Part shown: piece by piece, positions 1-64,000 of the stretch
Layout: every line of letters starts with the position of its first letter
Position numbering within the stretch: the stretch's first letter is position 1
Origin: an uncultured Candidatus Saccharibacteria bacterium
Lineage (GTDB): Bacteria; Patescibacteriota; Minisyncoccia; UBA6257; 1-14-0-10-44-23
Assembly: GCA_964641225.1 (NCBI GenBank)
Contig: CAZXKC010000001.1
Span: forward strand, 23,268-87,267
DNA: 64,000 bases
Reading direction: 5' to 3'
Notes under the pieces: model-generated
The model's input: the letters and a program-made list of their open reading frames with translations, nothing else
Databases searched by the model: none
Told to the model about the DNA's origin: nothing
Position numbers and translations under genes: made by a program

Positions 1-690
1 CGCGGAAAAATTCTCAACGTTGAAAAGAGCCGCATCGACAAGATGCTGCTCAACAAAGAAATCAAATCGCTTGTGATTGCGCTCGGTACGGCGATCGCAG
101 AGTCGTTTGATCTGACCAAATTGCGGTACCACAAGATCATCATCATGACCGACGCTGACGTGGACGGTAGTCACATTCGAACGTTGCTTTTGACGCTCTT
201 CTATCGCTACTTCCCGCAACTCGTTGAGCAGGGGCACATTTATGCTGCCCAGCCGCCACTATACATGATTAATAAAGGAAAGGAGATTCGCTATGCTTAT
301 AAAGAGGCGGATAAGGATAAGATCATCAAAGAGTTGCTCGCGCTAAAAGCTGCGGCAAAGGCAGAGAAAAAGGCTAAGGCTGCAAAAGGTGAAGAAAAGA
401 CTGAAGAGGTAGCCGAAGAAATTCTCTCTGAAGCGGCATCCGCAGAATCAGTTGGTGAGGGAGAGCTTAAGGGTATTAAGCTCCAGCGCTTTAAGGGTCT
501 TGGAGAAATGAACGCCGACCAGCTTGGTGATACAACGATGAACCCGGAGAATCGCAAGCTCAAACAGATCACGATTGCTGACGCAAAAGATGCTGATCAC
601 TTGTTTGATATTTTGATGGGTGAGGAGGTTGCCCCGCGTGCAAAGTTTATTCAGAGCCACGCTCAGTACGTAAAAAATTTGGATATCTAG
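1..690 (+). CDS. gyrB: DNA gyrase subunit B, C-terminal part (5' partial). Carries a lineage-specific K/E/A-rich insertion before the GLGEMN motif.
   Basis: Translation from nt 1 gives [16 protein letters not shown]...[42 protein letters not shown]...KGLGEMN, the conserved Toprim and C-terminal GyrB motifs. The frame is open from the window edge. Confidence 0.85.
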
Positions 691-845
691 TAAACCGCCC
701 GCATTTGGCGCATTTCTTTGTTGCTGCGCTGTGGCTCTCCTTCGTCGTACCCATGTGTACGCCTCAGTCGTTCCTCGCTTGCGCCTTGAACTGCATCCAA
801 ATGCGGGCGGTTTTAAACAGCGAGAGGGCGGCGCGACGGTCTTCG

Positions 846-1112
846 TCACGCAGCCCTCTCAAGTGCTTCTTCGGCCTCTTCCCGCATGTGATTGCGCATT
901 TCCTCGTCATCATCGAAGTACGGACGTTCGCAGTGTTGGTGGAATCTCCACACCCACGCGTGGCTACCTCGAGCCCAGACCTCTCGGATGTATCTTTCTC
1001 CGGGATAGATAGAGTCAGGGCAGTTCCAGCACTCGTACACTTTTCGTGCTACCGCCTCATACCACCAAAGGAGGCGGCTATATGGTTCACGCGTAACTCG
1101 CGGCTTGCGCAT
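846..1112 (-). CDS. Small Cys/His-containing hypothetical protein (88 aa) in a GC-elevated segment, convergent with gyrB.
   Basis: ORF with an AAAGGAGG-like RBS 6 nt upstream of the ATG (reverse complement of 1113-1125). CxxC and HxxC pairs. The overlapping plus-strand ORFs 705-1202 and 731-1012 lack an RBS and show no recognisable similarity. Confidence 0.45.
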   Translation of the reverse strand: MRKPRVTREPYSRLLWWYEAVARKVYECWNCPDSIYPGERYIREVWARGSHAWVWRFHQHCERPYFDDDEEMRNHMREEAEEALERAA

Positions 1113-1239
1113 GCGCGCCTCCTTTCGGGAGTTAGCTTATCGTATCTACCGGATTTTGACAATTTTTTCAGCTTCCTTTATAATCCCTGTAACGGACTGT
1201 GAGCTTAATCCCTCGCAGTTTTTTAAAACCCACAGAATT

Positions 1240-1425
1240 ATGAACAAGATCGCTGCATATTTTGCCGGTGCGCAACAGGAGTTTAAGCTCATTAAGTGGC
1301 CGACATTCATCGAGACCCGCAATTTAACGATTGTTGTTATCGGTGTTTCGCTCCTTATCGCTGTATTTTTGGGAATTTTTGATTATTTATTTACAACCGG
1401 GCTTACACAGGTAATTATTCAGTAA
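1240..1425 (+). CDS. secE: Preprotein translocase subunit SecE
   Basis: Single-TM 61-aa protein MNKIAAYFAGAQQEFKLIKWPTF...VVIGVSLLIAVFLGIFDYLF. It sits immediately upstream of nusG in the canonical order. Confidence 0.7.
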   Translation: MNKIAAYFAGAQQEFKLIKWPTFIETRNLTIVVIGVSLLIAVFLGIFDYLFTTGLTQVIIQ

Positions 1426-1426
1426 T

Positions 1427-1993
1427 ATGGAACCGCAGAACGAAGAAAAAGCAAAAATAAAACCGGCTCCGCGTCACTGGTATGCAGTGCACACGTATTC
1501 GGGTTATGAAGATGCTGTCACGCGTTACTTAAAGCAGCGCGTTGAGTCTTTAGAGATGGGCGACAAGATTTTTAATGTTATCGTTCCGAAAGAGAAAAAG
1601 ATCAAGATCAACAACGGGCGCCGCAAGGAGGTTGAAGAGAAGGTATACCCTGGATATGTTCTGGTAGACATGCTTCTGACTGATGATTCGTGGTACGTTG
1701 TGCGTAATACGCCGCGCGTAACCGGATTCGTTGGATCAGACAGCACCACGCCGACGCCGCTTTCACAGGCTGAGGTGGATGCGCTGATGGCAAAGATGGG
1801 CGGAGGCGACAAGAAGTTTACCGTTGATCTTAAGATTGGGGATATGGTCAAGATCACCGACGGTCCATTTAAGGATTATGACGGTAAGGTCAGTCAGGTG
1901 GACGAGAAGAGCGGCATGATCAAGGTGGTTATCGCAATTTTCGGTCGCGACACCGTGATGGAGCTCGACTCCTTGCAAGTTCACAAGCTTTAA
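1427..1993 (+). CDS. nusG: Transcription termination/antitermination factor NusG
   Basis: NGN domain (WYAVHTYSGYE) and a C-terminal KOW motif (KIGDMVKITDGPFKDYDGKV). Confidence 0.9.
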   Translation: MEPQNEEKAKIKPAPRHWYAVHTYSGYEDAVTRYLKQRVESLEMGDKIFNVIVPKEKKIKINNGRRKEVEEKVYPGYVLVDMLLTDDSWYVVRNTPRVTGFVGSDSTTPTPLSQAEVDALMAKMGGGDKKFTVDLKIGDMVKITDGPFKDYDGKVSQVDEKSGMIKVVIAIFGRDTVMELDSLQVHKL

Positions 1994-2017
1994 AGTAATA
2001 TAGTAACTCTTAAACGT

Positions 2018-2443
2018 ATGGCCGCTAAACCAGTAAAAGCAGTTGTAAAGCTCCACATCGAAGCCGGCAAGGCAAATCCTGCGCCGCCGATTGGTACCGC
2101 GCTTGGTCCGCAGGGTATTAACATCATGAATTTTTGTAAGGAGTTTAATGCTGCCACTGCAAAAATGTCTGGTGATGTGATCCCAGCTGTAATCACGATC
2201 TATGAAGACCGCAGCTTTACCTTTATCACCAAGACTCCGCCGGCTTCATCTCTCTTGAAGAAGCTTGCCGGAATCGAAAAGGGTGCCGGTAACCCGCTCC
2301 TTAACAAGGTGGGTAAGGTCACTAAGGCGCAGCTCCGCCAGATTGCCGAACAGAAGCTCGTTGACCTGAACACGACTGATATTGATAAGGCGATGAGGAC
2401 GATCGCAGGAACGGCGAAGAACATGGGAATAGAGGTTGTGTAG
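2018..2443 (+). CDS. rplK: 50S ribosomal protein L11
   Basis: [44 protein letters not shown] is the L11 signature. Confidence 0.9.
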
Positions 2444-2477
2444 TCGCTACGAAATACGAACAATATACGAAAGTACA

Positions 2478-2516
2478 AAAACACAAACGGCGCCGGAAGG
2501 CGCCGTTTGTGTTTCA
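2478..2516 (+). terminator. Rho-independent terminator after rplK (16-bp GC-rich stem, GGAA loop).
   Basis: aaacacaaacggcgcc-ggaa-ggcgccgtttgtgttt is a perfect stem followed by a T-rich tract. Confidence 0.7.
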
Positions 2517-2545
2517 AGAAGAAATTGCTAGAATAGATGCACTAT

Positions 2546-3250
2546 ATGGCCAAGGGTAAGTTTATCGTAATTGAAGGAACGGACGGTTCAGGCAAGGCAA
2601 CGCAGACGCGGATGCTTGCAGAGCGTTTGGAGGCGGCAGGTTACCCTGTGCAGATATTTGATTTTCCGCAGTATTTTAAAACTTCGTCTGATTTCGTAAA
2701 AGCCTACCTGCAGGGCCGCTATGGAAGTATCAAGGAGGTGAGCGCTCAAAAGGCCTCTCTTTTGTACGCACTCGACCGGTTTGAGGCGGCTGCAGATATT
2801 CGTCGTGCACTTGATGAGGGCAAGATTGTCCTTGCTAACCGGTATGTCGCTTCAAACATGGGCCATCAGGGTGCAAAAATAAAATCAGCCGATGAACGGA
2901 TGCGATTTTTCCTGTGGGTGCAGGATTTAGAATTTAAAATTTTGGAAATTCCAAAGCCTGATTTAAATATCGTTTTGCATGTGCCCGCCATGGTCGCACA
3001 GGCGCTCGTTGATCAAAAAGTCGGCGAGGAGCGCGCCTATACCAAGGGCAAGGTGCGCGATATGCACGAATCAAATCTTCCGCATCTTAAAAAAGCTGAA
3101 ATGGTGTATCTTGAACTTGTGCGCCTGTTTCCAAAACAATTTACGATGCTTGAGTGCTATCGCCAGCAAAAGATGCTTTCAATGCAGCAGATTAATGAAA
3201 ATATCGTTGGCTTGGTGCGCAGCCGGCTCGGTATACAATTAGAAGTATGA
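2546..3250 (+). CDS. tmk: Thymidylate-kinase-family P-loop nucleoside/nucleotide kinase
   Basis: FIVIEGTDGSGKATQ P-loop in the dTMP-kinase pattern, plus lid-region arginines. The in-frame Met at 2546 was preferred over the ORF start at 2537. Confidence 0.6.
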   Translation: MAKGKFIVIEGTDGSGKATQTRMLAERLEAAGYPVQIFDFPQYFKTSSDFVKAYLQGRYGSIKEVSAQKASLLYALDRFEAAADIRRALDEGKIVLANRYVASNMGHQGAKIKSADERMRFFLWVQDLEFKILEIPKPDLNIVLHVPAMVAQALVDQKVGEERAYTKGKVRDMHESNLPHLKKAEMVYLELVRLFPKQFTMLECYRQQKMLSMQQINENIVGLVRSRLGIQLEV

Positions 3251-4707
3251 CGCTTATCCCAGTAATAGGACTTGAGGTACACGCGGAATTGAAGACGCGT
3301 ACAAAAATGTTTTGTGCGTGTTTAAACGATCCGAATGAAACCCAGCCAAACGTGAATATCTGTCCAGTGTGCATGGCGTACCCGGGTGCATTGCCCGTGG
3401 CTAACAGGGCGGCGATTGAGAGCATGGTTAAGATTGGTATGGCTGTTGGCGGCGAGATTCCGGCGCTGTCTAAGTTTGACCGTAAAAATTATTTCTATCC
3501 CGATATTCCAAAGGGCTATCAGATTTCACAATATGACGTGCCCTTTGTATTTGGCGGTAGCTTGAAGGGGGTGAAGCTCACGCGCGTGCATTTGGAGGAG
3601 GATACAGCCAGCTCAACGCACCAGAAGGATGCCAGCGGCAAAGAGGTGACGCTCGTTGATTTTAACCGCGCCGGGTTACCACTAATGGAGCTCGTCACTG
3701 AGCCGGATATTCGGGATACGAAAAAAATAGGGGAGTTTGGGCGCGAGCTGCAGTTGTTGCTGCGCTACCTTGGCGTGTCTGATGCAGATATGGAAAAGGG
3801 GCAGATGCGTGTGGAGGTGAACTTGTCGCTCGGTACGATTGTGGACGGCGAGTTAAAATTTGGTACGAAAGTGGAGGTTAAAAATATCGCCTCATTTAAT
3901 ATGGCCGAACGCGCTGCGGAATATGAGATTAAACGACAGACTGAAATTTTAGAGGCGGGTGGAAAGATTGAACAAGAGACGCGCGGCTGGGACGATCCTC
4001 GTCAGAGAACGGTCAGCCAGCGCAAAAAAGAGAGCAGTCATGATTACCGCTATTTTCCGGAGCCTGATTTGCCGCCAGTTGATTTAGCTCAATTTGATTT
4101 TAAGGCGCTACGACTCTCTTTGCCGGAATTGCCCCCGGCAAAACGCGTGCGACTTGCGAGTGAATATGGTTTGAGTGCTGAGCAGATTGAGGTGCTTGTA
4201 TTTGATCGCGCGATCGCAGGGTTTTTTGAAAGTGTCGTTTCAGAATTAAAAGAAGAGTTAAAGGAGGCATTTAATCCGAAAAAGCATGTATCGTTGGCCG
4301 TAAATTATCTAACAAGCGACTTGAAAGGATTAATGGTGGCTGCAGAGGTTACTGATCCGGCAATGACTAAAGTTGCAGCTGAGAATCTTGCTGATCTTGT
4401 GATTTTGGTGGCATCGGACAAAATCACGAGCCGAGTAGCTAAGGATGTTCTTAAAAAAATGTTTGAGACGGGTGGCGACCCCAACGTCATCATTAAGGAG
4501 CAAGGCCTTGAACAAGTTTCCGATGAAGCGAGCCTTATTCCGGTCTGTCAGCAACTTATTGATGCAAACCCGGGCCCAGCGGCTGATTTTAAGGCCGGTA
4601 AAGAGGCGGCACTGATGTTTTTTGTCGGCCGTGCTATGGGCCAGCTCAAGGGCAAGGGTAACCCAGCCGTTCTTCAAAAGCTCTTTAGAGAACTGCTGAG
4701 TAAATAA
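3247..4707 (+). CDS. gatB: Asp/Glu-tRNA(Asn/Gln) amidotransferase subunit B
   Basis: N-terminal IGLEVHAELKTRTKMFC...CPVCMAYPGALP and the C-terminal GatB/YqeY helical domain. Confidence 0.9.
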   Translation: MTLIPVIGLEVHAELKTRTKMFCACLNDPNETQPNVNICPVCMAYPGALPVANRAAIESMVKIGMAVGGEIPALSKFDRKNYFYPDIPKGYQISQYDVPFVFGGSLKGVKLTRVHLEEDTASSTHQKDASGKEVTLVDFNRAGLPLMELVTEPDIRDTKKIGEFGRELQLLLRYLGVSDADMEKGQMRVEVNLSLGTIVDGELKFGTKVEVKNIASFNMAERAAEYEIKRQTEILEAGGKIEQETRGWDDPRQRTVSQRKKESSHDYRYFPEPDLPPVDLAQFDFKALRLSLPELPPAKRVRLASEYGLSAEQIEVLVFDRAIAGFFESVVSELKEELKEAFNPKKHVSLAVNYLTSDLKGLMVAAEVTDPAMTKVAAENLADLVILVASDKITSRVAKDVLKKMFETGGDPNVIIKEQGLEQVSDEASLIPVCQQLIDANPGPAADFKAGKEAALMFFVGRAMGQLKGKGNPAVLQKLFRELLSK

Positions 4708-4711
4708 GTTT

Positions 4712-4912
4712 CTAAAACAGGGACTGGTAGCTGGTCAGCGTCCCTATAAATTTAGGTATTGCAAATACAAGTCCGAGAAGTGGTAAGACGATTACGGCTA
4801 TGCTGATGATCATTGTCCAGAGGAGATATTTACGTGTTTTGTTTGCAGCCGCATAGGTTGCGTCGATTTTTTGTTCAAGCGTCGTTAGGCGCTGCTGAAG
4901 TTCTGGGTCCAT
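4712..4912 (-). CDS. Small membrane protein (66 aa), hypothetical
   Basis: ORF with one strongly hydrophobic helix (LLWTMIISIAVIVLPLLGLVFAI). Confidence 0.35.
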   Translation of the reverse strand: MDPELQQRLTTLEQKIDATYAAANKTRKYLLWTMIISIAVIVLPLLGLVFAIPKFIGTLTSYQSLF

Positions 4913-4932
4913 GTGTTTAGTGTAGCTCTGTT

Positions 4933-5439
4933 TTATAGATTACGCGAATCAATTGCCCAGTGCAGAAGAGCTTGTCGTTGGCGTGGCCTGCAAGAAAAGT
5001 CGCCGGGCCGGCACGCGTTAGTTAGTTGTGCGATATGACGTCCGATCGCCTTCCAGCGTTTAATCTGCCGCATATCGTCAGCGCCGCGTCTACCCATGTA
5101 ATACCGGCAATACCACTGAAACCAGCCGCGTGGATCATCGGGGTGAATCCAGTGTTTCTTACGCCAGATATCAAGTGGCTGCGAGGCGCGCACTTTAAAA
5201 AAGTTAATCTTTGGATCGTGTTTGAGCGGAGAGAGTTTCGCGTGCGTAAACCAATTTTTTGGAAATTCGTCTGCGCAATCAGTCATGTATTTACCGCCAA
5301 ATACGCCAAGGGCAAGCATCTCTGGTGGCGTTAGGTGTGGCTTAAATTGGGGATCAAAATGTGTACCAACCGGCACTGTGCGGTAGTAGACATATTGTTG
5401 TTGCATCAAGTCGTGTACAACGACTTTGACTGGTTTCAT
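4933..5439 (-). CDS. Conserved hypothetical protein (168 aa)
   Basis: Long ORF in a Trp/His-rich, non-low-complexity sequence. Family not recognised. Confidence 0.45.
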   Translation of the reverse strand: MKPVKVVVHDLMQQQYVYYRTVPVGTHFDPQFKPHLTPPEMLALGVFGGKYMTDCADEFPKNWFTHAKLSPLKHDPKINFFKVRASQPLDIWRKKHWIHPDDPRGWFQWYCRYYMGRRGADDMRQIKRWKAIGRHIAQLTNACRPGDFSCRPRQRQALLHWAIDSRNL

Positions 5440-5735
5440 CGGTGCTTATTTTCTTTAGCGAATTTTTTCTGAGCCTCTTGTGCGATTGCGATGCATTCTT
5501 CGGGATCGTAGCCCAGGTCATCACACCAGCGAATCGTTGAGAAAATCATATTGCCAAGTTCTTTTTTTAGGTCTGCATCAGTATGAGTTGTCGCATCTTT
5601 TTCTGCACCACGCTCCCAGCGACACATATCACCAAGGTTTTTACCCATGCGGACGATAATCTGGGCGAGAGTTAATTTTTCGTTGTCCCAAATATCCCGC
5701 GATTCTTTGAGTAATCCTTTGATATCCATGTGCAC
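5436..5735 (-). CDS. MazG-like nucleotide pyrophosphohydrolase (small single-domain type)
   Basis: ~100 aa all-alpha protein with EExGE/D-rich helices (LGDMCRWERGAEKD...ELGNMIFSTIRWCDDLGYDPEEC), typical of the MazG/HisE fold. Start overlaps the next gene. Confidence 0.55.
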   Translation of the reverse strand: MHMDIKGLLKESRDIWDNEKLTLAQIIVRMGKNLGDMCRWERGAEKDATTHTDADLKKELGNMIFSTIRWCDDLGYDPEECIAIAQEAQKKFAKENKHR

Positions 5736-5995
5736 TACTTTTTGTCTTTGCTGATAACGCGATCTATTAAGAAAAGAGCTACTCCGATGATAATTGTTAG
5801 AACAACTGCATAAACAAATTTTGCGAGGATTGAATCGGCGCCATCTGGAAAGAGAGATTTAATCAAAGAGGAGATTGCATCATTCCACGCCAGACCGATT
5901 ACCAATCCAAGAGCAGTGCCGATATACGTGAACATTCGACGTTGAACATCTTTCCGGGCCTCTGCGAGCGTACTTGTTTGTTTTTGTTCATCCAT
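5735..5995 (-). CDS. Small two-TM membrane protein (86 aa), hypothetical
   Basis: Two hydrophobic helices. Translationally coupled to the MazG-like gene. Confidence 0.4.
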   Translation of the reverse strand: MDEQKQTSTLAEARKDVQRRMFTYIGTALGLVIGLAWNDAISSLIKSLFPDGADSILAKFVYAVVLTIIIGVALFLIDRVISKDKK

Positions 5996-6180
5996 ATGTA
6001 GGTTAGTATAGCATTTTGCTTTGCCTATTGAAAAAAGCCCTTTCTAGTAGTACTATTGAGCAACAATTTAATATTCCGTCGTAAGCCCGTCGGGCTTTGC
6101 CCGAATCGGGGCGGGTTTGTCACTATCAGTTGCGGCTCCGCCGCTTTGTAGCCGTCCGCCAAAGGCGGACCGTGATAGTT

Positions 6181-6215
6181 CAGGTAGAACGCCTCGCTGC
6201 GGATTTCGGCTTTTT
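6181..6215 (+). other. Degenerate tRNA-Asn 5'-half-like fragment immediately upstream of the intact tRNA
   Basis: gatagttcaggtagaacgcctcgctg repeats the D arm and the 5' anticodon stem of the adjacent tRNA with a 1-nt deletion, then diverges. Confidence 0.4.
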
Positions 6216-6226
6216 ATTTTTTACAT

Positions 6227-6299
6227 TCCGGAGTAGTTCAGTGGTAGAACGCCTCGCTGTTAACGAGGATGTCGTAGGTTCGATCCCTACCTCCGGAGC
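6227..6299 (+). tRNA. tRNA-Asn (anticodon GTT)
   Basis: Cloverleaf read directly: acceptor tccggag/ctccgga, D arm tagttcagtggtagaac, anticodon stem cctcg/cgagg with loop ctGTTaa, T arm ggttcgatccc. CCA is not encoded. Confidence 0.8.
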
Positions 6300-7768
6300 C
6301 CGATAGTTAAGTCAGCGGTAGAAAGGATGGTATTAAAGGGTTTTCGCAAGGAAAACACTAGCTTTTTGCCGTCTAGCGACGGGTTCTGAAGTAAGAAGTT
6401 CAAAAATTGCCGTTTTTCAGGCACATCAGAACTCTTAAATATCTCAAGTGCCCGTTTTGCTAGGTTGAATATAGTGTTTGCCGTGATGTAGAACTCTTCG
6501 TCAGCATCGGAATGAATACGCATATCAGTAAGCAGTTCGGCTTGGCGGTCCTTGAACTCGCGGAACTTCTTGTCATACATTTCAGCGGTAATACAGCCGT
6601 CCAGCTTGTCATTGTACATTTTGCTGATGCGGTCCTCTATCGTGTCGTATTCTTTTTTCAAGTTGGTCATACTGACCTTGTGAAATGATGCCTCGCTATT
6701 GCCCATAGACCGCAGCCCTTCGGTTATTTCTTTGATACGCTCATCTGGCATCTGAATGTTGCCCAAAATCTCGTAGATGGGTTTCAGGAGCTCGCTTTCA
6801 GGCACATACGCACGCTTACACTGCTTTCGGTAATTAGTGCAGCTGTAGTAAATAAATGTGCGTCCGCTCTTTTTTGTTTTCATTTCAGGGCTGACGCCAC
6901 AGCCACATTTTGCACATTTAATTAGGCCACGGAAAATGAACGGCTTAGCAGCGAATTGAAATGGCTTTTTGTTCCAACTCTTACGTACCTCTTCGCACTT
7001 CTCAAAAAGCTCTCTAGCAATCAGATTGCCGTAGTTATGTGTATTCTCTCGTCCTTTATATCGCATCAGGCCACAGCAGAAAGGGTCTTGCAAGATATGT
7101 GCGACCATACTGATTGATAATGGCGTATCTTGAGCACTTTTCAGGCCGAGCTTAAACATCGCTTTGCGAATGATGTGATGCGAGCTATTACCCGTTGCAT
7201 ACATCTCAAACATTTTTGCAACGAGTGGGCCATCGTGTTCATCTATCTCAATAGTATGCTTGCCATCAACGCTAACAACATTTTTGTATCCTCTAGGAGC
7301 TTTGCTCGGCCATTCGTGATTATCAAACTTCTGCGTTAAGCTACGCTTCACGTCATCTGATAAGCGATTAAGGTACTGCTTAGCAAGAAATACCTTTGCT
7401 TCCCACATAAACATCTGGTTGCCCGTGGCTTCTTTATTGATGAAGAAACCATCTTTGACGAAGTGGATTTCTAGTCCCTCGTCTCGTCGCATCACGTCTA
7501 GGTCTACGGCATCCTTAAAATTGCGGGTAGCTCGGTCTACGTTTTCGCAGAGCAGGACCTTGATATTGTGTTTGCGAATATAGGCGATGACTTCTTCAAA
7601 CTTCTTACGGATTTTTGGGCCAGCACTTTCCGAGAAGCAAAACTCTTTAACTACTTCAAAGCCCTTTTTGGCGGCATACTTTCGCAAACTATCAATCTGG
7701 GCGGGCAGCGAGCGTCCCGTTTCTTCCTGCTCTTTCGTTGATACTCTCGCTAGAATGATTGCTTTCAT
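6287..7768 (-). CDS. Large serine recombinase (resolvase/invertase-type catalytic domain, recombinase domain and zinc ribbon)
   Basis: N-terminal MKAIILARVSTKEQ...GRSLPAQ is the catalytic Ser motif. A long C-terminal extension carries a CxxC...C cluster. The 3' end overlaps the tRNA-Asn 3' end by ~12 nt on the opposite strand. Confidence 0.85.
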   Translation of the reverse strand: MKAIILARVSTKEQEETGRSLPAQIDSLRKYAAKKGFEVVKEFCFSESAGPKIRKKFEEVIAYIRKHNIKVLLCENVDRATRNFKDAVDLDVMRRDEGLEIHFVKDGFFINKEATGNQMFMWEAKVFLAKQYLNRLSDDVKRSLTQKFDNHEWPSKAPRGYKNVVSVDGKHTIEIDEHDGPLVAKMFEMYATGNSSHHIIRKAMFKLGLKSAQDTPLSISMVAHILQDPFCCGLMRYKGRENTHNYGNLIARELFEKCEEVRKSWNKKPFQFAAKPFIFRGLIKCAKCGCGVSPEMKTKKSGRTFIYYSCTNYRKQCKRAYVPESELLKPIYEILGNIQMPDERIKEITEGLRSMGNSEASFHKVSMTNLKKEYDTIEDRISKMYNDKLDGCITAEMYDKKFREFKDRQAELLTDMRIHSDADEEFYITANTIFNLAKRALEIFKSSDVPEKRQFLNFLLQNPSLDGKKLVFSLRKPFNTILSTADLTIGLRR

Positions 7769-7771
7769 AAT

Positions 7772-7948
7772 TTATTTTGTACTGACTTTTTTCAAGAACC
7801 CGTCAAACTCTTTTTTTCCGATACGAAACTCTTTGCCGATTTTATACGCTTTAAGCTTGCCTGCTTTGATATAGCGGTAGATTGTCATCACGTTAACGCG
7901 TAGTTTTGCTGCAAGTTCTTCTGCGAGATAAAAGTCGTGTTTAGTCAT
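7772..7948 (-). CDS. Helix-turn-helix excisionase/AlpA-like DNA-binding protein (58 aa), not in the ORF track because it is under 60 aa
   Basis: Reverse-strand translation gives MTKHDFYLAEELAAKLRVNVMTIYRYIKAGKLKAYKIGKEFRIGKKEFDGFLKKVSTK, a classic HTH_17/excisionase pattern. It lies directly upstream of the recombinase. Confidence 0.55.
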   Translation of the reverse strand: MTKHDFYLAEELAAKLRVNVMTIYRYIKAGKLKAYKIGKEFRIGKKEFDGFLKKVSTK

Positions 7949-8181
7949 AGCTTATTTGGTTTAATTATACTTTACAATGCTTTACAGTGCAAATCTAAGA
8001 AGTGGACAACCGTTTCCTTGCAATTCCCATTTTGATTAACCTAGAGCGTTGCCTGCTATATTCTAACGCTAGCTCTTTTTTCACGCCTTCCATAAAGAAA
8101 TCTACCGTCAAGACCTTCTTAGCTCGTTGTTGTTTTTTGTTCATAGTCGTCAATAATTATTGTTTAATGCTCCCATCCCTT

Positions 8182-9333
8182 CTATGGAGGGTGTCGCCAA
8201 GAGGACGGCGTTTCTATTGGACCAGCTCGTATGCGGAACGGCTTAAAACCATTAAGACTGTTGGCCACCTGCTTTACCCAGCCGTCATAGTTTTTATTTG
8301 AAATATCATCAATGAACTGAAGGTCTTTCGCGATGCGATACCACGTGCGGGTTGCTGCATACTTCTCAACGATTGCCCGCGTCTCTCGTATTCCTTCCTT
8401 GCTTAACGCTCGCAGCCCGACCAGATAGACTGCTTCCCTTGGTTTAATATTTGGTCTGTTTTTGAAAATCCGTTCCAAAGTTTTTTTTGGACTGCTGGCT
8501 ATATCAAACAGGAACATATTTTTGCCCGCTATAAGCTCCTGCCAATAGCTCAGTAGCACCTTCTGGCAAAGGGCCTCGTTGAACACATCCCTAAACGTTG
8601 GATTTTCCTTTAGGCCGAGCTGCTTCAGCACAGCATTGAGCTTTACCTTTTTCGCGAGCCGAACCTCAATCCGTAAAAGCTCTTTGTGCTCGCTCTTCGC
8701 TAGAACATCAAAGAGCGAACGCTGGACTTTATTTTGGTCCTTATCCATCGCTCGCTTCTCAGGCTTCTTGAGGTCTTGCACCTTGTCGTATATCACTAAT
8801 GAATGTGAGTTGGCATAAAACTGTAGCGATTGTCCGTCGTTGCGGAAGCTATCGCGGTTAAGGTCTAACTTCTTACTTACATCAACCTTATTTAATTCTT
8901 TAATAACAAAGGCCGACGTGTAGCCGTTGGTCAGTGGTATATTTTTTGAGGGATGGAATGCGGAGACCGAACCAGCTTCAATGTTCTTTTTCAGCACGTG
9001 TACGCCCATCTCAAAGAGTGCGTGTGTTAAGCACTCAACGACGGCATCAAAGTCGCTCTCTTGGACCTCATCCACGTTGTTGCCAAAGACCATTTTTGCG
9101 ACAGAAAACTCAATTTTGAGCGGTATTTGAATACCGTTTTCTGTCATCCTTTTCATCAGGGTCATTCGTGGCCGATACTTGCCCTTTTTCTTGTCCGAGG
9201 CGGTTGGGTTGTTCATACACTTCACTAGAAAATTACCTGAGCTATTAAGGATGTCGGCGTTAGGAGCAAACATATTCGGCTTAAGGATGCGATATTGGCC
9301 TTTAGGGATTGTGAGGATAACGGTGTCTAGCAT
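8182..9333 (-). CDS. Hypothetical protein (383 aa). Possibly the replication or mobilisation protein of the integrative element.
   Basis: Long ORF in island context next to the recombinase and excisionase. No motif was securely recognised, so the function is inference only. Confidence 0.45.
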   Translation of the reverse strand: MLDTVILTIPKGQYRILKPNMFAPNADILNSSGNFLVKCMNNPTASDKKKGKYRPRMTLMKRMTENGIQIPLKIEFSVAKMVFGNNVDEVQESDFDAVVECLTHALFEMGVHVLKKNIEAGSVSAFHPSKNIPLTNGYTSAFVIKELNKVDVSKKLDLNRDSFRNDGQSLQFYANSHSLVIYDKVQDLKKPEKRAMDKDQNKVQRSLFDVLAKSEHKELLRIEVRLAKKVKLNAVLKQLGLKENPTFRDVFNEALCQKVLLSYWQELIAGKNMFLFDIASSPKKTLERIFKNRPNIKPREAVYLVGLRALSKEGIRETRAIVEKYAATRTWYRIAKDLQFIDDISNKNYDGWVKQVANSLNGFKPFRIRAGPIETPSSWRHPP

Positions 9334-9539
9334 ACGGGTAAGTCATCGTCTGTTCGCTTGTATCGGTCAGGATTGACCCGCTTATCAACCTTTAACGCCA
9401 AAGCAAAGAAGCCGAGCAGGTTGCGGCGTTCATCTTCGGTTAGGTCTTTAACGGACCAATCCGTTGGATTTTTTTCGGGTAGAGCGGACATAAAATAGCC
9501 TGATGGGTTCAGGCTACTGTATGCCTCACTTAAGTTTGC

Positions 9540-10811
9540 TTAATTTTTGACTACGTACTTTGGATTGAGCCGAGCAGAATGCTTCGTAAGCTCAAAGAGA
9601 TTTTCAACTTGCGGGATGTGTAGTTTCACTTTTCGGTTGAACTGATAAATCGCGTTTTTGACTGCCGTGTCATCCACGTCGTCGCCTAAAATCATTTCGC
9701 TAATTTCGCCCAAACTCCAGTCCGAATAAGTATTTTTTGGGTTATCAAAAATGACCCTAAGGACTTCTTTTTGGACCTGTCCCTGTATCCGTATCTTGTG
9801 CTCTTTCGCATCTTGGTCAGTTAAAATCAACATCCCGCTCTGGGACTGAAAACTTAAGTTCAGCTTAATCTCTTCGCTTTCGGCGGTATTTATGGTATTG
9901 CTCGCCATCTTTTCTTGCCCCGTCAGCGAACTCAACGTTATTGGCGTTGAGTGGAACTTCACGTTCCAAAGCTCTTTGTCGTTCCAATTACGCACCTTCA
10001 GCCGTCCCTCTTGCTCCAAATACGAAAGCACTTTTATTACCTCAAAATCTTCATTGGCTAGCGAAGTGAAGGGTATGTTGACGCTACCATCAATAAGCGG
10101 AAGCTCTTTGACAAACTTGTAGAAGTTTTCTAACTGCTTAGAAAAATATGACCTTTTCTTTTTGTAAATGGGTGGTTTGTCAACAAAATCATCGGCAGCA
10201 AACGATGCTAAGAAATCAGCGATTTTTTCGTTGAGCTTTTTTGCTTCGGCATCAATAAAAGTGAGTTCAAACTCAATATGCGGTGCGGCAATGTCAGAGA
10301 TGTTACTCAAGCTTTTAGCTGCTTCGCTTAACGAGGCGAAATCAATTCTGTCTCTCATCCTCGGAAAATCATTTTTGAAATCAAACTTTTTTTCTTTGTC
10401 ATTGATAGCTGCGTCCAATCTTGCCTCAGACATTTTCTTTAAGTCATAAATCTCGCCGAAAACGTACGTATAGTAACCAACATTTTCATCAGTTGGATTT
10501 TCAGTCATCACTGCTTCTCTTACGGCTCGCTCCAATAAATCAGAGAGGTTGATAACGCTGAGCCGTCTTATCTTGCCTATACTAAAAACTTCAATCATAT
10601 CAAAGACCTGATGGAGCACGAGGTGCTCTACTGAGCCGTGGTCATTTGTGTCTGTAATTTCGCTCTTGATTTCATCAATCTTCCAATAATTTCCTTTCAA
10701 AAATTGGTCTAAAGTAAAAACGTTTTGCCCGCGGTAAAAGCCCTCTAGCAAAATGTGCAGGGCCAGCAGGTTCAAATCGCGATTGAAGTAGTCAAAATGG
10801 TCTTCTTCCAT
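9540..10811 (-). CDS. Hypothetical protein (423 aa)
   Basis: Long ORF with an acidic/coiled middle and a possible winged-helix-like C-terminus. No recognisable family. Confidence 0.45.
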   Translation of the reverse strand: MEEDHFDYFNRDLNLLALHILLEGFYRGQNVFTLDQFLKGNYWKIDEIKSEITDTNDHGSVEHLVLHQVFDMIEVFSIGKIRRLSVINLSDLLERAVREAVMTENPTDENVGYYTYVFGEIYDLKKMSEARLDAAINDKEKKFDFKNDFPRMRDRIDFASLSEAAKSLSNISDIAAPHIEFELTFIDAEAKKLNEKIADFLASFAADDFVDKPPIYKKKRSYFSKQLENFYKFVKELPLIDGSVNIPFTSLANEDFEVIKVLSYLEQEGRLKVRNWNDKELWNVKFHSTPITLSSLTGQEKMASNTINTAESEEIKLNLSFQSQSGMLILTDQDAKEHKIRIQGQVQKEVLRVIFDNPKNTYSDWSLGEISEMILGDDVDDTAVKNAIYQFNRKVKLHIPQVENLFELTKHSARLNPKYVVKN

Positions 10812-10920
10812 AGGTCTTATAGCTTACTTTAGTTTACATCCTATGACAATTCAAACGGGTCGCTTATATGACTTTGATTAACAAGAAAAAAGTGCTAAAT
10901 TATATGCACAACTTAATATG

Positions 10921-11100
10921 GCCTAACCCTCGTGGGCAACTGCGAGGTATGGCGTTAGAAACTGTTCAGGTACATTAAGCTCGTCGTCAGAGCACCTGAA
11001 CAGTCGTATTCCGAAAGGGGTACGGGTGGCCGTAAGGTCATCGCTGGCGGCGAGCTTTGTGCTTCGCTGCTTGCAAAGGCATTACAAAACTGTTCAGGTA
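10921..11100 (+). ncRNA. Candidate structured RNA / leader element, copy A, directly upstream of the C5-methyltransferase start codon
   Basis: Multi-hairpin element with GNRA loops: ctcgtgg-GCAA-ctgcgag, cgtattcc-GAAA-ggggtacg and ggcc-GTAA-ggtc, plus a long-range 10-bp stem actgttcagg/cctgaacagt. A paralogous copy at 23766-23900 preserves every helix with compensatory changes. Confidence 0.4.
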
Positions 11101-12098
11101 TGCCCAAAAAAACAAAAGGGCGGTCAAAGCACCGCGTCGTTTCTCTATTTGCAGGTTCAGGCGGTCTTGATTTAGGTTTTCATCAGGCGGGTTTTGATAT
11201 TATTTGGGCGAATGACTACGACCATTGGTCCTGCGAAACGCTCAAGAAAAACTTTCATCATACGGTTGTTGAGAAGAGCGTCGTTGATGTAACCAATGAC
11301 GAAGTGCCTGAATGCGATGTCATTTTGGGCGGTTTTCCTTGTCAGGATTTTTCTATGATTTGGAAGCGTGGCGGGATTACGACCGACCGCGGAAATCTCT
11401 ATAAGCAATTTGTCAGACTGGTGAAAGCCAAGAAGCCAAAACTTTTTATCGGCGAGAATGTCCGAGGTCTGCTGACTGCGAACGGCGGTAAGGCGTTGGA
11501 GCAGATAGTTAAAGATTTTGCCGAGGTCGGCTATGACGTTGAAGTGAACAAGGTGAACTTCGCAGACTATGGAGCTCCGCAACTACGGCAGCGGGTTTTG
11601 ATAATTGGAGTGCGTCGTGATTTGGGACGTAAATATAAGCTGCCACCTGCGACGCATACGCCTGATACTTACGTCTCTGCAAAACAAGCTTTGGCGGGCG
11701 TTGAGAAAGCCCTCTACAACAATGAGCACCTCAACGTGCAACCGAAAACAGTGCAAATGTTGAAGCTCATACCAGCAGGTGGGAACTTCACTTCAATCCC
11801 TAAAAACTCGCCTTATTACGTCAAAGGGATGATTAGCCACGTTTACCGCAGGTTGCACCCAGATAAGCCGTCTACGACGATTATAGCGGGCGGTGGAGGC
11901 GGTACGTGGGGCTATCACTACAAGGAGCATCGGCCTTTAACCAACCGCGAAAGAGCCCGTTTATTTGGTTACCCAGACGATTATATTTTCATCGGCTCTA
12001 CGACCGAGGTACGCCGACAAATCGGCAACTCTGTCCCGACTGCGGGCATACGGCCGATTGCCGAAAGCATCCGTAAGTTCCTAGACGAAACCAATTAA
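11100..12098 (+). CDS. DNA (cytosine-5)-methyltransferase
   Basis: Motif I FAGSGGLDLGF, PCQ motif (GGFPCQDFS) and ENVRGL motif. Confidence 0.9.
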   Translation: MPKKTKGRSKHRVVSLFAGSGGLDLGFHQAGFDIIWANDYDHWSCETLKKNFHHTVVEKSVVDVTNDEVPECDVILGGFPCQDFSMIWKRGGITTDRGNLYKQFVRLVKAKKPKLFIGENVRGLLTANGGKALEQIVKDFAEVGYDVEVNKVNFADYGAPQLRQRVLIIGVRRDLGRKYKLPPATHTPDTYVSAKQALAGVEKALYNNEHLNVQPKTVQMLKLIPAGGNFTSIPKNSPYYVKGMISHVYRRLHPDKPSTTIIAGGGGGTWGYHYKEHRPLTNRERARLFGYPDDYIFIGSTTEVRRQIGNSVPTAGIRPIAESIRKFLDETN

Positions 12099-12099
12099 A

Positions 12100-13119
12100 A
12101 TGATTTATTCAAACGATAAACATTTTGGTGGGCCGATGATGGAAACCGTGAAGCGTGAGATGCAGCACTCAAGCAATGTTGCGATTGCCAGCGGGTACGT
12201 TTCAGGTGATGTACTCGGTCAGTTTGAAAATGATTTTTATCGCATTGCTGAAAGCGGAGGTACTGTGAAGCTTTTGGTTGGAATGGCCTTCTACGAAGGG
12301 CTTACGGGCAAAAACTTACAACGACTTCAGACGATAGAAAACCGACTACGTACAACGAACGGTCAGAGCGGTATATTCGTATGTTACTCGCGACCATTCC
12401 ACGGAAAAATCTACAGGTTCAAAAATGGGGGCGACTTTTCAACCTATGTCGGCTCTTCTAACTTTTCGCGTAGCGGACTGTCTGAAAATCTTGAGTGCAC
12501 GGCCGAGGTCAAAGACACCGAAACAGAAGCGGGTGTTGAGGGTTATCTTGATTTCCTTTTTGCCCCTGAAAATGCCGTCTCGGTCCTGAAGGCGGACATT
12601 ACCGTACACGGGTCAAAAGAGTACCTTGAAAGGGTTTCACTACGGACGCTGGATGACCTGCAAAAGTACGACCCGAAAACGATTGATAAGAAGACGCTGC
12701 CAGAGTTTGATTATCCGCTTTCTCGCATCGTTGGCTCTGAAAAATCAAGCTTGAATGTTTATTTCGGCAAAGGGCGTTGGGCTCGTAGTACGGGCAAGGT
12801 TGCCCCGCGACCGTGGTACGAGGTTGAGCTCATCGCGTTAAAAGCGATGACAGAAAACCCTTTGTATCCAAAGGGCGATTTTAAGGCGTTTACTGACGAC
12901 GGGTATGTTATCCCAATGCGGACCAGTGGCGACTACTTTAAGAACATTCGGTCCAAAGGAAACCTACAAATCCTCGGTCAGTGGATTAAGGGCAAGCTTC
13001 AAAAAGCTAACGCTCTCATTCCTCTGACCCCTGTTACGCAGGAAACTTTGGACAAATACGGCAACGACACAATCCGTTTCTATAAAATACGCGATGGCGA
13101 GTATTATGTTGAGTTCTAA
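12100..13119 (+). CDS. PLD-family (HKD nuclease, NgoFVII-like) restriction endonuclease, cognate to the upstream methyltransferase
   Basis: HKD motif FHGKIYRF...YVGSSNFSRSG. Starts 2 nt after the methyltransferase stop. Confidence 0.65.
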   Translation: MIYSNDKHFGGPMMETVKREMQHSSNVAIASGYVSGDVLGQFENDFYRIAESGGTVKLLVGMAFYEGLTGKNLQRLQTIENRLRTTNGQSGIFVCYSRPFHGKIYRFKNGGDFSTYVGSSNFSRSGLSENLECTAEVKDTETEAGVEGYLDFLFAPENAVSVLKADITVHGSKEYLERVSLRTLDDLQKYDPKTIDKKTLPEFDYPLSRIVGSEKSSLNVYFGKGRWARSTGKVAPRPWYEVELIALKAMTENPLYPKGDFKAFTDDGYVIPMRTSGDYFKNIRSKGNLQILGQWIKGKLQKANALIPLTPVTQETLDKYGNDTIRFYKIRDGEYYVEF

Positions 13120-13130
13120 AATCTTGAGCT

Positions 13131-13319
13131 ATGATTTCTGAAAAAGCATTGGCAGAATATAAGGCAATTTATCGCAAGGAGTACGGCAAGGACATTTCAG
13201 ACGCCGAGGCGTTAGAGCAAGCCACGAACCTACTGAACTTAATGAACGTAGTTTATAGACCAGTAAAAAAGGAGTGGCTGACAGAGCTTGATGAAAAAGA
13301 AAAAGGCAAAGCAAAGTGA
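13131..13319 (+). CDS. Small hypothetical protein (62 aa)
   Basis: ORF only. Lys/Glu-rich. Confidence 0.3.
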   Translation: MISEKALAEYKAIYRKEYGKDISDAEALEQATNLLNLMNVVYRPVKKEWLTELDEKEKGKAK

Positions 13320-13475
13320 GTTAAAAATCATCTACGCGGAAGCCGAAGATATTTCCAGCGAAGAGGCACAGCGTAGGGTAGACGCAGCTTTTGACATTCT
13401 ATTTGAGGAGGTCCTTAAGCATAGGCATTAGTTTGCCTGAACGCTTTATATGCTGGTACACTTCAGCTAGATAAT

Positions 13476-13901
13476 ATGCTTAATTTCGGCGAAAAAGTTG
13501 AAGGCGTTGAGTATCGTGAGTTGCCCTGTGCTCGTGCTGTTATTCGTAATGACGAAGGCAAGTTTGCCTTTGTAGAAGTGAACGGGCAATACTTCTTGCT
13601 CGGTGGCGGGATGGAAAAAGACGAGACGCCAGAGCAAACGATTATCCGCGAATGTCTTGAAGAAGCAGGTGCTAGGGTTACCATTAGCCGAAAAATTGGA
13701 ACAGCTGGTGATTATCTATTCGCAAAAAAGGAGCAGGCGTATTTTCACAAAGTCGGCGAGTTTTTTGAAGCGAAAATAGAAGCGATAGTCCAAGATGGCG
13801 TTGAGACTGACCATAAGCTCGTATGGAGCACGCTGGAAGCAGCGAGGCCTTTTATTAAACAAAAAAGTCAGGAGTGGGCAGTTGAGCAACTTACTAAATA
13901 A
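13476..13901 (+). CDS. NUDIX hydrolase
   Basis: Nudix box GGGMEKDETPEQTIIRECLEEAG. Confidence 0.8.
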   Translation: MLNFGEKVEGVEYRELPCARAVIRNDEGKFAFVEVNGQYFLLGGGMEKDETPEQTIIRECLEEAGARVTISRKIGTAGDYLFAKKEQAYFHKVGEFFEAKIEAIVQDGVETDHKLVWSTLEAARPFIKQKSQEWAVEQLTK

Positions 13902-13904
13902 TTT

Positions 13905-14594
13905 ATGCAGCGACCCTACACAACACTCTTTATGCTCGTCTCGGTAGACGGCAAAATCTCTACGGGCGATACCGACCTATTGGATGTAGACAAAGATTTT
14001 CCGAAAATCGCAGGCCTCAAAGAGGGCTTGCAGCAGTATTACGATATTGAAAAGACAACCGATTTTTTCTCGCTAAACACGGGACGAGTTTTTGCGAAAG
14101 TCGGAATGAACACGAGAAAGGACGAACCAAAGCAGATACCCGTTACGTTCGTGCTCATTGATAACAAACCACACCTGACGAAGAATGGCGTCGTATATTT
14201 GTCCAAGAAAGCCCAGCGAACGCTTATTGTTACAACCAACCCCAAGCACGCAGCGTTGAAGCTTAATTTGCCCAATGTTGAGGTTATCAGCTACAAAGGC
14301 GAGGTTAATCTCAAGGACCTTTTTAAGAGGCTAGCGAAGAAATACGGGGCGAAGCGAATGACAATTCAATCTGGTGGAACGCTTAATGCAACACTAGTCC
14401 GTGAGGGGCTGATTGATAAGGTGCTGCTCGTTGTTGCCCCTGCGATGATTGGTGGAAAAAATACTTCTACGTTGATGGACGGACAGTCGCTACACTCAGC
14501 GAAGGAACTGGCGAAAATAAAAACGCTTAAGTTGATTAAGGCAGAGCCCCTTAAAAACTCATACCTACTTTTAGAGTATGAGGTTATCAAGTAG
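13905..14594 (+). CDS. RibD C-terminal / DHFR-like reductase family protein
   Basis: The N-terminal LFMLVSVDGKIS pattern and overall size match the RibD_C/dihydrofolate-reductase-like fold. Confidence 0.6.
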   Translation: MQRPYTTLFMLVSVDGKISTGDTDLLDVDKDFPKIAGLKEGLQQYYDIEKTTDFFSLNTGRVFAKVGMNTRKDEPKQIPVTFVLIDNKPHLTKNGVVYLSKKAQRTLIVTTNPKHAALKLNLPNVEVISYKGEVNLKDLFKRLAKKYGAKRMTIQSGGTLNATLVREGLIDKVLLVVAPAMIGGKNTSTLMDGQSLHSAKELAKIKTLKLIKAEPLKNSYLLLEYEVIK

Positions 14595-14610
14595 CACATC
14601 TAAACCAGTT

Positions 14611-15348
14611 ATGCCCGAAGAAGAAAAGAAAACACTATATATTTTCATAGATGAGTCGGGCAATTTTGATTTTTCGGAAAATGGAACGAAGTATTTTGCC
14701 CTTACCGCTGTTAGCAGCTTAACCCCGCTCAAATCAAGGGATGCTCTTTTAGCAAAAGTATACGCGACAAAATATAAGGGTTGGAATGAGGGGCGGGATG
14801 ATTATTATTTCCACGCGACCGAGGATAAACAGGAGGTCCGCGACTGGGTCTTCGCTGCTATCAAGCAGCTAGACGACATCGCAGTTGATGTCATAGTCGC
14901 ACAAAAAAATAAGGCAAATCCATCACTCTATATTGAGCGTGAATTGCAACCTAACTTTTCAGTAAAGACCGTCCGCTACGAAGAGAAGTTTTACGAAAAA
15001 ATCTCGCAGATGCTGCTACAATATATTTGCAACCGTTATCAAAACAAAGCAGATATTGGAAAGGTGGTAGTCATCCTCGGCTCTCTATTTACTGATAGAA
15101 AACGTGGCTATGTCCTTAAGAGCTTAAAGCAGTATTTGAGGGAGCATTTTTCTAAGCCCTCGTATATTTATTTCCACGACACATCATCTGACATTAACTG
15201 CCAGATTGCTGACTACTGCGGATGGGCTGCTTTCGTGAGAGCTGAACGAAACGAGCAAAGACCGTGGGCTGAAATTAAGGGCAAAGTGAAGAGCTGCTTT
15301 AACGTTTTTGATACTGGGACAACGGAGTATTACCAATATAAAAAATGA
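14611..15348 (+). CDS. DUF3800-family protein
   Basis: N-terminal LYIFIDESGNFDF is the DUF3800 signature. The Met at 14611 is preferred because the ORF start at 14578 overlaps the previous gene. Confidence 0.55.
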   Translation: MPEEEKKTLYIFIDESGNFDFSENGTKYFALTAVSSLTPLKSRDALLAKVYATKYKGWNEGRDDYYFHATEDKQEVRDWVFAAIKQLDDIAVDVIVAQKNKANPSLYIERELQPNFSVKTVRYEEKFYEKISQMLLQYICNRYQNKADIGKVVVILGSLFTDRKRGYVLKSLKQYLREHFSKPSYIYFHDTSSDINCQIADYCGWAAFVRAERNEQRPWAEIKGKVKSCFNVFDTGTTEYYQYKK

Positions 15349-15476
15349 CCAACCCGCCTATCCTTTCGGAAGAGCCCGAGGGCTCTTATCAGCGGGTTGG
15401 AACCTTTACTAGGAGTATACCTTATTTTCGCCAGAGAAGCAATCATTGTGTAAAAGGTCTATACTAATATAAACGT

Positions 15477-15716
15477 ATGAATATACCATTTCTTACAGAG
15501 CAGAAAGATGCAGCCTTAAAGGAATTAGGGGCAATATCAGGCAGCGAAAATCAAAAAAAGGAACGGATTTCAATCATTATCCAGTATCTTGCCTCGCTCC
15601 TTGAGCCAGATAGTTTTACCGAAGCTCAACGAGAGGATTTACGTAAACTATCCCTTGAGTTAGGTTTCAAGGAAGACACAGTATTTGCCGATTGGGTTAA
15701 GATTATCGCTCCTTAG
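15477..15716 (+). CDS. Small hypothetical protein (79 aa)
   Basis: ORF only. Confidence 0.35.
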   Translation: MNIPFLTEQKDAALKELGAISGSENQKKERISIIIQYLASLLEPDSFTEAQREDLRKLSLELGFKEDTVFADWVKIIAP

Positions 15717-15740
15717 CTAGGAGAGAAAAGTGATACGTCA

Positions 15741-16259
15741 ATGGGAAAACTTTTAATTATTTGTGGGCAAGAAGGTACTGGCAAATCCACGATTGCTAAA
15801 GCAATACTTCCTCATCTCAAAAATGGTGCTGCTTTTGATGCTGAGAATATCCTACAAGTAAACCCCTTTGAGTTTGATGAAAAGTTTAAGCAGCTAGCGA
15901 TTGATAATTCTGCCGTCCTTATCAACAGTTTTTTTGGACACGGCTGCGAAAGAGTAGTTGCTGGCAGCTTTATTGGCGATAGAGCGGGCTATGATGCCTT
16001 TAAGACGAAGCTGGAACATAGCCCAAAGGTTTTTATCGTTATGCTAGTCGCGTCTCAAGAAGTTCGCGACAAGAGGCGTATGGAAAGGGCAAAGCCGACT
16101 ACCAAAGAATGGAGGGACATAGCTGACGCAAAAGCCCCGAAAGATACGACGCTAGGTGCAGCTAAAGACGAGTATGACTATTACGAGATTGATAACAGTG
16201 GACTTACCGTTGATGAGACGATTGCCGAAGTCAAAAAGAAAATCCCTGATTTTTTCTAA
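15741..16259 (+). CDS. P-loop kinase (AAA_33 / chloramphenicol-phosphotransferase-like small-molecule kinase family)
   Basis: Walker A LIICGQEGTGKST at the N-terminus. Size of 172 aa. Confidence 0.6.
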   Translation: MGKLLIICGQEGTGKSTIAKAILPHLKNGAAFDAENILQVNPFEFDEKFKQLAIDNSAVLINSFFGHGCERVVAGSFIGDRAGYDAFKTKLEHSPKVFIVMLVASQEVRDKRRMERAKPTTKEWRDIADAKAPKDTTLGAAKDEYDYYEIDNSGLTVDETIAEVKKKIPDFF

Positions 16260-16264
16260 CTGAT

Positions 16265-17464
16265 ATGTCCTTAGAAGATAGCTACAATAAAATATATTCG
16301 CATAATGAAACTGTTTTTGGTGGCGAGCCAGAGCAAGTAGTTCGGAACGTGGTTAAATACCGTACAGCTGGCTCAGCCGTTGAATTAGGGGCTGGCGAAG
16401 GCAGAAACTCTTTATTTCTGGCAAGTAATGGTTTTGAAGTTTCGGCGTACGATATATCTAAAGTTGGCATAGGCAAAATTGCCAAGCGGGCAGCCGAGCT
16501 CAAACTTAATGTGCAAGCAGAGGTCGCAGATGTTCGTGCCTTAAATCTACAACGTAATTTTGACGTTGTAGCGTCCACGTATATGCTTCATCATCTCTCG
16601 CGAGAAGAAGCACTGGCGTTGGTCAAACGAATGCAAGAACATACCAACCCTGAAGGGTTAAATGCAATTACTGTTTTTACTAAAAGTGGCGATTTTTACA
16701 AAGGTAATCCCGAAACTGACCGATTTTATCCAGACGCAGGCGAATTAAAAAGTTTATATGCTGAATGGGATATTTTAGAGTATGAGGAGCTTGAAGTTCC
16801 AGCTGTTGATACAAAACCAGATGGAAGTCAGATGTCTAATGTGGCTGCCCGATTGCTGGCGAGGAAAATGCAAAAAAGCCCCATTGAACATAGTTCAAAT
16901 AATGAGAAGTCGGCAGCCTTTGAAACGCTCTATCAAGGTATGCTTGCTCAAGATGGAGGGTTTGTTGAGTATTCCTTACCGTACCCTAAATATGATTTTC
17001 TCAATTTCTTAGTAAGAGAAAAGGGCGTTCTTTTGCACGGTTCAAATCAGCCAGATATTCGCGAGCTTGAGCCAAAGCAGGCGAATTGTAAGTCAAAAAA
17101 GTTTGGCAATATGCAAGCAGTATATGCTACCCAAGACAGCATCCTACCACTTTTTTTCGCTGTTAGAGACAGGAGTAAGATGCGTGGCAGAACTGAAAGT
17201 GGTTACAGAGAAGAATATGTTGATGGTCAGCAGAAAAAAACATACGGCTTCGCGGTAAGTAGTCAGGCAGTGCTTAATTCAAATCCTTGGTTGGATGGCG
17301 TTGTCTATATTCTTCCAAGTGATAGTTTTGAACAGGGCACTGACGATGAAGGGCATCAAATTGATGAGTTCGTGAGCCGTACGCCAGTGAAAGCAATAGC
17401 AAGGTTGCGAGTTGGGCCAGAAGATTTCCCTTACTTAGATAAAGTTACCATAAAGGAGAGTTAG
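16265..17464 (+). CDS. SAM-dependent methyltransferase (TehB-like N-terminal domain) fused to a ~200-aa C-terminal domain of unknown function
   Basis: VELGAGEGRNSLFLASNGFEVSAYDIS is methyltransferase motif I, followed by an acidic motif II. The C-terminal half was not recognised. Confidence 0.55.
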   Translation: MSLEDSYNKIYSHNETVFGGEPEQVVRNVVKYRTAGSAVELGAGEGRNSLFLASNGFEVSAYDISKVGIGKIAKRAAELKLNVQAEVADVRALNLQRNFDVVASTYMLHHLSREEALALVKRMQEHTNPEGLNAITVFTKSGDFYKGNPETDRFYPDAGELKSLYAEWDILEYEELEVPAVDTKPDGSQMSNVAARLLARKMQKSPIEHSSNNEKSAAFETLYQGMLAQDGGFVEYSLPYPKYDFLNFLVREKGVLLHGSNQPDIRELEPKQANCKSKKFGNMQAVYATQDSILPLFFAVRDRSKMRGRTESGYREEYVDGQQKKTYGFAVSSQAVLNSNPWLDGVVYILPSDSFEQGTDDEGHQIDEFVSRTPVKAIARLRVGPEDFPYLDKVTIKES

Positions 17465-17479
17465 CCTAGAAACAGCCCT

Positions 17480-18538
17480 ATGAATTACACCGAGACAGAA
17501 GAATATCAGCGTCAAATCAAGGAGCAGTATAGCTCGCGGGTTAAAAAGTTCGCTCCAGTTGATGTTGAGAAGGTCCTGCATACTTTGGGCATTGAGGTCG
17601 GAAAGGATGACCTTAAGCCAATCACAAAGGGCAATATGAACGCTACCTACGTAGCACCCGCTTTGGTTGTAAAAATTAACGAGGATAAAAAGACGGCAGA
17701 CTATGCAGCGTATGTTGTAGCCTCGTCGCTAGCTGATAAGCATCCGATACCGAAGGTTTTGGCGTATGACCACTTTGATAAAACGGCATACGAAGTACTT
17801 GTAACGACCAGATTATCAGGTCAGACACTCATTGATACCATTTTTGACCTTGACCAAGCTGCTCGTGAGAAGCTCTTTAGCCAGATGCTTGATGTCGTAG
17901 ACGGACTTTTTACTATGAGGTTTGATAGCGTCGGGCACTTTCGTAACCCAGAGGAAAAGTTTGCAACATACAGCGAGTACCTTCGGCACAGCTTAATGCA
18001 ATCCGCTGACCAGATTAAACGGCAGAAAACGTGGGATGCCAGTGATATAGATAAAATCGTTGCCTATGCCAGCAAGCATCTCAACGTATTTGATGACGAG
18101 AAAGAGTGCACCTTTGTACATACGGATTTGCATATGGGCAATATCCTGCACGAAGGCGATAAGCTAACAGGCCTGATTGATTTTGACAGTGCCTTTCGTG
18201 GCCCACGCGTTGCCTCATTGCCGATGATTTTGGGGTTTGTCTTCAATCCGCAGCAATACACCGAGGGAAGCGACTACTTCCCGAAATACAAAGGGCAGCA
18301 ATTCCTGTATTTCCTGCCAATCCTGAAAGCTCGCTGGCCCGCTGTTTTCAGCGACCCGCAACTACTACGAAAACTCAACCTGCTTAATATCATTGAAAAT
18401 CTGGGCTGGGTTGCCGACAACTGGTCAAAAGAGTGGAACAAGCAACTTATTGATATGTTCTTCGCTACAGAAATTGATAAGGACCTTAAAGTTTCGTACT
18501 TCGGGCAGCGACTGGAAAGTGGTTCTTACGTCGGTTAA
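17480..18538 (+). CDS. Aminoglycoside/choline-kinase-fold phosphotransferase (APH family)
   Basis: Catalytic loop FVHTDLHMGNILH and the metal-binding IDFDSA motif. Confidence 0.75.
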   Translation: MNYTETEEYQRQIKEQYSSRVKKFAPVDVEKVLHTLGIEVGKDDLKPITKGNMNATYVAPALVVKINEDKKTADYAAYVVASSLADKHPIPKVLAYDHFDKTAYEVLVTTRLSGQTLIDTIFDLDQAAREKLFSQMLDVVDGLFTMRFDSVGHFRNPEEKFATYSEYLRHSLMQSADQIKRQKTWDASDIDKIVAYASKHLNVFDDEKECTFVHTDLHMGNILHEGDKLTGLIDFDSAFRGPRVASLPMILGFVFNPQQYTEGSDYFPKYKGQQFLYFLPILKARWPAVFSDPQLLRKLNLLNIIENLGWVADNWSKEWNKQLIDMFFATEIDKDLKVSYFGQRLESGSYVG

Positions 18539-18673
18539 CGCTTCAGGGGCATCAATTGCCGTAATCTCAAAAGACCGCTAAACTCAAGTTCTTCACGAAT
18601 ATGCTTCCAATCAAGGGTTCTAAACTTGTTCAATAGAGGGAGCCAATGTTTCTTGTGAATCCGACCCGTCTCT

Positions 18674-19735
18674 ATGAAAGACGCGCGTGTTAATCCTTCC
18701 GAGGCAATAGAGATATTTTCTCTATTAAAAATAGAGATTGAGGGTTATACTAATTCAGTGTATACCAAGAACTTATATCTCAGTTCGGTGACTCGCAGCC
18801 TTGTCATGCTTACTGATTATTTAAAGCTTTCCTCTTCGATATCGTTAACAGATGCGAATAAGCTTAGCGAAGATTTTTTTTGTGGTTTATTGAATCTTAT
18901 TTTTGGATACAATCTCCAGAACTTAAATTCCGGTAAGCAGAATTATCCCGCAATTGATCTTGGGGATAAAGACAGAAAACTTTCAGTGCAAGTTACTATT
19001 GATAATTCGAGCGAAAAAATCAAAAAAACACTTTCGATTTTTGATGCAAATAATGTTGGAAAAGAATACCAGCGTGTTATTGTGTTTATCGCGGGATATA
19101 AGCAGAAACGTTACAGCGTTGAATTTACAAGTTCGAACATAAATTTTTCAAAAGGTGATGATATTCTAGATCTGAATGATCTAGTTAAATCGATCGCAGC
19201 AAGCGATACTAAAAAAATTTGCGAAATTGATAAATATCTAGAGAAGGAGCTTGTTTCAAAAATTCAAGGATCCAATATTGATCCTACGCGTTTGCTGGAT
19301 GAAGATATTCGAGATATCTTAGGGGCAATATCGGATTTTATTGAGAATAAAAATGAAAAAGTCATTCACAATGAAACTGTTATCGTGCGAGATGAAAATT
19401 TTATTGAAAGAAAAAACGAATTAAATAATATATCGGAAATATTGTTCAATAACGAGATAACGCCCAGCCTAATTTATTCAGAGCAGGTCAAAAATTTTCT
19501 AATTAATCCTATCAATAAAAATCACTTAGCAAAATATCTGTCAATAACTCATAGGATCCAAGTCGATTACAAACGAGGGATGGCGGATCGAAAAATTGAA
19601 GGCGTCGAGTTCGTATTTAGAAAAATTTTCGAAGGTTTGACTGGGCAATATAATAATCGTCATTTAGACAGCACAAAAATCCTTATTGTGCTTCATAATA
19701 TGTATTTTAATTGCGATATCGGGCTGAATCCTTAG
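18674..19735 (+). CDS. Putative effector component of an ABC-three-component (ABC-3C) system, possibly SMEK-domain type
   Basis: 353 aa, AT-rich. First gene of a tightly packed three-gene operon. Domain assignment is from recollection of operon architecture and is tentative. Confidence 0.45.
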   Translation: MKDARVNPSEAIEIFSLLKIEIEGYTNSVYTKNLYLSSVTRSLVMLTDYLKLSSSISLTDANKLSEDFFCGLLNLIFGYNLQNLNSGKQNYPAIDLGDKDRKLSVQVTIDNSSEKIKKTLSIFDANNVGKEYQRVIVFIAGYKQKRYSVEFTSSNINFSKGDDILDLNDLVKSIAASDTKKICEIDKYLEKELVSKIQGSNIDPTRLLDEDIRDILGAISDFIENKNEKVIHNETVIVRDENFIERKNELNNISEILFNNEITPSLIYSEQVKNFLINPINKNHLAKYLSITHRIQVDYKRGMADRKIEGVEFVFRKIFEGLTGQYNNRHLDSTKILIVLHNMYFNCDIGLNP

Positions 19736-19739
19736 TTTT

Positions 19740-19976
19740 ATGCTCAAGCCGACAAAATATACTAATCTTCAAACCTCAGTAGTCTCTCTGGCAGCAGAGA
19801 TTTTGAAGATATTTTCTCATAACAAAGTTTTGCAGTATGATGATCTTTTCAGAAAAATCATTGATAGGAAAGGCAAAGAAGCGAAGGAGAACTTTCTTCT
19901 CGCTCTTAATTTCTTATTTTTGTTAGGCAAAATCGAGTATTACCAAAAGGGTGATTTATTTGAATACCGAAAATGA
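19740..19976 (+). CDS. ABC-3C middle component (small ~78-aa protein)
   Basis: Small ORF sandwiched between the effector and the ATPase. Its stop overlaps the next start in an ATGA junction. Confidence 0.45.
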   Translation: MLKPTKYTNLQTSVVSLAAEILKIFSHNKVLQYDDLFRKIIDRKGKEAKENFLLALNFLFLLGKIEYYQKGDLFEYRK

Positions 19977-21739
19977 AGATTAAGAAAATTTATTCAAACA
20001 ACATAGCAATGCGCCCCATTTTATTTAATGAGGGTTTTTGTGTAGTGTATGGCGATGTTGAAAAGCGCAATGATAGAAACGAACATAATCTTGGCAAGAC
20101 TTCATTGGTGCATTTGATCGATTTTTTGCTTTTAAAAAAGGGCGGGGAAAAGCACAACATTTTTAATAAATATAAAAATAAATTTTCTGGATGGATATTT
20201 TTCATTGAACTTGATTTGGGCAACAGTCAGTATTTAACTATAAAAAGAGGGGTAGATAAATCGAGCGAGGTTTCTTTCAAATCGCATAGTAATTCTAACC
20301 AAGATTTTTCCACAGAGACTAGCTGGGATCGCAAAGATACTAAGCTTTATGCAAAAAAAGAAGAAAATTCTGTAGCGATTTTAGAAGAATATTTAAATTT
20401 TGATGTCGCGGCAGATTATGGGTATAGACATTTTTTGGCATATCTCCTAAGAACACAATATGATTACGTAGATGTTTTTAAGATGAACCAATTTGAAGGT
20501 AAGGACGTTGACTGGAAACCCCACCTTTTTAGTCTTCTGGGGTATTCCGATCAGAATGTATTAAAAAAATATCGAATTGATATTGAAATCGGCAACATCA
20601 GAAATATTTTAAAAACAATTGTTGGGGGATCTGATTTTATAAATCAGACATATACGATAAAGGCTGCTATCGCTGAAAGAGAGAAAGAGAAGAAGCAAGC
20701 GCAAGATAGTTTAGATAAATTTGATTTCTATATGAGAGAGGCGAAGCTCAACAAGGAGTTAATTGAAGAAATCGAATCTGGCATATCAAGATTCAACTCT
20801 GAAAGATATAGGATTGAATACGAAATCAATAAAATTAAAGTTTCTTTAGAAAATGGCCCCACTTTTTCATTGGAAGAAATAAAAAAGGTGTTTGATGAAA
20901 CTAAGCTATATTTTCCTGATGATCTTAAGAAGGGTTATCAAGAAGTTATCGAATTTAACACTAATCTTTCCGCTGAGCGATCCAAGTATCTGAAGGAGAT
21001 GCTAAAGAACAATTTAGATTATTTGTCGGAGATTAAAGCAAAGCTCGAAGATCTTAACAAAAACAGGCAGCAGGTTCTGGCTGTTTTAAGAGAGGGCGAT
21101 ACTTTCAAAAAGTATAAGGCATTGCAAGAAAACATCGGCAAGATTAATGAACAAATTCATCAGTATGGAGAAAAATTAAAGAGTCTCGACACTGCCGAAA
21201 ATTATAACCAGAAAAAATCTCTTTTAAGAGATGAGTCGAAGCAAGCTGCAAAGTTAGTCAAGGAAACTATTGATCAGGGAAGTGAAATTTTTGATTCTAT
21301 AAAACAGCTGTTTACGGAAATTTATAAAGATACTATGGAAAACACTGCCGTGCTAGTCGTTCGACCAAACTCAGAGGGTAATCCAGAATTCGAAGCAAAG
21401 ACCTTAGGCGAAGATCCTGATCAATTGACCGGTAAAAGCGAAGGATACACATCTACGAAAGTACAATGCGCAGCTTTTGTTCTAGCCATTTTAGCCGTCT
21501 ATTCTTCTTTGGGTAAAAGATTTTTTAAATTCGCCTATTATGATGGCTTATTCGAGGGATGGGGCGATAATCCGAAAATTAAATTTATCGAGACTATAAG
21601 AGATTTTTCTGATAAGTATGATATCCAATACATCGTTAGTATGATTAAAAGTGATGTACCCGTAGGTTTTGAGTTTAATGAAGGAGAAGAAATAGCAAAA
21701 TTAGATACCGAGCATACTCTCTTTGGTATTAATTTTTAA
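19973..21739 (+). CDS. ABC-3C system ABC-type ATPase with a long coiled-coil insertion (SMC/Rad50-like architecture, DUF2326-like)
   Basis: Degenerate N-terminal P-loop (NLGKTSLVHL), a ~250-aa E/K-rich coiled-coil middle, and a C-terminal segment with a Walker-B-like hhhhDG motif (KFAYYDGLFEGW). Confidence 0.55.
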   Translation: MKIKKIYSNNIAMRPILFNEGFCVVYGDVEKRNDRNEHNLGKTSLVHLIDFLLLKKGGEKHNIFNKYKNKFSGWIFFIELDLGNSQYLTIKRGVDKSSEVSFKSHSNSNQDFSTETSWDRKDTKLYAKKEENSVAILEEYLNFDVAADYGYRHFLAYLLRTQYDYVDVFKMNQFEGKDVDWKPHLFSLLGYSDQNVLKKYRIDIEIGNIRNILKTIVGGSDFINQTYTIKAAIAEREKEKKQAQDSLDKFDFYMREAKLNKELIEEIESGISRFNSERYRIEYEINKIKVSLENGPTFSLEEIKKVFDETKLYFPDDLKKGYQEVIEFNTNLSAERSKYLKEMLKNNLDYLSEIKAKLEDLNKNRQQVLAVLREGDTFKKYKALQENIGKINEQIHQYGEKLKSLDTAENYNQKKSLLRDESKQAAKLVKETIDQGSEIFDSIKQLFTEIYKDTMENTAVLVVRPNSEGNPEFEAKTLGEDPDQLTGKSEGYTSTKVQCAAFVLAILAVYSSLGKRFFKFAYYDGLFEGWGDNPKIKFIETIRDFSDKYDIQYIVSMIKSDVPVGFEFNEGEEIAKLDTEHTLFGINF

Positions 21740-21768
21740 AGTTACCCAATTCTTTAAATCAGAAATAT

Positions 21769-23121
21769 TTATGCCTGGATTCGCATGCAGATCAACTTGT
21801 CCTTGACCTCGATCTTGCTTTTGATGCAGGCAATAATCTCCCTCTTTTCGTCCTTTGTTCCGTTAAGAAGGGTATGCTTTACGTAGTTTCGGACATCGGC
21901 ATCGCACGTTGCCCGATCAAATTCAGTTTCACGGCCAAGCACCGTGTAGCTGAACTTTTTATAATGGTTGATTTCTTTCTCAATTTTTTCTTTGATCGCA
22001 ATTTCGTCTACGTCAATTTTATCAATCAGGCGGACAAGCTGCTGCGCTAGATCCTCCTCGCGGATCGGTTTCTGTTTACAGTAGCGGTCACGCGATTTGG
22101 TGCAGTGATAGTAGACATATCGATTCTGGCCACCATCTTTAAGCTTTTTGAATTTTTCCTCTGCTGTTATCCCTGACTCGCAGCCACCGCAATAAAACAA
22201 GCGGGTAAAGTTAAATTCATTCGTGCCAGGGTGCCGCCGTGCTGGCATAAGCATGTTAGCCCTCGCTTTTAGGTAGAGATCTTTATCAATAATCGGATCA
22301 TGCGCTCCCTTATACCATTTGCCGCTTCCAACAGGGTATTCGAACTCTCCGTAGTAGAAGGTATCTTGGAGAATTCTGAAAATCCCGCTCAATGCAATCC
22401 TTTTGCCGGATCGAGTCGTAATATTTTTTTCTTGCGTTAGCCAAGTGTATAAATCCCTGCCACTCGCATTTTCGTAAGCCACCTTCTCAAACATCTCCTT
22501 TACTATCGGTCCACGAATCGGATCAATCGTCATTTTCTTTTGACCCTTATCCGCAAACTTATCGTGCAGATACCCAATAGGTGGCAATCCTGGCCGCCAC
22601 CCCATTTCGCACTTTGCTCGTAGTCCTCGCTTCACATTTTCACCTTTATGGTCATTTTCCAATTTTGCCTGACTGCACAGAATCATAAGCAAGAATTTTT
22701 CGTTCGGTGAATTCGTAAATCTTTGGCCATGAGTTCTGATATCAACTAGAGCTTTTTGGTCCATCAGATCAACGATACTGCCAAGGTCGCCCGCATTTCT
22801 GCTAATACGAGATGGATCCCACGCGATAATACCGTTGAACATACCCTTGCGGATATCAACGATCATCTGTTGGAATACAGGTCGTTGTCCTGACTCTTTT
22901 GCCGAATGAGATTCGCGGCGCACCTCGGCAACCTCGATACCTTCGCGCGCTGCCATCGCTAACATTTCGTTGATCTGCGAATCAATGGAGAGAGCCTGTA
23001 ATTCGTCCTGTTCGCTAGATTTTCTGGCATACAGGCAATACCTGACGTTTATTTGAGGTTGTTCCTTCCTTTGGACGCCAACTCCCGGCACATCTTTTAA
23101 TTGTGTATTTTCCATATACAC
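21769..23121 (-). CDS. Large serine recombinase (paralog of the 30660-32258 gene)
   Basis: YARKSSEQDELQALSIDSQ catalytic motif. Shares FYYGEFEYP and YYHCTK motifs with the third recombinase. Confidence 0.85.
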   Translation of the reverse strand: MYMENTQLKDVPGVGVQRKEQPQINVRYCLYARKSSEQDELQALSIDSQINEMLAMAAREGIEVAEVRRESHSAKESGQRPVFQQMIVDIRKGMFNGIIAWDPSRISRNAGDLGSIVDLMDQKALVDIRTHGQRFTNSPNEKFLLMILCSQAKLENDHKGENVKRGLRAKCEMGWRPGLPPIGYLHDKFADKGQKKMTIDPIRGPIVKEMFEKVAYENASGRDLYTWLTQEKNITTRSGKRIALSGIFRILQDTFYYGEFEYPVGSGKWYKGAHDPIIDKDLYLKARANMLMPARRHPGTNEFNFTRLFYCGGCESGITAEEKFKKLKDGGQNRYVYYHCTKSRDRYCKQKPIREEDLAQQLVRLIDKIDVDEIAIKEKIEKEINHYKKFSYTVLGRETEFDRATCDADVRNYVKHTLLNGTKDEKREIIACIKSKIEVKDKLICMRIQA

Positions 23122-23181
23122 AATGAATGACGCAGCGCATCTACGAAGTCTAGACCCGTCCCATCTCCGTCAGTTGGTAAC

Positions 23182-23616
23182 TTATTTCTTCCAGAAAACG
23201 CGCCCTGTGATTACAAACGAAAGGATTCCAATTGGAGCTGTCAAAATTAAGAGTAGCGATACAACTAACGGCAAACTAAGCCATGCAGTAAGGCCGGCAT
23301 TCTTATGAATGGTGATGAGCAGAATCGGAAAAATGAAAACTCCAATTCCAAAAAGAAGCGATCTATTAATTAGTTTCAGAAAATCAGTTCGTATTTTTTC
23401 TTTGAAGATTTCAAAAAGAAAGTACGTTGCAATATACATTCCAGCGACTAGGGACCAATCAAGTAGCGTGTTATTTGATTTTGTGGGGTCATTTTTTGCT
23501 ATCTCAGATAATGCGACAACAAGACCCGGGAAAAAGACCGCAACCACCAATGCGAGATTGAGTCTATTCTGTACTTCATTAACTAATTCTTGGTGCTTTT
23601 TGGCAACTTTATCCAT
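23182..23616 (-). CDS. Four-TM membrane protein (144 aa), hypothetical
   Basis: Multiple hydrophobic helices. Confidence 0.45.
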   Translation of the reverse strand: MDKVAKKHQELVNEVQNRLNLALVVAVFFPGLVVALSEIAKNDPTKSNNTLLDWSLVAGMYIATYFLFEIFKEKIRTDFLKLINRSLLFGIGVFIFPILLITIHKNAGLTAWLSLPLVVSLLLILTAPIGILSFVITGRVFWKK

Positions 23617-23765
23617 GGGGACGATAATACGCTGGAAACAAGCTATAGTCTAGAAATACTAGCTTGTTGGTAACTAAGGCTTCGCAAGCCTCCGATACTA
23701 AGCTAGGGTACTGGCAGCGCAACAGGTTTCGCGCTAAAATCTCATTAACAACTTAATAGGAAGAG

Positions 23766-23900
23766 CAGCCTAACCCGCGTGGGCAACCACGCGGTATGGC
23801 TCAAAATCGTTGAACACAAAAAGCTCCTAGTCAGAGCGTGTTCAACGTCGTACGCCGAAAGGTGTACGGGCCCGCAAGGGTATCTGGCTGGGGGCTTTTT
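23766..23900 (+). ncRNA. Candidate structured RNA / leader element, copy B, upstream of the zinc-ribbon membrane protein gene
   Basis: Same architecture as copy A: cgcgtgg-GCAA-ccacgcg, long-range stem cgttgaacac/gtgttcaacg, cgtacgcc-GAAA-ggtgtacg and gccc-GCAA-gggt. Ends in ggctgggggcttttt. Confidence 0.4.
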
Positions 23901-23937
23901 ATTTCCCTCAGTTAATTATTCATTAATCATTAACCGT

Positions 23938-24459
23938 ATGGATCAGAAAACTAAGCAGTGTCCGAAGTGCAAGATGGAGATTCCGTTCAAGGCAACAAGA
24001 TGCCCTCATTGCAGAGCTGGTCAGCACAGTAAATTAGCCGTCATATTGGCAGTTATTATTTTCGGGTCGCTCTTCATCCTTTTCCTCAGCGACATGTTCT
24101 CAAGTGATACGCCCGCCCCAACGCCAACTATTCCTGAGTTTGTAGAAACTGTTTCTGCGATACGACTCATGAATGCCTATAAGGAAAACGAAGTAGCTGC
24201 GGACAGCCAATATAAGGGCCACCTTGTCGAAGTTCACGGCACTATCGATACCATCGGGAAGGATATCTTGGACACACCGTATGTGAGCCTCAAAGCAAGC
24301 TACAATCAGTACGACTTTGGTACAGTACAGTGCATGTTCGACAAGAACAGCCAATCCCAGCTCGCCTCGCTTTCCAAGGGCACTGAAATCACCCTCCATG
24401 GACGCGTCAGTGGCAAGCTGGGAAATGTCATCGTTCGGGACTGCTCTATAGTCCCTTAA
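23938..24459 (+). CDS. Zinc-ribbon plus single-TM protein with a C-terminal OB-fold-like extracytoplasmic domain
   Basis: N-terminal CPKC...CPHC zinc ribbon, a TM helix (LAVILAVIIFGSLFILFL), then a ~120-aa domain. The Met at 23938 was chosen because the upstream part of the ORF is the RNA element. Confidence 0.5.
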   Translation: MDQKTKQCPKCKMEIPFKATRCPHCRAGQHSKLAVILAVIIFGSLFILFLSDMFSSDTPAPTPTIPEFVETVSAIRLMNAYKENEVAADSQYKGHLVEVHGTIDTIGKDILDTPYVSLKASYNQYDFGTVQCMFDKNSQSQLASLSKGTEITLHGRVSGKLGNVIVRDCSIVP

Positions 24460-24947
24460 TCTTCCGTTTCTGAGTCTTCCGCAATCTTGTCATCCCCAAG
24501 CTCTGACCAATCTTCATTCTTAGCGGTACCCATAATACTGGCGAATGCTTTGACTGCTCGCTGAATCTCTTCTAGTCGTTCAGGAGACAGCGGTTTATTC
24601 AGGCGTACCAACTCATCAAATCGTTCGCGCTCTTCCTTTGCCAGTGGTTCCATGAAGATTGAACGCACCGGGATATACCGCTTGTCGTTATGGATCAAGA
24701 AAAACTTAATCGCAGCCATATTGCCGTCTTTAACATTCTTCAGGAGAGCCGACTCAGCCATGTCGACCCAGACGGAACGGCCAACGAGAATTGCATCATC
24801 AACTCGCACCTTAAAGAGCTCATCCTCCTTCATCCACCTATATACGGTGGTACGTCCAATACCTGATTTCTTGCAGGCGTAGTTGATCTGCGGAGCCTCC
24901 TCAAGTATTTCAAGAAACTTGAGTTTCTCCTTTGCGCTCTTTGCCAT
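24456..24947 (-). CDS. HTH DNA-binding protein resembling a phage terminase small subunit / Psq-type HTH
   Basis: LKFLEILEEAPQINYACKKSGIGRTTVYRWMKEDELF helix-turn-helix at the N-terminus, with an acidic C-terminal tail. Confidence 0.45.
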   Translation of the reverse strand: MAKSAKEKLKFLEILEEAPQINYACKKSGIGRTTVYRWMKEDELFKVRVDDAILVGRSVWVDMAESALLKNVKDGNMAAIKFFLIHNDKRYIPVRSIFMEPLAKEERERFDELVRLNKPLSPERLEEIQRAVKAFASIMGTAKNEDWSELGDDKIAEDSETED

Positions 24948-26265
24948 ATATCTTCACACGCTTCTTACCTGAATACTTCTCCCAACGGTGCATGATGACC
25001 TCTGCGTACGTTGGTGATTTCTCCATGATGAAGCAACGACGCCCGATCATGTTGGAGGCAATTAAAGTGCTACCGCTACCACCAAACGGCTCTAAGACGA
25101 GCTGACCCCGCTTGGTAAGGACCTTGATATATGGGATGAGAATCTCAGTGGGCTTTACGCCAAAGATGATAGCCTGGCCCGATGACTTCTCATCTGCGGC
25201 ATTGAAATCTACGAAGTCAGTTGGGCAGTACTTCTTACCTTTGCCATACGCTTCCCAGTGCGGACTGCCTGAGATGGCAAAAAGCGCCGTCTGATATTCG
25301 TTCATCACCAGCTCGTTTTCGTCCTGTAGATTGAGTCCTGAATGAGGTTCGCTGGTACCGACCATAGCGATGTCGTGTTTGGAGAAGAGCTTGTGCTTGC
25401 CGGAGTAGCCCTGATTTCGATTAGGCAGCCGCCAAACAATCATGTTGCGGACTTTCCAGTGTTTCTCGATCTCACCCCAGATCTCTCTAAGGTTCTTCCA
25501 GTTCTCGTAACAGATGATGGAGAAATCTTTAGCCTGCACCTTCGCCACGTTATTCATCCAGAGAGTCGTGAAGTCTTCAGGTAAGACATCAGTTTCTAGA
25601 TAACGGCGGTTTTTCTTGGTACCAAAACCAACCGTCGGCTTACCGTTACGGGTTTTACCTTTTAAGTAATCGAGGCGGTACGGAGGATCAGTCATGACCA
25701 TATCCGCCTTCTCATTACCCATGAGTGCGAGCATGTCAGCCTCTATGGTGCTGTCACCGACCATGAGGCGAGAACCATCCAGATCGTATATGTCACCCTT
25801 CTGTGCGGCGATGCTGGTGATGTTAAGCTTGTCGAGCTCCTCCTGCAGATCAAATTCCTGTTCAACTTTCTCTTCTTCAAAGATTCCATCCAGTTCTTCA
25901 GAACCAAAGCCGACGTCAGCCAAGAATGACTCATCAAACTCAGCAAGTAACTCAAGGTCAAATTCACCCTGGTTTTTGTTGAGACGAAGATTGAGCTCCT
26001 TCTCCTTGGCGAGGTCAGGAATATTCACGAACACTACGGGTACCTCTGCGTATCCAAGCTCTTGGAGAACAGAGAGTCGAAAGTTTCCGCCGATCAAGAT
26101 ATTCTCTCGACCCTTGCCGTTATTCACGATGAGTGGGTCAACGACGCCAAAGCGTTTAATGCTCTCCTGTAAGCCAGCAGCCTGCTCTTTGTTGTGCTTA
26201 CGTGGATTGTACTCGGCTGGCTTCAACTGCGAGAGCGGGACGTACACTACTTCTAATTTTTGCAT
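24910..26265 (-). CDS. ParB-like nuclease domain fused to a DNA N6-adenine/N4-cytosine methyltransferase (phage-type orphan MTase)
   Basis: N-terminal ParB box (LKPAEYNPRKH...GNFRL). Methyltransferase motif IV DPPY (MVMTDPPYRLDY) and motif I FGGSGSTLIAS. Confidence 0.8.
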   Translation of the reverse strand: MQKLEVVYVPLSQLKPAEYNPRKHNKEQAAGLQESIKRFGVVDPLIVNNGKGRENILIGGNFRLSVLQELGYAEVPVVFVNIPDLAKEKELNLRLNKNQGEFDLELLAEFDESFLADVGFGSEELDGIFEEEKVEQEFDLQEELDKLNITSIAAQKGDIYDLDGSRLMVGDSTIEADMLALMGNEKADMVMTDPPYRLDYLKGKTRNGKPTVGFGTKKNRRYLETDVLPEDFTTLWMNNVAKVQAKDFSIICYENWKNLREIWGEIEKHWKVRNMIVWRLPNRNQGYSGKHKLFSKHDIAMVGTSEPHSGLNLQDENELVMNEYQTALFAISGSPHWEAYGKGKKYCPTDFVDFNAADEKSSGQAIIFGVKPTEILIPYIKVLTKRGQLVLEPFGGSGSTLIASNMIGRRCFIMEKSPTYAEVIMHRWEKYSGKKRVKIYGKERKGETQVS

Positions 26266-26536
26266 ACCTAAAATAGCTGATTATTTTTTTAATCAATTTA
26301 GGTCGCAGTTTCGGTAGTCAAAATAAAAACGGCTGCGAGCTACAGAGTGGGAAGGCCAATGATCGACGCGCCTTACTCTTTGCTTTCAACCGTTACGGTA
26401 CAAACTAGGAATTGCTTTAATTTTAGTCCTTTTAATTATTCTGTCAATTTATCCGGATCAGCTTTTTTTCAAAATACCAGCTTCGAGGTAGTTCATTGAA
26501 AATATTGAGGAAAACGGAGATAATGAGGTTACTTAT

Positions 26537-26878
26537 ATGGGTGTTTTTGACGAATTAAAATCCGTTGGCAAAGTTCTTCAGGAGGCTGGTAAAATTGAGC
26601 AATATCAGCAGATTTTGGATGCGCAGCAGAAAATGCTTGAAATGCAAAAGAAAGTTGCTGATCTTGAACAGGAAAATAGAGGGCTAAAAGAAAGATTGAA
26701 TCTTAAGGAGCAGCTTGTTCATAGGGCAGAGGTTTATTACATTAAAAAAGCGAATTCAGAAGAAGGTCCTTTCTGCGCTAAATGCTTCGATGTAGACGAA
26801 AAATTGGTTCACATGACGCAATGGAATGAAAAATGCAAGAAGTGCCCCAATTGCGATAAGGTATTTCAGATTATGTAA
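26537..26878 (+). CDS. Coiled-coil protein with a C-terminal zinc ribbon (113 aa), hypothetical
   Basis: Heptad-rich N-terminus and C-terminal CAKC...CPNC. Confidence 0.4.
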   Translation: MGVFDELKSVGKVLQEAGKIEQYQQILDAQQKMLEMQKKVADLEQENRGLKERLNLKEQLVHRAEVYYIKKANSEEGPFCAKCFDVDEKLVHMTQWNEKCKKCPNCDKVFQIM

Positions 26879-26880
26879 TT

Positions 26881-27438
26881 ATGAAAATTCCTTGGTCAGA
26901 TCGCAAAAAAGCTTTGATCGTGGTTGATGTGCAGCCTGGTTTCATGAACGCTCGCGACAGTGGGAATATTTTGGTAGTTGGATTTGCCAGACCAGATGAA
27001 GAAATCCCTAAGCGGTTTGAAGAAGAAAAAGCTCGCATATTGCAGCGAGTAGGCGACAGAAAGATTACTGTTATACTTGCTTCAACGAACAATCTTATTG
27101 ATCAAGCAAAACAGGCTCACGCTATAGATATCATCGGCGGTGAAACCGAGAAACTAATGGAAACCTTAAAGCGATTTCCTGATTTTACTGAAGCTATTAA
27201 AGGGAAAACAGTTGGGGGATCCTCAGCCGGTGCGTATATACTCTCCAGGTATTATCATTCTGCGTCGAGTGATACCGTTTATGAAGGCTTTGGGTTAGTG
27301 CCTGTTCGCGTAATCTGTCATTATGGGAGCGATAAGTTCGAAACGAGAGGTAATCCTATGGAGCAGATGAAAAAATATCCTGAGAATTTAGAACTTGTTA
27401 CATTGCGAGACTGCGAATGGCGAGTTTTTAATATCTAA
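26881..27438 (+). CDS. Peptidase S51-like / class-I glutamine-amidotransferase-like hydrolase
   Basis: KITVILAST...IIGGET...GGSSAGAYI...ICHYG matches the dipeptidase-E nucleophile-elbow pattern. Tentative. Confidence 0.4.
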   Translation: MKIPWSDRKKALIVVDVQPGFMNARDSGNILVVGFARPDEEIPKRFEEEKARILQRVGDRKITVILASTNNLIDQAKQAHAIDIIGGETEKLMETLKRFPDFTEAIKGKTVGGSSAGAYILSRYYHSASSDTVYEGFGLVPVRVICHYGSDKFETRGNPMEQMKKYPENLELVTLRDCEWRVFNI

Positions 27439-27456
27439 GATTTACATATTACTTAT

Positions 27457-28044
27457 ATGGCAGAGATAAAGGTTTTAATTGAAGGATACGCTAAGAAACT
27501 CCAAAACGGCTGGGTAGCCAGTTCGACAGTTTGCTTGATTGCCGCAAATGGTAAGAGGATTATTACCGACCCTGGTTGTAACCGTTTTAAATTGCTCGAA
27601 GCTTTGGAGAAAGAGAATTTTAAAACTGGCGATATAGATTATGTTTTTATATCACACGCTCACCCCGATCACTCGTTACTCGCAGGAATTTTTGAAAATG
27701 CTAAATCAGTCACCTATGATTCAAATTTGATCTACGATAACGATTCATTGTCTGAATTTAATGAAAATTCATTAGGCCCTGATATTAAAATTGTGCAAAC
27801 GCCCGGGCACATGCTTGAACATATTTCTTTACTTGTCACCACTGAACAAGGAAAAGTAGCGATTGCGGGCGATGCCATCTGGTGGCTTGATGGCGAAGAG
27901 CAAAAATTCTCCGTTGATCAACCAGATCATTCGCAGGCCAAGGGTATGAACATGGAAACTTTAATCGAAAGCAGAAAAAAACTTATTGCGCTTGCTGACT
28001 ATGTTATTCCTGGTCACGGGAAAATGTTTAAGATAAGCAAATAA
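27457..28044 (+). CDS. MBL-fold metallo-hydrolase
   Basis: HxHxDH motif (ISHAHPDHS) plus downstream His and Asp ligands. Confidence 0.7.
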   Translation: MAEIKVLIEGYAKKLQNGWVASSTVCLIAANGKRIITDPGCNRFKLLEALEKENFKTGDIDYVFISHAHPDHSLLAGIFENAKSVTYDSNLIYDNDSLSEFNENSLGPDIKIVQTPGHMLEHISLLVTTEQGKVAIAGDAIWWLDGEEQKFSVDQPDHSQAKGMNMETLIESRKKLIALADYVIPGHGKMFKISK

Positions 28045-28048
28045 ATAA

Positions 28049-29011
28049 ATGAAAGCTATTCGTATTCATGAGTATGGCGGATTAGATGTTCTTCAGTATG
28101 AAGACGCGCCCATTCCTGAATTTGGAGCCGATGAAGTTTTGATAAAAGTTTGCGCTGCCGGCGTTAACCCTATCGACTGGAAGACTCGTGAAGGTGGATT
28201 GAAAAAGATGCGGCCGTATCCTATGCCTGTTATTCTGGGTTGGGATGTTTCTGGTACTATTGATCGCATTGGTGCTGCAGTTACCGGTTTTAAGGTGGGC
28301 GATAAAGTTTTTGCTAAGCTCGATAGTAGTCGCAACGGCGGATATGCCGAGTATGCGGTGTCGAAAGGCACTGATGTGGCTCACGCGCCTAAAAGCATTC
28401 CGCTAGAGCACGCGGCCGGCATTCCGCTGGCTTGCCAGACAGCGTGGACAGGATTATTCGATAAAGCGAATTTGCAGGCAGGTCAGATGATTTTAATTCA
28501 TGCCGCCTCTGGCGGGGTAGGACACTTTGCTGTTCAACTGGCAAAAAATGCTGGCGCACGAGTGATTGCTACTACCTCCACTGCGAATGTCGATTTAGTT
28601 AAGTCGCTTGGCGCGGACGAGGTGATAGATTATAAGAAAGAAGATTTCAGTCAGCGAGTTAAAGATGTTGACGTAGTCTTCGATATGCTTGGTGGCGAAA
28701 GCCGTGCTAAGTCATGGCAGTGTCTCAAGAAGAGCGGTATTTTGGTATCCGTTGTAGCTCGCCAGGACCCATTTGATGCAGAGGTAGTAAAAAAGTTTGC
28801 GGTCCGAGCCGAACCGGTAGCGATGATAGCCAGTGGTGAGCGCTTACAAAAAATAGCTGACCTAGTTGATGCGGGTAAGCTTAAGGTGGTTATCGCCAAG
28901 GAATTTCCGTTGTCAGAAGTAAAAGCAGCGCACGAGTTAAGTGAATCGGGACATGTGGTCGGGAAGATTATTTTGAGTATATCGTTAGCTCCGGTTGAGC
29001 AACGACAGTGA
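28049..29011 (+). CDS. Zinc-independent MDR-family NADPH:quinone oxidoreductase / alcohol dehydrogenase-like
   Basis: GroES-like N-terminus (GVNPIDWKTREG) and Rossmann motif AASGGVGHFAVQLAK. Confidence 0.8.
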   Translation: MKAIRIHEYGGLDVLQYEDAPIPEFGADEVLIKVCAAGVNPIDWKTREGGLKKMRPYPMPVILGWDVSGTIDRIGAAVTGFKVGDKVFAKLDSSRNGGYAEYAVSKGTDVAHAPKSIPLEHAAGIPLACQTAWTGLFDKANLQAGQMILIHAASGGVGHFAVQLAKNAGARVIATTSTANVDLVKSLGADEVIDYKKEDFSQRVKDVDVVFDMLGGESRAKSWQCLKKSGILVSVVARQDPFDAEVVKKFAVRAEPVAMIASGERLQKIADLVDAGKLKVVIAKEFPLSEVKAAHELSESGHVVGKIILSISLAPVEQRQ

Positions 29012-29588
29012 GCCAGGCGTTAACAAAGGTCTTTTTTGATACTGTAAATTTCGGTCCGACAAGCGGATCGTGTAAATAGACGTAATCTTTGTTTGCATCG
29101 AGTACTACGACTTGATGCAGACTGAACCCTGTTAAACCGCGTAGGCTTCGTGAATCAAGTACGACCGCACAAACTTTGTTTTCCGCGAGTGCGTTCGTAA
29201 GCTGCTCGTATGTTGGTTTCTCTCGGTGATGCAGGAAGTTTTTATGCTTTATGACTTCTTTGATTTGTTCGGGATAGACAGTAATATCTTTTGCGTTCTT
29301 GATATAAAAATTAAATTCATTATCTGAAACTGATTTTCGTAAACCTTCTGTGCCTTTTTCGGCCCAAAGCTTGTAATCAATGAGCTCGTATTCTTCAATC
29401 TTGATCCCACGATCCATAATCCATTTCCAAAACTTAAAAGCCCAGACTACGTAATTGGGTTGCCAGTCTGCAATTTTTTTCATCTCTTCCGAAGTTACTT
29501 CAGGAAAGAAGTATTTTGCCACCATTGTGTAACAGGCAAGAGCACAAGCTCTGTCGTCGATTTGTTTTTCGTAGGGAATTTGAAGCAT
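28968..29588 (-). CDS. Papain-like (C39-like) cysteine peptidase family protein
   Basis: Q...C (QIDDRACALACY) near the N-terminus and His/Asp in the C-terminal half (SLHQVVVLD, YLHDP). Tentative. Confidence 0.45.
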   Translation of the reverse strand: MLQIPYEKQIDDRACALACYTMVAKYFFPEVTSEEMKKIADWQPNYVVWAFKFWKWIMDRGIKIEEYELIDYKLWAEKGTEGLRKSVSDNEFNFYIKNAKDITVYPEQIKEVIKHKNFLHHREKPTYEQLTNALAENKVCAVVLDSRSLRGLTGFSLHQVVVLDANKDYVYLHDPLVGPKFTVSKKTFVNAWLTVVAQPELTIYSK

Positions 29589-29591
29589 TTA

Positions 29592-30155
29592 CTAAATCAG
29601 ATTTGCTAACAATTCTGGAAATTGATCGGTCTTCATGCTTCCAAGAGTGAAGTGTTTTTTTCCTTTAAATTCTTGGAATTTGGCATTCTTTATTTTCGAT
29701 CTAAGCGCTTCAACGCTTTTCAGCACATCAGCATAGTCATCGGTCGAATACATGATTGTAAGCCCTTCTGTTTTTGCAACCAGATTTTCGTCTATTTCAA
29801 ATTTGAAAAAGTTGGGATCAATCATATGTTCTGGGTCAAGCCATGGGGCTACCAAAACAACCCTCCCAACTTTTACATTGTTTTCGCTCAAGTAGCGCAC
29901 GAGAAAACCGCCGCCACAGCTATGTCCTACAAGCATGGTGTTTTCATTGAGATCAAATCTCTCAAGCATCTTTTTCCATGCTTCATAGTTTGGCTGATAG
30001 AAACCGGGCATTTCCGGAGCTTGCGCTTCGATGCCTTTCAAGAGGAGCTGTCTTTGAATCCATGCTATCCAATGATCATTGGACGCTGCTGGGCGAGCGG
30101 CATCAAAGTATTCAGCCTTATCATTATAGCCGTGGATGATGATTGCTGTTTTCAT
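29592..30155 (-). CDS. Alpha/beta-hydrolase (YdeN/RBBP9-like serine hydrolase)
   Basis: Nucleophile elbow GHSCG and size of ~185 aa. Confidence 0.65.
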   Translation of the reverse strand: MKTAIIIHGYNDKAEYFDAARPAASNDHWIAWIQRQLLLKGIEAQAPEMPGFYQPNYEAWKKMLERFDLNENTMLVGHSCGGGFLVRYLSENNVKVGRVVLVAPWLDPEHMIDPNFFKFEIDENLVAKTEGLTIMYSTDDYADVLKSVEALRSKIKNAKFQEFKGKKHFTLGSMKTDQFPELLANLI

Positions 30156-30490
30156 GTCTTTTTTAAAAATTCTATCTTGTTACCGTCTGGGTCAAGGATT
30201 GCAAAGTTTTTACCCCAGCTTTCTTCAGTTATTTCTTTATATATAGGTACACCCTTACTTCTTAAAGATTTATAGAGAGTATCGACATCATCAACTTCAA
30301 TGATAACGGTCTGATGGCCAGGGATCTCTCTTTCGTGTTCTTTCAGTTTTATACCTAGAAGAGCCTCTCCGATTTTAAAAGCTAGAAATTTTTCGTCTCC
30401 AAAAGCGAGCTCCCAGTTCATGGTTTCTCGATAGAATTTTCCAATCGAATCTACATTGTTCGTGTAGAAGATGCCGTAAGCAAGTTTCAT
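30152..30490 (-). CDS. Glyoxalase/bleomycin-resistance (VOC) family protein
   Basis: betaalphabetabetabeta modules with metal-ligand His and Glu (GHQTVIIEVDDVD...FAILDPDGNKIEF). The internal Met at 30490 is preferred over the ORF start at 30622, which would run into the palindromic recombinase-flank region. Confidence 0.6.
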   Translation of the reverse strand: MKLAYGIFYTNNVDSIGKFYRETMNWELAFGDEKFLAFKIGEALLGIKLKEHEREIPGHQTVIIEVDDVDTLYKSLRSKGVPIYKEITEESWGKNFAILDPDGNKIEFLKKT

Positions 30491-30659
30491 GAGTAAAGTA
30501 TGACTGAATTCAATGGAATTGCAAAAATGTCTTTCTGTGTACCATTTGTGCCATTTCCCGTATAATCCGGTTGATCTGAAGCGACCCGTTTCTATCCAAT
30601 TAATCGACTTCAGGGATCCCAAGGATCCTTATGGGGCCTAGGCGCCTAAGGTTCTGAAC

Positions 30660-32258
30660 CTATACGGGGAGCCTAGTGACAAAATTCGAGTAACTTTTAG
30701 CTAAGACCCTTTTATCCATGGGCTTCTTAAGAGGTTCTAACCTTGCGTGTATTCGTTTTACCTCTTTAGCCGCCTTTTCGATCAATAAAAGTGGCGCAGC
30801 CACATGAATGCTCAATTTATTATCTTTTAGTAAGAGGTTCGAACCTAGTACGAAAACAATATTCCGTTTTTCCCTAAGTGTTGCGCTCGCGTAGCGTTTC
30901 GGGGCGCTCTCTGCAAAAGTGAAAACCTGCTCAGCTTTTTCTAGCCAGTTGTCTACGCGGCCATCAGTATCTTTTAATAATTCCTGTAAACGAACCTTCT
31001 CTTTTGAGAATTCCGATTTTTTACGCGCAAACTCCTCTTCGTTGAGCTCTCCCGCAGCTCGCATATCTATCAATGCATCTATCCGTTGTACGCAGGCGTT
31101 GTAATCGCGCTGGAGATTAGCCAGAATCTTATTCCGGTCCTCGACTTCGAACCTGCTTTCAGTCTTTAATTGATCGATTGCCCATTCTTTGAACTCTGGT
31201 GGGATTTCTATGGTGCCCAAAATGGCATTAATTTGAGACTCTAAGTCTTCTTGTCGGATATTCTTTTGTGAGCAAGCACGGTTTTTCTTTTTGGTGCAGT
31301 GGTAATAGGTGTACTGATGAACATTGCCATTTTTTTGGGTCTTAATCTTTTTTTCGGCGGTAATCATGGAATTGCACTCTGCGCAATGAATGAGGCCAGT
31401 ATAAGCGAACTCTTTAGTGTGTGGGCGCTGCTTGCCCTTGTCGCCGAGGATAACTTGAATTTTTTCGTATTCATCTTCAGTGATCATTGCCTCGTGTTGC
31501 CCCTTGTACCAATTACCACTATTTTTTGGAAATTCAAATGAGCCGTAATAAAAAGGGTCATTAAACATTCTGTAAATGTTACTCTCCGAAATTTTATTGC
31601 CAAGTCTGGAATGAAGTCCCCATTCGCTCGTGGCGATTTTTAAAATTTTAGGGGCGGTGTATTGGCCGGTCAACATTAAATCGAACATCTTACGAACCAA
31701 GTCGAATTTTTCAGGGTCTTTGATAATCTCTTTTTCGCCCTTTCGTTTAAAGGGATGATTCATGTATCCAAGGCTCGCAGGGGCAGGGTACCAACCTCGT
31801 TCTGCCTTTGCTCGTAATCCTCGTTTAGTATTAACACTTAAATCACGAATAAACTGGTTCGCCATACCAAACTCAACGCTCATCATTAGAACATTGTCGC
31901 CAGGATAATAACTTCGCTCAAATGTCTGGATGTGTTGGATAGAGCCTTGCTGCAACATCCAGCTGATCCGCCCGCCGTCTATAGGGTTGCGTGCTAACCG
32001 GTCGAGCTTCCAGCAGATAATGCCTTGTGCTTTGCCGCCTTGGACCGCATTAAGCATTTCATCGAAAACAGGCCGCCCAGGCTCTTTGGCGGATTGAGCT
32101 TCTGAATAGACCTTAAGAATCTCTAAGTCGCGTTGTTTGGCTAGTCTTGTCAGCTCATCGATTTGAGAATCGATTGAGGCGACTTGCTTATCCTCGCTCT
32201 CTGACGATTTCCGAGCGTATAGAAAGTACTTGATATCGCCTTGTTTAACAGGTGCCAT
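30660..32258 (-). CDS. Large serine recombinase
   Basis: YARKSSESEDKQVASIDSQ catalytic motif, a recombinase domain, zinc-ribbon cysteines and a coiled-coil C-terminus. Confidence 0.85.
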   Translation of the reverse strand: MAPVKQGDIKYFLYARKSSESEDKQVASIDSQIDELTRLAKQRDLEILKVYSEAQSAKEPGRPVFDEMLNAVQGGKAQGIICWKLDRLARNPIDGGRISWMLQQGSIQHIQTFERSYYPGDNVLMMSVEFGMANQFIRDLSVNTKRGLRAKAERGWYPAPASLGYMNHPFKRKGEKEIIKDPEKFDLVRKMFDLMLTGQYTAPKILKIATSEWGLHSRLGNKISESNIYRMFNDPFYYGSFEFPKNSGNWYKGQHEAMITEDEYEKIQVILGDKGKQRPHTKEFAYTGLIHCAECNSMITAEKKIKTQKNGNVHQYTYYHCTKKKNRACSQKNIRQEDLESQINAILGTIEIPPEFKEWAIDQLKTESRFEVEDRNKILANLQRDYNACVQRIDALIDMRAAGELNEEEFARKKSEFSKEKVRLQELLKDTDGRVDNWLEKAEQVFTFAESAPKRYASATLREKRNIVFVLGSNLLLKDNKLSIHVAAPLLLIEKAAKEVKRIHARLEPLKKPMDKRVLAKSYSNFVTRLPV

Positions 32259-32406
32259 ATGCCTTAATTATACCTCCATTCTCTTTAGGGACCTTTGAAA
32301 TTAGCTGAACAGGGTTTACGTACAAAATTCTATTAATTTCCATGGTTTTCCATGATTTTTGGTCAGAATCCAATAGCCTAAAACCTTAGCATTCCTTAAC
32401 ATCTTC

Positions 32407-32628
32407 TTATGTTTTTAGGGGTAGTATCCTCGCTAGTTCATCTTGGACAGATTCCAAGGCCTTGGACATTCTTTGCCAATCAAGATGCGAGCCAATCTTT
32501 CTTGCATAAGCATCACCATAGCCCGCCTTAAGGGCAGACCGCCGAAGATTACTATAGGTATAGGCACTTTTATCCAGGTAGTAGGCGATGAATCGTATTT
32601 GCCGAACGAATTGTTGATTTGAAGTCAT
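32407..32628 (-). CDS. Small hypothetical protein (73 aa), possible DNA-binding accessory protein of the recombinase
   Basis: ORF only. Position is analogous to the excisionase of island 1. Confidence 0.3.
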   Translation of the reverse strand: MTSNQQFVRQIRFIAYYLDKSAYTYSNLRRSALKAGYGDAYARKIGSHLDWQRMSKALESVQDELARILPLKT

Positions 32629-32751
32629 ATAACTTTATAAGATAATTTCCGCATAAAATTACTTTCTGATATTCACTGTTAGTACGCTGTTATGCAGTTA
32701 AGCATATTTTTTAACGAGTCGAAAAATACACCAATAAATATCAGCAGGAAA

Positions 32752-33336
32752 TTAAGGGCTGTTATTCTTCCGGGCCCTTTCCTTCAAGAGGCGAATTGCC
32801 TCTGAGTCCCTCCAGGGATATAAAGATTCTTCATTCTTTAAAGTTTCTTTCTCTTTCTTTAAAGGTTCTTTAGAGTCGGCGGCTCGTTCGGTAGGCCGAA
32901 CACTTTGAGTACGAAAAAGTCCTGCTTTCATCTTTTTGAAATCATCGTTTAGTTCGGCTATCCGAACGCCTTGTTCGGTAGAGTGGACACTTCGTTCGGC
33001 AGATTGAACGGCTTGTTCGAGTTTCTTGATACTTTTGATATAGAAAATCTCAGGATAGGGGATGCCAAATTGCGTTCGGCTGTACTGCCTTAACCCACCA
33101 TTTTCTACCATTTTCTTACGAACTTCGGAGAGCTTACCCGTAGACCAGCCTGGCAGAAATTGTTCTTTAATCTCACGGATGGAGATATCTGATTTCCCAA
33201 AATTGACATGATCCTGGTCCCAATCACAATTTCCGCGATAAACCATTAAAAGGCGGTACTCCTGGTCCGTTAAGTTCTTGTCCTTCTCGAAATACTTTCT
33301 CAAAAAGTGGAAACTACCTTTCATTTTCATACTCAT
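32752..33336 (-). CDS. Hypothetical protein (194 aa)
   Basis: ORF only. Confidence 0.4.
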   Translation of the reverse strand: MSMKMKGSFHFLRKYFEKDKNLTDQEYRLLMVYRGNCDWDQDHVNFGKSDISIREIKEQFLPGWSTGKLSEVRKKMVENGGLRQYSRTQFGIPYPEIFYIKSIKKLEQAVQSAERSVHSTEQGVRIAELNDDFKKMKAGLFRTQSVRPTERAADSKEPLKKEKETLKNEESLYPWRDSEAIRLLKERARKNNSP

Positions 33337-33507
33337 AGTTACTGCCTGTTATTTGCTGGTTTTTAGTGGATTGGGGGCATATATCAATCGGACTAGCTCA
33401 ACTAGTCGCAGACCCTTTTCTGTCGCCTCTTGGGCGCTAATATCAACCCCAAAACGGGCTTTATAAAGCTCTTGGAAACGTTTTATTTGGGTTTCGGCGA
33501 GTTGCAT

Positions 33508-33783
33508 TTATTCGTTGTATAAACGAGCTTTAATTGCCTTCAGGGAAGCAAAATACGCCTGCGGCGAGACTCGCAAAGAACCATCCCAAAAGCCCTCTAT
33601 AAGGGCGTCTAAGCCCGCCGTTCGTTTGAATACAAAGTAAGCACGCCCGTGGCCGTCTGGCTTATCGATGCTCCAAAGAGGAACGAATAGATTTAGGGTT
33701 GCCGATAGGGGTAGATCGCTGCTGCGGTATAGGTTTTCTTCGGGAACGATTTCTGTTTTTATACTCATAAATTTAAAAGCCAT
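33508..33783 (-). CDS. Hypothetical protein (91 aa)
   Basis: ORF only. Confidence 0.35.
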   Translation of the reverse strand: MAFKFMSIKTEIVPEENLYRSSDLPLSATLNLFVPLWSIDKPDGHGRAYFVFKRTAGLDALIEGFWDGSLRVSPQAYFASLKAIKARLYNE

Positions 33784-33828
33784 AGCTCTTCTGCTATGAC
33801 CTTATACTCCGAACCAAAATAGCCTATC

Positions 33829-34629
33829 TCAAGATTTAGACCCGAATCTCTTTCTATAGCGGCTTCTCGTATTTTGAATTTTTTTTCGCCTTTTTTTCTC
33901 AATAGGGCCGAAATTAGTACCTCTGATTTCGCCGAAAATCTTCTCCTGCTTTTCCCAATCAGAGAGTTTGTCAGTGTTCGTATCAAGCGCAAATAGCTTA
34001 CCAGCAATATTGATATTTTTTAGTGGGTAGAATCTTGCCCTCCCAAAATAAAAAGTTCTTGCACGCTCAATAAACTTCCATCCTTTTTTAATATCATCTA
34101 GCGAGGTGTCGTTGAAAATTTGCAGAGATAAACCCATCTTATCATCTGTCCAAATAGTAAAATTCTGGCTATCTAAATTTTCTCTGGGATCAATAAAATC
34201 GTGGGCGCCTATGCCAAGATGCTCTAATTGAGCATTGGCTTGAGCAAACGAAAAAATATGGTGAAAGACCAAAGAATCAATTTGCTGCTCCCAATATTTT
34301 ATCGGTTTCAATTCGTATTTTTTAACGATCGATAAAATTGTAGGGCGTATATCGGGATTCTTATCTTTTGCCCTATGATGATTGATTATTATCGGCCATA
34401 CTTCCTTTGCTTCTTCTACGCGCTTTCGCGGATACTTTTCTCTATAGGCACTTATTTCTTTGTCTACTTCCATTGCTCCGATATGCAATTCTTTAAATTT
34501 TTTCCGCACAGAAACAATGTCTTGTCGAAAATTTGGATTAGCTAATAACAATCTCATTTTTTGACCAATCTTTTTATTGACAATTTTTGCTTCTAAATCT
34601 GCGGTTTTTCTATCATCCTTCATACTCAT
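33829..34629 (-). CDS. Hypothetical protein (266 aa)
   Basis: ORF only. Basic C-terminus. Confidence 0.4.
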   Translation of the reverse strand: MSMKDDRKTADLEAKIVNKKIGQKMRLLLANPNFRQDIVSVRKKFKELHIGAMEVDKEISAYREKYPRKRVEEAKEVWPIIINHHRAKDKNPDIRPTILSIVKKYELKPIKYWEQQIDSLVFHHIFSFAQANAQLEHLGIGAHDFIDPRENLDSQNFTIWTDDKMGLSLQIFNDTSLDDIKKGWKFIERARTFYFGRARFYPLKNINIAGKLFALDTNTDKLSDWEKQEKIFGEIRGTNFGPIEKKRRKKIQNTRSRYRKRFGSKS

Positions 34630-34692
34630 TTCTCATAAGCCTAGCGCCAATCCCTAGCTTTCTCAAGCAGAAAAGAATATGGTGAGAGCAAC

Positions 34693-35475
34693 ATGCCTGA
34701 CCCGCGCGAATTGGTTATATATACTGACGGTTCAGCTCTACAGAACCCTGGTGGTCCAGGCGGTATAGCAGGAGTAGTTGAATTTCCTGAAAAATTTGCC
34801 ACCGAACCCAAAATCATTTTTCAGGAAGGATACGAAACGACAACGAATAATCGTATGGAGTTGTTAGGAGTTATTAAATCATTGCAATATGCAGCTACTC
34901 GGGCGCCTGCGTTTTCACCTATGCGTATTATTATTGTCACCGACTCAGACTACGTATATGGCAACTTAAATAGAGCCTTTGTCTGGAAAAAGCAGAAGTG
35001 GGTTAACGCGGATGGTAGGCCAATCGAAAATCACGACCTATGGGAAAAACTCTTACAAGTTCGCGCCAAAACTAGCGCAACGATTTCTTGGCAAAAAGGT
35101 AAAACTTCTGCGATTTTGAAAATGGTTGATAAGGCAGCGAAAGCAGCAGTAAAAATGGCGATATTAAAGACCGACTCTGGCTATAAAGGCGGGAAAGTCG
35201 CCCCCTCAAAGAATCACGGAGGGACCGCTTCAATGTTCTCACTACCACAAAAAAACGCTGTAGTTAGACTCTATCGCAAGCAGTATTCTGGAAAAGGTAT
35301 GTACAAAGTTTTTTTCGATTTTTACCGTGAGGAGGAATCACGCTACGATGGAAAGTATTATGCCTATATCAGCGACAAAAAACTCAGCGAGCTGCATCGC
35401 CAGCATCGCTTCCGAGTCACCTTCGTTAATAACCAAAAATACCCCGTCATTCAAGATATTGAACCTCTCTTGTAA
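34693..35475 (+). CDS. RNase H (type 1) domain protein with a ~110-aa C-terminal extension
   Basis: VIYTDGSA...ETTTNNRMELLGVIKSL...IIVTDSDYV gives the DEDD catalytic residues in RNase HI order. Confidence 0.7.
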   Translation: MPDPRELVIYTDGSALQNPGGPGGIAGVVEFPEKFATEPKIIFQEGYETTTNNRMELLGVIKSLQYAATRAPAFSPMRIIIVTDSDYVYGNLNRAFVWKKQKWVNADGRPIENHDLWEKLLQVRAKTSATISWQKGKTSAILKMVDKAAKAAVKMAILKTDSGYKGGKVAPSKNHGGTASMFSLPQKNAVVRLYRKQYSGKGMYKVFFDFYREEESRYDGKYYAYISDKKLSELHRQHRFRVTFVNNQKYPVIQDIEPLL

Positions 35476-35575
35476 TCGTGTCTCCTGAGCGAGTATTGGT
35501 TCGCGCCAATATCACTCGCCTTACAAGGGATTTGGTTGTATATTCAAAGTGATAAGAAGCTTAAATATTGTTTTT

Positions 35576-35950
35576 ATGGATAGAGAATTACAAAAATTAA
35601 TACTCGAAATTATTGCTGCAAATAATGGGATTGCAGAATGGAAGCATATCCGTGATAAGGTGTTAACGAGGAAATGGCGTAATGTCTCAGAACAAGAAAG
35701 AGGAGTTGCTAAGGTAACTATTAAACACCAGATGGACCTCATGGAGGGAGAAGGTGTCGTCATGCGTAAAGAACAAATACCTGATATTTATTACATTATG
35801 ACATCTTCGGGGCATAGAATTTTATGGGGTTTAATCCAAAGGAGCTGGTATTTTATTATTTTCAATAAGGAGCATAATGTTTTTTCTGTAATAGCCCTCG
35901 CGGTAAGCATTATTTCTTTAGTCGTTGGGTTCATTGCTTTATACCGTTGA
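35576..35950 (+). CDS. Winged-helix-like N-terminal domain plus two C-terminal TM helices, hypothetical
   Basis: ORF. Hydrophobic C-terminus (VFSVIALAVSIISLVVGFIALY). Confidence 0.35.
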   Translation: MDRELQKLILEIIAANNGIAEWKHIRDKVLTRKWRNVSEQERGVAKVTIKHQMDLMEGEGVVMRKEQIPDIYYIMTSSGHRILWGLIQRSWYFIIFNKEHNVFSVIALAVSIISLVVGFIALYR

Positions 35951-36017
35951 TTTTTAGTTCTCTTCAGCCGAGCACTTATTCACTCATAATCAATTATGAG
36001 TGTGCTAAAGTGAATAG

Positions 36018-39000
36018 GTGAAATCATATGCTCAAACGCCGAGCACTTTCCGTAGATTTTTAACTGCTTCTTTAATTTTTGTACTTACCCTCGCGCCGAT
36101 TGGCCCTGCGCTTGCGCAACAAGCTTCTAGTACTCCTCCTGCGCAATCCAGCGAAGATTTTTCCTCATCAAGCACTGCTGATCCAGATCATCCCATTTTA
36201 AGCGGGTCACTTTCTGATGTGGCAGAGCAATCTTCTGAAATATCGGCAGAATCAGAAGAAGAAATATCAGAAGGCAATGAAGAGGAGCCACCGCAATCCT
36301 CGATGGCGATGTCAGGATCAGGAGATATTTCTGGCGGTGCCGACGGCAGTCCAAATACTATCAAGCAGGTTATTCCCGGTGTTGATCAAACTACGGGCGC
36401 TTTGACGTATACCTATCCGCTCAAGATGCCGCCTGGTAGAAATGGAATGCAGCCAGACCTTAGTTTGAGTTATAACAGCTTGTCCGCTGATTCAAATTCA
36501 ATTGTTGGATACGGATGGAGTCTCAATATTCCCTATATAAAACGCATTAATAAAGATGGCGTCAATAAACTTTATTCTGAGAATTATTTTGAATCTTCAC
36601 TTTCAGGCGAGCTTGTTCCGTACCCGACGAGTTCAACGAGTATTTTCAGATCAAAGGTTGATAACGGGGAGTTTTTAAACTACACCTTCGCTAGTAATAC
36701 ATGGACGGTTACTGATAAATCAGGGAAAACCTATACCTTCGGTAATAGCTCTAGTACTCAATTAGTAGATGATGCAAGCTCGACTCGCATATTTGCTTGG
36801 ATGCTTAATGAGGTGCGCGACCTCAATGGTAATTACATGACCTATGAGTATTACAAAGCATATGGTCAAATTTATCCAAATAAAATTTATTATACCCAAT
36901 ACGGAACAAGCACGGCTCCGTTTGAGATAGAGTTTTCACGAGAATCGCGATCGGATGGGTATGTGAAATATGATATGGGTTTTGCGGCCAGTTCGACGTA
37001 TCGTATCAAAGAAATTACGGCAAAGCATAATGGTACATGGACTAAAAAATATACGCTTGGATATGCAACTTCTACGACAGGTATTCGGTCTCTTCTAGAT
37101 ACTATTACTGAATCCGGTTTTAGTGATGCTAGCGCTACTACGACCCTGCCCGCGACCGATTTTGATTATCAGAGTAATTTACCGACGGGTGTTAGTACTT
37201 TGTTTGAGACTCAAACTATTTATGACGTCACGTGCCCCGCCAATATTAATACGACTCAGGGCGTAATTATTTCAGATGTTAATAGTGACGGCCTGCCTGA
37301 TATCTTGGAGGCAAATAACAGCGAAACCGCGACTTATCTTAATACAGGGATTTTTGATGGGACCTCAACCTGGGCGACTAGTACTATGTTTAATTCGCCA
37401 CTTCTTTTTAGCAATGCCTCTTCGACAGACTTGGGTGTTCGTTTGGCTGATATTAATGGTGACGGTAGAATAGACCTTGTTAAAAGGGTAAATTCGAGTT
37501 CAACTATTTATTTCAATACCTCCTCTGGCTGGAGTTTGCATACGTCGACTTCTACCTGGGTCATCCCTGAAGATACTGCTAATAGCGATGGGAGTGACAA
37601 CGGAGTCAGGTTAGTTGATCTTACAGGTGACGGATTGCCTGATTTTATACAAACAACAACGGGCGGAGGTTCTAATACTCATGTTTGGGTAAATAATGGT
37701 AGTAATTGGGTGAGCGACTCTGGTTGGGATACTTTTCCCCAAGGGATTCTTCAAGATCATCCGATGTTTGTTGATCTTAACAACGACGGATTAATGGATG
37801 ACATTCAGAGTTCTGTTAGCGGTGTAAATTGGCATCATTGGGCGTATTTAAATAATGGTAAGGGAGGTTGGGTTGCGGCATCTCAATATGATCCTGCTGC
37901 AATGTATTATTTCAACTATAATGGTAATGATTGGGGGACTCGAGAGGCGGATATTAACGGTGACGGCTTCTCGGATCTTTTGCAAGGTAAGAATTTACTA
38001 GGAACAGCAGCACACGTTAATACCGGATTAGGGTGGAGTACGAGCTCTTGGAGTGGTTTAGAGTTTGTTGATAATGGATCCCATGACAATGGGTATCGTT
38101 TCGCAGACTATAACGGCGATGGGATGGTAGATATTTTAAATTGTAAAACAGGAGGAAGCGCAGATATTTTTCTTAAAAATCAGCAACTTAAACCAGATTT
38201 GCTGACGCGAATTAAATTGCCGACTGGTGGCTCTACGGCCGTTGCCTATCAACCAACTACAAAATACGTTACTGGTGCGAGTAGCACGCTACTTAATGCG
38301 AATCTTCCCTTTGTTATTGACACGGTAAGCACTATCACTAAGTCTGATAATGTGAGTCCAACTTCAACGCAAACATTTAGTTATGAAGGTGGTCAGCAAT
38401 ACTTTGCAGGTGCGCTTGATCGTAAAATGGCTGGGTTTGCGAAAGTTGTCAGCACTGATACAGCCAGTAACACCACGAGCGTGTTTTATCACCAGGGTGA
38501 CAGTAGTAGTTCGAGCACCGGAGAATATAACGACGACGTTTTTAAAATTGGTAAGGTTTATCGTACAGAAGTCGCAGACAGCTCTGGCAATATCTACAGC
38601 AAAACTATCAATAAATGGGACGAGGCGACCTCGACAACATCATCTAGTACGTTTGTAAATCTCGCACAAACTATTTCATTCTCGTATGACGGTGATGCAG
38701 ATCATAAAGAGAAAGCTGAAAGTTATACCTATAGCACTTCAACTAGCAATCTGCTTACGAAGACCCAGTGGGGTGAGGTCACTGGCAGCAATGACGGTAC
38801 TTTTTCGGATACTGGGAGTGATAAATTCATAACAACGTATACCTACGCTTCTAGCACAGCCTCTTCGACGACGAGTTCTACGGTCGAGCTTTATACGACA
38901 TCTTTTTATAGTGATTCGAGTCTGATTGCGTATTGGCGTCTTGAAGGAGGCCTAAGTGATTCAAAGGGTTCTAGTAACGGGACTAATCATTCTGTCACAT

Positions 39001-42000
39001 TTGCTACATCAACCGGTAAATTCAATCAAGGCGGTCATTTTGCTAGCGGTTCATATTTCAATGGTTCAATTACTCAGCCAACTTCTTCGTATTCTGTTAG
39101 TGCGTGGCTCTCGCATAGTTCTGCTAGTAACGATAACAATGAAGGTATCTGGGACACCCAAAATCCTGTTCAAGCCTATTGGGAGACTGGCATGACGTTT
39201 GCCTACAACCCTTCTATTGGTAAATTCCGCGTCTATCACGGCAATGGTTCTTGGCAGGATAGCAATGACGTAGGTTCAACTTTTGAAGATGGTTTAATGC
39301 ATCACGTCGTTGTCACTTGGACTGGCACCACCTCTACGTTCTATTTAGATGGTTCGTCTATAGGTTCCACTTCTCACTCGCGTGCAATGAATAATGATGG
39401 CAGTTATCAGATTGGGCAGAGGACTACTAATGATCAACCCTGGTACGGCAATATGGACGATATCGCTATATTTTCGCGAGCGCTGACTTCTGGCGAGGTG
39501 CACGATATTTACAGTATCTTTGTTTCGTCGCCATCAAATTTTTCTCTACTCGCTTCAGAATCAACTGTCGATGCTAGTTCGACTAAAGTAAAAGAGTCGC
39601 GCGTATATTACGATAGTCTTGCTCTGGGTTCTGTGAGTAAGGGCAATTCCACCAAACAAGAATCTTGGAAGAGCAGCAGTGATTACGCCAGCAGCACTAA
39701 GGTCTATAACAGTTATGGTTTGGTCACAAGTGCAACTGATCCACGAGGTAAAACTACGACCTATAGTTACGATACGTTTAACCTTTACGTTGCTACTTCA
39801 ACGAATCCACTGTCTCAAACTACCGGCTATCTGTATGACTACAGTCTGGGTAAACCAAAACAAATCACTGACGCCAACGGCTTGGTATCCCAAACAGTTT
39901 TCGATGGCGTTGACCGCGTCACTGAAGAAAAGCAACCGGACTTAGCAAGCCCGAGCAGTCTCGTGACAAAAGCTACATATGCGTACACCTATCAAAGCCC
40001 CGTCGGCTTAATGGTTAAGCAGTCGCAATATCTTGATGGCAGCAATATCGTTGATCGGTATACCTATACCGATGGATTCGGGCGCACTATTCAAACTCGT
40101 CAAGAAACTGAAGATAGTTTTGCGGTGAGCGACATTGTGTACAACAATATTGATAAAGTACTCAAAGAAAGTTTGCCGTACTTTAGTTCTGGCGCAAGCT
40201 CAACAACAGCAACTGCAGTCGCAACGCTATATACAAACTATACCTACGATTCGCTCTACCGCGTCAGTACCACTACAAATAGCGTTGGTACCACTACCAT
40301 GGCCTACGATGATTGGAAGACAACGATTATCGACCCGATGGGTACACCAAAGTCACTGTATAAAGATGCGTATGGCAATCTCAAGCAAGTCGATGAAACA
40401 ATTGGCACGAGCACGGTCTCAACGGCCTACACGTACAACTATCTGCAAAATCTAACCGGTATTACGGATGCGCTCGGCAATATTCGCAGCTTTACGTACG
40501 ATGGCCTTGGCCGTCGTCTGACCGCGCAAGACTTACACGTCTCCGGAGATGGTACGTATGGCAGTTATACATACACATATGATGACGCAGGCAATCTTAC
40601 TCAACAGGTTGATCCAACCAGTCAGACGGTTAACTTTACCTACGACGATCTCAGCCGTCCGCTCACCGAAGATTATACGGGAGCCTCCAGTACAGAAATT
40701 ACTTATACCTACGACAGCTGTACGTACGGCGTCGGGCGGCTCTGTTCAACTTCATCAACAGATGTTTTAGCGACTAGTACCTATAACGCGCTTGGTTTGG
40801 TGGCAACCTCGACCAAATCTATTTCCGGCACGGCCTACTCGACAACATATAGCTACGACAGAGTTGGCAATGTTCTTGAAACGATTAATCCTGATGTCAG
40901 CCGAGTTAAGAATACTTACAATGCTGGCGGTTTTTTGGAAACTATTCAACGTAAAGAGTCTACTGATGGTGACTACATTGATGTCGTAACTGACTTTGAC
41001 TACGGTCCGCACGGAAAAGTAACTGAGATTGATTATGAAAATGGAGCCATTACCGAGAACACGTATGATTCAAGCAAGCAGTATCGCTTGCTTAGAAAGC
41101 TCACCACCGTACCCGCAGGAGAGAGCATGATGCGTTCGTTTTCGATGATCGAGCCTGACGTTGAATTGTTAGAATCGAAGGAGGGGTCGACTAGTACCTT
41201 AGAAATGTCATCAAGTACTCCTGAAGAAGCTTCGAGTATTCTTGAAGAGTCGACGAGCACAGTTTTTGAGGCCACTTCAACGAGTGAACAGGCCGAAGCG
41301 ACTTCGACGATGGAAAGCTCTGAGTCTGCTCAATCCGCAGAGTCGGCCACTCCGACAGAGGAGGAACAACAGGAAGAGGCTAGCTCAACTCCGACTTCAT
41401 TCCTGCCTCGCTACACAGGTCTGACGCTGCGCGATGTTTTTTCGATACTTGCTGAAGTCTTTACTATCAAAACTGCTCTTGCGTCTGGCCCCATAGAACT
41501 CTACGATACGTCGTTATATAACGACGGCAACCTTCTTAATTATTATCGGCTTGAAGGTAACGTAAATGACTCTAAGGGTTCTAGTAACGGCACAAACCAC
41601 TCTGTTACGTTTAGTACCTCTACGGGCATGTTTGGTCAAGGCGGTCATTTTGCTAGCGGTACATATTTTAACGGCTCAACTACTCAGCCCACCTCTACGT
41701 ACAGTATTAGTGTCTGGCTTTCGCACTCTTCCGCCTCAAACGACAACAACGAGGCGATTTGGGACACTCAGCATCCGACTGAGTGGGAAACTGGTATTAC
41801 GACCGCCTACAATCCCTATCTTGGTAAGTTCCGTGTTTACCACGGCAATGGTTCCTGGCAAGACAGCAGCAACGTAGGCACGTACTTCGAAGACGGAGTC
41901 ATGCACCACCTCGTCATCACTTGGACCGGCTCTGTCACCACCTTCTACCTCGACGGCTCCAATATTGGCTCTGGGTCCTACACCCGTGCCGTCTACAACG

Positions 42001-43649
42001 ACGGAAGCTTTCAGATAGGTCAGCGAACTGCCAACGACCAGCCTTGGTACGGTAACATGGATGACTTTGCTATCTTTAGTAGAGCTCTATCCGAAGAAGA
42101 AGTCGCTGATTTATATTACGGCACCGAGGGAGTCCCCATCCAAGATCTCAACTATACCTACGATGCAAACGGAAATATCACGAAGATAATAGACAGTTCA
42201 GAGACTGATACCTACAAAGTTACTGATTACACGTACGATACACTGAACAGGCTCACGAACGCTTCAAGCTCATTAGCTGCAACTTCAACGAACTACAATT
42301 ACACGTATGTGTATAACGCCATCGGCAATATTACAAGTTCGACGCCGAGCGGGGTATATCTGTATCCAACCACCACGAGCGGATACGTAAATCCTCATGG
42401 AGCAGTGAGTATCGGAGGAGCTACATACGCATATGACAATAACGGAAACTTAACGAGTGATGGAACTTGGACACACAGTTGGGATTACAGGAACAGACTC
42501 ACGCAGTCTTCTTCTAGCGTGAAGTTAATTTCGTACAATTACGATGCAAGTAATAGCCGGGTTAAAATGGTAACTCCAAGTTCAACGACAATTATTCCGT
42601 TCCCAACATATTCAACTGAAGCAGGAAGTGCGGTAAAATATATCTCTGCGAATGGTCAGTTGATTGCGACGATCAGAGGGAGCACAACAACAGCTGCGGT
42701 GTATTATACGCATCCGGATCACTTGGGGAGTCAGGAGAAGACGACGGATTCGGATACGACTGTAAGCGAGCTGTCGAGTTATGATCCCTTTGGTGCGGTA
42801 AGACTGAATGAGTCAACGGTTCACGACCGCCGATCGTTTTTGGGCAAAGATCTGGATTTAGATACTGGCTTATCGCAACTCGAAGCACGTTTTTATAAAG
42901 GAGCAGTAGGAAGATTTATTAGTCAGGATCCGATGTTTTGGGAACTGAAACAAAATTTACAGGATCCGCAAAGTTTGAATTCGTATGGTTATGCCGGTAA
43001 TAATCCAATAAGGTTTAGTGACCCAACAGGAAGAGATTACCTCGAACTTTCATTCTCAGGCACATATTTTTTTGTTAGCGGTGGAGCAGGCTTACGTCTT
43101 GATCAGAATGGCATTGACTGGTTTGTTTTCGGCGGCCCAGCTTTAGCGACGCCAGGGGGTTACTTGGAAGGTCGATATTCAAATGGTAATTTAACTCATC
43201 AATCTGAAACAACCGTGTCGCGAACTGGAAAAGCTGCCGCCGGTCTTGGATTTTCGATATCTAGCGAAGGTGAGTACGATTCGAGTGATCCTCTCGGTGG
43301 CGGGAGGAATCGTACTACTGAGTCCGCTTTCATATTAGGGGGCGGAGTATCGATTTCGCAAGATTATAGTTATTCGCATAAGATGAAGATTTGGGGTAAT
43401 ACATTTGAAGAAGGTCCATATATTGGCCCCTTCAGTACCCAGGAATATAAAAACCGTGATACTATATCTCGTCAGGGGAATACAACGCTTTCCAGTTATA
43501 GGGCACCTGCATCTCAATCATCAGGTAGTCAAAGGACAACTGGTTCCGCGTCCTATCAGCAACAGCAAATTAATATTATTACGCAGCTTATCGGATTGTA
43601 TCAGCAAGTTTTGAATATACAAACGGGGCAACCGGGAGGTAAAAGATAA
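36018..43649 (+). CDS. Giant secreted RHS/YD-repeat polymorphic toxin-like protein (2543 aa) with a Tc-toxin-like architecture
   Basis: In order along the protein:
- Signal-peptide-like N-terminus.
- SpvB-like motif (PGVDQTTGALTYTYPLKMPPGRNGMQPDLSLSY).
- Repeated FG-GAP/integrin-like DxNxDGxxD loops (DVNSDGLPDIL, DINGDGRIDLV, DLTGDGLPDFI, DYNGDGMVDIL).
- Two ~195-aa LamG-like modules.
- YD repeats (YTYDxxGN).
- RHS core ending DPxG (FSDPTGRDY).
- A ~200-aa C-terminal tip. Confidence 0.85.
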   Translation: MKSYAQTPSTFRRFLTASLIFVLTLAPIGPALAQQASSTPPAQSSEDFSSSSTADPDHPILSGSLSDVAEQSSEISAESEEEISEGNEEEPPQSSMAMSGSGDISGGADGSPNTIKQVIPGVDQTTGALTYTYPLKMPPGRNGMQPDLSLSYNSLSADSNSIVGYGWSLNIPYIKRINKDGVNKLYSENYFESSLSGELVPYPTSSTSIFRSKVDNGEFLNYTFASNTWTVTDKSGKTYTFGNSSSTQLVDDASSTRIFAWMLNEVRDLNGNYMTYEYYKAYGQIYPNKIYYTQYGTSTAPFEIEFSRESRSDGYVKYDMGFAASSTYRIKEITAKHNGTWTKKYTLGYATSTTGIRSLLDTITESGFSDASATTTLPATDFDYQSNLPTGVSTLFETQTIYDVTCPANINTTQGVIISDVNSDGLPDILEANNSETATYLNTGIFDGTSTWATSTMFNSPLLFSNASSTDLGVRLADINGDGRIDLVKRVNSSSTIYFNTSSGWSLHTSTSTWVIPEDTANSDGSDNGVRLVDLTGDGLPDFIQTTTGGGSNTHVWVNNGSNWVSDSGWDTFPQGILQDHPMFVDLNNDGLMDDIQSSVSGVNWHHWAYLNNGKGGWVAASQYDPAAMYYFNYNGNDWGTREADINGDGFSDLLQGKNLLGTAAHVNTGLGWSTSSWSGLEFVDNGSHDNGYRFADYNGDGMVDILNCKTGGSADIFLKNQQLKPDLLTRIKLPTGGSTAVAYQPTTKYVTGASSTLLNANLPFVIDTVSTITKSDNVSPTSTQTFSYEGGQQYFAGALDRKMAGFAKVVSTDTASNTTSVFYHQGDSSSSSTGEYNDDVFKIGKVYRTEVADSSGNIYSKTINKWDEATSTTSSSTFVNLAQTISFSYDGDADHKEKAESYTYSTSTSNLLTKTQWGEVTGSNDGTFSDTGSDKFITTYTYASSTASSTTSSTVELYTTSFYSDSSLIAYWRLEGGLSDSKGSSNGTNHSVTFATSTGKFNQGGHFASGSYFNGSITQPTSSYSVSAWLSHSSASNDNNEGIWDTQNPVQAYWETGMTFAYNPSIGKFRVYHGNGSWQDSNDVGSTFEDGLMHHVVVTWTGTTSTFYLDGSSIGSTSHSRAMNNDGSYQIGQRTTNDQPWYGNMDDIAIFSRALTSGEVHDIYSIFVSSPSNFSLLASESTVDASSTKVKESRVYYDSLALGSVSKGNSTKQESWKSSSDYASSTKVYNSYGLVTSATDPRGKTTTYSYDTFNLYVATSTNPLSQTTGYLYDYSLGKPKQITDANGLVSQTVFDGVDRVTEEKQPDLASPSSLVTKATYAYTYQSPVGLMVKQSQYLDGSNIVDRYTYTDGFGRTIQTRQETEDSFAVSDIVYNNIDKVLKESLPYFSSGASSTTATAVATLYTNYTYDSLYRVSTTTNSVGTTTMAYDDWKTTIIDPMGTPKSLYKDAYGNLKQVDETIGTSTVSTAYTYNYLQNLTGITDALGNIRSFTYDGLGRRLTAQDLHVSGDGTYGSYTYTYDDAGNLTQQVDPTSQTVNFTYDDLSRPLTEDYTGASSTEITYTYDSCTYGVGRLCSTSSTDVLATSTYNALGLVATSTKSISGTAYSTTYSYDRVGNVLETINPDVSRVKNTYNAGGFLETIQRKESTDGDYIDVVTDFDYGPHGKVTEIDYENGAITENTYDSSKQYRLLRKLTTVPAGESMMRSFSMIEPDVELLESKEGSTSTLEMSSSTPEEASSILEESTSTVFEATSTSEQAEATSTMESSESAQSAESATPTEEEQQEEASSTPTSFLPRYTGLTLRDVFSILAEVFTIKTALASGPIELYDTSLYNDGNLLNYYRLEGNVNDSKGSSNGTNHSVTFSTSTGMFGQGGHFASGTYFNGSTTQPTSTYSISVWLSHSSASNDNNEAIWDTQHPTEWETGITTAYNPYLGKFRVYHGNGSWQDSSNVGTYFEDGVMHHLVITWTGSVTTFYLDGSNIGSGSYTRAVYNDGSFQIGQRTANDQPWYGNMDDFAIFSRALSEEEVADLYYGTEGVPIQDLNYTYDANGNITKIIDSSETDTYKVTDYTYDTLNRLTNASSSLAATSTNYNYTYVYNAIGNITSSTPSGVYLYPTTTSGYVNPHGAVSIGGATYAYDNNGNLTSDGTWTHSWDYRNRLTQSSSSVKLISYNYDASNSRVKMVTPSSTTIIPFPTYSTEAGSAVKYISANGQLIATIRGSTTTAAVYYTHPDHLGSQEKTTDSDTTVSELSSYDPFGAVRLNESTVHDRRSFLGKDLDLDTGLSQLEARFYKGAVGRFISQDPMFWELKQNLQDPQSLNSYGYAGNNPIRFSDPTGRDYLELSFSGTYFFVSGGAGLRLDQNGIDWFVFGGPALATPGGYLEGRYSNGNLTHQSETTVSRTGKAAAGLGFSISSEGEYDSSDPLGGGRNRTTESAFILGGGVSISQDYSYSHKMKIWGNTFEEGPYIGPFSTQEYKNRDTISRQGNTTLSSYRAPASQSSGSQRTTGSASYQQQQINIITQLIGLYQQVLNIQTGQPGGKR
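38922..39512 (+). repeat. Internal duplicated LamG-like module, copy 1 (the partner is at 41533-42119)
   Basis: ~80% amino-acid identity between the two segments (SSNGTNHSVTF.STSTG.F.QGGHFASG.YFNGS.TQPTS.YS.S.WLSHSSASNDNNE.IWDTQ...GNMDD.AIFSRAL). Confidence 0.8.
41533..42119 (+). repeat. Internal duplicated LamG-like module, copy 2
   Basis: See copy 1. Confidence 0.8.
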
Positions 43650-43664
43650 AATAATTTTAAAGAC

Positions 43665-43916
43665 ATGAATATATTTTTCGCAATAGTTTTGGCGGCGTTA
43701 GGACTAACCTTCATACTTATGAGAAAGAAAATTGCTAAGCCTTGGTTTAAGGCGACTGCGTTTTCTATGAAAAAATGGGCGCCAGGATCATTGGGTTCAA
43801 GATTTTTCGGAATTGAAAATCCGGAGAGTAAGGGGTGGATAGCTTTTTTGAGTTGGGGTTTAGTCTTCGTTGGAATTGTACTTTTGTTTGCTGCTTATAC
43901 TTTATTGCGAGAATAA
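43665..43916 (+). CDS. Small two-TM protein (83 aa), candidate immunity protein for the upstream toxin tip
   Basis: Starts 16 nt after the RHS gene stop. Two hydrophobic helices. Confidence 0.4.
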   Translation: MNIFFAIVLAALGLTFILMRKKIAKPWFKATAFSMKKWAPGSLGSRFFGIENPESKGWIAFLSWGLVFVGIVLLFAAYTLLRE

Positions 43917-44028
43917 TATTTTGACAATTCATCGTAAGCAAAGTTGGGCAGAATGTAATCGGGAAAAGTAAAAATATCTTTTGCGGATACTATGAGTAGC
44001 TTGATAGGCCTTCGATCATCTGATCAGG

Positions 44029-44058
44029 CAGGTTCTAATCTCCTTCATCAGCCGGAGC
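44029..44058 (+). promoter_or_regulatory. Copy 1 of a 30-nt upstream motif caggttctaatctccttcatcagccggagc, with a degenerate second half-repeat at 44063-44086
   Basis: Near-identical 30-mers at 44029, 45021 and 46686. Each lies 35-90 nt upstream of a start codon. Confidence 0.45.
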
Positions 44059-44116
44059 CAAAGTTCTAATTTCCTTCACTGCGGGGTATACTTTGGGCAT
44101 ATTTCCTCTGCCCAGC

Positions 44117-44980
44117 ATGAACAAGAAAACTCTTAAAAATGGCTTCTTTCTCCCCGACATTGGACTTGGCACAGGAGGCCCTAGCTCTAAAATTGTTAAT
44201 GAAGCATCTTGGAAACAGGCCATTCACGAAGCATTAGAAATTGGCTACCAGCACATTGACTGCGCTCCGACGTATTCAGACGGCCTTGCCGAGAAACTGG
44301 TAGGCGAAATTATCCAAAACACAGACTTATCAAAACTGGTTATATCAACAAAAGTCTCCCCAAAAGATCTCGCCCGTAAGGACTTCATTAATTCCGTAGA
44401 GAGCAGTTTGAAACGACTTAAAATAAATTCTATCGATTTACTTTACATTCACGCGTCCAATCCAAATATCCCCCTAAAAGAAACCATGAAGGCGCTAGAT
44501 GAATGCGTCACAAGAGGTCTTGCAAAGCATATTGCGGTTAGCAACTTCAACACCACGCTCCTCAAAGAGGCGCAGTCCCTTACGAACAACAAAATAGTAG
44601 CAAATCAAATTGAATACAACTTATCTACGCGCGAACAAAGTCATTGTGAGGGGTGCGATAATATGGAGTCAGAAATATTACCCTACTGCCAAGCGAACGA
44701 TATTCTTGTAGTCGCATATAGGCCAGTTGATAGAGGTGCGTTATTAGAGCCTAACCCTCTCCTTGATGAACTCACAAAAAAATATAACAAGACAAGAGCT
44801 CAGCTTGCCATTAATTGGCTCATATCTCAGAAAAATGTCGTTACTATTCCAAGGTCAGACAAGAAAGAGCATCTTGTCGAAAACTTCGAAGCTGGCGGCT
44901 GGTATATGGAAAAAACAGATGTCGAGAGGTTGCGCCGAGAATATCCTCAACAGAAAGTAACTCAATATCGATACTATTAG
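44117..44980 (+). CDS. Aldo/keto reductase
   Basis: AKR motifs IDCAPTYSDG and YIHASNP, with the catalytic Tyr, Lys and His pattern. Confidence 0.8.
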   Translation: MNKKTLKNGFFLPDIGLGTGGPSSKIVNEASWKQAIHEALEIGYQHIDCAPTYSDGLAEKLVGEIIQNTDLSKLVISTKVSPKDLARKDFINSVESSLKRLKINSIDLLYIHASNPNIPLKETMKALDECVTRGLAKHIAVSNFNTTLLKEAQSLTNNKIVANQIEYNLSTREQSHCEGCDNMESEILPYCQANDILVVAYRPVDRGALLEPNPLLDELTKKYNKTRAQLAINWLISQKNVVTIPRSDKKEHLVENFEAGGWYMEKTDVERLRREYPQQKVTQYRYY

Positions 44981-45020
44981 CCCACTTTTCAGGAGTAATG
45001 ATCTATTTTAGATACTCAAG

Positions 45021-45050
45021 CAGGTTCTAATCTCCTTCATCGGCCGGAGC
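45021..45050 (+). promoter_or_regulatory. Copy 2 of the 30-nt upstream motif
   Basis: caggttctaatctccttcatcggccggagc, preceded by atactcaag as in copy 3. Confidence 0.45.
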
Positions 45051-45109
45051 ACATAGCATTTCATGGGATTTCTTGGGATAATGTGAGGGTGGCAAAGGGC
45101 GCTTATAAA

Positions 45110-45385
45110 ATGAAATCCAAGGTGCTGGTATACCCAGGTATGGCCGCCTGGAGATTTTTGGTTCTACCAAAGAAAGAGGGTGCGGAAATAAAGGAGAAAT
45201 ATGGAAAGTCAGCTAAGGGTTGGGGTTCGTTGCCTGTTTCCGCTAGCATCGGAAAGACAGAATGGAAGACATCTATTTTCCCAGATAAAAAATCTGGAAC
45301 CTATTTACTTCCCCTCAAGGCAAAGATACGAAAAGCAGAAGGTATTGATGACGATGATAGTGTTCAATTTATTATTAAGTTATAA
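45110..45385 (+). CDS. DUF1905-family small protein
   Basis: MKSKVLVYPGMAAWRFLVLPKK...KGWGSLPVSASIGKTEWKTSIF matches the DUF1905 pattern. Confidence 0.5.
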   Translation: MKSKVLVYPGMAAWRFLVLPKKEGAEIKEKYGKSAKGWGSLPVSASIGKTEWKTSIFPDKKSGTYLLPLKAKIRKAEGIDDDDSVQFIIKL

Positions 45386-45393
45386 AGCGAAAT

Positions 45394-45612
45394 ATGACTA
45401 AAACATTTACATGCAAGGAGTTGGGCGGCATTTGTGACGAAAAGTTTTCTGGAGAAACATTCATGGATGTTGTGAATAAGGGCATGGGACATATGATGTC
45501 TGATGCAGCGCACAAGGAAAAGATTATGAATATGGAGCAGTCGACTGGAGAAACGAAAGAGCAATGGATGGAACGGATGCAAAAGGAGTTCGATGCAAGG
45601 TCTGCTGACTAA
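45394..45612 (+). CDS. DUF1059-family small metal-binding protein
   Basis: MTKTFTCKELGGICDEKFSGETFMDV...GMGHMMSDAAH. Confidence 0.55.
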   Translation: MTKTFTCKELGGICDEKFSGETFMDVVNKGMGHMMSDAAHKEKIMNMEQSTGETKEQWMERMQKEFDARSAD

Positions 45613-45624
45613 ATTACCACCAAT

Positions 45625-45996
45625 ATGACAACCTTCTATTTTCTTTCATTCGCATATCTAGTCATTTCTTTTATCCTTGGTGCCGTGTGGCATGTCGTAC
45701 TGTTTAAGGAGTACTATAGAAAACTTGCTATATATTCCAACATTGAAAAGCCGCGATTTGCTTTCGGTTTTTCTGCGATGCTACTTCAAGCATTTGTGTT
45801 CGCGTATTTATATCCCATAATCAACAATCTTTGGCTGTTTGGTGTAGGACTCTTTCTTATCCTCCTAAGTTTTATGGTGTTTGCAGAAGCAGGCAAACAA
45901 AATACAACCTCTTTGTCTGGTTTCGTACTAATTCAGACGGCATTTTGTGCAATCCAAGCCATCCTAGTTACTTTGGCTTTTGGGCTGATTGGATAG
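45625..45996 (+). CDS. Four-TM membrane protein (123 aa), hypothetical
   Basis: Hydrophobic helices throughout. Confidence 0.45.
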   Translation: MTTFYFLSFAYLVISFILGAVWHVVLFKEYYRKLAIYSNIEKPRFAFGFSAMLLQAFVFAYLYPIINNLWLFGVGLFLILLSFMVFAEAGKQNTTSLSGFVLIQTAFCAIQAILVTLAFGLIG

Positions 45997-46150
45997 AGCG
46001 TAACCGTCTCTTGTTGAGTTATATACCAGGAACGTAGACCCTATTCGCGATGAAGAAGGTTCGAAGATTAGAAGCCCAGGGGAGCAGATTTGACATAAAG
46101 CACTATGTGTGTTATTTTTTATTTGTCCCCAAACCACGAAAGGAGATGGG

Positions 46151-46594
46151 ATGAACAAGCAAAGCGCAGCGATGGAGATCGACCCGCAGATGGTGGACGC
46201 GGCTTTCCGAGGCTGCCTCTACACCGAGGACGAGCTGCGGACGCTCCCGAAGAACGAAAAGGGTGTCCCCAAGGGCACCGTCCTCGTCGAGGGCGTCGCG
46301 CACTCGTTCGGCCTGCATCCTCAACGTCTCGAGGCCACACGAGAGCAGGTGACGGAGTGGCTCAAGCTGCTCCCGCATCAGTTCCGCACGAAGGCGTGCG
46401 GTGGTGGCGACGGCTGGTCGTTCCTCAACGCCTGCGTGCAGGAGGACGGCAACCAGTGGACCGGTGAGCACCGCGGCGTGGAGCAGCTCTTCTGCCTCGG
46501 CATGGGTCTCGGTCTCGCCAAGCTCATTGCTCCCCGTGAGACGTGGAGCATCATGCCCGGCGGCATGCCCTACTACTCCATCTCGGTGAAGTAG
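46151..46594 (+). CDS. Hypothetical protein (147 aa) encoded by a strongly GC-rich (~65%) segment; likely horizontally acquired
   Basis: AAAGGAG RBS 7 nt upstream of the ATG at 46151. GC-rich third codon positions in this frame. A GC-rich hairpin terminator at 46620-46670. The overlapping minus-strand ORFs are GC artefacts. Confidence 0.55.
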   Translation: MNKQSAAMEIDPQMVDAAFRGCLYTEDELRTLPKNEKGVPKGTVLVEGVAHSFGLHPQRLEATREQVTEWLKLLPHQFRTKACGGGDGWSFLNACVQEDGNQWTGEHRGVEQLFCLGMGLGLAKLIAPRETWSIMPGGMPYYSISVK

Positions 46595-46685
46595 ACCTCG
46601 CCGCCAAGTTCCTCGCAAGAGCCCGACAGAACGTGACCCGATGGTCGCGACATACTGTCGGGCTCACGTTTTTTAAATACTCAAA

Positions 46686-46715
46686 CAGGTTCTAATCTCC
46701 CTCATCAGCCGGAGC
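46686..46715 (+). promoter_or_regulatory. Copy 3 of the 30-nt upstream motif
   Basis: caggttctaatctccctcatcagccggagc, directly after the terminator of the GC-rich gene. Confidence 0.45.
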
Positions 46716-46752
46716 AATGTTGAACGAAGGGTTACGAAAATACTAATCCTGA

Positions 46753-47106
46753 GTGTATACTTTAAGCATGTGGATCAGGAAACGCTATTTATACTTCGGC
46801 ATAGCATTTTCACTACCTTTTCTTATCGCAAACGTGCTAGTTGCGATGCAAGTGAAATTTTTCCTCTCATTCCTTCGTCCATTTGGGCAGACCACGAATT
46901 ACGAGCAAATCATTGTGCTCGTTCTTGTCGCATTCGTGGGTATCGGTGGTTTTGTATCACTGCTGCCGATTTTAAAAGAAAAACGTTTCTATATAGTCAA
47001 TGCTATTGTCGGTGTGGTGCTTGTTGTGTTCTCGCTTTTTGCCGGGTACGGACTAGGTGTCGACGTTTATCACTGTGACGTTCTGCGAATCCCGAATTGC
47101 GATTAG
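46753..47106 (+). CDS. Membrane protein (117 aa), hypothetical
   Basis: Three or four hydrophobic helices. Confidence 0.45.
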   Translation: MYTLSMWIRKRYLYFGIAFSLPFLIANVLVAMQVKFFLSFLRPFGQTTNYEQIIVLVLVAFVGIGGFVSLLPILKEKRFYIVNAIVGVVLVVFSLFAGYGLGVDVYHCDVLRIPNCD

Positions 47107-47200
47107 TGTAACATTAAAGCGATTGGAACCCTCTTGTATTAAGGTGTTAAGAGTCTTAACGGTTTGGAGTAAAGTAAATTTGTGGTGTTAGGATTAATCT

Positions 47201-47452
47201 ATGCCCAAAGAAATAATAGCTGCCGGTGTAGTACACGAGCTACCTGCTGATTTACGGGAGGCTCTTGTGTCTGCGCCAAAGGCGCTCGTAGTTTGGGAAG
47301 ATATTACACCGCTCGCGCGTAACGAATGGATTTGTTGGGTTACGTCCGGTAAAAAAGAAGAGACAAGGGGTATTCGTATTGAGAAGGCGCTTTCGAAACT
47401 TAAGGGTGGGATGCGTCGGCCTTGTTGTTGGGCGGGATGTCCGCACCGCTAA
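47201..47452 (+). CDS. YdeI/OmpD-associated family protein
   Basis: LPADLREAL...WEDITPLARNEWICWV...KKEETRGIRIEKALSKL. Confidence 0.55.
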   Translation: MPKEIIAAGVVHELPADLREALVSAPKALVVWEDITPLARNEWICWVTSGKKEETRGIRIEKALSKLKGGMRRPCCWAGCPHR

Positions 47453-47526
47453 ATAAGAAAGATCGTTCCTTGGATTGAGTTGTTTTTATTGCATTCCCAG
47501 GAGATCGGCGTTATATTGAAAATAAT

Positions 47527-47754
47527 ATGAAATATACTTACAAAATTGCTTCTTTCGTGCCAAAAGTCAAAGGTTGTGGCGCTCAGGACAACGGTTGGGA
47601 CCAGCAGCGTTGTGAGCAATTTCAGCTTTTTTTGAATAGTCATGCAGACGAGGGATGGAAGCTTCATTCTACTGAATATAGAAACGTAATCGTCAAAGGG
47701 TGCGGCGGAAAAAACGGTAATTTGTTAATCTGTACGTTCGAGAAACAGGCTTAA
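47527..47754 (+). CDS. Small DUF4177-like protein (75 aa)
   Basis: YTYK...GWKLHS pattern. Tentative. Confidence 0.35.
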   Translation: MKYTYKIASFVPKVKGCGAQDNGWDQQRCEQFQLFLNSHADEGWKLHSTEYRNVIVKGCGGKNGNLLICTFEKQA

Positions 47755-47966
47755 TGGCATGGCTCGCTAGACAATTAATTCTTTTTTATCAGCGGCATTT
47801 GCGAACGTTGCATAACCGGGAATGTATTTATTCTCCAACCTGTTCTGAGTATGCATTAATCGTGTTAAGAAAATATGGATTTTTTCACGGGATCTACTAT
47901 GCATATTTACGTATAAAGCGTTGTAACGGCGCTCTTTATCAAGGCGGCGAAGATTATCCTAATTAG
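47754..47966 (+). CDS. yidD: Membrane protein insertion efficiency factor YidD
   Basis: CIYSPTCSEYALIVLRKYG...RIKRCNG hemolytic-domain signature. TAATG overlap with the upstream gene. Confidence 0.65.
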   Translation: MAWLARQLILFYQRHLRTLHNRECIYSPTCSEYALIVLRKYGFFHGIYYAYLRIKRCNGALYQGGEDYPN

Positions 47967-48016
47967 GTGAGGTCGTGGCATAATTGAACCATCACTTTTT
48001 CGTCATATATAACCTA

Positions 48017-48220
48017 ATGAAGTACGTTAAATATCACAACGATGGCAGTGTCTGGGCTAAGGGCACTTTGGTCGAAGGGATCATGGAAGACAAGTGGGAA
48101 TGGTTTAGAAAAGATGGGACAAAGATGCGGGCCGGAAGTTTTAAGAAGGGTAAACAAATCGGAGAGTGGATTACGTATAATAAAAAAGGTGCGATAGTTA
48201 AGAAGACAATTATAAAATAA
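48017..48220 (+). CDS. MORN-variant (YwqK-like) repeat protein
   Basis: GxWxxYxxxG-type repeats (KWEWFRKDGTKMRAGSFKKGKQIGEWITYNKKG). Confidence 0.45.
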   Translation: MKYVKYHNDGSVWAKGTLVEGIMEDKWEWFRKDGTKMRAGSFKKGKQIGEWITYNKKGAIVKKTIIK

Positions 48221-48233
48221 TTTATATACCTAT

Positions 48234-48656
48234 ATGGATCCTGTAGTACATTTTGAAATGGGATACAATGATCGGGAGCGGGCGAAGAAATTTTATTCGA
48301 CAGCGTTTGGTTGGGAGATGCAGCAGATGGGAGCGGAGATGGGTAATTATGTTGTTGCTCACACGAGCGAGACCGACGCGAATGGCATGCTTAAGAAGCC
48401 CGGCATGATTAACGGCGGATTTTATGCAAAAACAGATAGCCCAGATTCGCAGGCGCCGTCTGTAGTGATTGCAGTTAAAGATATCAAGCAGTCCATGAAG
48501 GTGGTCGTTGAGGCTGGCGGTACGATTTTGGGCGGGATGGACCAGAAGGGTAATCGATCGATGGAGCCGCAGATGATTCCTGGTATTGGCCTGTGGATTT
48601 CTGCTATGGATACTGAGGGGAATCGTTTCTCGATCCTGCAACCTAATACCATGTAA
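48234..48656 (+). CDS. Glyoxalase/VOC family protein
   Basis: VHFEMGYND...FYSTAFGWEM and C-terminal EGNRFSIL. Confidence 0.6.
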   Translation: MDPVVHFEMGYNDRERAKKFYSTAFGWEMQQMGAEMGNYVVAHTSETDANGMLKKPGMINGGFYAKTDSPDSQAPSVVIAVKDIKQSMKVVVEAGGTILGGMDQKGNRSMEPQMIPGIGLWISAMDTEGNRFSILQPNTM

Positions 48657-48669
48657 TTAATAGATATTT

Positions 48670-49164
48670 ATGGCTCAAAAAATTACTCCGTTTCTGTGGT
48701 TTGATCGAAATTGTGAAGAGGCTTTGAATTTTTACGTATCGATTTTTAAGAACGCAAAGATTGTGAGCATAAAGCGTTATGAGCAGGATGTGCCGCAATC
48801 GGGCGTGACCGGGATGGTGGGCAAGGTGCTGACCGCTGTATTTGAGCTGGAGGGTCAGAGATTTATGGCGCTTGATGGTGGGCCGTACTTTAAACCAACA
48901 GCGGCAATTTCGTTGTATGTTGAATGCGCAGATCAGGCTGAGGTTGATCAGTATTGGGGTAAGTTGTCAGAAGGCGGCGATCCGAATGCGCAGCAGTGCG
49001 GATGGCTGATGGATAAGTTTGGTTTTTCGTGGCAGATTGTACCAAAGCGTCTACCTGAATTACTGAATGATCCGGATAAGGCAAAGGCGGGCCGGGCAAT
49101 GGCCGCGATGCTGCAGATGAAAAAAATTGATATTGCTACATTAGAAAAAGCTTTTGCTGGTTAG
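48670..49164 (+). CDS. PhnB-like / 3-demethylubiquinone-9 3-methyltransferase-domain (VOC superfamily) protein
   Basis: ITPFLWFDRNCEEALNFY is the family signature. Confidence 0.6.
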   Translation: MAQKITPFLWFDRNCEEALNFYVSIFKNAKIVSIKRYEQDVPQSGVTGMVGKVLTAVFELEGQRFMALDGGPYFKPTAAISLYVECADQAEVDQYWGKLSEGGDPNAQQCGWLMDKFGFSWQIVPKRLPELLNDPDKAKAGRAMAAMLQMKKIDIATLEKAFAG

Positions 49165-49170
49165 TCGCTT

Positions 49171-49965
49171 ATGAAACGATCATTTAGCATACTACTTGTT
49201 CTATTGATTCTTGGCATTATTGCATACGCTGTGATGTCTAAAAATGATTCCCAAAATCAAACTTCGCCGGTAACCGACACTCAGCCTGTTATGACATCAA
49301 TCGATGTCACTGCAATCTCTCACGCAACTGCCGTTTTAGATTGGGGCGGTACCAGTATTTATACTGATCCAGTTGGCGATGTAGCCGCATTCTCGGGCCA
49401 GTCGCGCCCAGACATTATTATGGTTACCGACATTCATGGTGACCACTTTAGTACAAGTACGCTCTCTGCTATCACTACGAGTTCAACACTACTTATTGTT
49501 CCTAAGGTGGTTGCTGATCAGCTACCAAAACAGCTGGCGAGTTCGACACGCGTACTTGCTAATGGCGAAATGGTATCGCGAAACGGTTTTACCATCACTG
49601 CTATCCCAATGTATAATCTGCCAGAAACCGCAGATGCCCGCCACACAAAAGGTCGCGGTAATGGCTACGTGATTGAGCGTGATGGTCGTCGCGTGTATGT
49701 TGCCGGTGATACTTCGGCAACTCCCGAAATGCAGGCTCTGCAGCATATTGAAATCGCATTTATTCCGATGAATATGCCGTTTACGATGAGTGTTGAGGAG
49801 GCAGCCGCTGGCGTGCTCGCATTTAAACCAGCCAAAGTGTATCCCTACCATTATCGCGGTCAGACTGGCTTGAGTGATATTAATAAGTTTAAACAACTTG
49901 TTAATGCCGGCGATCCAAATATCGAGGTTATTCTATTAAACTGGTATCCTGATAATGCGCAGTAA
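49171..49965 (+). CDS. Exported MBL-fold metal-dependent hydrolase
   Basis: N-terminal TM/signal segment. HGDH motif (DIIMVTDIHGDHFS). Confidence 0.55.
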   Translation: MKRSFSILLVLLILGIIAYAVMSKNDSQNQTSPVTDTQPVMTSIDVTAISHATAVLDWGGTSIYTDPVGDVAAFSGQSRPDIIMVTDIHGDHFSTSTLSAITTSSTLLIVPKVVADQLPKQLASSTRVLANGEMVSRNGFTITAIPMYNLPETADARHTKGRGNGYVIERDGRRVYVAGDTSATPEMQALQHIEIAFIPMNMPFTMSVEEAAAGVLAFKPAKVYPYHYRGQTGLSDINKFKQLVNAGDPNIEVILLNWYPDNAQ

Positions 49966-50070
49966 GAAGATCCTTAGAAAGGTTTGCAGCCGCGGACACA
50001 AATATAAAAGTCCTGGACCATGTCCGGTTTGTTGGCCCGGGCGCCTTAAAAAAATTAAGAAATAAAATAT

Positions 50071-50463
50071 ATGAGCTACGTTGATGGATTCGTAATAGTG
50101 CTTCCCAAGAAAAATATAGACGCCTATAAGGCAATGGCGACAGACGGCGCTAAGATTTGGCGTAAGCACGGTGCTCTTGATTACAAGGAGTGTGTTGGCG
50201 ACGATCTTCGTCCGCAGATGCCGGATATGCCTGATGTGCCTGGCATGAAGATGTGGAATTTCCCGGATATGGTCAAACTTAAAGAAGACGAGACGGTTGT
50301 GTTTTCCTATATTGTCTATAAAGACCGCGCTCACCGCGATGAGGTTAACGCAAAGGTTATGCAAGATCCGTATATGAACGATCCTGCGCAGAAAGATAAG
50401 CCAATGCCATTTGAAATGAACAAGATGGCCTACGGAGGTTTTACGGTGCTCGTTGAACAATAG
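50071..50463 (+). CDS. DUF1428-family protein
   Basis: MSYVDGFVIVLPKKNIDAYKAMA...FGGF pattern. Confidence 0.55.
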   Translation: MSYVDGFVIVLPKKNIDAYKAMATDGAKIWRKHGALDYKECVGDDLRPQMPDMPDVPGMKMWNFPDMVKLKEDETVVFSYIVYKDRAHRDEVNAKVMQDPYMNDPAQKDKPMPFEMNKMAYGGFTVLVEQ

Positions 50464-50467
50464 AGAG

Positions 50468-51283
50468 CTAACGACCTGCGTGCTTTCTAAATAATCGCGT
50501 TGCGATTGGTACTGCGATTATGATGATGCCGATACACCAAACGGCAGCGATCCAGCCGTGGTCACCAATCGGCTGTCCTGTCATGAGCGCACGAATTGCC
50601 TCGATCACGTGAGTAACCGGTTGATTTTCTGCGAAGAGGCGCAGAGCTTTTGGCATACTGGCAGTTGGCACGAAGGCGGCTGAGGCGAAGGTGAGCGGGA
50701 AGACAAGGAAGAATCCCATCCATTGAACTGCCTCGGCGCTTTTTGCGATCATTCCTAAGATTGCGGAGATCCAGGACATCGCGAGTGTGAACAGCAAGAT
50801 AATGCCAACAATCTCGAGCCACTGCAGAAGCGTTGCCTCCGGACGAAAGCCGACTAAAAAGCCGACGCTGATCATGATGACCGAGGCGATGATGTTGCGG
50901 AATAAGTCTGCCGTGATGTGACCGGTGATTACCGCCAGACTAAAGATCGGTAGCGATTTAAGTCGATCGATAATTCCTTTTTGCAGATCAGTAGCAACCG
51001 AGAGTGAGGTGGTGAGTGATCCAAACGCAACGGATTGCACGAGGATGCCGGCCATTAAAAAGTTTACATAGCTAATGCCGGTGTTAATTGCGCCGCCAAA
51101 TACATAACGGAACAAGAGCATAAACATGATCGGTTGGATCGTGAGCCCCAGCAGCTGGTCTTTATTTTTGAGGATGTGGGTGAGACTGCGTTTAATCAGT
51201 GTTACGCAGTCTATAAGCGTAAAGTAAAAACGCGAACCATGTTGAGGTTTAACCTCTCCCGTCATGTAGGGTTGTGTAGTCAT
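50468..51283 (-). CDS. ABC-2 type transporter permease
   Basis: Six predicted TM helices. Directly downstream of, and coupled to, the ABC ATPase. Confidence 0.7.
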   Translation of the reverse strand: MTTQPYMTGEVKPQHGSRFYFTLIDCVTLIKRSLTHILKNKDQLLGLTIQPIMFMLLFRYVFGGAINTGISYVNFLMAGILVQSVAFGSLTTSLSVATDLQKGIIDRLKSLPIFSLAVITGHITADLFRNIIASVIMISVGFLVGFRPEATLLQWLEIVGIILLFTLAMSWISAILGMIAKSAEAVQWMGFFLVFPLTFASAAFVPTASMPKALRLFAENQPVTHVIEAIRALMTGQPIGDHGWIAAVWCIGIIIIAVPIATRLFRKHAGR

Positions 51284-51284
51284 A

Positions 51285-52244
51285 TTATTTTGTCTCTTCG
51301 CTTATTTTTTCGGCCTTGTGTCCCGTTAAATTCAAAAATACGTCGTCAAGAGTCGGCTTGTGTAGTGATAGTGTTTCAATTTCAATTCCGCCAGCTGAAA
51401 CCTGGTCAAGGATTCGTTTAACCTCAGTGACGCTACCATCGGTAGCTAGGCTGATCGTTCGCTCCTGCGCGTTTTTTTGTATAGCTTCGCCCTTAATAAG
51501 GCCAATGGCTTTTTCAAAATCAGTAGAGGATTTAATAGTCAGCTCAAGTCGCTCTTTGCCAACGCGTGATTTTAATTCTGCCGCAGTGCCTTGTGCGATA
51601 ATTTTACCGCCATCGATAACTGCAATTTTGTCTGCAAGTTGATCCGCCTCTTCAAGATACTGAGTTGTCAGTAAGATGGTTACATCGGCCTCAACAAGTT
51701 TTTTGATAACAGACCACATTGCAAGCCGGCTGCGCGGATCAAGTCCTGTGGTTGGTTCGTCTAAAAAGATCACCGGAGGAGTGGCAATCAGTGAAAGCGC
51801 CAAATCAAGTCGGCGGCGCATACCACCGGAATACGTTTTAACCTGTCGATTTGCCGCATCAACAAGGTCGAACATTTCCAGTAGCTCTTGTGCTCTGCGT
51901 TTGGCGTCGGCCTTGCTGAGGTGATAGAGCCGGCCCATCATGTGTAGGTTTTCAGTCGCAGTCAGATACTCGTCGACGGCGGCGTATTGGCCGGTTAGAC
52001 CAATACTCTCGCGTACGTTGTGGGCCTGGGTGGCAACATTAAAGCCATTGACGGTCACTGTTCCTTCGTCTTGAGCGAGTAGCGTACTTAAGATACGGAT
52101 CGTGGTTGTCTTGCCGGCGCCGTTTGGCCCGAGGAGCGCCAACATCGTTCCGCGCTCGACCTCCAGATTAACTCCCTTTAACACGTCGTTATTCTTAAAA
52201 GATTTTTTAAGATTTTTAACGACGATTGCGTTATCGTGTGGCAT
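51285..52244 (-). CDS. ABC transporter ATP-binding protein (DrrA-like exporter ATPase)
   Basis: Walker A GPNGAGKTT, signature YSGGMRRRL and Walker B IFLDEPTTGLD. The Met at 52244 (MPHDNAIVVKNL) is preferred over the ORF start at 52283. Confidence 0.85.
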   Translation of the reverse strand: MPHDNAIVVKNLKKSFKNNDVLKGVNLEVERGTMLALLGPNGAGKTTTIRILSTLLAQDEGTVTVNGFNVATQAHNVRESIGLTGQYAAVDEYLTATENLHMMGRLYHLSKADAKRRAQELLEMFDLVDAANRQVKTYSGGMRRRLDLALSLIATPPVIFLDEPTTGLDPRSRLAMWSVIKKLVEADVTILLTTQYLEEADQLADKIAVIDGGKIIAQGTAAELKSRVGKERLELTIKSSTDFEKAIGLIKGEAIQKNAQERTISLATDGSVTEVKRILDQVSAGGIEIETLSLHKPTLDDVFLNLTGHKAEKISEETK

Positions 52245-52267
52245 AGTGAAAATTTTAAGATGAGGTC

Positions 52268-52346
52268 TAGTATACCCCCACACCTAAGATTTGGGTAGTT
52301 GCGTTTATTATTAATAGCTCCATGCCTTAGGTGTGGGGGTATACTA
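52268..52346. promoter_or_regulatory. Perfect 21-bp inverted repeat (tagtatacccccacacctaag ... cttaggtgtgggggtatacta) with a 37-nt spacer, between the DoxX-like gene and the ABC operon start
   Basis: Read directly. No flanking U-tract, so a protein operator or processing site is favoured over a simple terminator. Confidence 0.4.
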
Positions 52347-52396
52347 CTGACGCTCTATTTATGAAAGGCATTAGATTCTCGGGCCTTCAGAGGGGA

Positions 52397-52813
52397 TTAG
52401 TCCATCCCGTGTACCACTTCGCCTGCCGGTTCCTTGCGGGTTAGACAGTATATATCATCGCCAAATAGCGCCGTAGCCAGCGTGGCAAAACTAAGTCCAA
52501 AATCGCGTACACCAACTGCAGTGAGGCCGAGGTGTGAGGTGATTACAAAGAGGTGAATAGCAAGGAGGCCGGCGACCCAACGGACGTATATGCCGGTGCC
52601 AAGTAAAAGAGCGCATACTACCTCTAAGACTCCGTTGGCGTGCACGATATCAAGTGCGGTCAGGCCGGCTACTGCCGTGGCCCAGCTCGGTACAAGATTT
52701 ACCCAGGCGGCCCCATTAACAAGCTGGGATACGCCAAACCAGGTGAATACGGCCGTTAATCCAAGTCGGAGGACAATCGGCGCATACTGTGGCCATGTGT
52801 GAGTGTTGATCAT
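52397..52813 (-). CDS. DoxX-family membrane protein
   Basis: Four TM helices in a DoxX-like pattern. Confidence 0.5.
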   Translation of the reverse strand: MINTHTWPQYAPIVLRLGLTAVFTWFGVSQLVNGAAWVNLVPSWATAVAGLTALDIVHANGVLEVVCALLLGTGIYVRWVAGLLAIHLFVITSHLGLTAVGVRDFGLSFATLATALFGDDIYCLTRKEPAGEVVHGMD

Positions 52814-52818
52814 GGTAT

Positions 52819-53211
52819 TTATTTTTTAAGCACACCGATTTTAAATGACGCCAGCGCGCTTTCTGGTCCGCCTTGTCCGGCGTGTTGGTTATTGAAGGTT
52901 GAGGAGCCGTCTGTGCCGCACAATTTTATAATTGCAGATTCACCGCCTGGGTGCTGGGCGATCCAGGAGGTCAGGTCGTAGACTGAGCCGTTTACTGTCG
53001 TCCAACAACTTTTTGTATCTTTGTGTGTTGCAACTTGAGCCAGCGTGTAGGGCGTCGTTGGATTTACTACTGTTGCAGTCGAGGAGGCCGTCTGCGTACT
53101 GCCCGGCCTCCGCCCAGATCCGCTTGTCTGCGGTTGGCTGTAGGCTATGGTTGCTGATGCGGCGAAGACAATGAGTCCTAGCGTAAGACCAATAATTTTT
53201 TGTTTAGGCAT
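52819..53211 (-). CDS. Exported cytochrome b5-like heme-binding domain protein
   Basis: Signal peptide. HPGG motif in YTLAQVATHKDTKSCWTTVNGSVYDLTSWIAQHPGG. Confidence 0.55.
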   Translation of the reverse strand: MPKQKIIGLTLGLIVFAASATIAYSQPQTSGSGRRPGSTQTASSTATVVNPTTPYTLAQVATHKDTKSCWTTVNGSVYDLTSWIAQHPGGESAIIKLCGTDGSSTFNNQHAGQGGPESALASFKIGVLKK

Positions 53212-53328
53212 ATGCTTATATACTATACTACACGCTCGGTGAGCATGTATTTCATATGACGTTCTAAGTGTATCGATGATTATTCGTCAGGTATACTATC
53301 TGTAAGACCTACTAAATACAATTTATAT

Positions 53329-53730
53329 ATGGATAAAGTACAGCATTTTGAAATTCCGGCAGATGATCTTGCGCGCGCTCGAAAATTTTATGAAGCGGTA
53401 TTTGATTGGAAGACCTCAGATTTTCCAATGCCTGATGGCTCGCAGTATGTTGGCCTGCATACCGTGGAGGTTGATGAGAAGACCCATATGCCTAAAGAGG
53501 TTGCTTCTATTAATGGAGGTATGTTTAAGCGTGGCGGCACATTTCCGATTACGGCACCCACGGTCGCCGTTGTAGTGGCCGACATCAGCGCTGCAATCGA
53601 AAAAGTAAAATCAAACGGCGGCAGCGTGCTCATGGATGTTATGAATATGGCGGGAATGGGTCTGTATGCATACGTGAAAGATTCTGAGGGAAATATAATT
53701 GGCGTGTGGCAGGAATTAAAGAAATCGTAA
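53329..53730 (+). CDS. Glyoxalase/VOC family protein
   Basis: VQHFEIPADDLARARKFYEAVFDW and C-terminal DSEGNIIGV. Confidence 0.6.
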   Translation: MDKVQHFEIPADDLARARKFYEAVFDWKTSDFPMPDGSQYVGLHTVEVDEKTHMPKEVASINGGMFKRGGTFPITAPTVAVVVADISAAIEKVKSNGGSVLMDVMNMAGMGLYAYVKDSEGNIIGVWQELKKS

Positions 53731-53733
53731 TAT

Positions 53734-54357
53734 ATGAATCGAAAAACGCTTATCGGAATTATTGTTGTCCTGGTTGCTGCAGTTGGCTTCAGTATCTATC
53801 TCAAGCCGACTGTGCCGGCTGGTCAGGTGTGTACGATGGAGGCGAAGATGTGTCCGGATGGTAGTTATGTTGGCCGAACTGGTCCGATGTGTGAGTTTGC
53901 AGCCTGCCCCGCGGCCGGCTCAACCTCTGGAGTTCTGTGGAATACAACTACTGATGCTGCGCAGAAGATTACCTATCAATATCCAGATCATCTGCTGACT
54001 ACATTTATTGCGTCGGTTGATTGGCCACCCCAAGTTCGTATCACGAGCGGATCATTTTCGTGTCTTGAAGCCGGATCTGAAATAGGGCGGGCTGGTAAGA
54101 CTGAAAAGCGTATGGTGGGTAATCGTATGTATTGTCTGACGCGCGAAAGCGAGGGGGCTGCCGGTAGCGTGTATACCATGTATGCGTACATCACTGAAAA
54201 GCAGGGGAGGTTGATTACGCTTACATTTAGTCTGCGTGCGCCACAATGTGATAATTACGATGATCCGCAAAAAACTGAGTGTAAAAATGAGCGGGAAACC
54301 TTTGATATAGATGGCGTTGTTGATCGTATCGTTGAGAGTATTCAGTTCACACAGTAG
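53734..54357 (+). CDS. Exported Cys-rich protein (207 aa), hypothetical
   Basis: N-terminal signal/TM segment and eight or more cysteines. Confidence 0.4.
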   Translation: MNRKTLIGIIVVLVAAVGFSIYLKPTVPAGQVCTMEAKMCPDGSYVGRTGPMCEFAACPAAGSTSGVLWNTTTDAAQKITYQYPDHLLTTFIASVDWPPQVRITSGSFSCLEAGSEIGRAGKTEKRMVGNRMYCLTRESEGAAGSVYTMYAYITEKQGRLITLTFSLRAPQCDNYDDPQKTECKNERETFDIDGVVDRIVESIQFTQ

Positions 54358-54753
54358 AGGATCCCGAGCTTGGCTATCCGTTTTTAATTGCAAACGCAGG
54401 TTTTCCGGTTGTCGTGAGTCAATTCCATTGGTTATTTTCAATGATGATTCCGATATCATTTTTAGGTTCGCTGCTGATCTACCGAGGGATTCGTAGCGCA
54501 GCACTGCCGCAGGCAAAAAATATCGATATCTATCTTGCGGGTTGGTTTCTGCAGTTATTTCGACGTGGACGATACTGCATTATTCATCGCAATTTTGGTT
54601 TATTGCTGTGCTAACGACGGCCACGCTCTATGTGCTTAAAAGTACAAGCGTGATTCTTTTGACGTGCGCATTTGCCCTTGCGGGTCGCGGTCAGACCGTT
54701 AGGCAGCGGTAGGGCTTGACTCTTTTTATTAAAAAGGATACTATTGTATCCTT

Positions 54754-56052
54754 ATGGAAAATCAGGTTCCGCAGACAGAGGCTAATTTTTTCGGTCTTGG
54801 GATTGCTCCTAAGTTGTTAGAAATTCTTGCCAGTAAAAAATTTGTAACCCCAACGCCGATCCAGCAGCGTTCTATTCCGATTGCGCTTGAAGGAAAAGAT
54901 TTGGTTGGTATCGCGCAAACCGGCACCGGTAAAACTCTGGCGTTTGGTATTCCGCTGCTTCAGCGACTTGCGAGCATGAAAGGCGCTCGAGGGTTAATTT
55001 TGGTTCCTACGCGTGAACTTGCCTTGCAGGTAGATGAGTCGCTGCGCGCGCTGGCTACACCGCTGGGGGCTAAGACCTGTGTAGTAATTGGTGGAGCATC
55101 AATGTATAACCAGGTGATGCAGTTGCGCCGCAATCCGCATATTATTATCGCTACCCCAGGTCGGTTAAACGACCACCTTGAGTCAGGCAGCGTGAATCTC
55201 TCACAGGTAAAAATTCTCGTGCTTGATGAGGCGGACCGCATGCTCGACATGGGTTTTGAGCCTCAAATTAGTCGGATTTTGACGACGGTTTCCAAAGAGC
55301 GTCAGACGCTCTTGTTCTCGGCGACCATGCCAGACCAAATTGTAAAAATTGCGCAGAAATATATGCAGCTACCGCTACGTGTTGAGGTTGCGCGCGCCGG
55401 TACGGCTGCTGAAAAGGTGATTCAAGGATTATTTATTGTCCAAAAATTTGCTAAGACGCAATTGCTTGCCTCGCTACTCAGTCAGTATCGCGGTACCGTA
55501 CTCGTGTTCGTTCGCACAAAGCATGGTGCTCACCGGTTGACGCGTGATTTACACGCACTTGGGTATACCGCCGCAGAAATTCACGGCGACCGTTCGCTCT
55601 CTCAACGCAAAGAGGCGCTTTCTGGATTTAAGACAGGCAAGTATCGTATTTTGGTGGCGACTGATATTGCCGCGCGCGGTATTGATGTTAATGGAATCGA
55701 GCTGGTGCTTAACTTTGATCTGCCGACAAATCCGGAGGATTATGTGCACCGTATTGGCCGTACTGGCCGCGCCGGAATGGCCGGCCGCGCTATCTCGCTG
55801 GCTACACCGGATCAGCGCAATGATGTGCGTACGATTGAGCGACTCATGCGCATTGTCTTGCCGATTTTGAAATTACCTGCAGATATGCCGGCGCTTCCGC
55901 CGATGCCAAAACACGAATATATTGAAACACCAGCGCGCGGACCACGTCGTCCTTCATATGGCGGCGGTAATCGTTCGGGGGGATTTGGCCAACGCCGTTT
56001 CGGCGGCAGTGGGCCTTCTCGCGGCGGTAATCGCTTCGGTGGCCGCAGGTAG
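54754..56052 (+). CDS. DEAD-box ATP-dependent RNA helicase with a Gly/Arg-rich C-terminal tail
   Basis: Q motif (PTPIQ), motif I AQTGTGKT, DEAD, SAT, HRIGRTGR, and an RGG-type tail. Confidence 0.9.
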   Translation: MENQVPQTEANFFGLGIAPKLLEILASKKFVTPTPIQQRSIPIALEGKDLVGIAQTGTGKTLAFGIPLLQRLASMKGARGLILVPTRELALQVDESLRALATPLGAKTCVVIGGASMYNQVMQLRRNPHIIIATPGRLNDHLESGSVNLSQVKILVLDEADRMLDMGFEPQISRILTTVSKERQTLLFSATMPDQIVKIAQKYMQLPLRVEVARAGTAAEKVIQGLFIVQKFAKTQLLASLLSQYRGTVLVFVRTKHGAHRLTRDLHALGYTAAEIHGDRSLSQRKEALSGFKTGKYRILVATDIAARGIDVNGIELVLNFDLPTNPEDYVHRIGRTGRAGMAGRAISLATPDQRNDVRTIERLMRIVLPILKLPADMPALPPMPKHEYIETPARGPRRPSYGGGNRSGGFGQRRFGGSGPSRGGNRFGGRR

Positions 56053-56079
56053 ACAGTGTCTTTTTTTTGCGTTTTTCAA

Positions 56080-56119
56080 CATATCACTATCTAGGACGGC
56101 CGTCCTAGATAGTGATATG
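56080..56119. terminator. 40-nt perfect palindrome between the convergent helicase and trmH genes (probable bidirectional terminator)
   Basis: catatcactatctaggacggccgtcctagatagtgatatg, with a T-run on the upstream side. Confidence 0.5.
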
Positions 56120-56135
56120 TGTGCACAGTTTAATG

Positions 56136-56726
56136 TTAGCGTTTCTTGAAATCAGCCAGCAGTTTTGTGGCTTCTTTTTTAGAAAGTTGAAATTTATTGG
56201 CTCCTTGCGCAATTCGCTGGCGTACGATTTCGTAGAGAAAGATTGCCGCCGTGACCGATACATTGAAGCTTTGTACAAAGCCGGCCATGGGCAGATAGAG
56301 TTTGTAGTTGGCGAGCGTTGCCGCCTCGGGCGAGACGCCGCGGTGTTCATTGCCCATCACAAGGGCCATCTTTTGTGCTGCGAGATCTTTTGTGTAGAGA
56401 TTTTCTGCCTGCGAATCGAGAATTGTAACTGCGATCTTGTATCCTTTCTTTTTTAATTCTTTAAAACATTCTTTGGTTGAGGTGAATATATGGAAGGTGA
56501 GCCACTTGTTAGCCGAAGAGGATGAGACCTTGCCGACCCGGCGCGGATTGTAACGTTTTTCTTTGTCAAAAATAACATACACCTCCTGAATACCGAGCCC
56601 TTCTGCTGTGCGAAGCATGGCCGCCGCGTTATGCGGATCATGAATATCTTCAAGCACAAGGACGAGTCCGGACTGGCGGTGTTCGGCGACGGTGCGTAGT
56701 TTTTTGAGGCGTTTTTCAGAAAGCAT
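56136..56726 (-). CDS. SpoU/TrmH-family tRNA/rRNA 2'-O-methyltransferase
   Basis: LVLVLEDIHDPHNAAAMLRTAEGLG plus the C-terminal SPOUT knot motifs. Confidence 0.8.
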   Translation of the reverse strand: MLSEKRLKKLRTVAEHRQSGLVLVLEDIHDPHNAAAMLRTAEGLGIQEVYVIFDKEKRYNPRRVGKVSSSSANKWLTFHIFTSTKECFKELKKKGYKIAVTILDSQAENLYTKDLAAQKMALVMGNEHRGVSPEAATLANYKLYLPMAGFVQSFNVSVTAAIFLYEIVRQRIAQGANKFQLSKKEATKLLADFKKR

Positions 56727-56764
56727 ATGCGTAGTAAGACTATGCTATAGTAAAAGAACTTTTT

Positions 56765-57658
56765 ATGCCAATAGGCCCCTTACTGATCTTTATCGCCGCC
56801 GTGCTCTGGGGGATTGATGGTATATTGCGTCGTAGTCTGTATTCACTTCCGCCGATTACGATTGTGTTTTATGAACACATCATCGGCGCACTTTTGATTT
56901 TGCCGTTTTTCCTGCGCGTATATAAAAAGGAACGCCTTACGAGGCAGGAGTGGTTGGCCATGGGAACCGTTGCGTTGTTTAGCGGCTTACTTGGGACGCT
57001 CTTTTTCACAACTGCTTTGGCAAAAGTTAACTTTATTCCATTTTCAGTTGTATTTTTACTTCAAAAACTGCAACCGATTTTTACGGTTATCACGGCTTGG
57101 ATTGTGCTTAAAGAAAAGCCAACCAAACAGTATTGGCTCTGGGCTGCACTGGCTGTCGGCGCGGCATATTTTGTAACTTTCCCGGGCGGAGCCGTGAATG
57201 TAGCGACGGGCGTTGGAACGCTTGCTGCGGCTGGGTTTGCAGTACTTGCGGCGCTCTGTTGGGGATCAACCACGGCCTTTTCGCGCTACACGTTATTGAA
57301 TCACTCCAACACATTTGTCACCGGTCTGCGATTTTTTCTCACAATTCTCTTTGCAATTCCGGCGTTGTTTATTCTCGGTGCAACGCCGCAGGTTACTGAC
57401 GTGGGCGGCGGGGAGGTGCTGCGCTTGGTTGCCATCGCACTTTCGAGCGGGCTCGTCGCCCTTTGGATTTATTATCGAGGGCTTAAAACAACCAAGGCTT
57501 CTGTCGCAACCATCGTAGAGTTGGCCTTTCCATTAACCGCTGTTTTTATTGATTATTTTTTGTATCACACCACGCTTGCTCCGAGTCAGTATATTGCCGC
57601 TCTAGTGCTGTTGTTCGCGGTCTATAAGGTAAGCAGATTGAATAAGGCGACGGCTTAA
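56765..57658 (+). CDS. EamA/DMT-family transporter
   Basis: Ten TM helices in two EamA repeats. Confidence 0.7.
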   Translation: MPIGPLLIFIAAVLWGIDGILRRSLYSLPPITIVFYEHIIGALLILPFFLRVYKKERLTRQEWLAMGTVALFSGLLGTLFFTTALAKVNFIPFSVVFLLQKLQPIFTVITAWIVLKEKPTKQYWLWAALAVGAAYFVTFPGGAVNVATGVGTLAAAGFAVLAALCWGSTTAFSRYTLLNHSNTFVTGLRFFLTILFAIPALFILGATPQVTDVGGGEVLRLVAIALSSGLVALWIYYRGLKTTKASVATIVELAFPLTAVFIDYFLYHTTLAPSQYIAALVLLFAVYKVSRLNKATA

Positions 57659-57799
57659 AGGCTGTGAATCGGTCTTGATTAGGTGTTTTTATAATTTAAT
57701 AAGAGCAGTTCTTTGCTTTTATTGCATTTTTGCTTTAAAATATATTTCCGCGAAATTTGGTCGCTACTATTCTCAAACCCAGGAGAGATTGCTTTGGAA

Positions 57800-58198
57800 A
57801 TGGGCGTTTTGGAGACGTTGACGCTCGAGTTCATGGACAGCGCGCTGGCACAGGAGGCGGATTTTCTCGACAACCTCGAGAACATCATCGCTTTTCTGTT
57901 GAACAGGCGTATCACTGAGCTGCCCAAGGATTATTGTGGCGGCACTGTTGCCGCCGAGTTCTACGCTGCGCGTCTGCGGCCGGAGCTGATGAAGACGGGT
58001 GTTTCGCCTCGGACTATGCAGGTCAGCCTGCAGAGGTGGATCATCAAGATCAAGGATCTGCGTAGTCGGGCGCAGACCGAGGAGCCGGCTCGCGCATCTG
58101 AGTTGGCCTCGACCGTGACGGCGGCGCTGCCTGAATCGCCTACGGGTCAGCTTGATCGGTTCGTCGACGGGCGGGCCAACGAGTTCATGAAGCGGTAG
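57800..58198 (+). CDS. Hypothetical protein (132 aa) in a GC-elevated (~60%) segment; possible horizontal acquisition
   Basis: AGGAGAG RBS 12 nt upstream. Followed by a GC-rich hairpin. The overlapping minus-strand ORF is rejected. Confidence 0.45.
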   Translation: MGVLETLTLEFMDSALAQEADFLDNLENIIAFLLNRRITELPKDYCGGTVAAEFYAARLRPELMKTGVSPRTMQVSLQRWIIKIKDLRSRAQTEEPARASELASTVTAALPESPTGQLDRFVDGRANEFMKR

Positions 58199-58218
58199 TG
58201 TCTTTCGTCGCACTTAAC

Positions 58219-58248
58219 ACGGCCGACTCCTGCGCAGGAGTCGGCCGT
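58219..58248 (+). terminator. GC-rich hairpin after the 57800-58198 gene
   Basis: acggccgactcctgcgcaggagtcggccgt. Confidence 0.5.
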
Positions 58249-58555
58249 TAGAATTTGTATATTATTGACGCGCCTGATACTGGCGAGCCTGATCTTCGAG
58301 CGCTGCTTTGTCGCGGATAAGAAAGTGGTAGGAGCTCCAGACAAGAAGCACTAAGACCATAAAGCCGATTAAGACTTTAATAAAATGTTTGTGTTCAATA
58401 CTTTTTCGAAATCCGTCTCCAAGTGGTGCCATTGTAATAAGTATAGCCTATCTGCGTCTATCTATTAAAGGCTTGGTAGACGCGAGCCTTGTTATCTTTT
58501 TCTGGAATGATGTGTATTATACACATACACAGGGGCCTGTGATCTGTTTGTCTGT

Positions 58556-59095
58556 ATGCCTACATCCACTAAAAAGATTACTAAACCAGCTCTTAAGCTT
58601 CAATTTTCAGAGGCCTACGACCAGTATGCCGATGCGATTTTTCGGCATTGTTATTTTCGAGTCCGCGACAGGCAGGTAGCGCGGGATTTAATGCAGGAGA
58701 CCTTTACCAAGGCTTGGCTGTATGCCTCGAACGGACGCGGCGCGATCGCCAGTTTGCGGGCATTTTTGTATACCGTAGCTAACCATTTAATTATTGATCG
58801 GAGCCGCAAAAAGAAAGAGGCCTCACTCGAGGCGCTGGCTGAAAATGGATTTGATCCGGGCGAACGCGATACTGCGCTTGGTCGCGATCCGATTGCGGCT
58901 GATGCGGTTCGCGCTATTTTGGAGGATATTAATCCAAAGTATCGTCAAGCACTTCAGCTGCATTATTTTGATGATTTATCTCCGAAAGAGATCGCGCAGG
59001 TGCTTGGCATTAGTAAAAATAACGTCTCTGTCCGGTTGCATTACGGTATTAAGCAGTTGCGACAGCGTTATCCGGCGGCGTATGATCAGTCATAA
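58556..59095 (+). CDS. ECF (sigma-70 family group 4) RNA polymerase sigma factor
   Basis: Region 2 (IFRHCYFRVRDRQVARDLMQETF) and region 4 HTH (LSPKEIAQVLGISKNNVSVRLHYGIKQLR). Confidence 0.8.
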   Translation: MPTSTKKITKPALKLQFSEAYDQYADAIFRHCYFRVRDRQVARDLMQETFTKAWLYASNGRGAIASLRAFLYTVANHLIIDRSRKKKEASLEALAENGFDPGERDTALGRDPIAADAVRAILEDINPKYRQALQLHYFDDLSPKEIAQVLGISKNNVSVRLHYGIKQLRQRYPAAYDQS

Positions 59096-59103
59096 TCAAT
59101 TCT

Positions 59104-59328
59104 ATGCTTGAGGAATTTAAAAAAATTAAACTAACAGATCACGAGCGCGAGCAGGCGCGGGCTGCTTTGCGCGCCGCTATGGAGATGACGCCGGCGGAGT
59201 ATATGATGATGGTGCATAGCCGTGACGGTTCAACGCCGCCGGTATTTTCTGAAAAAGAACTTGAGAAGGTATTGCGTAAAATGACCGGCAAACCGGTCAG
59301 AAAACAAAAAAAACAGAGGCGTGCCTAG
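59104..59328 (+). CDS. Small hypothetical protein (74 aa) downstream of the ECF sigma (anti-sigma role unproven)
   Basis: ORF coupled to the sigma gene. No TM segment. Confidence 0.35.
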   Translation: MLEEFKKIKLTDHEREQARAALRAAMEMTPAEYMMMVHSRDGSTPPVFSEKELEKVLRKMTGKPVRKQKKQRRA

Positions 59329-59329
59329 T

Positions 59330-59361
59330 CTTTTGCTACTGAGCATGCTCAGTAGCAAAAG
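59330..59361 (+). terminator. Perfect 32-nt palindromic hairpin terminator
   Basis: cttttgctactgagcatgctcagtagcaaaag. Confidence 0.55.
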
Positions 59362-59468
59362 GGTTGCACCGTTAATTTACTCGAATATTCGCACTTCGCG
59401 CTGTGTGCGAGGTTGCATCGAGGGCAAAACACATAGCCGCGTCACCCCCTGGGTGACGCGGCATGGTG

Positions 59469-59948
59469 CTACGCGGCTAGACGACTGAGTGATCGACGGC
59501 GAATCTCGTTGCGGACCAAGATCGCTATCTTCCTGACCTCGTTTGCTCCTCTCGGACTATCCGGTTGCTCGAGGGTGTCTTTCTCCGCCGTCTCTGCCTC
59601 AACTATCTCCTCGATTAGGTTGTTGATGTCTTCGAAGAACAGATCAGTTGCGACGCCATTTTCTTCTTCGACGGCTTCTTTTCTTAGGCTTTCTATCTCC
59701 TCGGCGCTGAAAAACTTCGCCGGGTTGAGCTGTCCTCGCTCAATAGCATCTCTGACTTTGAGTCTCCCGCAGACTGTTTCGACGCCACACTCTTTGAGGT
59801 GCTCGGCCCAGTAGATCAGGTGAGTCAGCAGCGGTCCGCCCAAGACCAGGCCGATGACGCATAACAGGATTTCGTTTGGGGCAAAGCCGAACCAGGCGAA
59901 GATGATAATGTCCCAGATCAGCCAACAGATCCAACTGATCAGAGCCAC
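59469..59948 (-). CDS. Two-TM membrane protein with an acidic cytoplasmic tail, hypothetical
   Basis: ORF. A hairpin gccgcgtcaccccctgggtgacgcggc at 59436-59462 lies downstream on the minus strand. Confidence 0.4.
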   Translation of the reverse strand: MALISWICWLIWDIIIFAWFGFAPNEILLCVIGLVLGGPLLTHLIYWAEHLKECGVETVCGRLKVRDAIERGQLNPAKFFSAEEIESLRKEAVEEENGVATDLFFEDINNLIEEIVEAETAEKDTLEQPDSPRGANEVRKIAILVRNEIRRRSLSRLAA

Positions 59949-60187
59949 GGTTTTTCGTCGGACTCTGCCTTAAAGCCCTTGAGGGCCCAGAACAACTTCA
60001 ATTTCTTTCGAGTCAAAAACTTCATGGCGCACTCCTTTAGTGAGCCCTTCCATACTTACCTTAGACCAGCTGGCGGGATTTTTCAACTCCAAGTTTGGAT
60101 TTAATGAAAACACGGTGCCTGCGTCATATACCATGGGTGTTTCTATGACTATATTTTTTGCGGCGAGTCTTCGTGAGCACATGAAAA

Positions 60188-62683
60188 TTGACCGAGAGCG
60201 CGGTTGGCGCTATTTTGGGTATGAGTTTTAGTCTGACAGAAGCATCTATGCCACGCGCGAAAAAAACTGCTTTTTCAGCAGCTGCAAAAAAAGTTGAGGA
60301 GGTGTTGCATATGAAGCTCGGCGAAGACGATCCGCCGGAGACTCATTTTTTTGAGCATGTAATTAATAGTGCTACTGATGGAGTTTTTGCGTATGATACT
60401 GAATTTCGCTACACGCTGTGGAATCCTGCGATGGAGGAGCTCACGGGGTTCTTAAAAGAGGAGGTTCTTGGTAAAGAGATTTTTGAGATATTTCCACCGA
60501 ATCTTGAGCCGGAGCAGAGAAAGCTGTATGAAGATGTCTTAGAAGGACGCAATAGTAGTCTTGAGGAGTGGCCTATCGTCGTGCCGCGGACACAGCAACA
60601 GCGTCTGATTGAAATTTATTTTTCACCACTGCGGGCGCACAAAAAAATCATCGGAGGAGTTGGCGTTGTTCGTGATATTACGCAATATCAGGATTTTAGA
60701 AATGCGGCTCTTGTTGCTGAGCAGAGTTTGCGGTCGTTGTTTGATGCCTCCAGCGACGTGATGGCGATTGTCTCGCTTGATGGTATGTTTACCTCGCTTA
60801 ACCCGGCGTGGGAGGAGTTGACTGGTTGGAGTGTTGAAGAGGGTTTGAAGATGAAATTTATCTCTGTGGTGCATCCTGATGATCGGGCGCCTTTTTTAGA
60901 GGGATTTCAGGCGCTCATACAAGGAAAATCGGCGAAGCCTATTCATGTCAGGGCGCAGAGAAAAGAAGGAGGGCAGCGGCTTGTTGAGGTGGTCGCACGA
61001 TCAATCTCTAAAAATGGGCGTATTATGGGCGTGCTGGCCGTCTGTCGTGACGTAACCGACAAAAAAGCCGGCGAGGACATGTTGCGTACCTGGGCTCATA
61101 TTTTTAGAAATATGAATGTAGGTATAAAAATTGATGACGCTGAAGGTAAGACGGTGCGCATGGTTAACCCGGCGTATGCGTTTATGCATGGGTATACGCA
61201 GGAGGAGGTGATGAATACGCCGACTATTTTGCAGTATCCAAAGGAGCTTAAGCAGGAGCTTGCTAATCACCATGCGATTTTACGAAAAAATGGGTATCAC
61301 GTGTTTGACAGTATTCATGTGCGTAAAGACGGCAGCACCTTTCCGGTGTCTATTGAAGCGACACTGATTAAAGATCAGTTTGGTGTTCCGCAGTATAGAG
61401 CGCTGCTTGTGCGTGATATTACCTCGCGGCGTGAGCTGGAGTATAAGCTTAGCGATTATACGCGCGACCTTGAGCGGAAAATCGTTGAACGAACAAAAGA
61501 GCTTGAGGGTAAACTGGCTCAGGAGGCCCAAGAAAAAGCAGAGGACGAGGCGCTTCTATCAAGTATTGGTGAGGGGGTGATCGTCACCGATGAGCGTGGC
61601 CGAATTATCTTTATTAATCATCAGACTGAGCAATTGCTCGGGTGGGAGTCGCCGGCGGTTGTCGGCAAGAATTTTTCTTCTCTGTTGGTTATCACCGATC
61701 GCAACCACCGAAAATTGCCTGCGGATAGGCAGCCGATTAGATTGGCGCTTAAAGACAGAAAGAAGACCACGACCAGTGATTATTTTTATGTCCGCAGCGA
61801 TGGTACTGATTTCCCGGTGGCGCTTACAACATCACCGGTGACTCTGGGCGAAAAAATTATCGGTGCGATGACGGTGTTTCGCGATATTACTAAGGAAAAG
61901 GAGGTTGACCGGGTTAAGAGTGAGTTTGTCTCGCTGGCAAGTCATCAGTTGCGTACGCCGCTTTCTACGATTAATTGGTATGCAGAAAGTTTATTGAACG
62001 GGAAAATGGCTGCGGTTGATGCGCGGCAAAAGCGGTATATTGAACAAATTTATAATGCGAGCCGAAGAATGGTAAAGCTGATTCACGATCTCCTGCACGT
62101 CTCTCGGCTTGAGCTTGGTACCTTTGGTCTCAATCCTGAACGATTAAAAGTATCCGATGTTATTCATCAGGTGCTTAGCGAGACGGCGCTTCAGGTGAAG
62201 GCGCGGCATCTGAACGTGATTGAGCAGTATGATCGCAAGGCGCCTCTTATCGATATTGACCGACAACTTGCGCATATTGTTTTTGAGAATTTAATCACCA
62301 ATGCTATTAAGTACACCGATGACGGAGGAACAATAACGGTCGAAACGGCGTACTGGCCGAAAGGTCGGCCGGCCTGGGTACCGCCGCAGTGTCCGAATGC
62401 GCCGCTACTAATTTGTGCAGTTACTGATAGCGGGTACGGAATCCCAAAGGCCGTACAAGGACAGGTGTTTACGAAGTTTTTTAGAGCCGCTAATGTGAAG
62501 GAGAAAGACCAGGACGGTACTGGTTTAGGCCTGTATATTGTTAAATCACTGGTAACGCTACTTAAGGGGGCGATCTGGTTTGAATCGCCGGGTAGTACGC
62601 TCTCTGGCGAGAAAACTGGTAGTAAGAGAAAGGGCACGACGTTCTATGTTGCAATTCCGGTTGGGTCTCGAAAATTATTTTAA
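60188..62683 (+). CDS. Multi-PAS sensor histidine kinase
   Basis: Several PAS/PAC modules, HisKA (LASHQLRTPLSTI) and a HATPase_c G-box (DSGYGIP, GTGLGLYIVK). Confidence 0.85.
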   Translation: MTESAVGAILGMSFSLTEASMPRAKKTAFSAAAKKVEEVLHMKLGEDDPPETHFFEHVINSATDGVFAYDTEFRYTLWNPAMEELTGFLKEEVLGKEIFEIFPPNLEPEQRKLYEDVLEGRNSSLEEWPIVVPRTQQQRLIEIYFSPLRAHKKIIGGVGVVRDITQYQDFRNAALVAEQSLRSLFDASSDVMAIVSLDGMFTSLNPAWEELTGWSVEEGLKMKFISVVHPDDRAPFLEGFQALIQGKSAKPIHVRAQRKEGGQRLVEVVARSISKNGRIMGVLAVCRDVTDKKAGEDMLRTWAHIFRNMNVGIKIDDAEGKTVRMVNPAYAFMHGYTQEEVMNTPTILQYPKELKQELANHHAILRKNGYHVFDSIHVRKDGSTFPVSIEATLIKDQFGVPQYRALLVRDITSRRELEYKLSDYTRDLERKIVERTKELEGKLAQEAQEKAEDEALLSSIGEGVIVTDERGRIIFINHQTEQLLGWESPAVVGKNFSSLLVITDRNHRKLPADRQPIRLALKDRKKTTTSDYFYVRSDGTDFPVALTTSPVTLGEKIIGAMTVFRDITKEKEVDRVKSEFVSLASHQLRTPLSTINWYAESLLNGKMAAVDARQKRYIEQIYNASRRMVKLIHDLLHVSRLELGTFGLNPERLKVSDVIHQVLSETALQVKARHLNVIEQYDRKAPLIDIDRQLAHIVFENLITNAIKYTDDGGTITVETAYWPKGRPAWVPPQCPNAPLLICAVTDSGYGIPKAVQGQVFTKFFRAANVKEKDQDGTGLGLYIVKSLVTLLKGAIWFESPGSTLSGEKTGSKRKGTTFYVAIPVGSRKLF

Positions 62684-62702
62684 CGTAACTTTTATAAACA
62701 CT

Positions 62703-63086
62703 ATGGCACCTAAACCGAAAAAGATTTTGATCGTGGAAGATGAGGCACCGCTGCGCGAGGTACTGCGCGATAATTTGGAGCTCGACGGGTTTGCAGTTGT
62801 TGAGGCAAGTAACGGTATGGATGGCCTGAAAATGGCTGATAAGGAAAAGCCTGATTTGATTTTGCTCGATATTTTGATGCCGAAGATGGACGGTATGACG
62901 ATGATGGAAAAGTTCCGCACTACGAAGGGTGGCAATCGCGTCCCGATTATGCTGCTTACGAACGTTTCCGCCGATCGAAAAATTATCAAAAGCCTTATTA
63001 AGTACATGCCAGTGTACTACTTTGATAAATCAAGCCGCACTATCGGTGAAATTATCCTGCGCATTAAGTCGCGACTCGAGGAGTAA
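62703..63086 (+). CDS. Single-domain CheY-like response regulator receiver
   Basis: KILIVEDE...DLILLDILMP with the phospho-acceptor Asp and a conserved Lys. No output domain. Start at 62703 (MAPKPKK). Confidence 0.8.
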   Translation: MAPKPKKILIVEDEAPLREVLRDNLELDGFAVVEASNGMDGLKMADKEKPDLILLDILMPKMDGMTMMEKFRTTKGGNRVPIMLLTNVSADRKIIKSLIKYMPVYYFDKSSRTIGEIILRIKSRLEE

Positions 63087-63140
63087 AAGCCGACAGGCTT
63101 AGGTTTACAGCTCTGTGCTGTCCGTGTACGCTAGAAGGTA

Positions 63141-63812
63141 ATGGTTAGAGTTCGTACGAGTAAAAAAACGAATAGAGCTAAGACGTCGCACGCGCTGAGT
63201 GTTCCGAAATGGCTTGAATGTACGTGGCGAAGAATACCGTGTGGCAGCAAGAGTTGCCCGGTATGCTCTGTGCTTGCTCAAGAGCAAGAAAAGATGGTCG
63301 TAAGCGGTCGGATAGAGGAGGCGATTATCGACGCGCTGGATGATTTACGCTACAGTATCGCTGAATCATTTCTCGCGATTATTGATGGGGCACACGAGAT
63401 TCATCGTGGTCATGCGCGATCGCGCATTGCCGTGAAACGGCATGCGCCGCGTCGTTTTGCGCTCTATAAAACCTGTGATCTATGGCATGAGGCACTGCAC
63501 GAGGTGTGTGATGATGCAGAAGTCAGCGAAAGTATGTGGATCCAGAGTACGGATGCAGCGGACCTTGATTGGTATGTGCATGTGTTGCTTGATTATATTC
63601 ATCGGCACGCAGAATATGTTGCTTTGCATCGACACGGCGCTGCGGCTCAGTCTACCGCTGTTCAATATACCCGCGAGGTGATCAGTCAGACGGCTCAGGT
63701 GCTATACGAGGCGCTCTCTCGCCTGAGTCTTCTTAATTCAAGCGAAAAAGGAGCACTCATGGTGCTGATGGGTCGGTTTGAAAAGCTTAGAAAAGACATA
63801 GCACTACTATGA
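63141..63812 (+). CDS. Hypothetical protein (223 aa)
   Basis: ORF. Cys/His-containing N-terminus. Confidence 0.4.
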   Translation: MVRVRTSKKTNRAKTSHALSVPKWLECTWRRIPCGSKSCPVCSVLAQEQEKMVVSGRIEEAIIDALDDLRYSIAESFLAIIDGAHEIHRGHARSRIAVKRHAPRRFALYKTCDLWHEALHEVCDDAEVSESMWIQSTDAADLDWYVHVLLDYIHRHAEYVALHRHGAAAQSTAVQYTREVISQTAQVLYEALSRLSLLNSSEKGALMVLMGRFEKLRKDIALL

Positions 63813-64000
63813 CCACCAGTAGCGCTCAGCAGCTGCTGCGCAAGCATGCTGATCCTGCACGGGCAAAAATTTCGCGCGGTTTTTTTAAGACCGGACCTGG
63901 CCAGTACGGCGAGGGCGATGTATTTATCGGCGTTACTGTGCCTGCGATTCGGTCCGTGGCTCGCGAGAGTCTGCTGATGTCGCGTGTTGAGGTAAGGCAT
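63809..64000 (+). CDS. DNA alkylation repair (AlkD-like HEAT-repeat glycosylase) protein, 3' partial
   Basis: LLRKHADPARAKISRGFFKTGPGQYGEGDVFIGVTVPAIRSVA matches the AlkC/AlkD N-terminal pattern. Runs off the window. Confidence 0.55.
   Translation, partial: MTTSSAQQLLRKHADPARAKISRGFFKTGPGQYGEGDVFIGVTVPAIRSVARESLLMSRVEVRH

Follow-up and report, generated by a model that had tools for sequence, protein, structure and literature searches.

The locus described here raises the question of why three large serine recombinase (LSR) genes should follow one another on the minus strand beside a single tRNA-Asn gene, and of what each of them delimits. The window, that is the whole stretch of DNA analysed, comprises 64,000 nucleotides. 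The three genes are real, each encoding Resolvase, Recombinase and Zn_ribbon_recom domains (Pfam; LSR1, 6287-7768; LSR2, 21769-23121; LSR3, 30660-32258), as the first-pass annotation had proposed. Its further proposal, of three islands built up by repeated site-specific accretion at a target unusual for LSRs, stands for the accretion and the target, but not for the three-island anatomy. The locus is likely to be an array, anchored on tRNA-Asn, of integrative elements that are probably plasmid-like and are mobilised by two related patescibacterial LSR clades, those of LSR1 and LSR3. In the window this chain of mobile DNA units spans about 40 kb and reaches at least 46716, rather than ending at 36017:

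~6295-18644: unit 1 (U1), the LSR1 element
from junction J1 to ~30670: U2, an ABC-3C system and a phage-derived LSR2 module
~30670-44059: U3, LSR3 and a 2543-aa RHS protein
44060-46716: U4, U5 and U6, three mini-units without a recombinase

The first unit and its surroundings contain the following features:

6176-6200, + strand: degenerate tRNA-Asn 5' fragment (sequence read and alignment)
6226-6301, + strand: intact tRNA-Asn(GTT) by ARAGORN (6227-6298 by Rfam, 72 bits)
6287-7768, - strand: LSR1, 493 aa, integrated tail-less form ending ..DLTIGLRR* (Pfam, alignment)
7772-7948, - strand: HTH_17 gene, 58 aa, excisionase/MerR-like (PF12728, E 3e-11)
8182-10811, - strand: U1 backbone, with a Rep-like gene (8182-9333), a 54-aa ORF (9327-9491) and a 423-aa protein (9540-10811)
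11100-18538, + strand: U1 cargo (Pfam), with a C5 methylase and NgoFVII-type endonuclease, NUDIX, RibD_C, DUF3800, an AAA kinase, a TehB-type methyltransferase and an APH kinase
18535-18644, - strand: J1, attR of U1 (junction 18616-18644), a P arm (GGTTCTAAAC…, 23-nt spacing) and the core GGAGCC
18645-18686, - strand: LSR-C-terminus-like stub (..ASFIETGRIHKKHW), a P'-type half-site right of J1 (tblastn E 0.003, a short, weak match)

At the left end, the 3' ends of LSR1 and the tRNA overlap in antisense by 12 nt (mature tRNA 6287-6298), just as had been noted; reverse-complemented, the tRNA 3' end forms the LSR1 stop and the three sense codons before it (RR and the L of ..GLRR*). The B-type half of attL is the tRNA T arm (GGTTCGATCC from 6277) followed by GGAGCC (6295-6300), and the junction pattern discussed below matches within the tRNA at 6277-6299. 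The upstream 5' fragment, which copies tRNA-Asn positions 8-34 with one indel and has a comparable counterpart in L084/L085, does exist, but alignment places it at 6176-6200 and not at 6181-6215 as previously given. The Xis-like 58-aa gene reported beside LSR1 is likewise real and is kept in 23 related loci; it is a candidate directionality factor or regulator. The U1 backbone has homologs of 67-70% identity in L086-L088; its Rep-like protein gives a weak Phage_CRI match (Pfam E 3e-4), and in the circular contig L146 a Rep-like gene spans the contig ends.

The LSR1 element ends at ~18.64 kb, not at 21.77 kb. The block 18535-18644 extends the LSR1 frame into a tail with an FRTxDW motif, J1 encoding in this frame the displaced tail PLLNKFRTLDWKHIREELEFSGLLRLRQLMPLKR*, which matches the homologs P0099, P0102, P0154 and P0220. 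Tails of this kind end the tail-form homologs P0099 and P0102; the motif itself also ends P0028 and P0095, and P0023 has it in a looser form. A block homologous to J1 stands at the far end of L086, L094, L095 and L099, and alignment with L145 shows conservation over about 35 nt immediately to the right of J1.

A search for shared junction half-sites found sequences common to the unit boundaries of the window. The motif GGTTC…GGAGC (pattern GGTTCKRW-N9-17-GGAGC) occurs seven times, always on the plus strand, with 0.09 occurrences expected: once in the tRNA (6277) and at the junctions starting at 18616, 30650, 44031, 45023, 46058 and 46688. The regular expressions for the encoded tails had no match in 200 shuffles. 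The boundaries, which had been set at the LSR 3' ends and at 36017, lie instead at 18616-18644, 30650-30673, 44031-44059, 45023-45051, 46058-46086 and 46688-46716. The third unit and its left junction contain the following features:

30650-30673, + strand: J2, GGTTCTGAACCTATACGGGGAGCC, abutting the LSR3 3' end (pattern match, alignment)
30660-32258, - strand: LSR3, 532 aa, tail-less form ending ..YSNFVTRLPV* (Pfam)
32407-34629, - strand: U3 backbone, ORFs of 73 aa, 194 aa, 91 aa (DUF5659, Pfam) and 266 aa, co-directional with LSR3
34693-43917, + strand: U3 cargo (Pfam, and placement between the LSR3 backbone and J3), with an RNase H-domain protein, a 133-aa ORF, a 2543-aa SpvB/FG-GAP/RHS/LamG protein and a small membrane ORF
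44014-44059, + strand: J3, attR of U3 (junction 44031-44059), P arm GGTTCTAATCTCCTTCATCAGCC and GGAGCC

The minus strand of J3 encodes ..WLRLMKEIRTCLIR*, which joined to LSR3 yields ..YSNFVTRLRLMKEIRTCLIR*; tails of the LSR3 family read LLRLLDDVRTCLM and similar. The 2543-aa RHS gene belongs to the LSR3 element, whose end is at ~44.06 kb. Its backbone module recurs in L140, L143, L147 and L150. In L150 the LSR falls into the same 90%-identity cluster as LSR3 and sits on the same tRNA-Asn sequence; this locus is 79% identical in nucleotides to 30688-33778, and carries a P arm near-identical to J3. The L150 LSR reads into the antisense tRNA-Asn 3' half, which differs from that of the window by one base over ~44 nt to the anticodon loop.

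Between these two elements lies U2:

18674-21739, + strand: ABC-3C defence system (SMEK/CTD12, MC8, DUF2326 ATPase; Pfam)
21769-23121, - strand: LSR2, 450 aa (Pfam)
21769-26265, - strand: phage-derived module of LSR2, a 144-aa membrane protein, a TerS-like HTH protein and a ParB-N6/N4 methylase, with a tRNA_anti-like OB protein on the + strand (Pfam)
26537-30622, no strand assigned: rest of U2, with S51 peptidase, MBL hydrolase, Zn-ADH, C39 peptidase, serine hydrolase and glyoxalase (Pfam)

LSR2 is a phage-type recombinase in a separate phage-derived module within U2, and bounds no unit. The anatomy first proposed, with islands at 6287-21768, 21769-30659 and 30660-36017 and with LSR2 and LSR3 as local paralogs, draws on three genuine LSR genes on one strand, each with accessory genes on its 5' side, and on an LSR2 stop just 29 nt away from where the preceding gene ends; it is nevertheless very unlikely, as the cognate P arm and tail of LSR1 are found at 18535-18644 and not at 21.7 kb, the LSR3 P arm at 44031-44059 matches that of the close L150 element, and no junction motif occurs near 21740-21770. 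Nor was one found at the LSR2 3' end or at either end of its module. In the LSR2 clade the C-terminal segment that bears att in LSR1 and LSR3 is missing, the clade's phage-like neighbourhood (synteny with the IMG/VR loci L131-L139; a PHROGs TerS match for the TerS-like gene) is conserved only over 21757-26262, and the AT-rich ABC-3C block belongs to U2, outside the LSR1 element. The supposed paralogs are 39% identical over 350 aa, each have much nearer relatives elsewhere (63% and over 90%) and belong to different subfamilies.

The association with tRNA genes recurs throughout both clades, which are large and belong to Patescibacteria (1396 homologs for LSR1, 5595 for LSR3). The 3' end of the LSR gene systematically overlaps a convergent tRNA gene, in most cases for tRNA-Asn: such a gene lies at or across the LSR stop in 24 of 36 LSR1-family loci (17 Asn, the others Gln, Lys, His and Leu), and in the LSR3 family L140-142 sit on tRNA-Asn and L143/144 on tRNA-Gln. 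Peptide endings that represent the antisense T loop, such as ..DSN.., were assigned by a regex classifier to 47 of 120 homologs in each family. Tandem arrays of like kind occur in L099, L087 (which holds a 1-kb mini-unit), L145, L147-149 (anchored on an intron-containing tRNA) and L150. Two circular contigs, L146 and L152 (terminal overlaps of 30 nt and 141 nt), carry a tail-form LSR and no tRNA, and L153 is the same element as L152 from a second sample. The unusual conservation of the LSR3 clade (55-66% identity) and its abundance in Patescibacteria could suggest that the tRNA-side LSRs are domesticated host invertases or regulators, or that their adjacency stems from other integrases, with GGTTC…GGAGC as ordinary intergenic repeats or terminators. 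This is extremely improbable, and contradicted by the circular forms and by the entirely different cargo of close relatives; the tRNAs used are of several kinds, the junction repeats are homologous to the C-terminal tails of free-form LSRs and match their reading frame, and no tyrosine integrase is found among ~70 ORFs scanned (Pfam). Tandem accretion at the tRNA-Asn of the window is supported.

In the proposed mechanism, the free circle would carry attP within the 3' end of its LSR gene. The codons immediately ahead of the crossover would form the P' arm; the (G/L/W)L codons, as reverse complement of the tRNA GGAGCC (G70-C75), would contain the crossover, its dinucleotide probably within GGAG; and the P arm would encode a C-terminal tail of 11-40 aa, whose invariant R-T codons (AGAAC) would mimic the tRNA T loop (GGTTC). 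Upon integration, the last few tRNA nucleotides would come from the element, leaving the tRNA intact, and the LSR gene would become convergent and overlapping with it, losing its tail, which would stay behind in attR at the element's far end. Later elements would use the same site, giving a head-to-tail chain with internal junctions of P arm, core and the neighbour's P', in which old units would have lost their recombinase, or would never have had one and been mobilised in trans. The sequence anatomy, its recurrence across the families, the circular tail-bearing forms and the 18/23-nt spacing described next are observed, whereas recombination itself and the order in which the units arrived are inferred.

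The spacing from GGTTC to GGAGC distinguishes the two kinds of half-site: it is 18 nt in 13 of 14 tRNA-Asn B arms, and 23 nt in J1, J3, J4, J4b and J5 of the window, in attP of L146 and L151, and in the P arm of L150. This difference matches the 5 bp by which the zinc-ribbon-domain motif is displaced from attB to attP, as shown for the Listeria phage integrase (PMC3783163). The right-hand half-sites (P', B') show weak symmetry with the left ones. J2, at 18 nt, is B-type and tRNA-like, which the simple chain model does not predict; ARAGORN and Rfam find no tRNA there, and J2 could be what is left of a tRNA 3' end, or else a P arm that has been shortened. Tail differences are most numerous at third codon positions (694, against 554 at first and 359 at second), and the codons of the invariant residues L, P, R, T and W vary in their third position; this pattern suggests protein-level constraint, partly confounded with DNA half-site conservation, and the tail may have a function.

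The right end of the array consists of the mini-units:

44060-45051, + strand: U4, aldo/keto reductase gene 44093-44980 (Pfam) and P arm J4 45006-45051 (junction 45023-45051)
45052-46086, + strand: U5, DUF1905 protein (Pfam), small ORF, 123-aa membrane ORF and junction J4b 46058-46086
46087-46716, + strand: U6, one GC-rich ORF 46109-46594 (phrog_26039, PHROGs) and P arm J5 46671-46716 (junction 46688-46716)

J3-J5 form a 46-nt repeat family of 78-91% identity, the J4b peptide is tail-A-like (LPWASNLRT; pattern match and sequence read), and an LSR3-like C-terminal stub stands right of J5 (compared with the L140 P' arm). U4-U6 (44060-46716), and perhaps U2, may be decayed complete elements that lost recombinase and backbone through internal deletions and are not independently mobile: genomic islands often decay, units without a recombinase are observed only within arrays, and short LSR-C-terminus-like stubs stand right of J1 and J5. 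The J1 stub, however, is conserved with L145 for the length of a half-site only, which suggests that a functional site was retained and not that a deletion happened to end there; moreover, three consecutive units have no backbone whatever, yet in each the P arm is intact and the start promoter-like, and comparable ~1-kb units occur in L087 and L150. Somewhat less probably, U4-U6 are cassettes without a recombinase that carry an attP-like site and were integrated in trans by a resident LSR3-type enzyme. The 78-91% identity of the J4 and J5 P arms to that of J3 in the LSR3 element, the attP (P arm, core and P' stub) that each small unit would form when circularised, the foreign composition of one (GC 0.529 over 46001-47000 vs ~0.45 nearby) and the recurrence of mini-units at other loci point in this direction, but the evidence is wholly architectural, and neither a circular cassette nor an identical cassette in two contexts was found.

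The attB and attP of the window are reconstructions, as no close relative with an empty site was available (among GTDB representatives, GatB identity reaches ~55% at best), and no circular form of its own elements was seen. Canonical LSRs are not known to recombine attP with either attL or attR, which leaves the build-up of arrays unexplained. In the open-access text searched, no member of this enzyme class was described as targeting a tRNA 3' end while carrying its attachment site within the terminus of its own gene. For the small units, read as cassettes moved in trans, pseudo-SCC elements and integron cassettes are the analogues; for the LSR array as a whole, the closest working likeness is the SCC composite islands.

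The sole tRNA gene of the window, tRNA-Asn(GTT), lies at 6226-6301 by ARAGORN (6227-6298 by Rfam, 72 bits), and the three large serine recombinases (LSRs) all read on the minus strand:

LSR1, 6287-7768, minus strand: 493 aa; Resolvase, Recombinase and Zn_ribbon_recom domains
LSR2, 21769-23121, minus strand: 450 aa; Resolvase, Recombinase and Zn_ribbon_recom domains
LSR3, 30660-32258, minus strand: 532 aa; Resolvase, Recombinase and Zn_ribbon_recom domains

LSR1, LSR2 and LSR3 exceed the Pfam gathering scores of PF00239, PF07508 and PF13408, and R8, S10 and other invariant residues of the N-terminal catalytic domain align across them, activity being predicted; LSR2 and LSR3 share 39% identity over 350 aa, and LSR1 shares 26% with each. 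Reverse-complemented, the acceptor 3' strand of the tRNA forms the stop codon and the last three sense codons of LSR1 (..GLRR, then stop), giving the 12-nt antisense overlap with the mature tRNA that the first-pass annotation had described. The 58-aa Xis-like HTH gene that it had placed beside LSR1 is likewise there, at 7772-7948, and encodes an HTH_17 protein (E 3e-11). LSRs exchange strands at a 2-bp non-palindromic crossover and require a directionality factor for excision; the HTH_17 protein is a candidate for this factor, by position and conservation only.

The left flank consists of gyrB, nusG, rplK, tmk, gatB and a DUF5654 gene. GatB is at most ~55% identical to any GTDB species representative, its top matches being Patescibacteria MAGs, and the host is thus a poorly sampled CPR bacterium. 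In a search for the empty site, the left flank (gyrB-nusG-L11-tmk-gatB) alone proved syntenic in related genomes, at ~50% identity; the right side of the array has no match in them, and the GTDB representatives offer no empty-site comparator. The exact-protein look-up of a left-flank gene returned solely a 2.4-kb contig ending in the tRNA repeat. Left of the tRNA, the degenerate 5' fragment reported earlier is present but sits at 6176-6200: it copies tRNA-Asn positions 8-34, ending at G34 of the anticodon, and nothing else in 6080-6225 matches a known RNA significantly except the tRNA itself. A crossover at the tRNA 3' end, as LSR chemistry has it, does not explain this fragment, which could have been left behind when an intron was gained or lost, or by another integration system; tRNA-Asn genes with introns are known in this phylum (PMC13011429). 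Partial tRNA-Asn 5' copies of this kind also occur ~135 nt upstream of the intact tRNA-Asn in two metagenome loci (L084, L085).

The tRNA 3' end shares a bipartite motif with the junctions to its right, which in the alignment all read GGTTC(T/G), spacer, GGAGC(C/A). The pattern GGTTCKRW-N9-17-GGAGC has seven matches in the 64 kb, all on the plus strand, where 0.09 are expected, and a looser pattern returns the same seven sites:

Sites of the junction motif (hit start, strand, spacing from GGTTC to GGAGC)
tRNA site: 6277, plus strand, 18 nt
J1: 18616, plus strand, 23 nt
J2: 30650, plus strand, 18 nt
J3: 44031, plus strand, 23 nt
J4: 45023, plus strand, 23 nt
J4b: 46058, plus strand, 23 nt
J5: 46688, plus strand, 23 nt

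Neither nhmmer nor a Hamming scan finds P arms beyond these seven sites in the window. Shared junction sequences, which had been suggested as a check, thus exist, in that GGTTC…GGAGC is common to the tRNA and six further sites; and the idea of repeated accretion at tRNA-Asn was right in spirit, the motif recurring at seven co-oriented sites and arrays being found elsewhere. The three islands into which 6181-36017 had been divided, each bounded by an LSR, do not survive: the junctions are J1-J5 and J4b, the first unit ends at 18644, and the array extends to at least 46716. A 12-mer at 35661 was considered as an island boundary and rejected, as it lies in a coding region and the match does not extend.

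GGAGCC corresponds to G70-C75 of tRNA-Asn and is invariant among the tRNA-Asn genes beside these LSRs. Of 14 such genes, 13 have an 18-nt spacing from GGTTC to GGAGC; the attP of two further elements (L146, L151) and the P arm of L150, a close relative of the LSR3 element, have 23 nt. In the Listeria phage integrase, the motif bound by the zinc-ribbon domain (ZD) is 5 bp nearer the centre in attB than in attP (PMC3783163). The 18- versus 23-nt spacing satisfies this rule and, being the known 5-bp shift, marks the T loop very probably as the B-arm ZD site; the R-T codons of the recombinase tail discussed below (AGAAC) are very probably the P-arm mimic of this site. Site geometry would place the crossover within GGAG, bracketed only to GGAGCC. 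Searches with a 27-mer and a 14-mer, allowing up to 3 mismatches, detect the tRNA 3' end only once, GGAGC(C) alone being common to the junctions, and by eye the right-hand half-sites hold no convincing inverted motif. J2 has the B-type spacing and a tRNA-like geometry; ARAGORN finds no tRNA upstream of it and no known RNA lies left of LSR3. The site may derive from a tRNA 3' end, now a relic, or from a P arm whose spacer has shortened.

A minority of LSR homologs are longer and carry a conserved C-terminal tail, of the form ..(L)P.L..FRTxDW..EL.. (class A) or, in the LSR3 family, ..LLRL.D.(V/I)RTC.. (class B); among the top matches, a classifier counts 4 tails in the LSR1 family (roughly eight by eye) and 23 in the LSR3 family. 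The window encodes such tails away from the recombinase genes. A 77-nt block at 18567-18643, detected in a blastn comparison with the closest LSR1-type loci, matches the far end of L086 and recurs at the far ends of L094, L095 and L099. Its minus strand, translated in frame with LSR1, continues from ..GL as PLLNKFRTLDWKHIREELEFSGLLRLRQLMPLKR to a stop codon, and by tblastn this block-encoded tail matches the tails of the homologs P0099, P0102, P0154 and P0220. Regular expressions for the tail motifs hit the junctions only, with 0 hits in 200 shuffles. Likewise, the J3 P arm, a close match to the P arm of L150 (GGTTCTAATCTGTTCTATCAGCTGGAGC), joined to LSR3 yields ..YSNFVTRLRLMKEIRTCLIR followed by a stop, a class-B C-terminus typical of the family. 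In the reconstructed attP, the LSR frame thus stays open and leads into a conserved tail:

Reconstructed sites
attP of U1: AACTTGTTCAATAGAGGGAGCCCGATAGTTAAGTC
site after U1 excision: GATCCCTACCTCCGGAGCCAATGTTTCTTGTG
attP of U3: CTCCTTCATCAGCCGGAGCCTAGTGACAAAATTC

Three contigs represent circular forms of related elements:

L146: circular, 9.56 kb, 30-nt terminal overlap; tail-form LSR, no tRNA; a Rep-like gene spans the contig ends
L152: circular, 9.73 kb, 141-nt overlap; tail-form LSR, no tRNA
L153: the L152 element again, in a second sample

As the circular contigs have tail-form LSRs and no tRNA, the free form is taken to be the one with the tailed recombinase, and integration would shift the tail-coding P arm to the opposite end of the element. 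Third codon positions differ most often among the 11 distinct class-A tails (694 differences, with 554 at first and 359 at second positions), and the codons for the invariant residues L, P, R, T and W differ in their third base, which indicates that the tail is probably under protein-level constraint in addition to the DNA motif AGAAC.

The junctions divide the array into six units:

U1, 6295-18644, 12.3 kb: LSR1, HTH_17 and Rep-like backbone; a restriction-modification pair; six miscellaneous enzymes
U2, 18645-~30670: LSR-like stub, ABC-3C system, LSR2 module and six enzymes, in that order
U3, ~30670-44059, 13.4 kb: LSR3, four small backbone ORFs, an RNase H-domain protein and a 2543-aa SpvB/RHS/LamG protein
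U4, 44060-45051: one aldo/keto reductase
U5, 45052-46086: a DUF1905 protein and two small ORFs
U6, 46087-46716: one GC-rich ORF, phrog_26039

U1 accords with related LSR1-type elements, which measure 8.9-10.2 kb. Within its cargo, a 62-aa ORF at 13131-13319 is 37-43% identical to a backbone ORF of LSR3-type elements (L140/L141, L143/L144), which hints at possible module exchange between the two types.

U2 starts with a short stub resembling an LSR C-terminus, ~35 nt of which are conserved with a stub in L145; there, the stub-led unit carries an Abi_C gene where U2 has a complete three-gene ABC-3C system (18674-21739: an SMEK + CTD12 effector, an MC8 middle component and a DUF2326 ABC ATPase). 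At 32-37% GC, the ABC-3C block is the most AT-rich part of the region. LSR2, which had been read as an island boundary, is nested further inside U2 and is missing the C-terminal segment in which the att site lies. Relatives of LSR2 are found on IMG/VR contigs and are likewise ~450 aa long; synteny with these contigs is limited to 21757-26262, covering LSR2, a terminase-small-subunit-like HTH gene and a ParB-methylase gene. That the module is a prophage is not borne out, as only the TerS-like HTH and the ParB-methylase stand beside LSR2, where a prophage would have structural, packaging and lysis genes; the module is phage-derived, at most a remnant, and marks no boundary that could be detected. 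A 33-nt direct repeat (10921-10953 and 23768-23800, 88% identical) occurs in U1, upstream of a C5 methylase gene, and in U2, at the start of a tRNA_anti-like gene; it folds as a hairpin (8 bp, GCAA loop), its copies differ by compensatory changes (CCTCG..CGAGG versus CCGCG..CGCGG), and it is absent from the 149 fetched loci.

The large cargo protein of the LSR3 element U3 (36018-43649; 2543 aa, SpvB, FG-GAP, RHS-repeat and LamG domains) resembles toxin-complex and polymorphic-toxin proteins, and the small ORF at 43666-43917 is a possible immunity gene for it. Low-stringency tblastn for LSR pseudogene fragments gave mostly noise; an apparent cluster of them at 36.45-36.58 kb was rejected, as the match is weak, spans 19 aa and falls within the RHS gene.

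The last three units are far smaller and devoid of recombinases. Each opens with a promoter-like stretch and has a P arm at its end, and J3, J4 and J5 form a family of 46-nt repeats that are 78-91% identical. The ORF at 46109-46594 matches phrog_26039, a phage protein family with no assigned function (E 1.6e-27), and the GC fraction of 46001-47000 is 0.529, against ~45% in the surroundings; this ORF is clearly a foreign acquisition, a one-gene unit between two junctions. Sequence right of J5 resembles an LSR3-type P' arm (GGAGCAATGTTGAAC versus GGAGCAACGTTGGAC of L140), and the array may once have extended beyond J5.

The same architecture is found at other loci. In L099, the tRNA-proximal element has its P arm joined to the 3' end of a second LSR, and the break in homology lies ~10 nt into the tRNA; in L147-149, from several samples, an LSR3-type LSR has the tail of a neighboring LSR1-like element, which itself abuts a tRNA with a group I intron; and L087 and L150 each hold one mini-unit of ~1-1.2 kb between two junctions. 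These cases argue that accretion is a general habit of these elements, and accretion at one tRNA would appear to mix both LSR clades with recombinase-less units.

Association with tRNA genes is frequent in both clades. LSR1 has 1396 homologs (E<1e-10); 49 related metagenome loci were fetched and 36 scanned for tRNAs, and in 24 of these a convergent tRNA begins at the LSR stop or overlaps it (Asn 17, Gln 4, Lys 1, His 1, Leu 1). Many LSR1-family contigs end 70-115 nt past the LSR stop, so the assemblies evidently break at the tRNA. Among L082-L096 and L101, many contigs stop less than ~100 nt past it or begin at the far-end junction (L101 at position 2, L094 at position 15); such ends fit breaks caused by repeats as well as a mixed population of integrated and excised forms. 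The LSR3 homologs number 5595, mostly 55-66% identical; by ARAGORN, the LSR 3' end is overlapped by tRNA-Asn in L140-142 and by tRNA-Gln in L143/144. The 3' ends of rpoD and dnaX, which were considered as targets of the LSR3 family, are not the targets, as a tRNA sits between the LSR and these genes. The LSR of L150 (source reads SRR31968663) belongs to LSR3's 90%-identity cluster, and the locus is 79% identical in nucleotides to 30688-33778 of the window. This LSR ends in ..NRLRR and a stop and runs antisense into the 3' half of a tRNA-Asn; over ~44 nt to the anticodon loop, this half differs from the window tRNA by one base. C-termini like ..GQDSNLQPS, found by a regex classifier in 47/120 best homologs per family (LSR1, LSR3), are translated antisense T loops. 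Viral contigs yielded no relatives of LSR3.

These counts are lower than the actual adjacency of LSRs and tRNAs, because group I introns hide tRNAs from the scans. In L147 (18118-18373), the tRNA beside the inner LSR holds such an intron (Rfam Intron_gpI, 64.9 bits) and is missed by ARAGORN; in L150 (11640-11715), tRNA-Asn is broken directly after the anticodon, probably also by a group I intron. In a 2020 survey, only 14 of 297 serine-integrase islands used a t(m)RNA, and such use was called unreported before and in need of proof (PMC7192596); we found no paper describing these CPR clades in the open-access literature.

A possible overall reading, which we offer tentatively and with more doubt than confidence, is that of a gene-capture platform widespread in Patescibacteria: LSRs anchored at tRNA genes, with a recombinase gene spanning its own attP and with occupied sites that stay receptive and accumulate arrays. 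If so, the tailed episomal and tail-less integrated enzymes may constitute a built-in switch of directionality or stability, and the ordered arrays of full elements and recombinase-less single-gene cassettes would be a serine-recombinase analogue of integrons and SCC. Serine integrases are the main tools for the insertion of large DNA, and tRNA genes are not considered to be among their targets; in the present case, two natural clades of very large size appear to use the T arm and acceptor end of a tRNA as attB under a clear spacing rule, which would provide many candidate enzymes with a conserved, predictable target. As a bacterial serine recombinase would swap just its C-terminal tail, the idea of a recombinase that depends on its integration state is directly testable. 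The arrays also show tiny CPR genomes gaining defence (restriction-modification, ABC-3C), an RHS-type toxin and odd enzymes, and would explain the frequent breaks of metagenome assemblies at these tRNAs.

LSRs integrate many elements and phages, for example Listeria A118/LI, Bxb1 and phiC31. With these, the elements of the window share the three-domain enzyme (Resolvase, Recombinase, Zn ribbon with coiled coil), the recombinase gene at one element end, and short att sites in which the attP motif lies 5 bp further out than in attB (PMC3783163). By its domains and its att spacing, the window system is a member of this kind; it differs in targeting the 3' end of a tRNA gene, in having attP within the recombinase ORF, so that the C-terminus changes upon integration, and in apparently re-using occupied sites. 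To our knowledge, canonical LSRs do not pair attP with attL or attR.

In staphylococci and enterococci, the Ccr LSRs of SCC elements (SCCmec, pseudo-SCC, composite islands) insert at the 3' end of rlmH/orfX. SCC shares with the window the orientation-specific LSR insertion at the 3' end of a conserved gene that is kept intact, tandem composite arrays with short repeated integration-site sequences between units, recombinase-less units within the arrays, and accessory and defence cargo. In contrast, the target here is a tRNA and not a protein-coding gene (there is no rlmH at the locus), a single LSR replaces the CcrA/CcrB pair, the att site lies inside the LSR coding sequence, and the hosts are Patescibacteria. 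By analogy, the array would work most like SCC composite islands, the resemblance being architectural only.

Islands of tyrosine integrases in tRNA and tmRNA genes are catalogued by Islander/TIGER and include tandem arrays (PMC7192596). They likewise enter a tRNA at its 3' end and rebuild it with sequence from the element, have the integrase gene beside the tRNA and form tandem arrays at one tRNA; here, however, the gene beside the tRNA is an LSR, of an unrelated enzyme family, and the junctions have ~6 nt in common (GGAGCC) in place of a long direct repeat (typically at least 15 bp). The Pfam scan of ~70 window ORFs found no tyrosine integrase.

An att site in the recombinase's own gene, which integration splits, is a feature of SSV-type 'suicidal' integrases, tyrosine recombinases of archaeal viruses and plasmids reported as exclusively archaeal (PMC8371274). 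There, the split parts essential portions of the enzyme, whereas the bacterial serine recombinase of the window loses only a tail of 11-40 aa and keeps all known domains. In the integration-dependent immunity of mycobacteriophages such as BPs, attP also lies inside a gene and a tRNA is attB, the gene's 3' end being replaced upon integration so that prophage and viral products differ (Broussard et al. 2013; PMC9262239). The phage gene is a repressor that loses an ssrA-like degradation tag through a tyrosine integrase, and the gene here is the serine recombinase itself. Integrons, finally, consist of the tyrosine recombinase IntI, attI and cassettes ending in attC hairpins; here, no IntI was found and the cassettes end in LSR P arms, not attC. 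The present system stands apart by its combination of a tRNA target, an attP within the recombinase ORF and a C-terminus changed by integration.

Follow-up and report, generated by a model that had tools for sequence, protein, structure and literature searches.

Two full-length members of LOOT RNA (Rfam RF03000), an already catalogued orphan family, were identified on the plus strand of the window, the 64,000-nucleotide stretch of DNA that was analysed. Each copy was shown to be a compact plus-strand RNA with a tetraloop receptor in P1/P2, a GAAA loop on P4 and a hypervariable yet paired P3, and each lies in an integrated element that adjoins tRNA-Asn and carries a large serine recombinase. 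A segment directly 3' of the Rfam model (Y') was shown to pair with the apical loop of P3 (Y), in a helix which crosses P3 and is about equally stable.

Identification of two LOOT RNAs

Copy A scored 78.0 bits against the RF03000 model (threshold 46.4) with E = 5e-15 in a 601-base cmscan search and E = 5.4e-13 when the whole window was scanned. Copy B scored 78.7 bits (threshold 46.4) with E = 2.9e-15 in a 501-base search and E = 3.7e-13 over the full window. Both copies spanned the model from end to end (positions 1-121 of 121) without truncation, and our own covariance model (R1) gave 137 bits for copy A and 106 bits for copy B. The initial annotation had matched the element to no known class and had itself named a known-family match in Rfam as the result that would count against it; such a match was returned for both copies and the claim of a new class therefore falls. 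Under permissive cmscan settings no known riboswitch class was matched in either region, where LOOT and chance-level matches only were returned, SAM-II (17.7 bits, threshold 44) being one of the latter.

LOOT RNA came from the Weinberg/Breaker comparative screen, entered Rfam in release 14 and was revised with CaCoFold in Rfam 15, where its type is 'Gene; sRNA'. In the literature searched it features as a metagenome-derived RNA only, its function not given, and was previously without an organism or genomic logic. Helices P1-P5, the GAAA loop and the CCUAA/AUGG motif are common to the family and both copies, and within the 121 positions of the Rfam model the copies show no difference from the family. 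The model does not extend to the features described below, which are the conserved segment formed by Y' and the T-tract, the helix Y:Y' and the copies X2 and Y2. The parts of the two cores were as follows.

10920-11042, plus strand: LOOT core of copy A (cmscan RF03000, model R1, pair counts)
10920-23/10951-54, plus strand: P1 of copy A
10922-27 and 10948-52, plus strand: receptor of copy A, CCUAAC and UAUGG respectively
10928-35/10940-47, plus strand: P2 of copy A
10961-71 and 10994-11004, plus strand: X and X', the strands of P3 of copy A
10977-90, plus strand: loop segment Y of P3 of copy A
11005-24, plus strand: P4 of copy A, with GAAA at 11013-16
11025-42, plus strand: P5 of copy A
23767-23882, plus strand: LOOT core of copy B (cmscan RF03000, model R1)
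23808-17 and 23838-47, plus strand: X and X' of P3 of copy B
23818-35, plus strand: Y of copy B
23849-68 and 23869-82, plus strand: P4 and P5 of copy B

With its 3' extension copy A reaches to about 11063 and its leader runs on to the ATG at 11100, while the extension of copy B reaches to about 23903. The copies were 68-72% identical, the initial estimate being ~70-75%. Every helix proposed in that annotation was found to be kept by compensatory change, with P2 paired at 8/8 positions in both copies, P3 at 11/11 in A and 10/11 in B (seven pairs being changed on both sides), P4 at 8/8 in both, and P5 and the mini-hairpin gctc-N7-gagc present in each. The tetraloops were GCAA (P2), GAAA (P4) and GUAA (P5) in copy A and GCAA, GAAA and GCAA in copy B. 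CCUAAC...UAUGG and CCGAAAGG occurred in both copies. The ggtatggc sequence, previously taken for a linker, is indeed shared by both copies but is the 3' half of an 11-nt-type GAAA-tetraloop receptor. The plus strand of copy A folded at -67.5 kcal/mol (z = -5.7 relative to shuffled sequences) compared with -44.7 for the minus strand, and the corresponding values for copy B were -72.0 (z = -8.8) and -59.2. This strand-specific folding and the compensation in homologues bear out the earlier proposal of a functional plus-strand RNA that is neither a DNA site nor a fossil duplication.

Covariation among homologues

Forty-five distinct homologues were gathered with one fixed P4 pattern, which makes them a biased subset of the family, and the alignment comprised 46 distinct rows. 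The invariance of GAAA within this set was forced by the search pattern; its conservation across the family is read from the upper-case consensus of the Rfam model. An alignment by MAFFT only was poor, with 23-33 of 42 pairs satisfied outside the reference, and the covariance-model alignment A2 was used instead. Across the 46 rows standard pairs filled 91% of pair cells, against 33-47% after partners were slid by 1-3 columns, and the observed covariation was reached by none of 500 shuffles of these rows. Helices P1-P5 were paired in 86-91% of cells, and the apical mini-hairpin of the Rfam model in only about 73% of cells in the homologue alignment. Receptor positions also co-varied (A/C in 30 sequences, C/U in 10 and G/U in 1), and one locus, L044, has the canonical receptor CCUAAG..UAUGG.

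Mobile-element context

The following genes mark the elements in which the two copies lie.

6226-6301, plus strand: tRNA-Asn(GTT) at the left end of island 1 (ARAGORN)
6287-7768, minus strand: large serine recombinase 1 (Pfam Resolvase, Recombinase, Zn_ribbon_recom)
21769-23121, minus strand: large serine recombinase 2 (Pfam), 0.65 kb upstream of copy B and divergent from it

The 3' end of the recombinase 1 gene overlaps the 3' end of tRNA-Asn(GTT) at the left end of island 1 (6226-7768), the recombinase end thus abutting the tRNA gene as in tRNA-integrating large-serine-recombinase elements. The same tRNA-Asn/recombinase overlap was found in six further loci (L028, L036, L041, L048, L063 and L067), and recombinase 2 is a member of a recombinase cluster that accompanies 26 of the 51 LOOT matches. 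Of the 24 loci with enough upstream flank, 19 carried a large serine recombinase, frequently one that overlaps tRNA-Asn, in CPR-type genomes. These counts agree with the initial placement of the element at the head of rightward cargo in recombinase-bearing islands; the suggestion that homologues always sit beside a large serine recombinase held for those 19 loci and failed for the five without one nearby. The position of LOOT relative to the recombinase gene varied from -0.6 to -6.3 kb when divergent and from +3.5 to +6 kb when co-directional. LOOT RNA, a family without an assigned organism, thereby gains a host range of CPR-type genomes.

Replication genes lie between the recombinase gene and LOOT, and the element includes a rolling-circle-type Rep-like gene with a weak Pfam match below the curated cut-off. 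The third recombinase gene of the window (30660-32258) was without a LOOT; with filters off the best match beside it scored 11 bits inside an ORF and was rejected. An IMG/VR scan with the P4 pattern gave 0 matches and copy A had no blastn match in the phage and plasmid collections, and there was therefore no evidence for a phage or plasmid reservoir. A 9-nt identity between X of copy A and a remnant of the tRNA-Asn 5' half (GTTCAGGTA) was dropped, as about 0.5 such identities are expected by chance per window.

Leaders and downstream genes

The following features flank the two cores.

10893-10901, plus strand: putative extended -10 box TGcTAAATT upstream of copy A, read from the sequence
10908-10919, plus strand: leader motif ACAACTTAATAT directly 5' of P1 of copy A, conserved in homologues
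11100-12098, plus strand: C5 cytosine DNA methyltransferase, first gene after copy A (Pfam PF00145, E = 1.3e-78)
12100-13119, plus strand: NgoFVII-like restriction endonuclease (Pfam PF09565, PF20731)
23711-23740, plus strand: promoter-like site upstream of copy B, CTGGCA, 18-nt spacer, TAAAAT (consensus scan)
within 23711-23766, plus strand: leader AACAACTTAATAGGAAGAGC of copy B, the conserved leader motif
23938-24459, plus strand: membrane protein, first gene after copy B, zinc ribbon at the N-terminus followed by a tRNA_anti-like OB fold (Pfam PF12869, E = 3.7e-24)

TATAAT-like boxes were located 20-35 nt upstream of P1 in homologues, and a AACAAYTTAATA-like leader motif was present in about 27 of the 45. 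No promoter was called at copy A by a simple scanner. Each RNA probably starts roughly 10-25 nt after a promoter-like -10 box. Whether the AACAAYTTAATA leader pairs with the P3 loop or the TTTGTG tail was considered by eye across loci, and such pairing was set aside, no consistent covariation being seen.

Both copies were confirmed to lie immediately 5' of the first rightward gene, the methylase gene following copy A by 57 nt and the gene for the zinc-ribbon/OB-fold membrane protein following copy B by 55 nt. A co-oriented ORF began 12-117 nt after the tail in 43 of the 45 distinct loci, the remaining two contigs ending too soon, and all 41 loci with an evaluable start region had a close co-oriented downstream ORF. 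The gap from tail to ATG was typically about 40 nt, and the genes downstream of LOOT were heterogeneous across loci. LOOT thus gains a fixed place as the promoter-proximal leader of cargo operons in tRNA-Asn-integrating serine-recombinase elements. The genes that directly precede the two copies encode proteins of 423 aa and 144 aa, which had no Pfam or PHROG match and no homologues beside other LOOTs; no conserved protein partner emerged.

A conserved 3' helix beyond the Rfam model

The 3' extension consists of the following segments.

11044-57, plus strand: Y' of copy A (CTGGCGGCGAGCTT), complementary to Y in the P3 loop
11056-63, plus strand: T-rich tract of copy A (TTTGTGCT), into which Y' runs
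23883-23900, plus strand: Y' and T-tract of copy B (TCTGGCTGGGGGCTTTTT), which can form 18 contiguous pairs with Y

In the homologue alignment the Y:Y' helix comprised 12 pairs with 95% of cells paired and six pairs changed on both sides (for example GC in 21 sequences and CG in 18), and since the alignment was made by a model without this helix the counts are not fitted to it. The helix also carries invariant sequence positions including a conserved U-G pair. Its length ranged from 12 to 20 bp across loci, and 14-20 contiguous pairs with linkers of 0-3 nt were found in copy B, L054, L001 and the L067 group. The minimum-energy fold of both window copies uses Y:Y' (10920-11063 in copy A), and for most of the 45 sequences the energies obtained with P3 enforced and with Y:Y' enforced lay within about 3 kcal/mol of each other. 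Two crossing helices, both supported by covariation and similar in energy, stand upstream of a co-oriented gene; they may exclude each other, as in a riboswitch, or may form a pseudoknot. LOOT gains with Y:Y' a conserved 3' helix additional to those modelled in Rfam.

At least five T in eight nucleotides followed the GC-rich Y' in 42 of the 45 homologues. Y:Y' and the tract resemble an intrinsic terminator in that a GC-rich stem is followed by a T-rich tract, and depart from one in lacking a short loop, the arms being ~55-60 nt apart and enclosing X', P4 and P5. Pairing of the A-rich junction with the T-tract was rejected, as it was A/U complementarity seen by eye only with no covariation. The initial annotation had overlooked Y', the conserved 3' partner of the P3 loop.

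Second copies of the P3 strands at the start codon

Further copies of X and Y were located 3' of the extension.

11061-11070, plus strand: Y2 of copy A (GCTTCGCTGC), a degenerate copy of Y; possible hairpin with Y' in which the T-rich tract forms the loop (RNAfold)
11086-11099, plus strand: X2 of copy A, AAA followed by ACTGTTCAGGT, an exact copy of the P3 5' strand X that abuts the methylase ATG
23905-11, plus strand: short Y2 of copy B (CCCTCAG), 3' of Y' and the T-tract

X2 of copy A is an 11-nt exact Watson-Crick match to X' (10994-11004), and when X' of other loci was tried on it 1 of 44 matched as well. With up to two mismatches allowed, the 15-mer of copy A occurred in the window at the X and X2 sites only. 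No X2 was found before the copy B ATG at 23938. Exact X2 copies of 10-12 nt preceded by AAA(A) were present in 13 of the 45 loci, copy A included, and ended 0-5 nt before the ATG in 12 of the 13 and about 10 nt before it in L023. At least nine different X sequences were represented in this class, each with a matching X' and X2, and X' swapped in from other loci matched X2 as well in only 0-3 of 44 cases. At the level of sequence these matching sets of X, X' and X2 are a three-way covariation. The X2 of copy A, directly before the ATG, had likewise escaped the earlier annotation.

A Y':Y2 hairpin was predicted by RNAfold in 13 of 13 X2-class loci, and X':X2 would therefore close a four-way junction. 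When X and Y were made unavailable, the predicted unpaired fraction of the initiation region fell from 0.64 to 0.26 in copy A; in copy B predicted accessibility was practically unchanged (0.69 vs 0.67). The corresponding fractions were 0.58 and 0.28 for the X2 class and 0.55 and 0.56 for the other loci. According to these predictions the X2 arrangement can allow an alternative fold in which the start site would be buried. DNA methyltransferase genes followed LOOT in 7 of 12 loci of the X2 class and 1 of 30 others (p = 2e-4). One third of LOOT loci would thus have a three-way covarying arrangement able to bury the start codon, mostly that of a DNA methyltransferase gene.

A model for LOOT function and its alternatives

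Our leading interpretation, held with slightly less than even confidence, is that LOOT is a cis-acting conformational switch in the leader of cargo genes that adopts two folds. In fold A, P3 would be formed and X' locked in its stem, Y' would be free or paired locally with Y2, and the start site would lie open and the downstream gene be expressed. In fold B, a long Y:Y' helix would run into the terminator-like T-tract with P3 open, which would favour termination or attenuation; X' would also be freed and, in loci like copy A, could pair with X2 at the ATG and block translation initiation. Copy A would have the full translational layer (X2 and Y2) before a restriction-modification methyltransferase gene, and copy B the core switch and a short Y2 only. 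Since X2 is absent in two thirds of loci including copy B, the translational layer would not be a universal function. Candidate signals for selecting the fold include a ligand, a protein, Mg2+ or folding kinetics. The wider proposal is tentative and we hold it to be rather doubtful, namely that LOOT represents an unrecognised class of cis-acting switch on the serine-recombinase elements of CPR/Patescibacteria, with Y:Y' and the T-tract as an output helix that engages the loop of the sensor's own P3 stem, and the freed P3 strand silencing the start codons of establishment genes, for instance those of restriction-modification methyltransferases. If it is true, the orphan LOOT would gain a function and a new signal-sensing RNA, whether for a ligand or a protein or as a folding timer, would become testable. 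An orphan motif is thereby turned into the testable hypothesis that mobile elements of little-studied and largely uncultured bacteria gate the expression of restriction-modification and other cargo.

Several observations weigh against a switch. A terminator stem with an insertion of roughly 60 nt (X', P4 and P5) would be atypical, and the T-tract, which pairs in part with purines on the 5' side of Y, could be simple helix or loop sequence. P3 is transcribed first and is expected to form first, and the switch model gives no opener of P3. Few conserved unpaired nucleotides are present in LOOT for a ligand pocket, and the Rfam typing as an sRNA gene is at odds with a cis-acting role.

With linkers of ~5 and ~3 nt, which are borderline on steric grounds, a Y:Y' core of ~12 bp could form alongside P3 in a pseudoknot, in which case LOOT would be a static fold and not a switch. 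Such a leader, with P3 and Y:Y' formed together and held by the tetraloop and receptor, would be a constitutive 5' module to which X2/Y2 were gene-specific additions, serving for example in protection from 5' decay, in processive antitermination as put/EAR RNAs do, or as the platform of a host or island protein. Covariation supports both helices, the linker lengths by our own estimate permit the pseudoknot with the ~12-bp core, LOOT is well conserved in roughly 30 loci without X2 and always promoter-proximal at the operon head, and the invariant positions of Y:Y' including the U-G pair suggest recognition by a partner. We nevertheless consider it rather unlikely, as full coexistence with P3 is impossible for Y:Y' helices of 14-20 contiguous pairs whose linkers are 0-3 nt long, the near-equal fold energies and the complete alternative fold of the X2 class are switch-like, and a partner protein conserved beside LOOT was not found. 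It is likewise unlikely that LOOT is a trans-acting sRNA of about 140-150 nt with Y:Y' and the T-tract as an integral terminator, which would target other RNAs or proteins, or the adjacent mRNA through X':X2. The Rfam type, the GC-rich Y:Y' followed by a T-rich tract in 42/45 sequences, the compact fold with tetraloop and receptor, and the 13 loci in which X' is antisense to the neighbouring gene's start region are consistent with an sRNA. Against this, every evaluable locus has a co-oriented ORF nearby, a gap of typically about 40 nt from tail to ATG is too short to hold a second promoter, and X' in a free RNA would be locked in P3 or enclosed by Y:Y'. A search of the window with the P3 strands of copy B yielded no convincing trans targets, its 3-mismatch matches and one 12-nt match in the Rep-like gene being treated as chance, none of them at a start codon.

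The association with recombinase-bearing, tRNA-Asn-integrated elements (19/24 loci), the replication genes between recombinase and LOOT, and a hypervariable P3 that resembles a programmable segment would fit an RNA cofactor of the element life cycle, either a guide or regulator of the recombinase or a primer or control RNA for Rep/Prim-Pol, with X/X' as the specificity determinant. This is very improbable, given that X matches only its own X' and any start-codon X2 and not the tRNA-Asn attachment region, that distance and orientation to the recombinase gene vary, and that 5/24 loci have no recombinase nearby and the third recombinase of the window has no LOOT. Large serine recombinases moreover recognise their sites through their own protein domains. 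Hardly credible is an element acting at the DNA level, such as a single-strand origin, an attC-like folded site or a recombination site, or else a non-functional duplicated remnant, to which a mobile element with a rolling-circle-type Rep-like gene (itself a weak Pfam match below the curated cut-off) and the direct repeats X and X2 flanking the core of copy A could point. GNRA loops and an 11-nt-type receptor are tertiary motifs of RNA, the plus strand alone folds well owing to G-U pairs, and a promoter-like box lies upstream and a co-oriented gene downstream. The 45 diverged copies keep their helices by compensation, and P1/P2 belong to the conserved structure yet fall outside the X..X2 interval.

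Comparison with known systems

Read as a cis-acting switch, LOOT resembles riboswitch-type leaders (e.g. ZTP, preQ1) in having a promoter-proximal folded domain and an alternative helix that ends in a T-tract and, in a subset of loci, a start-site-sequestering helix that competes for a strand of the sensor domain. It is set apart by the lack of a match to any known riboswitch family, the small number of conserved unpaired nucleotides and the heterogeneity of the downstream genes, and no candidate ligand emerged; two hairpins and about 60 nt would lie inside its terminator-like helix. The IS110/IS1111 bridge and seek RNAs are likewise structured RNAs with a hypervariable segment next to a recombinase gene. 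The neighbours of LOOT are, in contrast, Resolvase/Recombinase/Zn-ribbon large serine recombinases with no DEDD recombinase among them, and in place of a guide loop its variable segment is a closed stem without complementarity to the integration site, X pairing only with its own X' and X2. The c-di-GMP-I (GEMM-I) riboswitch, group I/II introns and RNase P, like LOOT, use a GAAA loop and a CCUAA..UAUGG-type receptor to lock helices side by side; this tertiary motif alone is held in common, with no model match.

Type I toxin mRNAs under hok-type control fold back through tac, ucb, dcb and fbi elements. LOOT differs in having neither an antisense RNA nor a toxin gene, its competing strand lies within a tertiary-folded domain, and the families are unrelated. 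In both systems repeats compete for one partner and decide the opening of the start region, and in this analogy X would play the part of the activator, X' that of the shared partner and X2 that of the copy at the start site.

Identification of copies A and B

The whole window was scanned against Rfam 15, and three matches were above threshold, one tRNA and two full-length matches to the LOOT RNA family (RF03000, gathering score 46.4).

10920-11042 (+), copy A, full-length LOOT RNA (RF03000), 78.0 bits
23767-23882 (+), copy B, full-length LOOT RNA (RF03000), 78.7 bits

No other Rfam 15 family approached LOOT as a match. The initial annotation had described two paralogous structured elements that it could not match to a known riboswitch or ribozyme class. 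Both are present as described, with every listed helix found in the two copies, and the match to a known family well above its gathering score removes the claim of novelty. Copies A and B are a real element and a new member pair of a known orphan family. They were 68-72% identical, and the clearest helix was P3, with 11 of 11 positions paired in copy A, 10 of 11 in copy B and two-sided changes at seven pairs. Folding of both was strand-specific and much more stable than that of shuffled sequence, at -67.5 kcal/mol on the plus strand (z = -5.7 versus shuffled) against -44.7 on the minus strand for copy A, and -72.0 (z = -8.8) against -59.2 for copy B.

The literature searched describes LOOT no further than as an RNA derived from metagenomes and taken from the Weinberg/Breaker alignments (Rfam 14, PMC7779021), with a structure refined by CaCoFold (Rfam 15, PMC11701678; bioRxiv 10.1101/2020.02.04.933952). 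None of these three sources gives a function, and the 2017 discovery paper leaves LOOT undiscussed in its main text. The interest of copies A and B lies in their context and additional conserved pairings, which make LOOT function testable.

Homologous loci and mobile-element context

A search with the fixed P4 pattern GTCGTANNCCGAAAGGNNTACGG identified 20 stretches in species-representative genomes (13 of them LOOT by Rfam) and 51 in metagenome contigs, and none in IMG/VR. The genomes with names were CPR/Patescibacteria MAGs (Saccharibacteria, Berkelbacteria, Uhrbacteria, Parcubacteria and Minisyncoccia), and others were unclassified "bacterium" MAGs and four MAGs bearing the label Gammaproteobacteria. 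Covariance model R1, built from 15 sequences with 30 nt of 3' flank, gave 51 matches over its full length, of which 45 were distinct (alignment A2). Since the P4 pattern biased this set, the invariance of P4 and its GAAA loop within it is not evidence in itself.

Clustering of the surrounding ORFs gave a single dominant family, the large serine recombinases, which adjoined 26 of the 51 matches. Of the 24 distinct loci in which 3.3 kb or more of sequence was available upstream, 19 had a recombinase gene. Most were divergent and 0.6-6.3 kb upstream of LOOT, as in the window, while five loci had co-directional recombinases 3.5-6 kb downstream. The recombinase 3' end overlapped that of tRNA-Asn(GTT) in the window and six other loci. 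Replication-type genes lay between recombinase and LOOT, namely Prim-Pol at four loci, DUF5659 at six and, in the window, a weakly matching Phage_CRI-like Rep. The LOOTs at L048:7519-7673 and L028:11117-11270 combine a P3 5' strand like that of one close relative with a 3' strand like that of another, which leaves central mismatches. The pattern suggests that related islands have recombined within LOOT, where backbone meets cargo.

A third large serine recombinase ORF was located 7 kb downstream of copy B.

30660-32258 (-), large serine recombinase, 532 aa

It clustered with the other two in the window, which therefore seems to hold three consecutive recombinase-bearing segments. No LOOT was found near it, and LOOT is thus not obligatory for such elements.

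Conserved pairings within and beyond the Rfam model

The ggtatggc segment, a conserved linker in the initial annotation, forms an 11-nt-type GAAA-tetraloop receptor with CCUAAC on its 5' side. The canonical 11-nt receptor, CCUAAG...UAUGG, is known from group I introns. The closing positions co-varied as A/C in 30 sequences, C/U in 10 (both window copies included), A/U in three and G/U in one, L044, which has the exact canonical motif. This receptor, its co-varying closing positions and the P4 loop, GAAA in the Rfam consensus, suggest docking of P4 into P1/P2.

The apical part of the P3 loop, Y (AGCUCGUCGUCAG), has a conserved complement, Y' (CUGGCGGCGAGCU in copy A), directly 3' of P5 and beyond the 121-position Rfam model. 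The model behind A2 did not contain this helix, so the pairing was not fitted, and its 12 pairs were formed in 95% of cells with two-sided changes at six. One pair occurred as GC 21, CG 18, UG 3 and UA 2 and another as UA 32 and CG 10, and L043, the most divergent member, retained the helix in changed sequence, pairing GGCCACAUGAG with CUCGUGUGGCC. The gctc-N7-gagc hairpin of the initial annotation, the Rfam apical mini-hairpin, was present in both copies but only about 73% paired across an alignment that had been fitted to it. Pairing between purines 5' of Y and a T-rich tract after Y' often extended Y:Y' to 14-20 contiguous pairs. In 42 of the 45 sequences this tract had at least five T within 8 nt.

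Y:Y' and P3 topologically cross. In most of the 45 sequences, the predicted energies with one or the other enforced lay within about 3 kcal/mol of each other, and the unconstrained minimum took Y:Y' in about half of the set. The minimum-energy folds of copies A and B took Y:Y'. The helices could alternate, or a shorter Y:Y' core could let both form at once as a pseudoknot.

Promoter-like sites and downstream genes

A co-oriented ORF began 12-117 nt past the LOOT tail in 43 of the 45 distinct loci, the other two contigs ending too soon. TATAAT-like boxes, often with a preceding TG, were found 20-35 nt upstream of P1, with a conserved motif, AACAAYTTAATA, between box and P1 in about 27 of the 45.

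10908-10919, AACAAYTTAATA motif before copy A
23711-23740, promoter-like site before copy B (scanner call)
23748-23760, AACAAYTTAATA motif before copy B

No consistent pairing partner for the motif was found across the homologous loci, and it could be a transcript 5' end or an operator.

Thirteen of the 45 distinct loci repeat X, the P3 5' strand, as an exact match of 10-12 nt just upstream of the downstream ATG. This copy, X2, was preceded by AAA(A), as is X within LOOT, and ended 0-5 nt from the ATG except in L023 (about 10 nt). X' segments (P3 3' strands) from other loci matched the same downstream sequence equally well in only 0-3 of 44 cases. Nine or more unrelated X sequences were each accompanied by a matching X' and X2, and therefore the three segments co-vary.

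10961-10971 (+), X of copy A
10994-11004 (+), X' of copy A
11089-11099 (+), X2 of copy A, abutting the ATG at 11100

The copy A 15-mer occurred nowhere in the window besides the X and X2 sites. A degenerate copy of Y (Y2) followed Y' in all 13 X2 loci, where X':X2 is predicted to be able to close a four-way junction whose other arms are P4, P5 and a hairpin of Y' with Y2. In several of these loci this is the predicted minimum of the full leader. The Y':Y2 hairpin was also found in many loci without X2, copy B among them. In the X2 class the start region (-14 to +4) had a predicted unpaired fraction of 0.58 with P3 enforced, which dropped to 0.28 when X and Y were barred from pairing, versus no change in the other loci (0.55 and 0.56; copy B 0.69 and 0.67). 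DNA methyltransferase genes were more common in the X2 class (7/12 versus 1/30, Fisher p = 2e-4, with L014 and L065 counted from N-terminal motifs alone). Those confirmed by Pfam were C5 methylases at copy A and L039 and N6/N4 at L036, L019 and L044.

Two further repeats were observed. In the 3' flank of L064:2021-2173 (- strand), which lacks X2, Y' and its copy further downstream pair perfectly over 19 bp in a hairpin that ends directly before an ATG, and the first downstream ORF of at least 35 aa begins about 70 nt beyond that codon. A 12-nt exact copy of the copy B P3 5' strand (TCGTTGAACACA; chance probability about 0.05) occurs at 8576-8587 (+), antisense within the Rep-like ORF of island 1 (8182-9333, -) and away from start codons.

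Proposed mechanism and alternatives

LOOT is probably a cis-acting leader of one sort or another. The specific model that we tentatively prefer, at somewhat short of an even chance, is a leader toggling between two folds. With P3 formed, the start site would be open, Y' free or held by Y2, and the gene ON. With Y:Y' formed, a terminator-like helix would be presented and X' freed, turning the gene OFF, and X' would block the start site where X2 exists. Against this switch, about 60 nt lie inside the terminator-like helix, P3 precedes it in synthesis and its opening is left without explanation, the translational layer is missing in two thirds of loci, and neither ligand nor partner is indicated.

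A static pseudoknotted leader or platform, in which the crossing helices would coexist, is rather unlikely. A trans-acting sRNA would end at the T-tract and is consistent with its conservation, but is unlikely next to the co-oriented ORFs. The neighbouring recombinase and replication-type genes would suit a cofactor of recombination or replication, a very improbable role beside a recombinase without LOOT. A DNA-level element or fossil is scarcely credible for a family with strand-specific folding and two-sided changes.

Other features of the window

An incomplete repeat of the tRNA-Asn 5' half (gatagttcaggtagaacgcctcgctgcgg; compare 6231-6258) precedes the intact gene by about 25-30 nt and may be a scar of earlier integration or rearrangement there. 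Island 1, which carries copy A, has a defence- and resistance-flavoured cargo after its restriction-modification pair.

6174-6202, partial tRNA-Asn copy
13476-21739 (+), NUDIX, RibD_C, DUF3800, small AAA/NTPase, TehB-like methyltransferase, APH-type kinase, SMEK/CTD12 protein (ABC-three-component type) and DUF2326 protein
36018-43649 (+), very long ORF, 2543 aa, GTG start

Follow-up and report, generated by a model that had tools for sequence, protein, structure and literature searches.

What is the role of a 14-nucleotide sequence that occurs twice ahead of a restriction-modification gene pair, the second time on the start codon itself? The window analysed here, a stretch of 64,000 nucleotides from an uncultured Candidatus Saccharibacteria bacterium, contains a gene for a C5 cytosine DNA methyltransferase (dcm), and the 14-mer AAACTGTTCAGGTA is found in it in two exact copies only, which form direct repeats 128 bp apart (X1 and X2 in Table 1). 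The final base of the second copy is the A of the ATG at 11100. An initial annotation had pointed out this arrangement and had seen in it a translational riboregulator, in which an internal segment can pair with either copy. Here, we follow up this proposal by comparing the locus with its relatives and by computing its alternative folds.

Results

The repeat

Both copies lie where the initial annotation had located them, and a third site is absent from the window even at ≤2 mismatches. The second copy does include the first base of dcm, the ATG at 11100 being the earliest possible start of the 332-aa ORF. The internal complement, CACCTGAACAG, can indeed pair over 11 bp with either copy, but its position had been given as 10994-11004 and has to be corrected to 10993-11003. 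The pairs extend from A10961 or A11089 to U10971 or U11099, with A10994-U11004 on the other strand (X' in Table 1); the A of the dcm ATG comes to lie opposite C10993 and is unpaired in X':X2. A Shine-Dalgarno-like AGG within X2 stands only about 1 nt from the ATG. In the window taken by itself, the repeat reaches only weak significance, as 100 shuffles gave a mean of 0.37 matches at ≤2 mismatches.

The host RNA

An Rfam scan of the window returned two copies of the LOOT RNA (RF03000), here called A and B, which both exceed the gathering score of 46.4 and span model positions 1-121, that is, the full model. The repeat belongs to copy A. In the cmscan alignment, both copies show the conserved LOOT helices together with CCUAA, G(C/U)AUGG and the A-rich linker. 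Across 113 loci, 80.5% of the cells in the LOOT helices are paired, as against 66% after shuffling and 37-50% with the partners slid. The scan gave no other match at the gathering threshold, nor any of meaning at E≤5; a sub-threshold SAM-II match upstream (E=0.58) was dismissed as meaningless. The LOOT motif stems from a survey of intergenic motifs (Weinberg et al., 2017; PMC5737381), whose main text does not discuss it. Our full-text literature search found LOOT mentioned only in this survey and in one structure-prediction benchmark, and no functional study.

To assess the family, relatives were collected by scanning one genome per species for a sequence pattern, which gave at least 119 loci (L001-L119), and metagenome loci were added. 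The pattern required CCGAAAGG in P4, and locus frequencies are therefore approximate. The metagenome variants L121, L135 and L139, which carry GGGGAAAC instead of CCGAAAGG in the P4 loop region, were missed by it, so the family is broader than the loci analysed. By the taxon labels as deposited, the listed loci come almost entirely from MAGs of Patescibacteria/CPR, labels that suggest the same origin for the window. Some lie in MAGs labelled Pacearchaeota or Gammaproteobacteria (L027, DAOSDI010000007.1; L016, L033, L040, L046, L047, L053 and others), labels which likely reflect mis-binning or mis-labelling of Patescibacteria contigs, or else hint at transfer. The same pattern found no match in the viral contigs of IMG/VR.

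In Rfam, LOOT is typed as 'Gene; sRNA' and its model stops at P5. Past P5, however, the complementarity continues beyond the model: in all sequence classes, the apical-loop segment Y1 is complementary to a segment Y', behind which a U-rich tract follows. When 113 unique loci were aligned with MAFFT, without fitting to a structure, all nine aligned pairs of Y1:Y' (9/9) showed compensatory double changes, and 94% of the cells were paired. The helix is pseudoknotted with X1:X'. With 9-12 bp followed by UUUGUG or UUUUUUG, stem and tract have the form of an intrinsic terminator in all classes, although an atypical one, as about 55 nt (X', P4, P5) lie between the two strands of the stem; in copy A, a terminator-like site is predicted at 11041-11053, with the U-tract at 11056-11064 as its tail. 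As read from these alignments, LOOT is longer than its Rfam model, the addition being the pseudoknotted, terminator-like helix Y1:Y' with its U-tract.

Table 1. Coordinates of the features discussed in the text, in window positions
Feature	Position	Strand	Basis
Large serine recombinase of the copy A element	6287..7768	-	Pfam Resolvase, Recombinase, Zn_ribbon_recom
Putative LOOT-dcm promoter: -35 TTGATT (10874-79), 16-nt spacer, -10 TAAATT (10896-901)	10874..10901	+	inferred from sequence
Conserved 5' leader ACAACTTAATA, ACAAYTTAAT family motif	10908..10918	+	same in copies A and B
LOOT RNA copy A: P1, long hairpin X1:X', P4 with GAAA loop, P5	10920..11042	+	RF03000, 78.0 bits
X1, first 14-mer copy: A-rich linker and 5' arm of long hairpin	10959..10972	+	sequence, Rfam alignment, fold
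Y1, GCUCGUCGUCAG, apical loop, 5' strand of Y1:Y'	10979..10990	+	complementarity, alignment covariation
X', 3' arm CACCUGAACAGU, partner common to X1 and X2	10993..11004	+	sequence, fold energies
Y', CUGGCGGCGAGC, pairs with Y1 (pseudoknot, terminator-like stem) or Y2	11044..11055	+	complementarity, alignment
U-rich tract UUUGUGCUU, directly 3' of Y'	11056..11064	+	family conservation, T nearly invariant in alignment columns
Y2, GCUUCGCUGCUUGC, alternative downstream partner of Y'	11061..11074	+	MFE fold, family-wide excess
X2, second 14-mer copy, spans -13 to +1 of dcm start	11087..11100	+	sequence, comparison, energies
C5 cytosine DNA methyltransferase gene (dcm), 332 aa	11100..12098	+	PF00145, E=1.3e-78, full-length domain
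NgoFVII-type restriction endonuclease gene	12100..13119	+	PF09565 and PF20731
Large serine recombinase of the copy B element, divergent from LOOT copy B	21769..23121	-	recombinase cluster membership
LOOT RNA copy B, Rfam span	23767..23882	+	RF03000, 78.7 bits
LOOT copy B with Y' (23884-95) and U-tract (23896-904), no X2	23767..23904	+	Rfam, comparison

Promoters and downstream genes

Is LOOT a gene of its own, as its label has it? At nearly every listed locus, an ORF on the same strand begins 40-120 nt past the loop, in some cases within the U-tract, which makes LOOT a leader. In L046, L051, L010 and L012, the ATG lies inside or just past the U-tract; this leaves no room for a separate promoter, and the gene must be read from that of LOOT. 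Thus, LOOT does not qualify as a free-standing small RNA gene, a result that concerns the Rfam type label and not family membership. A TATAAT-like box is found 24-30 nt 5' of CCTAA across 117 listed loci, and about 10 nt past it many loci carry ACAAYTTAAT directly 5' of P1. This motif, whose counterpart in copy B lies at 23748-23758, probably comprises the first transcribed bases; it may serve as a pairing partner, as an initial transcribed sequence or as a site for a protein. A promoter consensus scan matched CTGGCA-18-TAAAAT at 23711-23740 for copy B; upstream of copy A it gave nothing above threshold, and the weak promoter in Table 1 was read from the sequence. A leader peptide starting at the AUG of G(C/U)AUGG was considered and rejected, as stops follow at once in relatives (L048: AUG GCA UAA).

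Behind copy A, the methyltransferase gene ends in TAA at 12096-12098 and, after a single base, the endonuclease ATG follows at 12100, in agreement with the close succession described initially. A C-protein (HTH) gene was found neither among the large ORFs around the LOOT-dcm-endonuclease block that the Pfam scan covered nor in the LOOT-dcm interval; the short ORFs at 13129-13475, directly after the endonuclease gene, lie outside the scanned set. The only ORFs of at least 40 aa in 10811-11100 are 10955-11107 on the minus strand and 11026-11175 on the plus strand, which overlap and both fall within the LOOT leader. Among the ORFs scanned, the locus does not present the small HTH controller gene and C-box of a C-protein-controlled restriction-modification system. 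A gene for a DUF3800 protein (14578-15348) is located downstream of the restriction-modification genes. DUF3800 genes reportedly had associated RNA motifs of their own in the 2017 survey from which LOOT stems; no DUF3800-associated motif reaches the Rfam threshold in the window.

Copy B leads a gene for a Zn-ribbon/tRNA_anti-like protein (23938-24459), with which a gene for a ParB-N/N6_N4 DNA methylase fusion (24910-26265, minus strand) converges. That this copy lacks the second partner, as had been noted, is borne out by the pairing of its initiation region with its own LOOT (z=-0.8); near its start there is only a weak resemblance, AATCATTAACC at 23925-35 versus AATCGTTGAAC. A search of the window for trans targets of the copy B 5' arm, CTCGTTGAACAC, gave only a site with one mismatch at 8575-8586, which overlaps a 79-aa ORF with a TTG start (8579-8818) inside a Phage_CRI-like gene; this match is probably due to chance.

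Recurrence of X2 in the LOOT family

Exact repeats of at least 10 nt between LOOT and its flanks cluster at a single site: they involve the X1 arm, often including the preceding AAAAC, and recur downstream, 60-90 nt past the GAAA loop. The 11-nt complement of X' recurs at ≥10/11 positions, 62-90 nt downstream of the GAAA loop, in 22 of the 97 unique loci listed; cross-locus controls yielded 10 in 9312 (0.1%). A repeat arising by chance could appeal to the shuffled windows, 7/100 of which have at least two matches at ≤2 mismatches. However, a recurrence at a fixed position throughout the family, about 200-fold above the cross-locus controls, already refutes this explanation, whose probability we regard as practically nil. 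It is this comparison, and not the window, that indicates that the repeat is more than a coincidence.

At every locus listed as carrying it (X2+), X2 ends 0-6 nt 5' of the first ATG of the downstream ORF, start codons being assigned by a simple ORF rule; examples are aaaaCCAGTCACGGTtATG, aaaaCCGTTCAGAGTATG and aaaaCCCACTACAGGtATG. When the initiation region, from -18 to +4, is paired with the entire LOOT in RNAduplex, 22 of the 88 unique loci listed reach z<-3, and 20 of these 22 land exactly on X', the remaining loci showing nothing. The X2+ loci comprise at least 25 different X sequences; the duplicated arm, which the initial annotation had suggested looking for in homologous loci, is found there and always abuts the start codon. 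Where X1 differs from the complement of X' (L028, L030, L045, L057), X2 follows X', and in L040 and L073 it keeps a G.U pair. X2 tracks X' rather than X1, as part of a three-way covariation, which speaks for selection acting on the ability to pair with X' and against selection for identity with X1. Apparent matches in L014, L026, L086 and L091 were dropped as GU-driven false positives. The X helix is poorly aligned by MAFFT (64% paired), and all statistics on X1, X' and X2 were taken from anchored, permutation-controlled scripts.

LOOT thus falls into two classes, with X2 in approximately 25% and without it in approximately 75% of the loci listed. As about three quarters of the loci, copy B included, lack it, X2 is an add-on and does not represent what LOOT does at its core. 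The stretch from the U-tract to the ATG holds, in addition, an excess of complementarity to Y', in a segment called Y2: in 37 of 106 listed loci it reaches z<-2 (Wilcoxon p=1e-12), and the signal is stronger with X2 than without it (mean z of -2.05 and -1.22, p=0.008). The order of the elements on the RNA is X1, Y1, X', P4, P5, Y', U-tract, Y2, X2, AUG. In this order, the 5' pair X1 and Y1 and the 3' pair Y2 and X2 are predicted rivals for the same central strands.

Association with methyltransferase genes

In the loci listed, X2 is strongly linked to DNA methyltransferase genes. By sequence-cluster membership, the first gene encodes a DNA methyltransferase in about 10 of 26 X2+ loci and in 0 of 59 loci without X2 (Fisher p=1.7e-6), and the enzymes of the X2+ loci belong to three unrelated families: N6_N4_Mtase, Eco57I-type and C5. 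Among the first genes of loci without X2 (n=80), no DNA methyltransferase family is found in the best 25 of 32 matched Pfam families, seven single-member families being left out of this check. Their cargo consists of Zn-ribbon membrane proteins (of the copy B type), Ltp lipoproteins, nucleases, DndB and similar genes. Taken over both classes, the first genes are mixed (Zn-ribbon membrane proteins, Ltp lipoproteins, nucleases, methyltransferases and many unknowns), which is not the functionally coherent gene set of a riboswitch.

A metagenome scan with the dcm protein produced 80 loci at 60-73% identity, seven of which have a LOOT nearby. L168 (63% identity), the one dcm homologue in this set to have its LOOT directly upstream, carries X2 in a different sequence: its X1 is CCGTCCAAGGC and its start codon carries aaaaCCGTCCAAGGCtATG. 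Thus, no direct homologue of copy A without the downstream repeat, of the kind that the initial annotation had envisaged as counter-evidence, came to light. The other LOOTs near dcm homologues are X2+ in L121 and L135/136, and without X2 in L132 and L139/140.

Mobile-element context

The window contains two serine-recombinase elements in tandem beside a tRNA-Asn gene (6226-6301), with both recombinase genes lying within 6226-23121. The recombinase of the copy A element adjoins this tRNA, its ORF overlapping the tRNA 3' end, and both recombinases fall into the recombinase cluster associated with LOOT. By clustering of neighbouring ORFs, a large serine recombinase is found near LOOT in 47 listed loci, mostly upstream and divergent; of the 73 listed loci whose upstream sequence extends to 2.5 kb or more, 32 have it. 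A DUF5659 protein, an HTH protein and a Toprim primase also recur in the neighbourhood. In Patescibacteria, LOOT is the leader that lies next to the promoter of the cargo genes of serine-recombinase mobile elements. The proteins encoded upstream of copies A and B (423 aa and 450 aa) show no homology to each other.

Could the repeat be a scar at the DNA level, left by a target-site duplication, a recombinase site or a local duplication, and have no function in RNA? Its location within a mobile element and the exactness of the direct repeats at their distance of 128 bp would be in keeping with such an origin. However, the conserved motif begins 5' of X1, with P1, so that X1 and X2 bound no unit; X2 follows the complement of X' where this differs from X1; and at least 25 different sequences all occur beside an ATG. 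To our knowledge, long direct repeats are not among the products of large serine recombinases, and the tRNA-end repeat is absent from the window, as no second copy of the tRNA 3' end exists anywhere in it. An attachment site of the recombinase was rejected also because LOOT lies 0.15-3 kb from the recombinase, at its start side; the presumed integration junction, the tRNA, is at the opposite end of the recombinase gene. A target-site duplication or MITE was rejected as P1 stands outside the repeat and X' would have to match the "target". A scar is, all told, highly improbable.

Several further features of the region were recorded. The distal end of the first element carries a defence-type-looking module, composed of genes for a SMEK/ABC-3C C-terminal-domain protein (18674-19735) and a DUF2326 protein (19973-21739). 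Three 46-nt direct repeats (…GCAGGTTCTAATCTCCTTCATCRGCCGGAGC…) of 78-100% identity occur at 44014-44059, 45006-45051 and 46671-46716, with a spacing of 1.0 and 1.7 kb, and may be repeated attachment-site or tRNA-end-like fragments. An ORF of 2543 aa (36018-43649) has an internal 269-nt repeat (38898, 41508) of 72% identity.

Energetics of the alternative folds

The unconstrained minimum free energy of 10920-11130 is -89.2 kcal/mol (z=-5.95), in a fold that uses X1:X' (fold A). Forcing X':X2 (fold B) yields -87.9 kcal/mol and a four-way junction with P4, P5 and a Y':Y2 hairpin, and the ensemble probabilities of the two pairings are about 0.74 and 0.26. The ddG of the X2+ loci (n=25) spans -5 to +12 kcal/mol, its median being +2.2 kcal/mol. 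All these energies were computed without the Y1:Y' pseudoknot, which could lock fold A. Within this model, the two folds of the copy A leader are nearly iso-energetic, an outcome in line with the free-energy check foreseen in the initial annotation. As X1:X' is the first to form in transcription, it may be kinetically trapped.

The well-formed four-way junction of fold B is also what would be expected if X':X2 were a constitutive structural or processing helix without regulatory role, marking a cleavage site between LOOT and the mRNA or protecting the mRNA 5' end. Moreover, the A-rich tract is duplicated along with X, suggesting that the same tertiary context is rebuilt. On the other side, X1:X', which the Rfam model includes, is conserved throughout the LOOT loci, and it and X':X2 are mutually exclusive and nearly iso-energetic. 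A duplex of 11 bp is short for RNase III, and the exact position of X2 on the initiation region would be left unexplained. We therefore think a constitutive helix quite unlikely.

Discussion

What does the leader do, then? From the anatomy, covariation, energetics, start-codon placement and methyltransferase association described above, we infer that fold B would repress translation and that transcription could terminate at the U-tract, and we can name candidates for what shifts the balance. The copy A leader would be the 5' untranslated region of the dcm-endonuclease operon, read from its own promoter in an integrated serine-recombinase element. In fold A, X' would pair with X1 and close the LOOT hairpin, so that X2 and the start codon are single-stranded; Y1 would then be free to pair with Y', forming the terminator-like helix ahead of the U-tract. 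Fold B would be accessible only to transcripts that read past the U-tract, where Y':Y2 and X':X2 could form, close the four-way junction and hide the methyltransferase start site from -11 to -1. With two folds of almost the same calculated energy, the leader could act as a bistable switch. It would set the translatable share of the read-through mRNA and, via translational coupling, the amount of the restriction enzyme as well; the Y1:Y' helix may add a transcriptional layer. Possible triggers are the kinetics of co-transcriptional folding, a factor binding the conserved LOOT core, or a short LOOT RNA acting in trans.

Thus, the 14-mer repeat is probably a built-in translation switch, and we consider it reasonably probable that it works in cis, as a bistable element governing dcm-endonuclease translation. 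The translational riboregulator proposed initially thereby gains computational support, from the fold energies and from the recurrence of the arrangement in other LOOT loci. Beyond the initial annotation go the identification of the element as LOOT, the Y1:Y' helix with its alternative partner Y2, the location in serine-recombinase elements and the specific link with methyltransferase genes. For the orphan LOOT motif, filed so far as a small RNA without a proposed function, this provides a testable functional hypothesis, and for organisms with very few known regulators a hypothesis for restriction-modification control. The motif family was already known; new are its extension, its genomic context and the regulatory add-on X2, which suggest a revision of the LOOT model and type label in Rfam.

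How does this leader relate to known systems? With the LOOT family as modelled in Rfam, copies A and B share P1, the long hairpin, the GAAA-loop hairpin and P5; they differ from it in the extension by Y1:Y' and the U-tract, the close same-strand ORF and the serine-recombinase context, and about a quarter of the loci in Y2 and X2. Restriction-modification operons are known to be controlled by C proteins, antisense RNAs and autoregulation by the methyltransferase. What we propose here has in common with these a tight control of methyltransferase and endonuclease expression after acquisition of a mobile unit; it is unlike them in employing a structured cis leader, one that is also common to cargo genes other than restriction genes.

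A second parallel is offered by translational riboswitch platforms such as that of the add adenine riboswitch, in which the 3' strand of the closing helix has a choice between a partner inside the structured domain and the initiation region, two states near in energy. The copy A leader resembles these in the choice of partner for its 3' strand and in its close energies, and the predicted sets X1/X'/X2 and Y1/Y'/Y2 have the mutually exclusive pairing of an expression platform. The LOOT alignment also shows conserved junction nucleotides, which do not point to any ligand. However, the switching helix of LOOT is hypervariable and 11 bp long, most members lack the platform, and the downstream genes are heterogeneous, all unlike riboswitches of the add type.

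A likeness in layout exists to leader RNAs of other mobile elements. The CI RNA of P4 (seqA-seqB-seqC) and the C4 RNA of P1/P7 have an internal segment complementary to an upstream and a downstream copy in one transcript, and it is through the downstream target that the operon's first genes are controlled (PMC4825925, PMC8198154). The LOOT leader has the same layout, while showing no homology to C4 or CI in sequence or structure, LOOT being its only Rfam match. The P4 and P1/P7 RNAs undergo processing by RNase P, and their main effect is exerted in trans, either on the termination of transcription or on the translation of icd; their hosts are enterobacteria instead of Patescibacteria. In the Gifsy-1 prophage, the RNA IsrK ends at a leaky terminator; transcripts that read through it are mRNAs silenced by their structure, and to be translated they need an alternative pairing with sequences of the short form (PMC4825925). 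IsrK is unrelated to LOOT in sequence, and its short RNA activates in trans.

These precedents raise the alternative that LOOT is a trans-acting antisense RNA of the immunity type: a terminated RNA of about 150 nt would pair via X' (or X1) with read-through mRNAs and repress or activate the mRNAs of the same element, the hypervariable X helix serving as an address that prevents cross-talk between co-resident elements. The conserved terminator-like helix Y1:Y' with its U-tract is consistent with such an RNA. So is the divergence of X between the two elements of the window, between the pair on one contig (L085) and between the pair on one chromosome (L053, L064, OZ246416.1). The succession of upstream copy, complement and downstream copy corresponds to the seqA/seqC arrangement of P4 CI (PMC4825925); a C4 target that overlaps the icd region of P1 has been described (PMC8198154), and the short and long isoforms of IsrK are a further precedent. 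Against this, X' would be fully paired with X1 in the terminated RNA, in an 11-bp hairpin with no obvious toehold; the cis partner is always nearer than the trans partner; and there is no Rfam similarity to C4 or other antisense families. Sequence alone does not separate the two modes of action, and we take the one in trans to be rather unlikely.

The switch acting in cis thus remains the reading we prefer for copy A. A broader one, speculative and in our estimate unlikely, would combine both modes: LOOT would be a programmable immunity or addressing RNA of the widespread serine-recombinase elements of Patescibacteria, with the hypervariable X as its address. By way of the copy on the start site of the first cargo gene, each element would govern its restriction-modification or other cargo at the post-transcriptional level, in cis and in trans, and the address would also set it apart from co-resident relatives. 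By analogy, such an RNA may be the functional counterpart, independently evolved in the candidate phyla radiation, of the heteroimmunity systems built on P1/P7 C4 and P4 CI.
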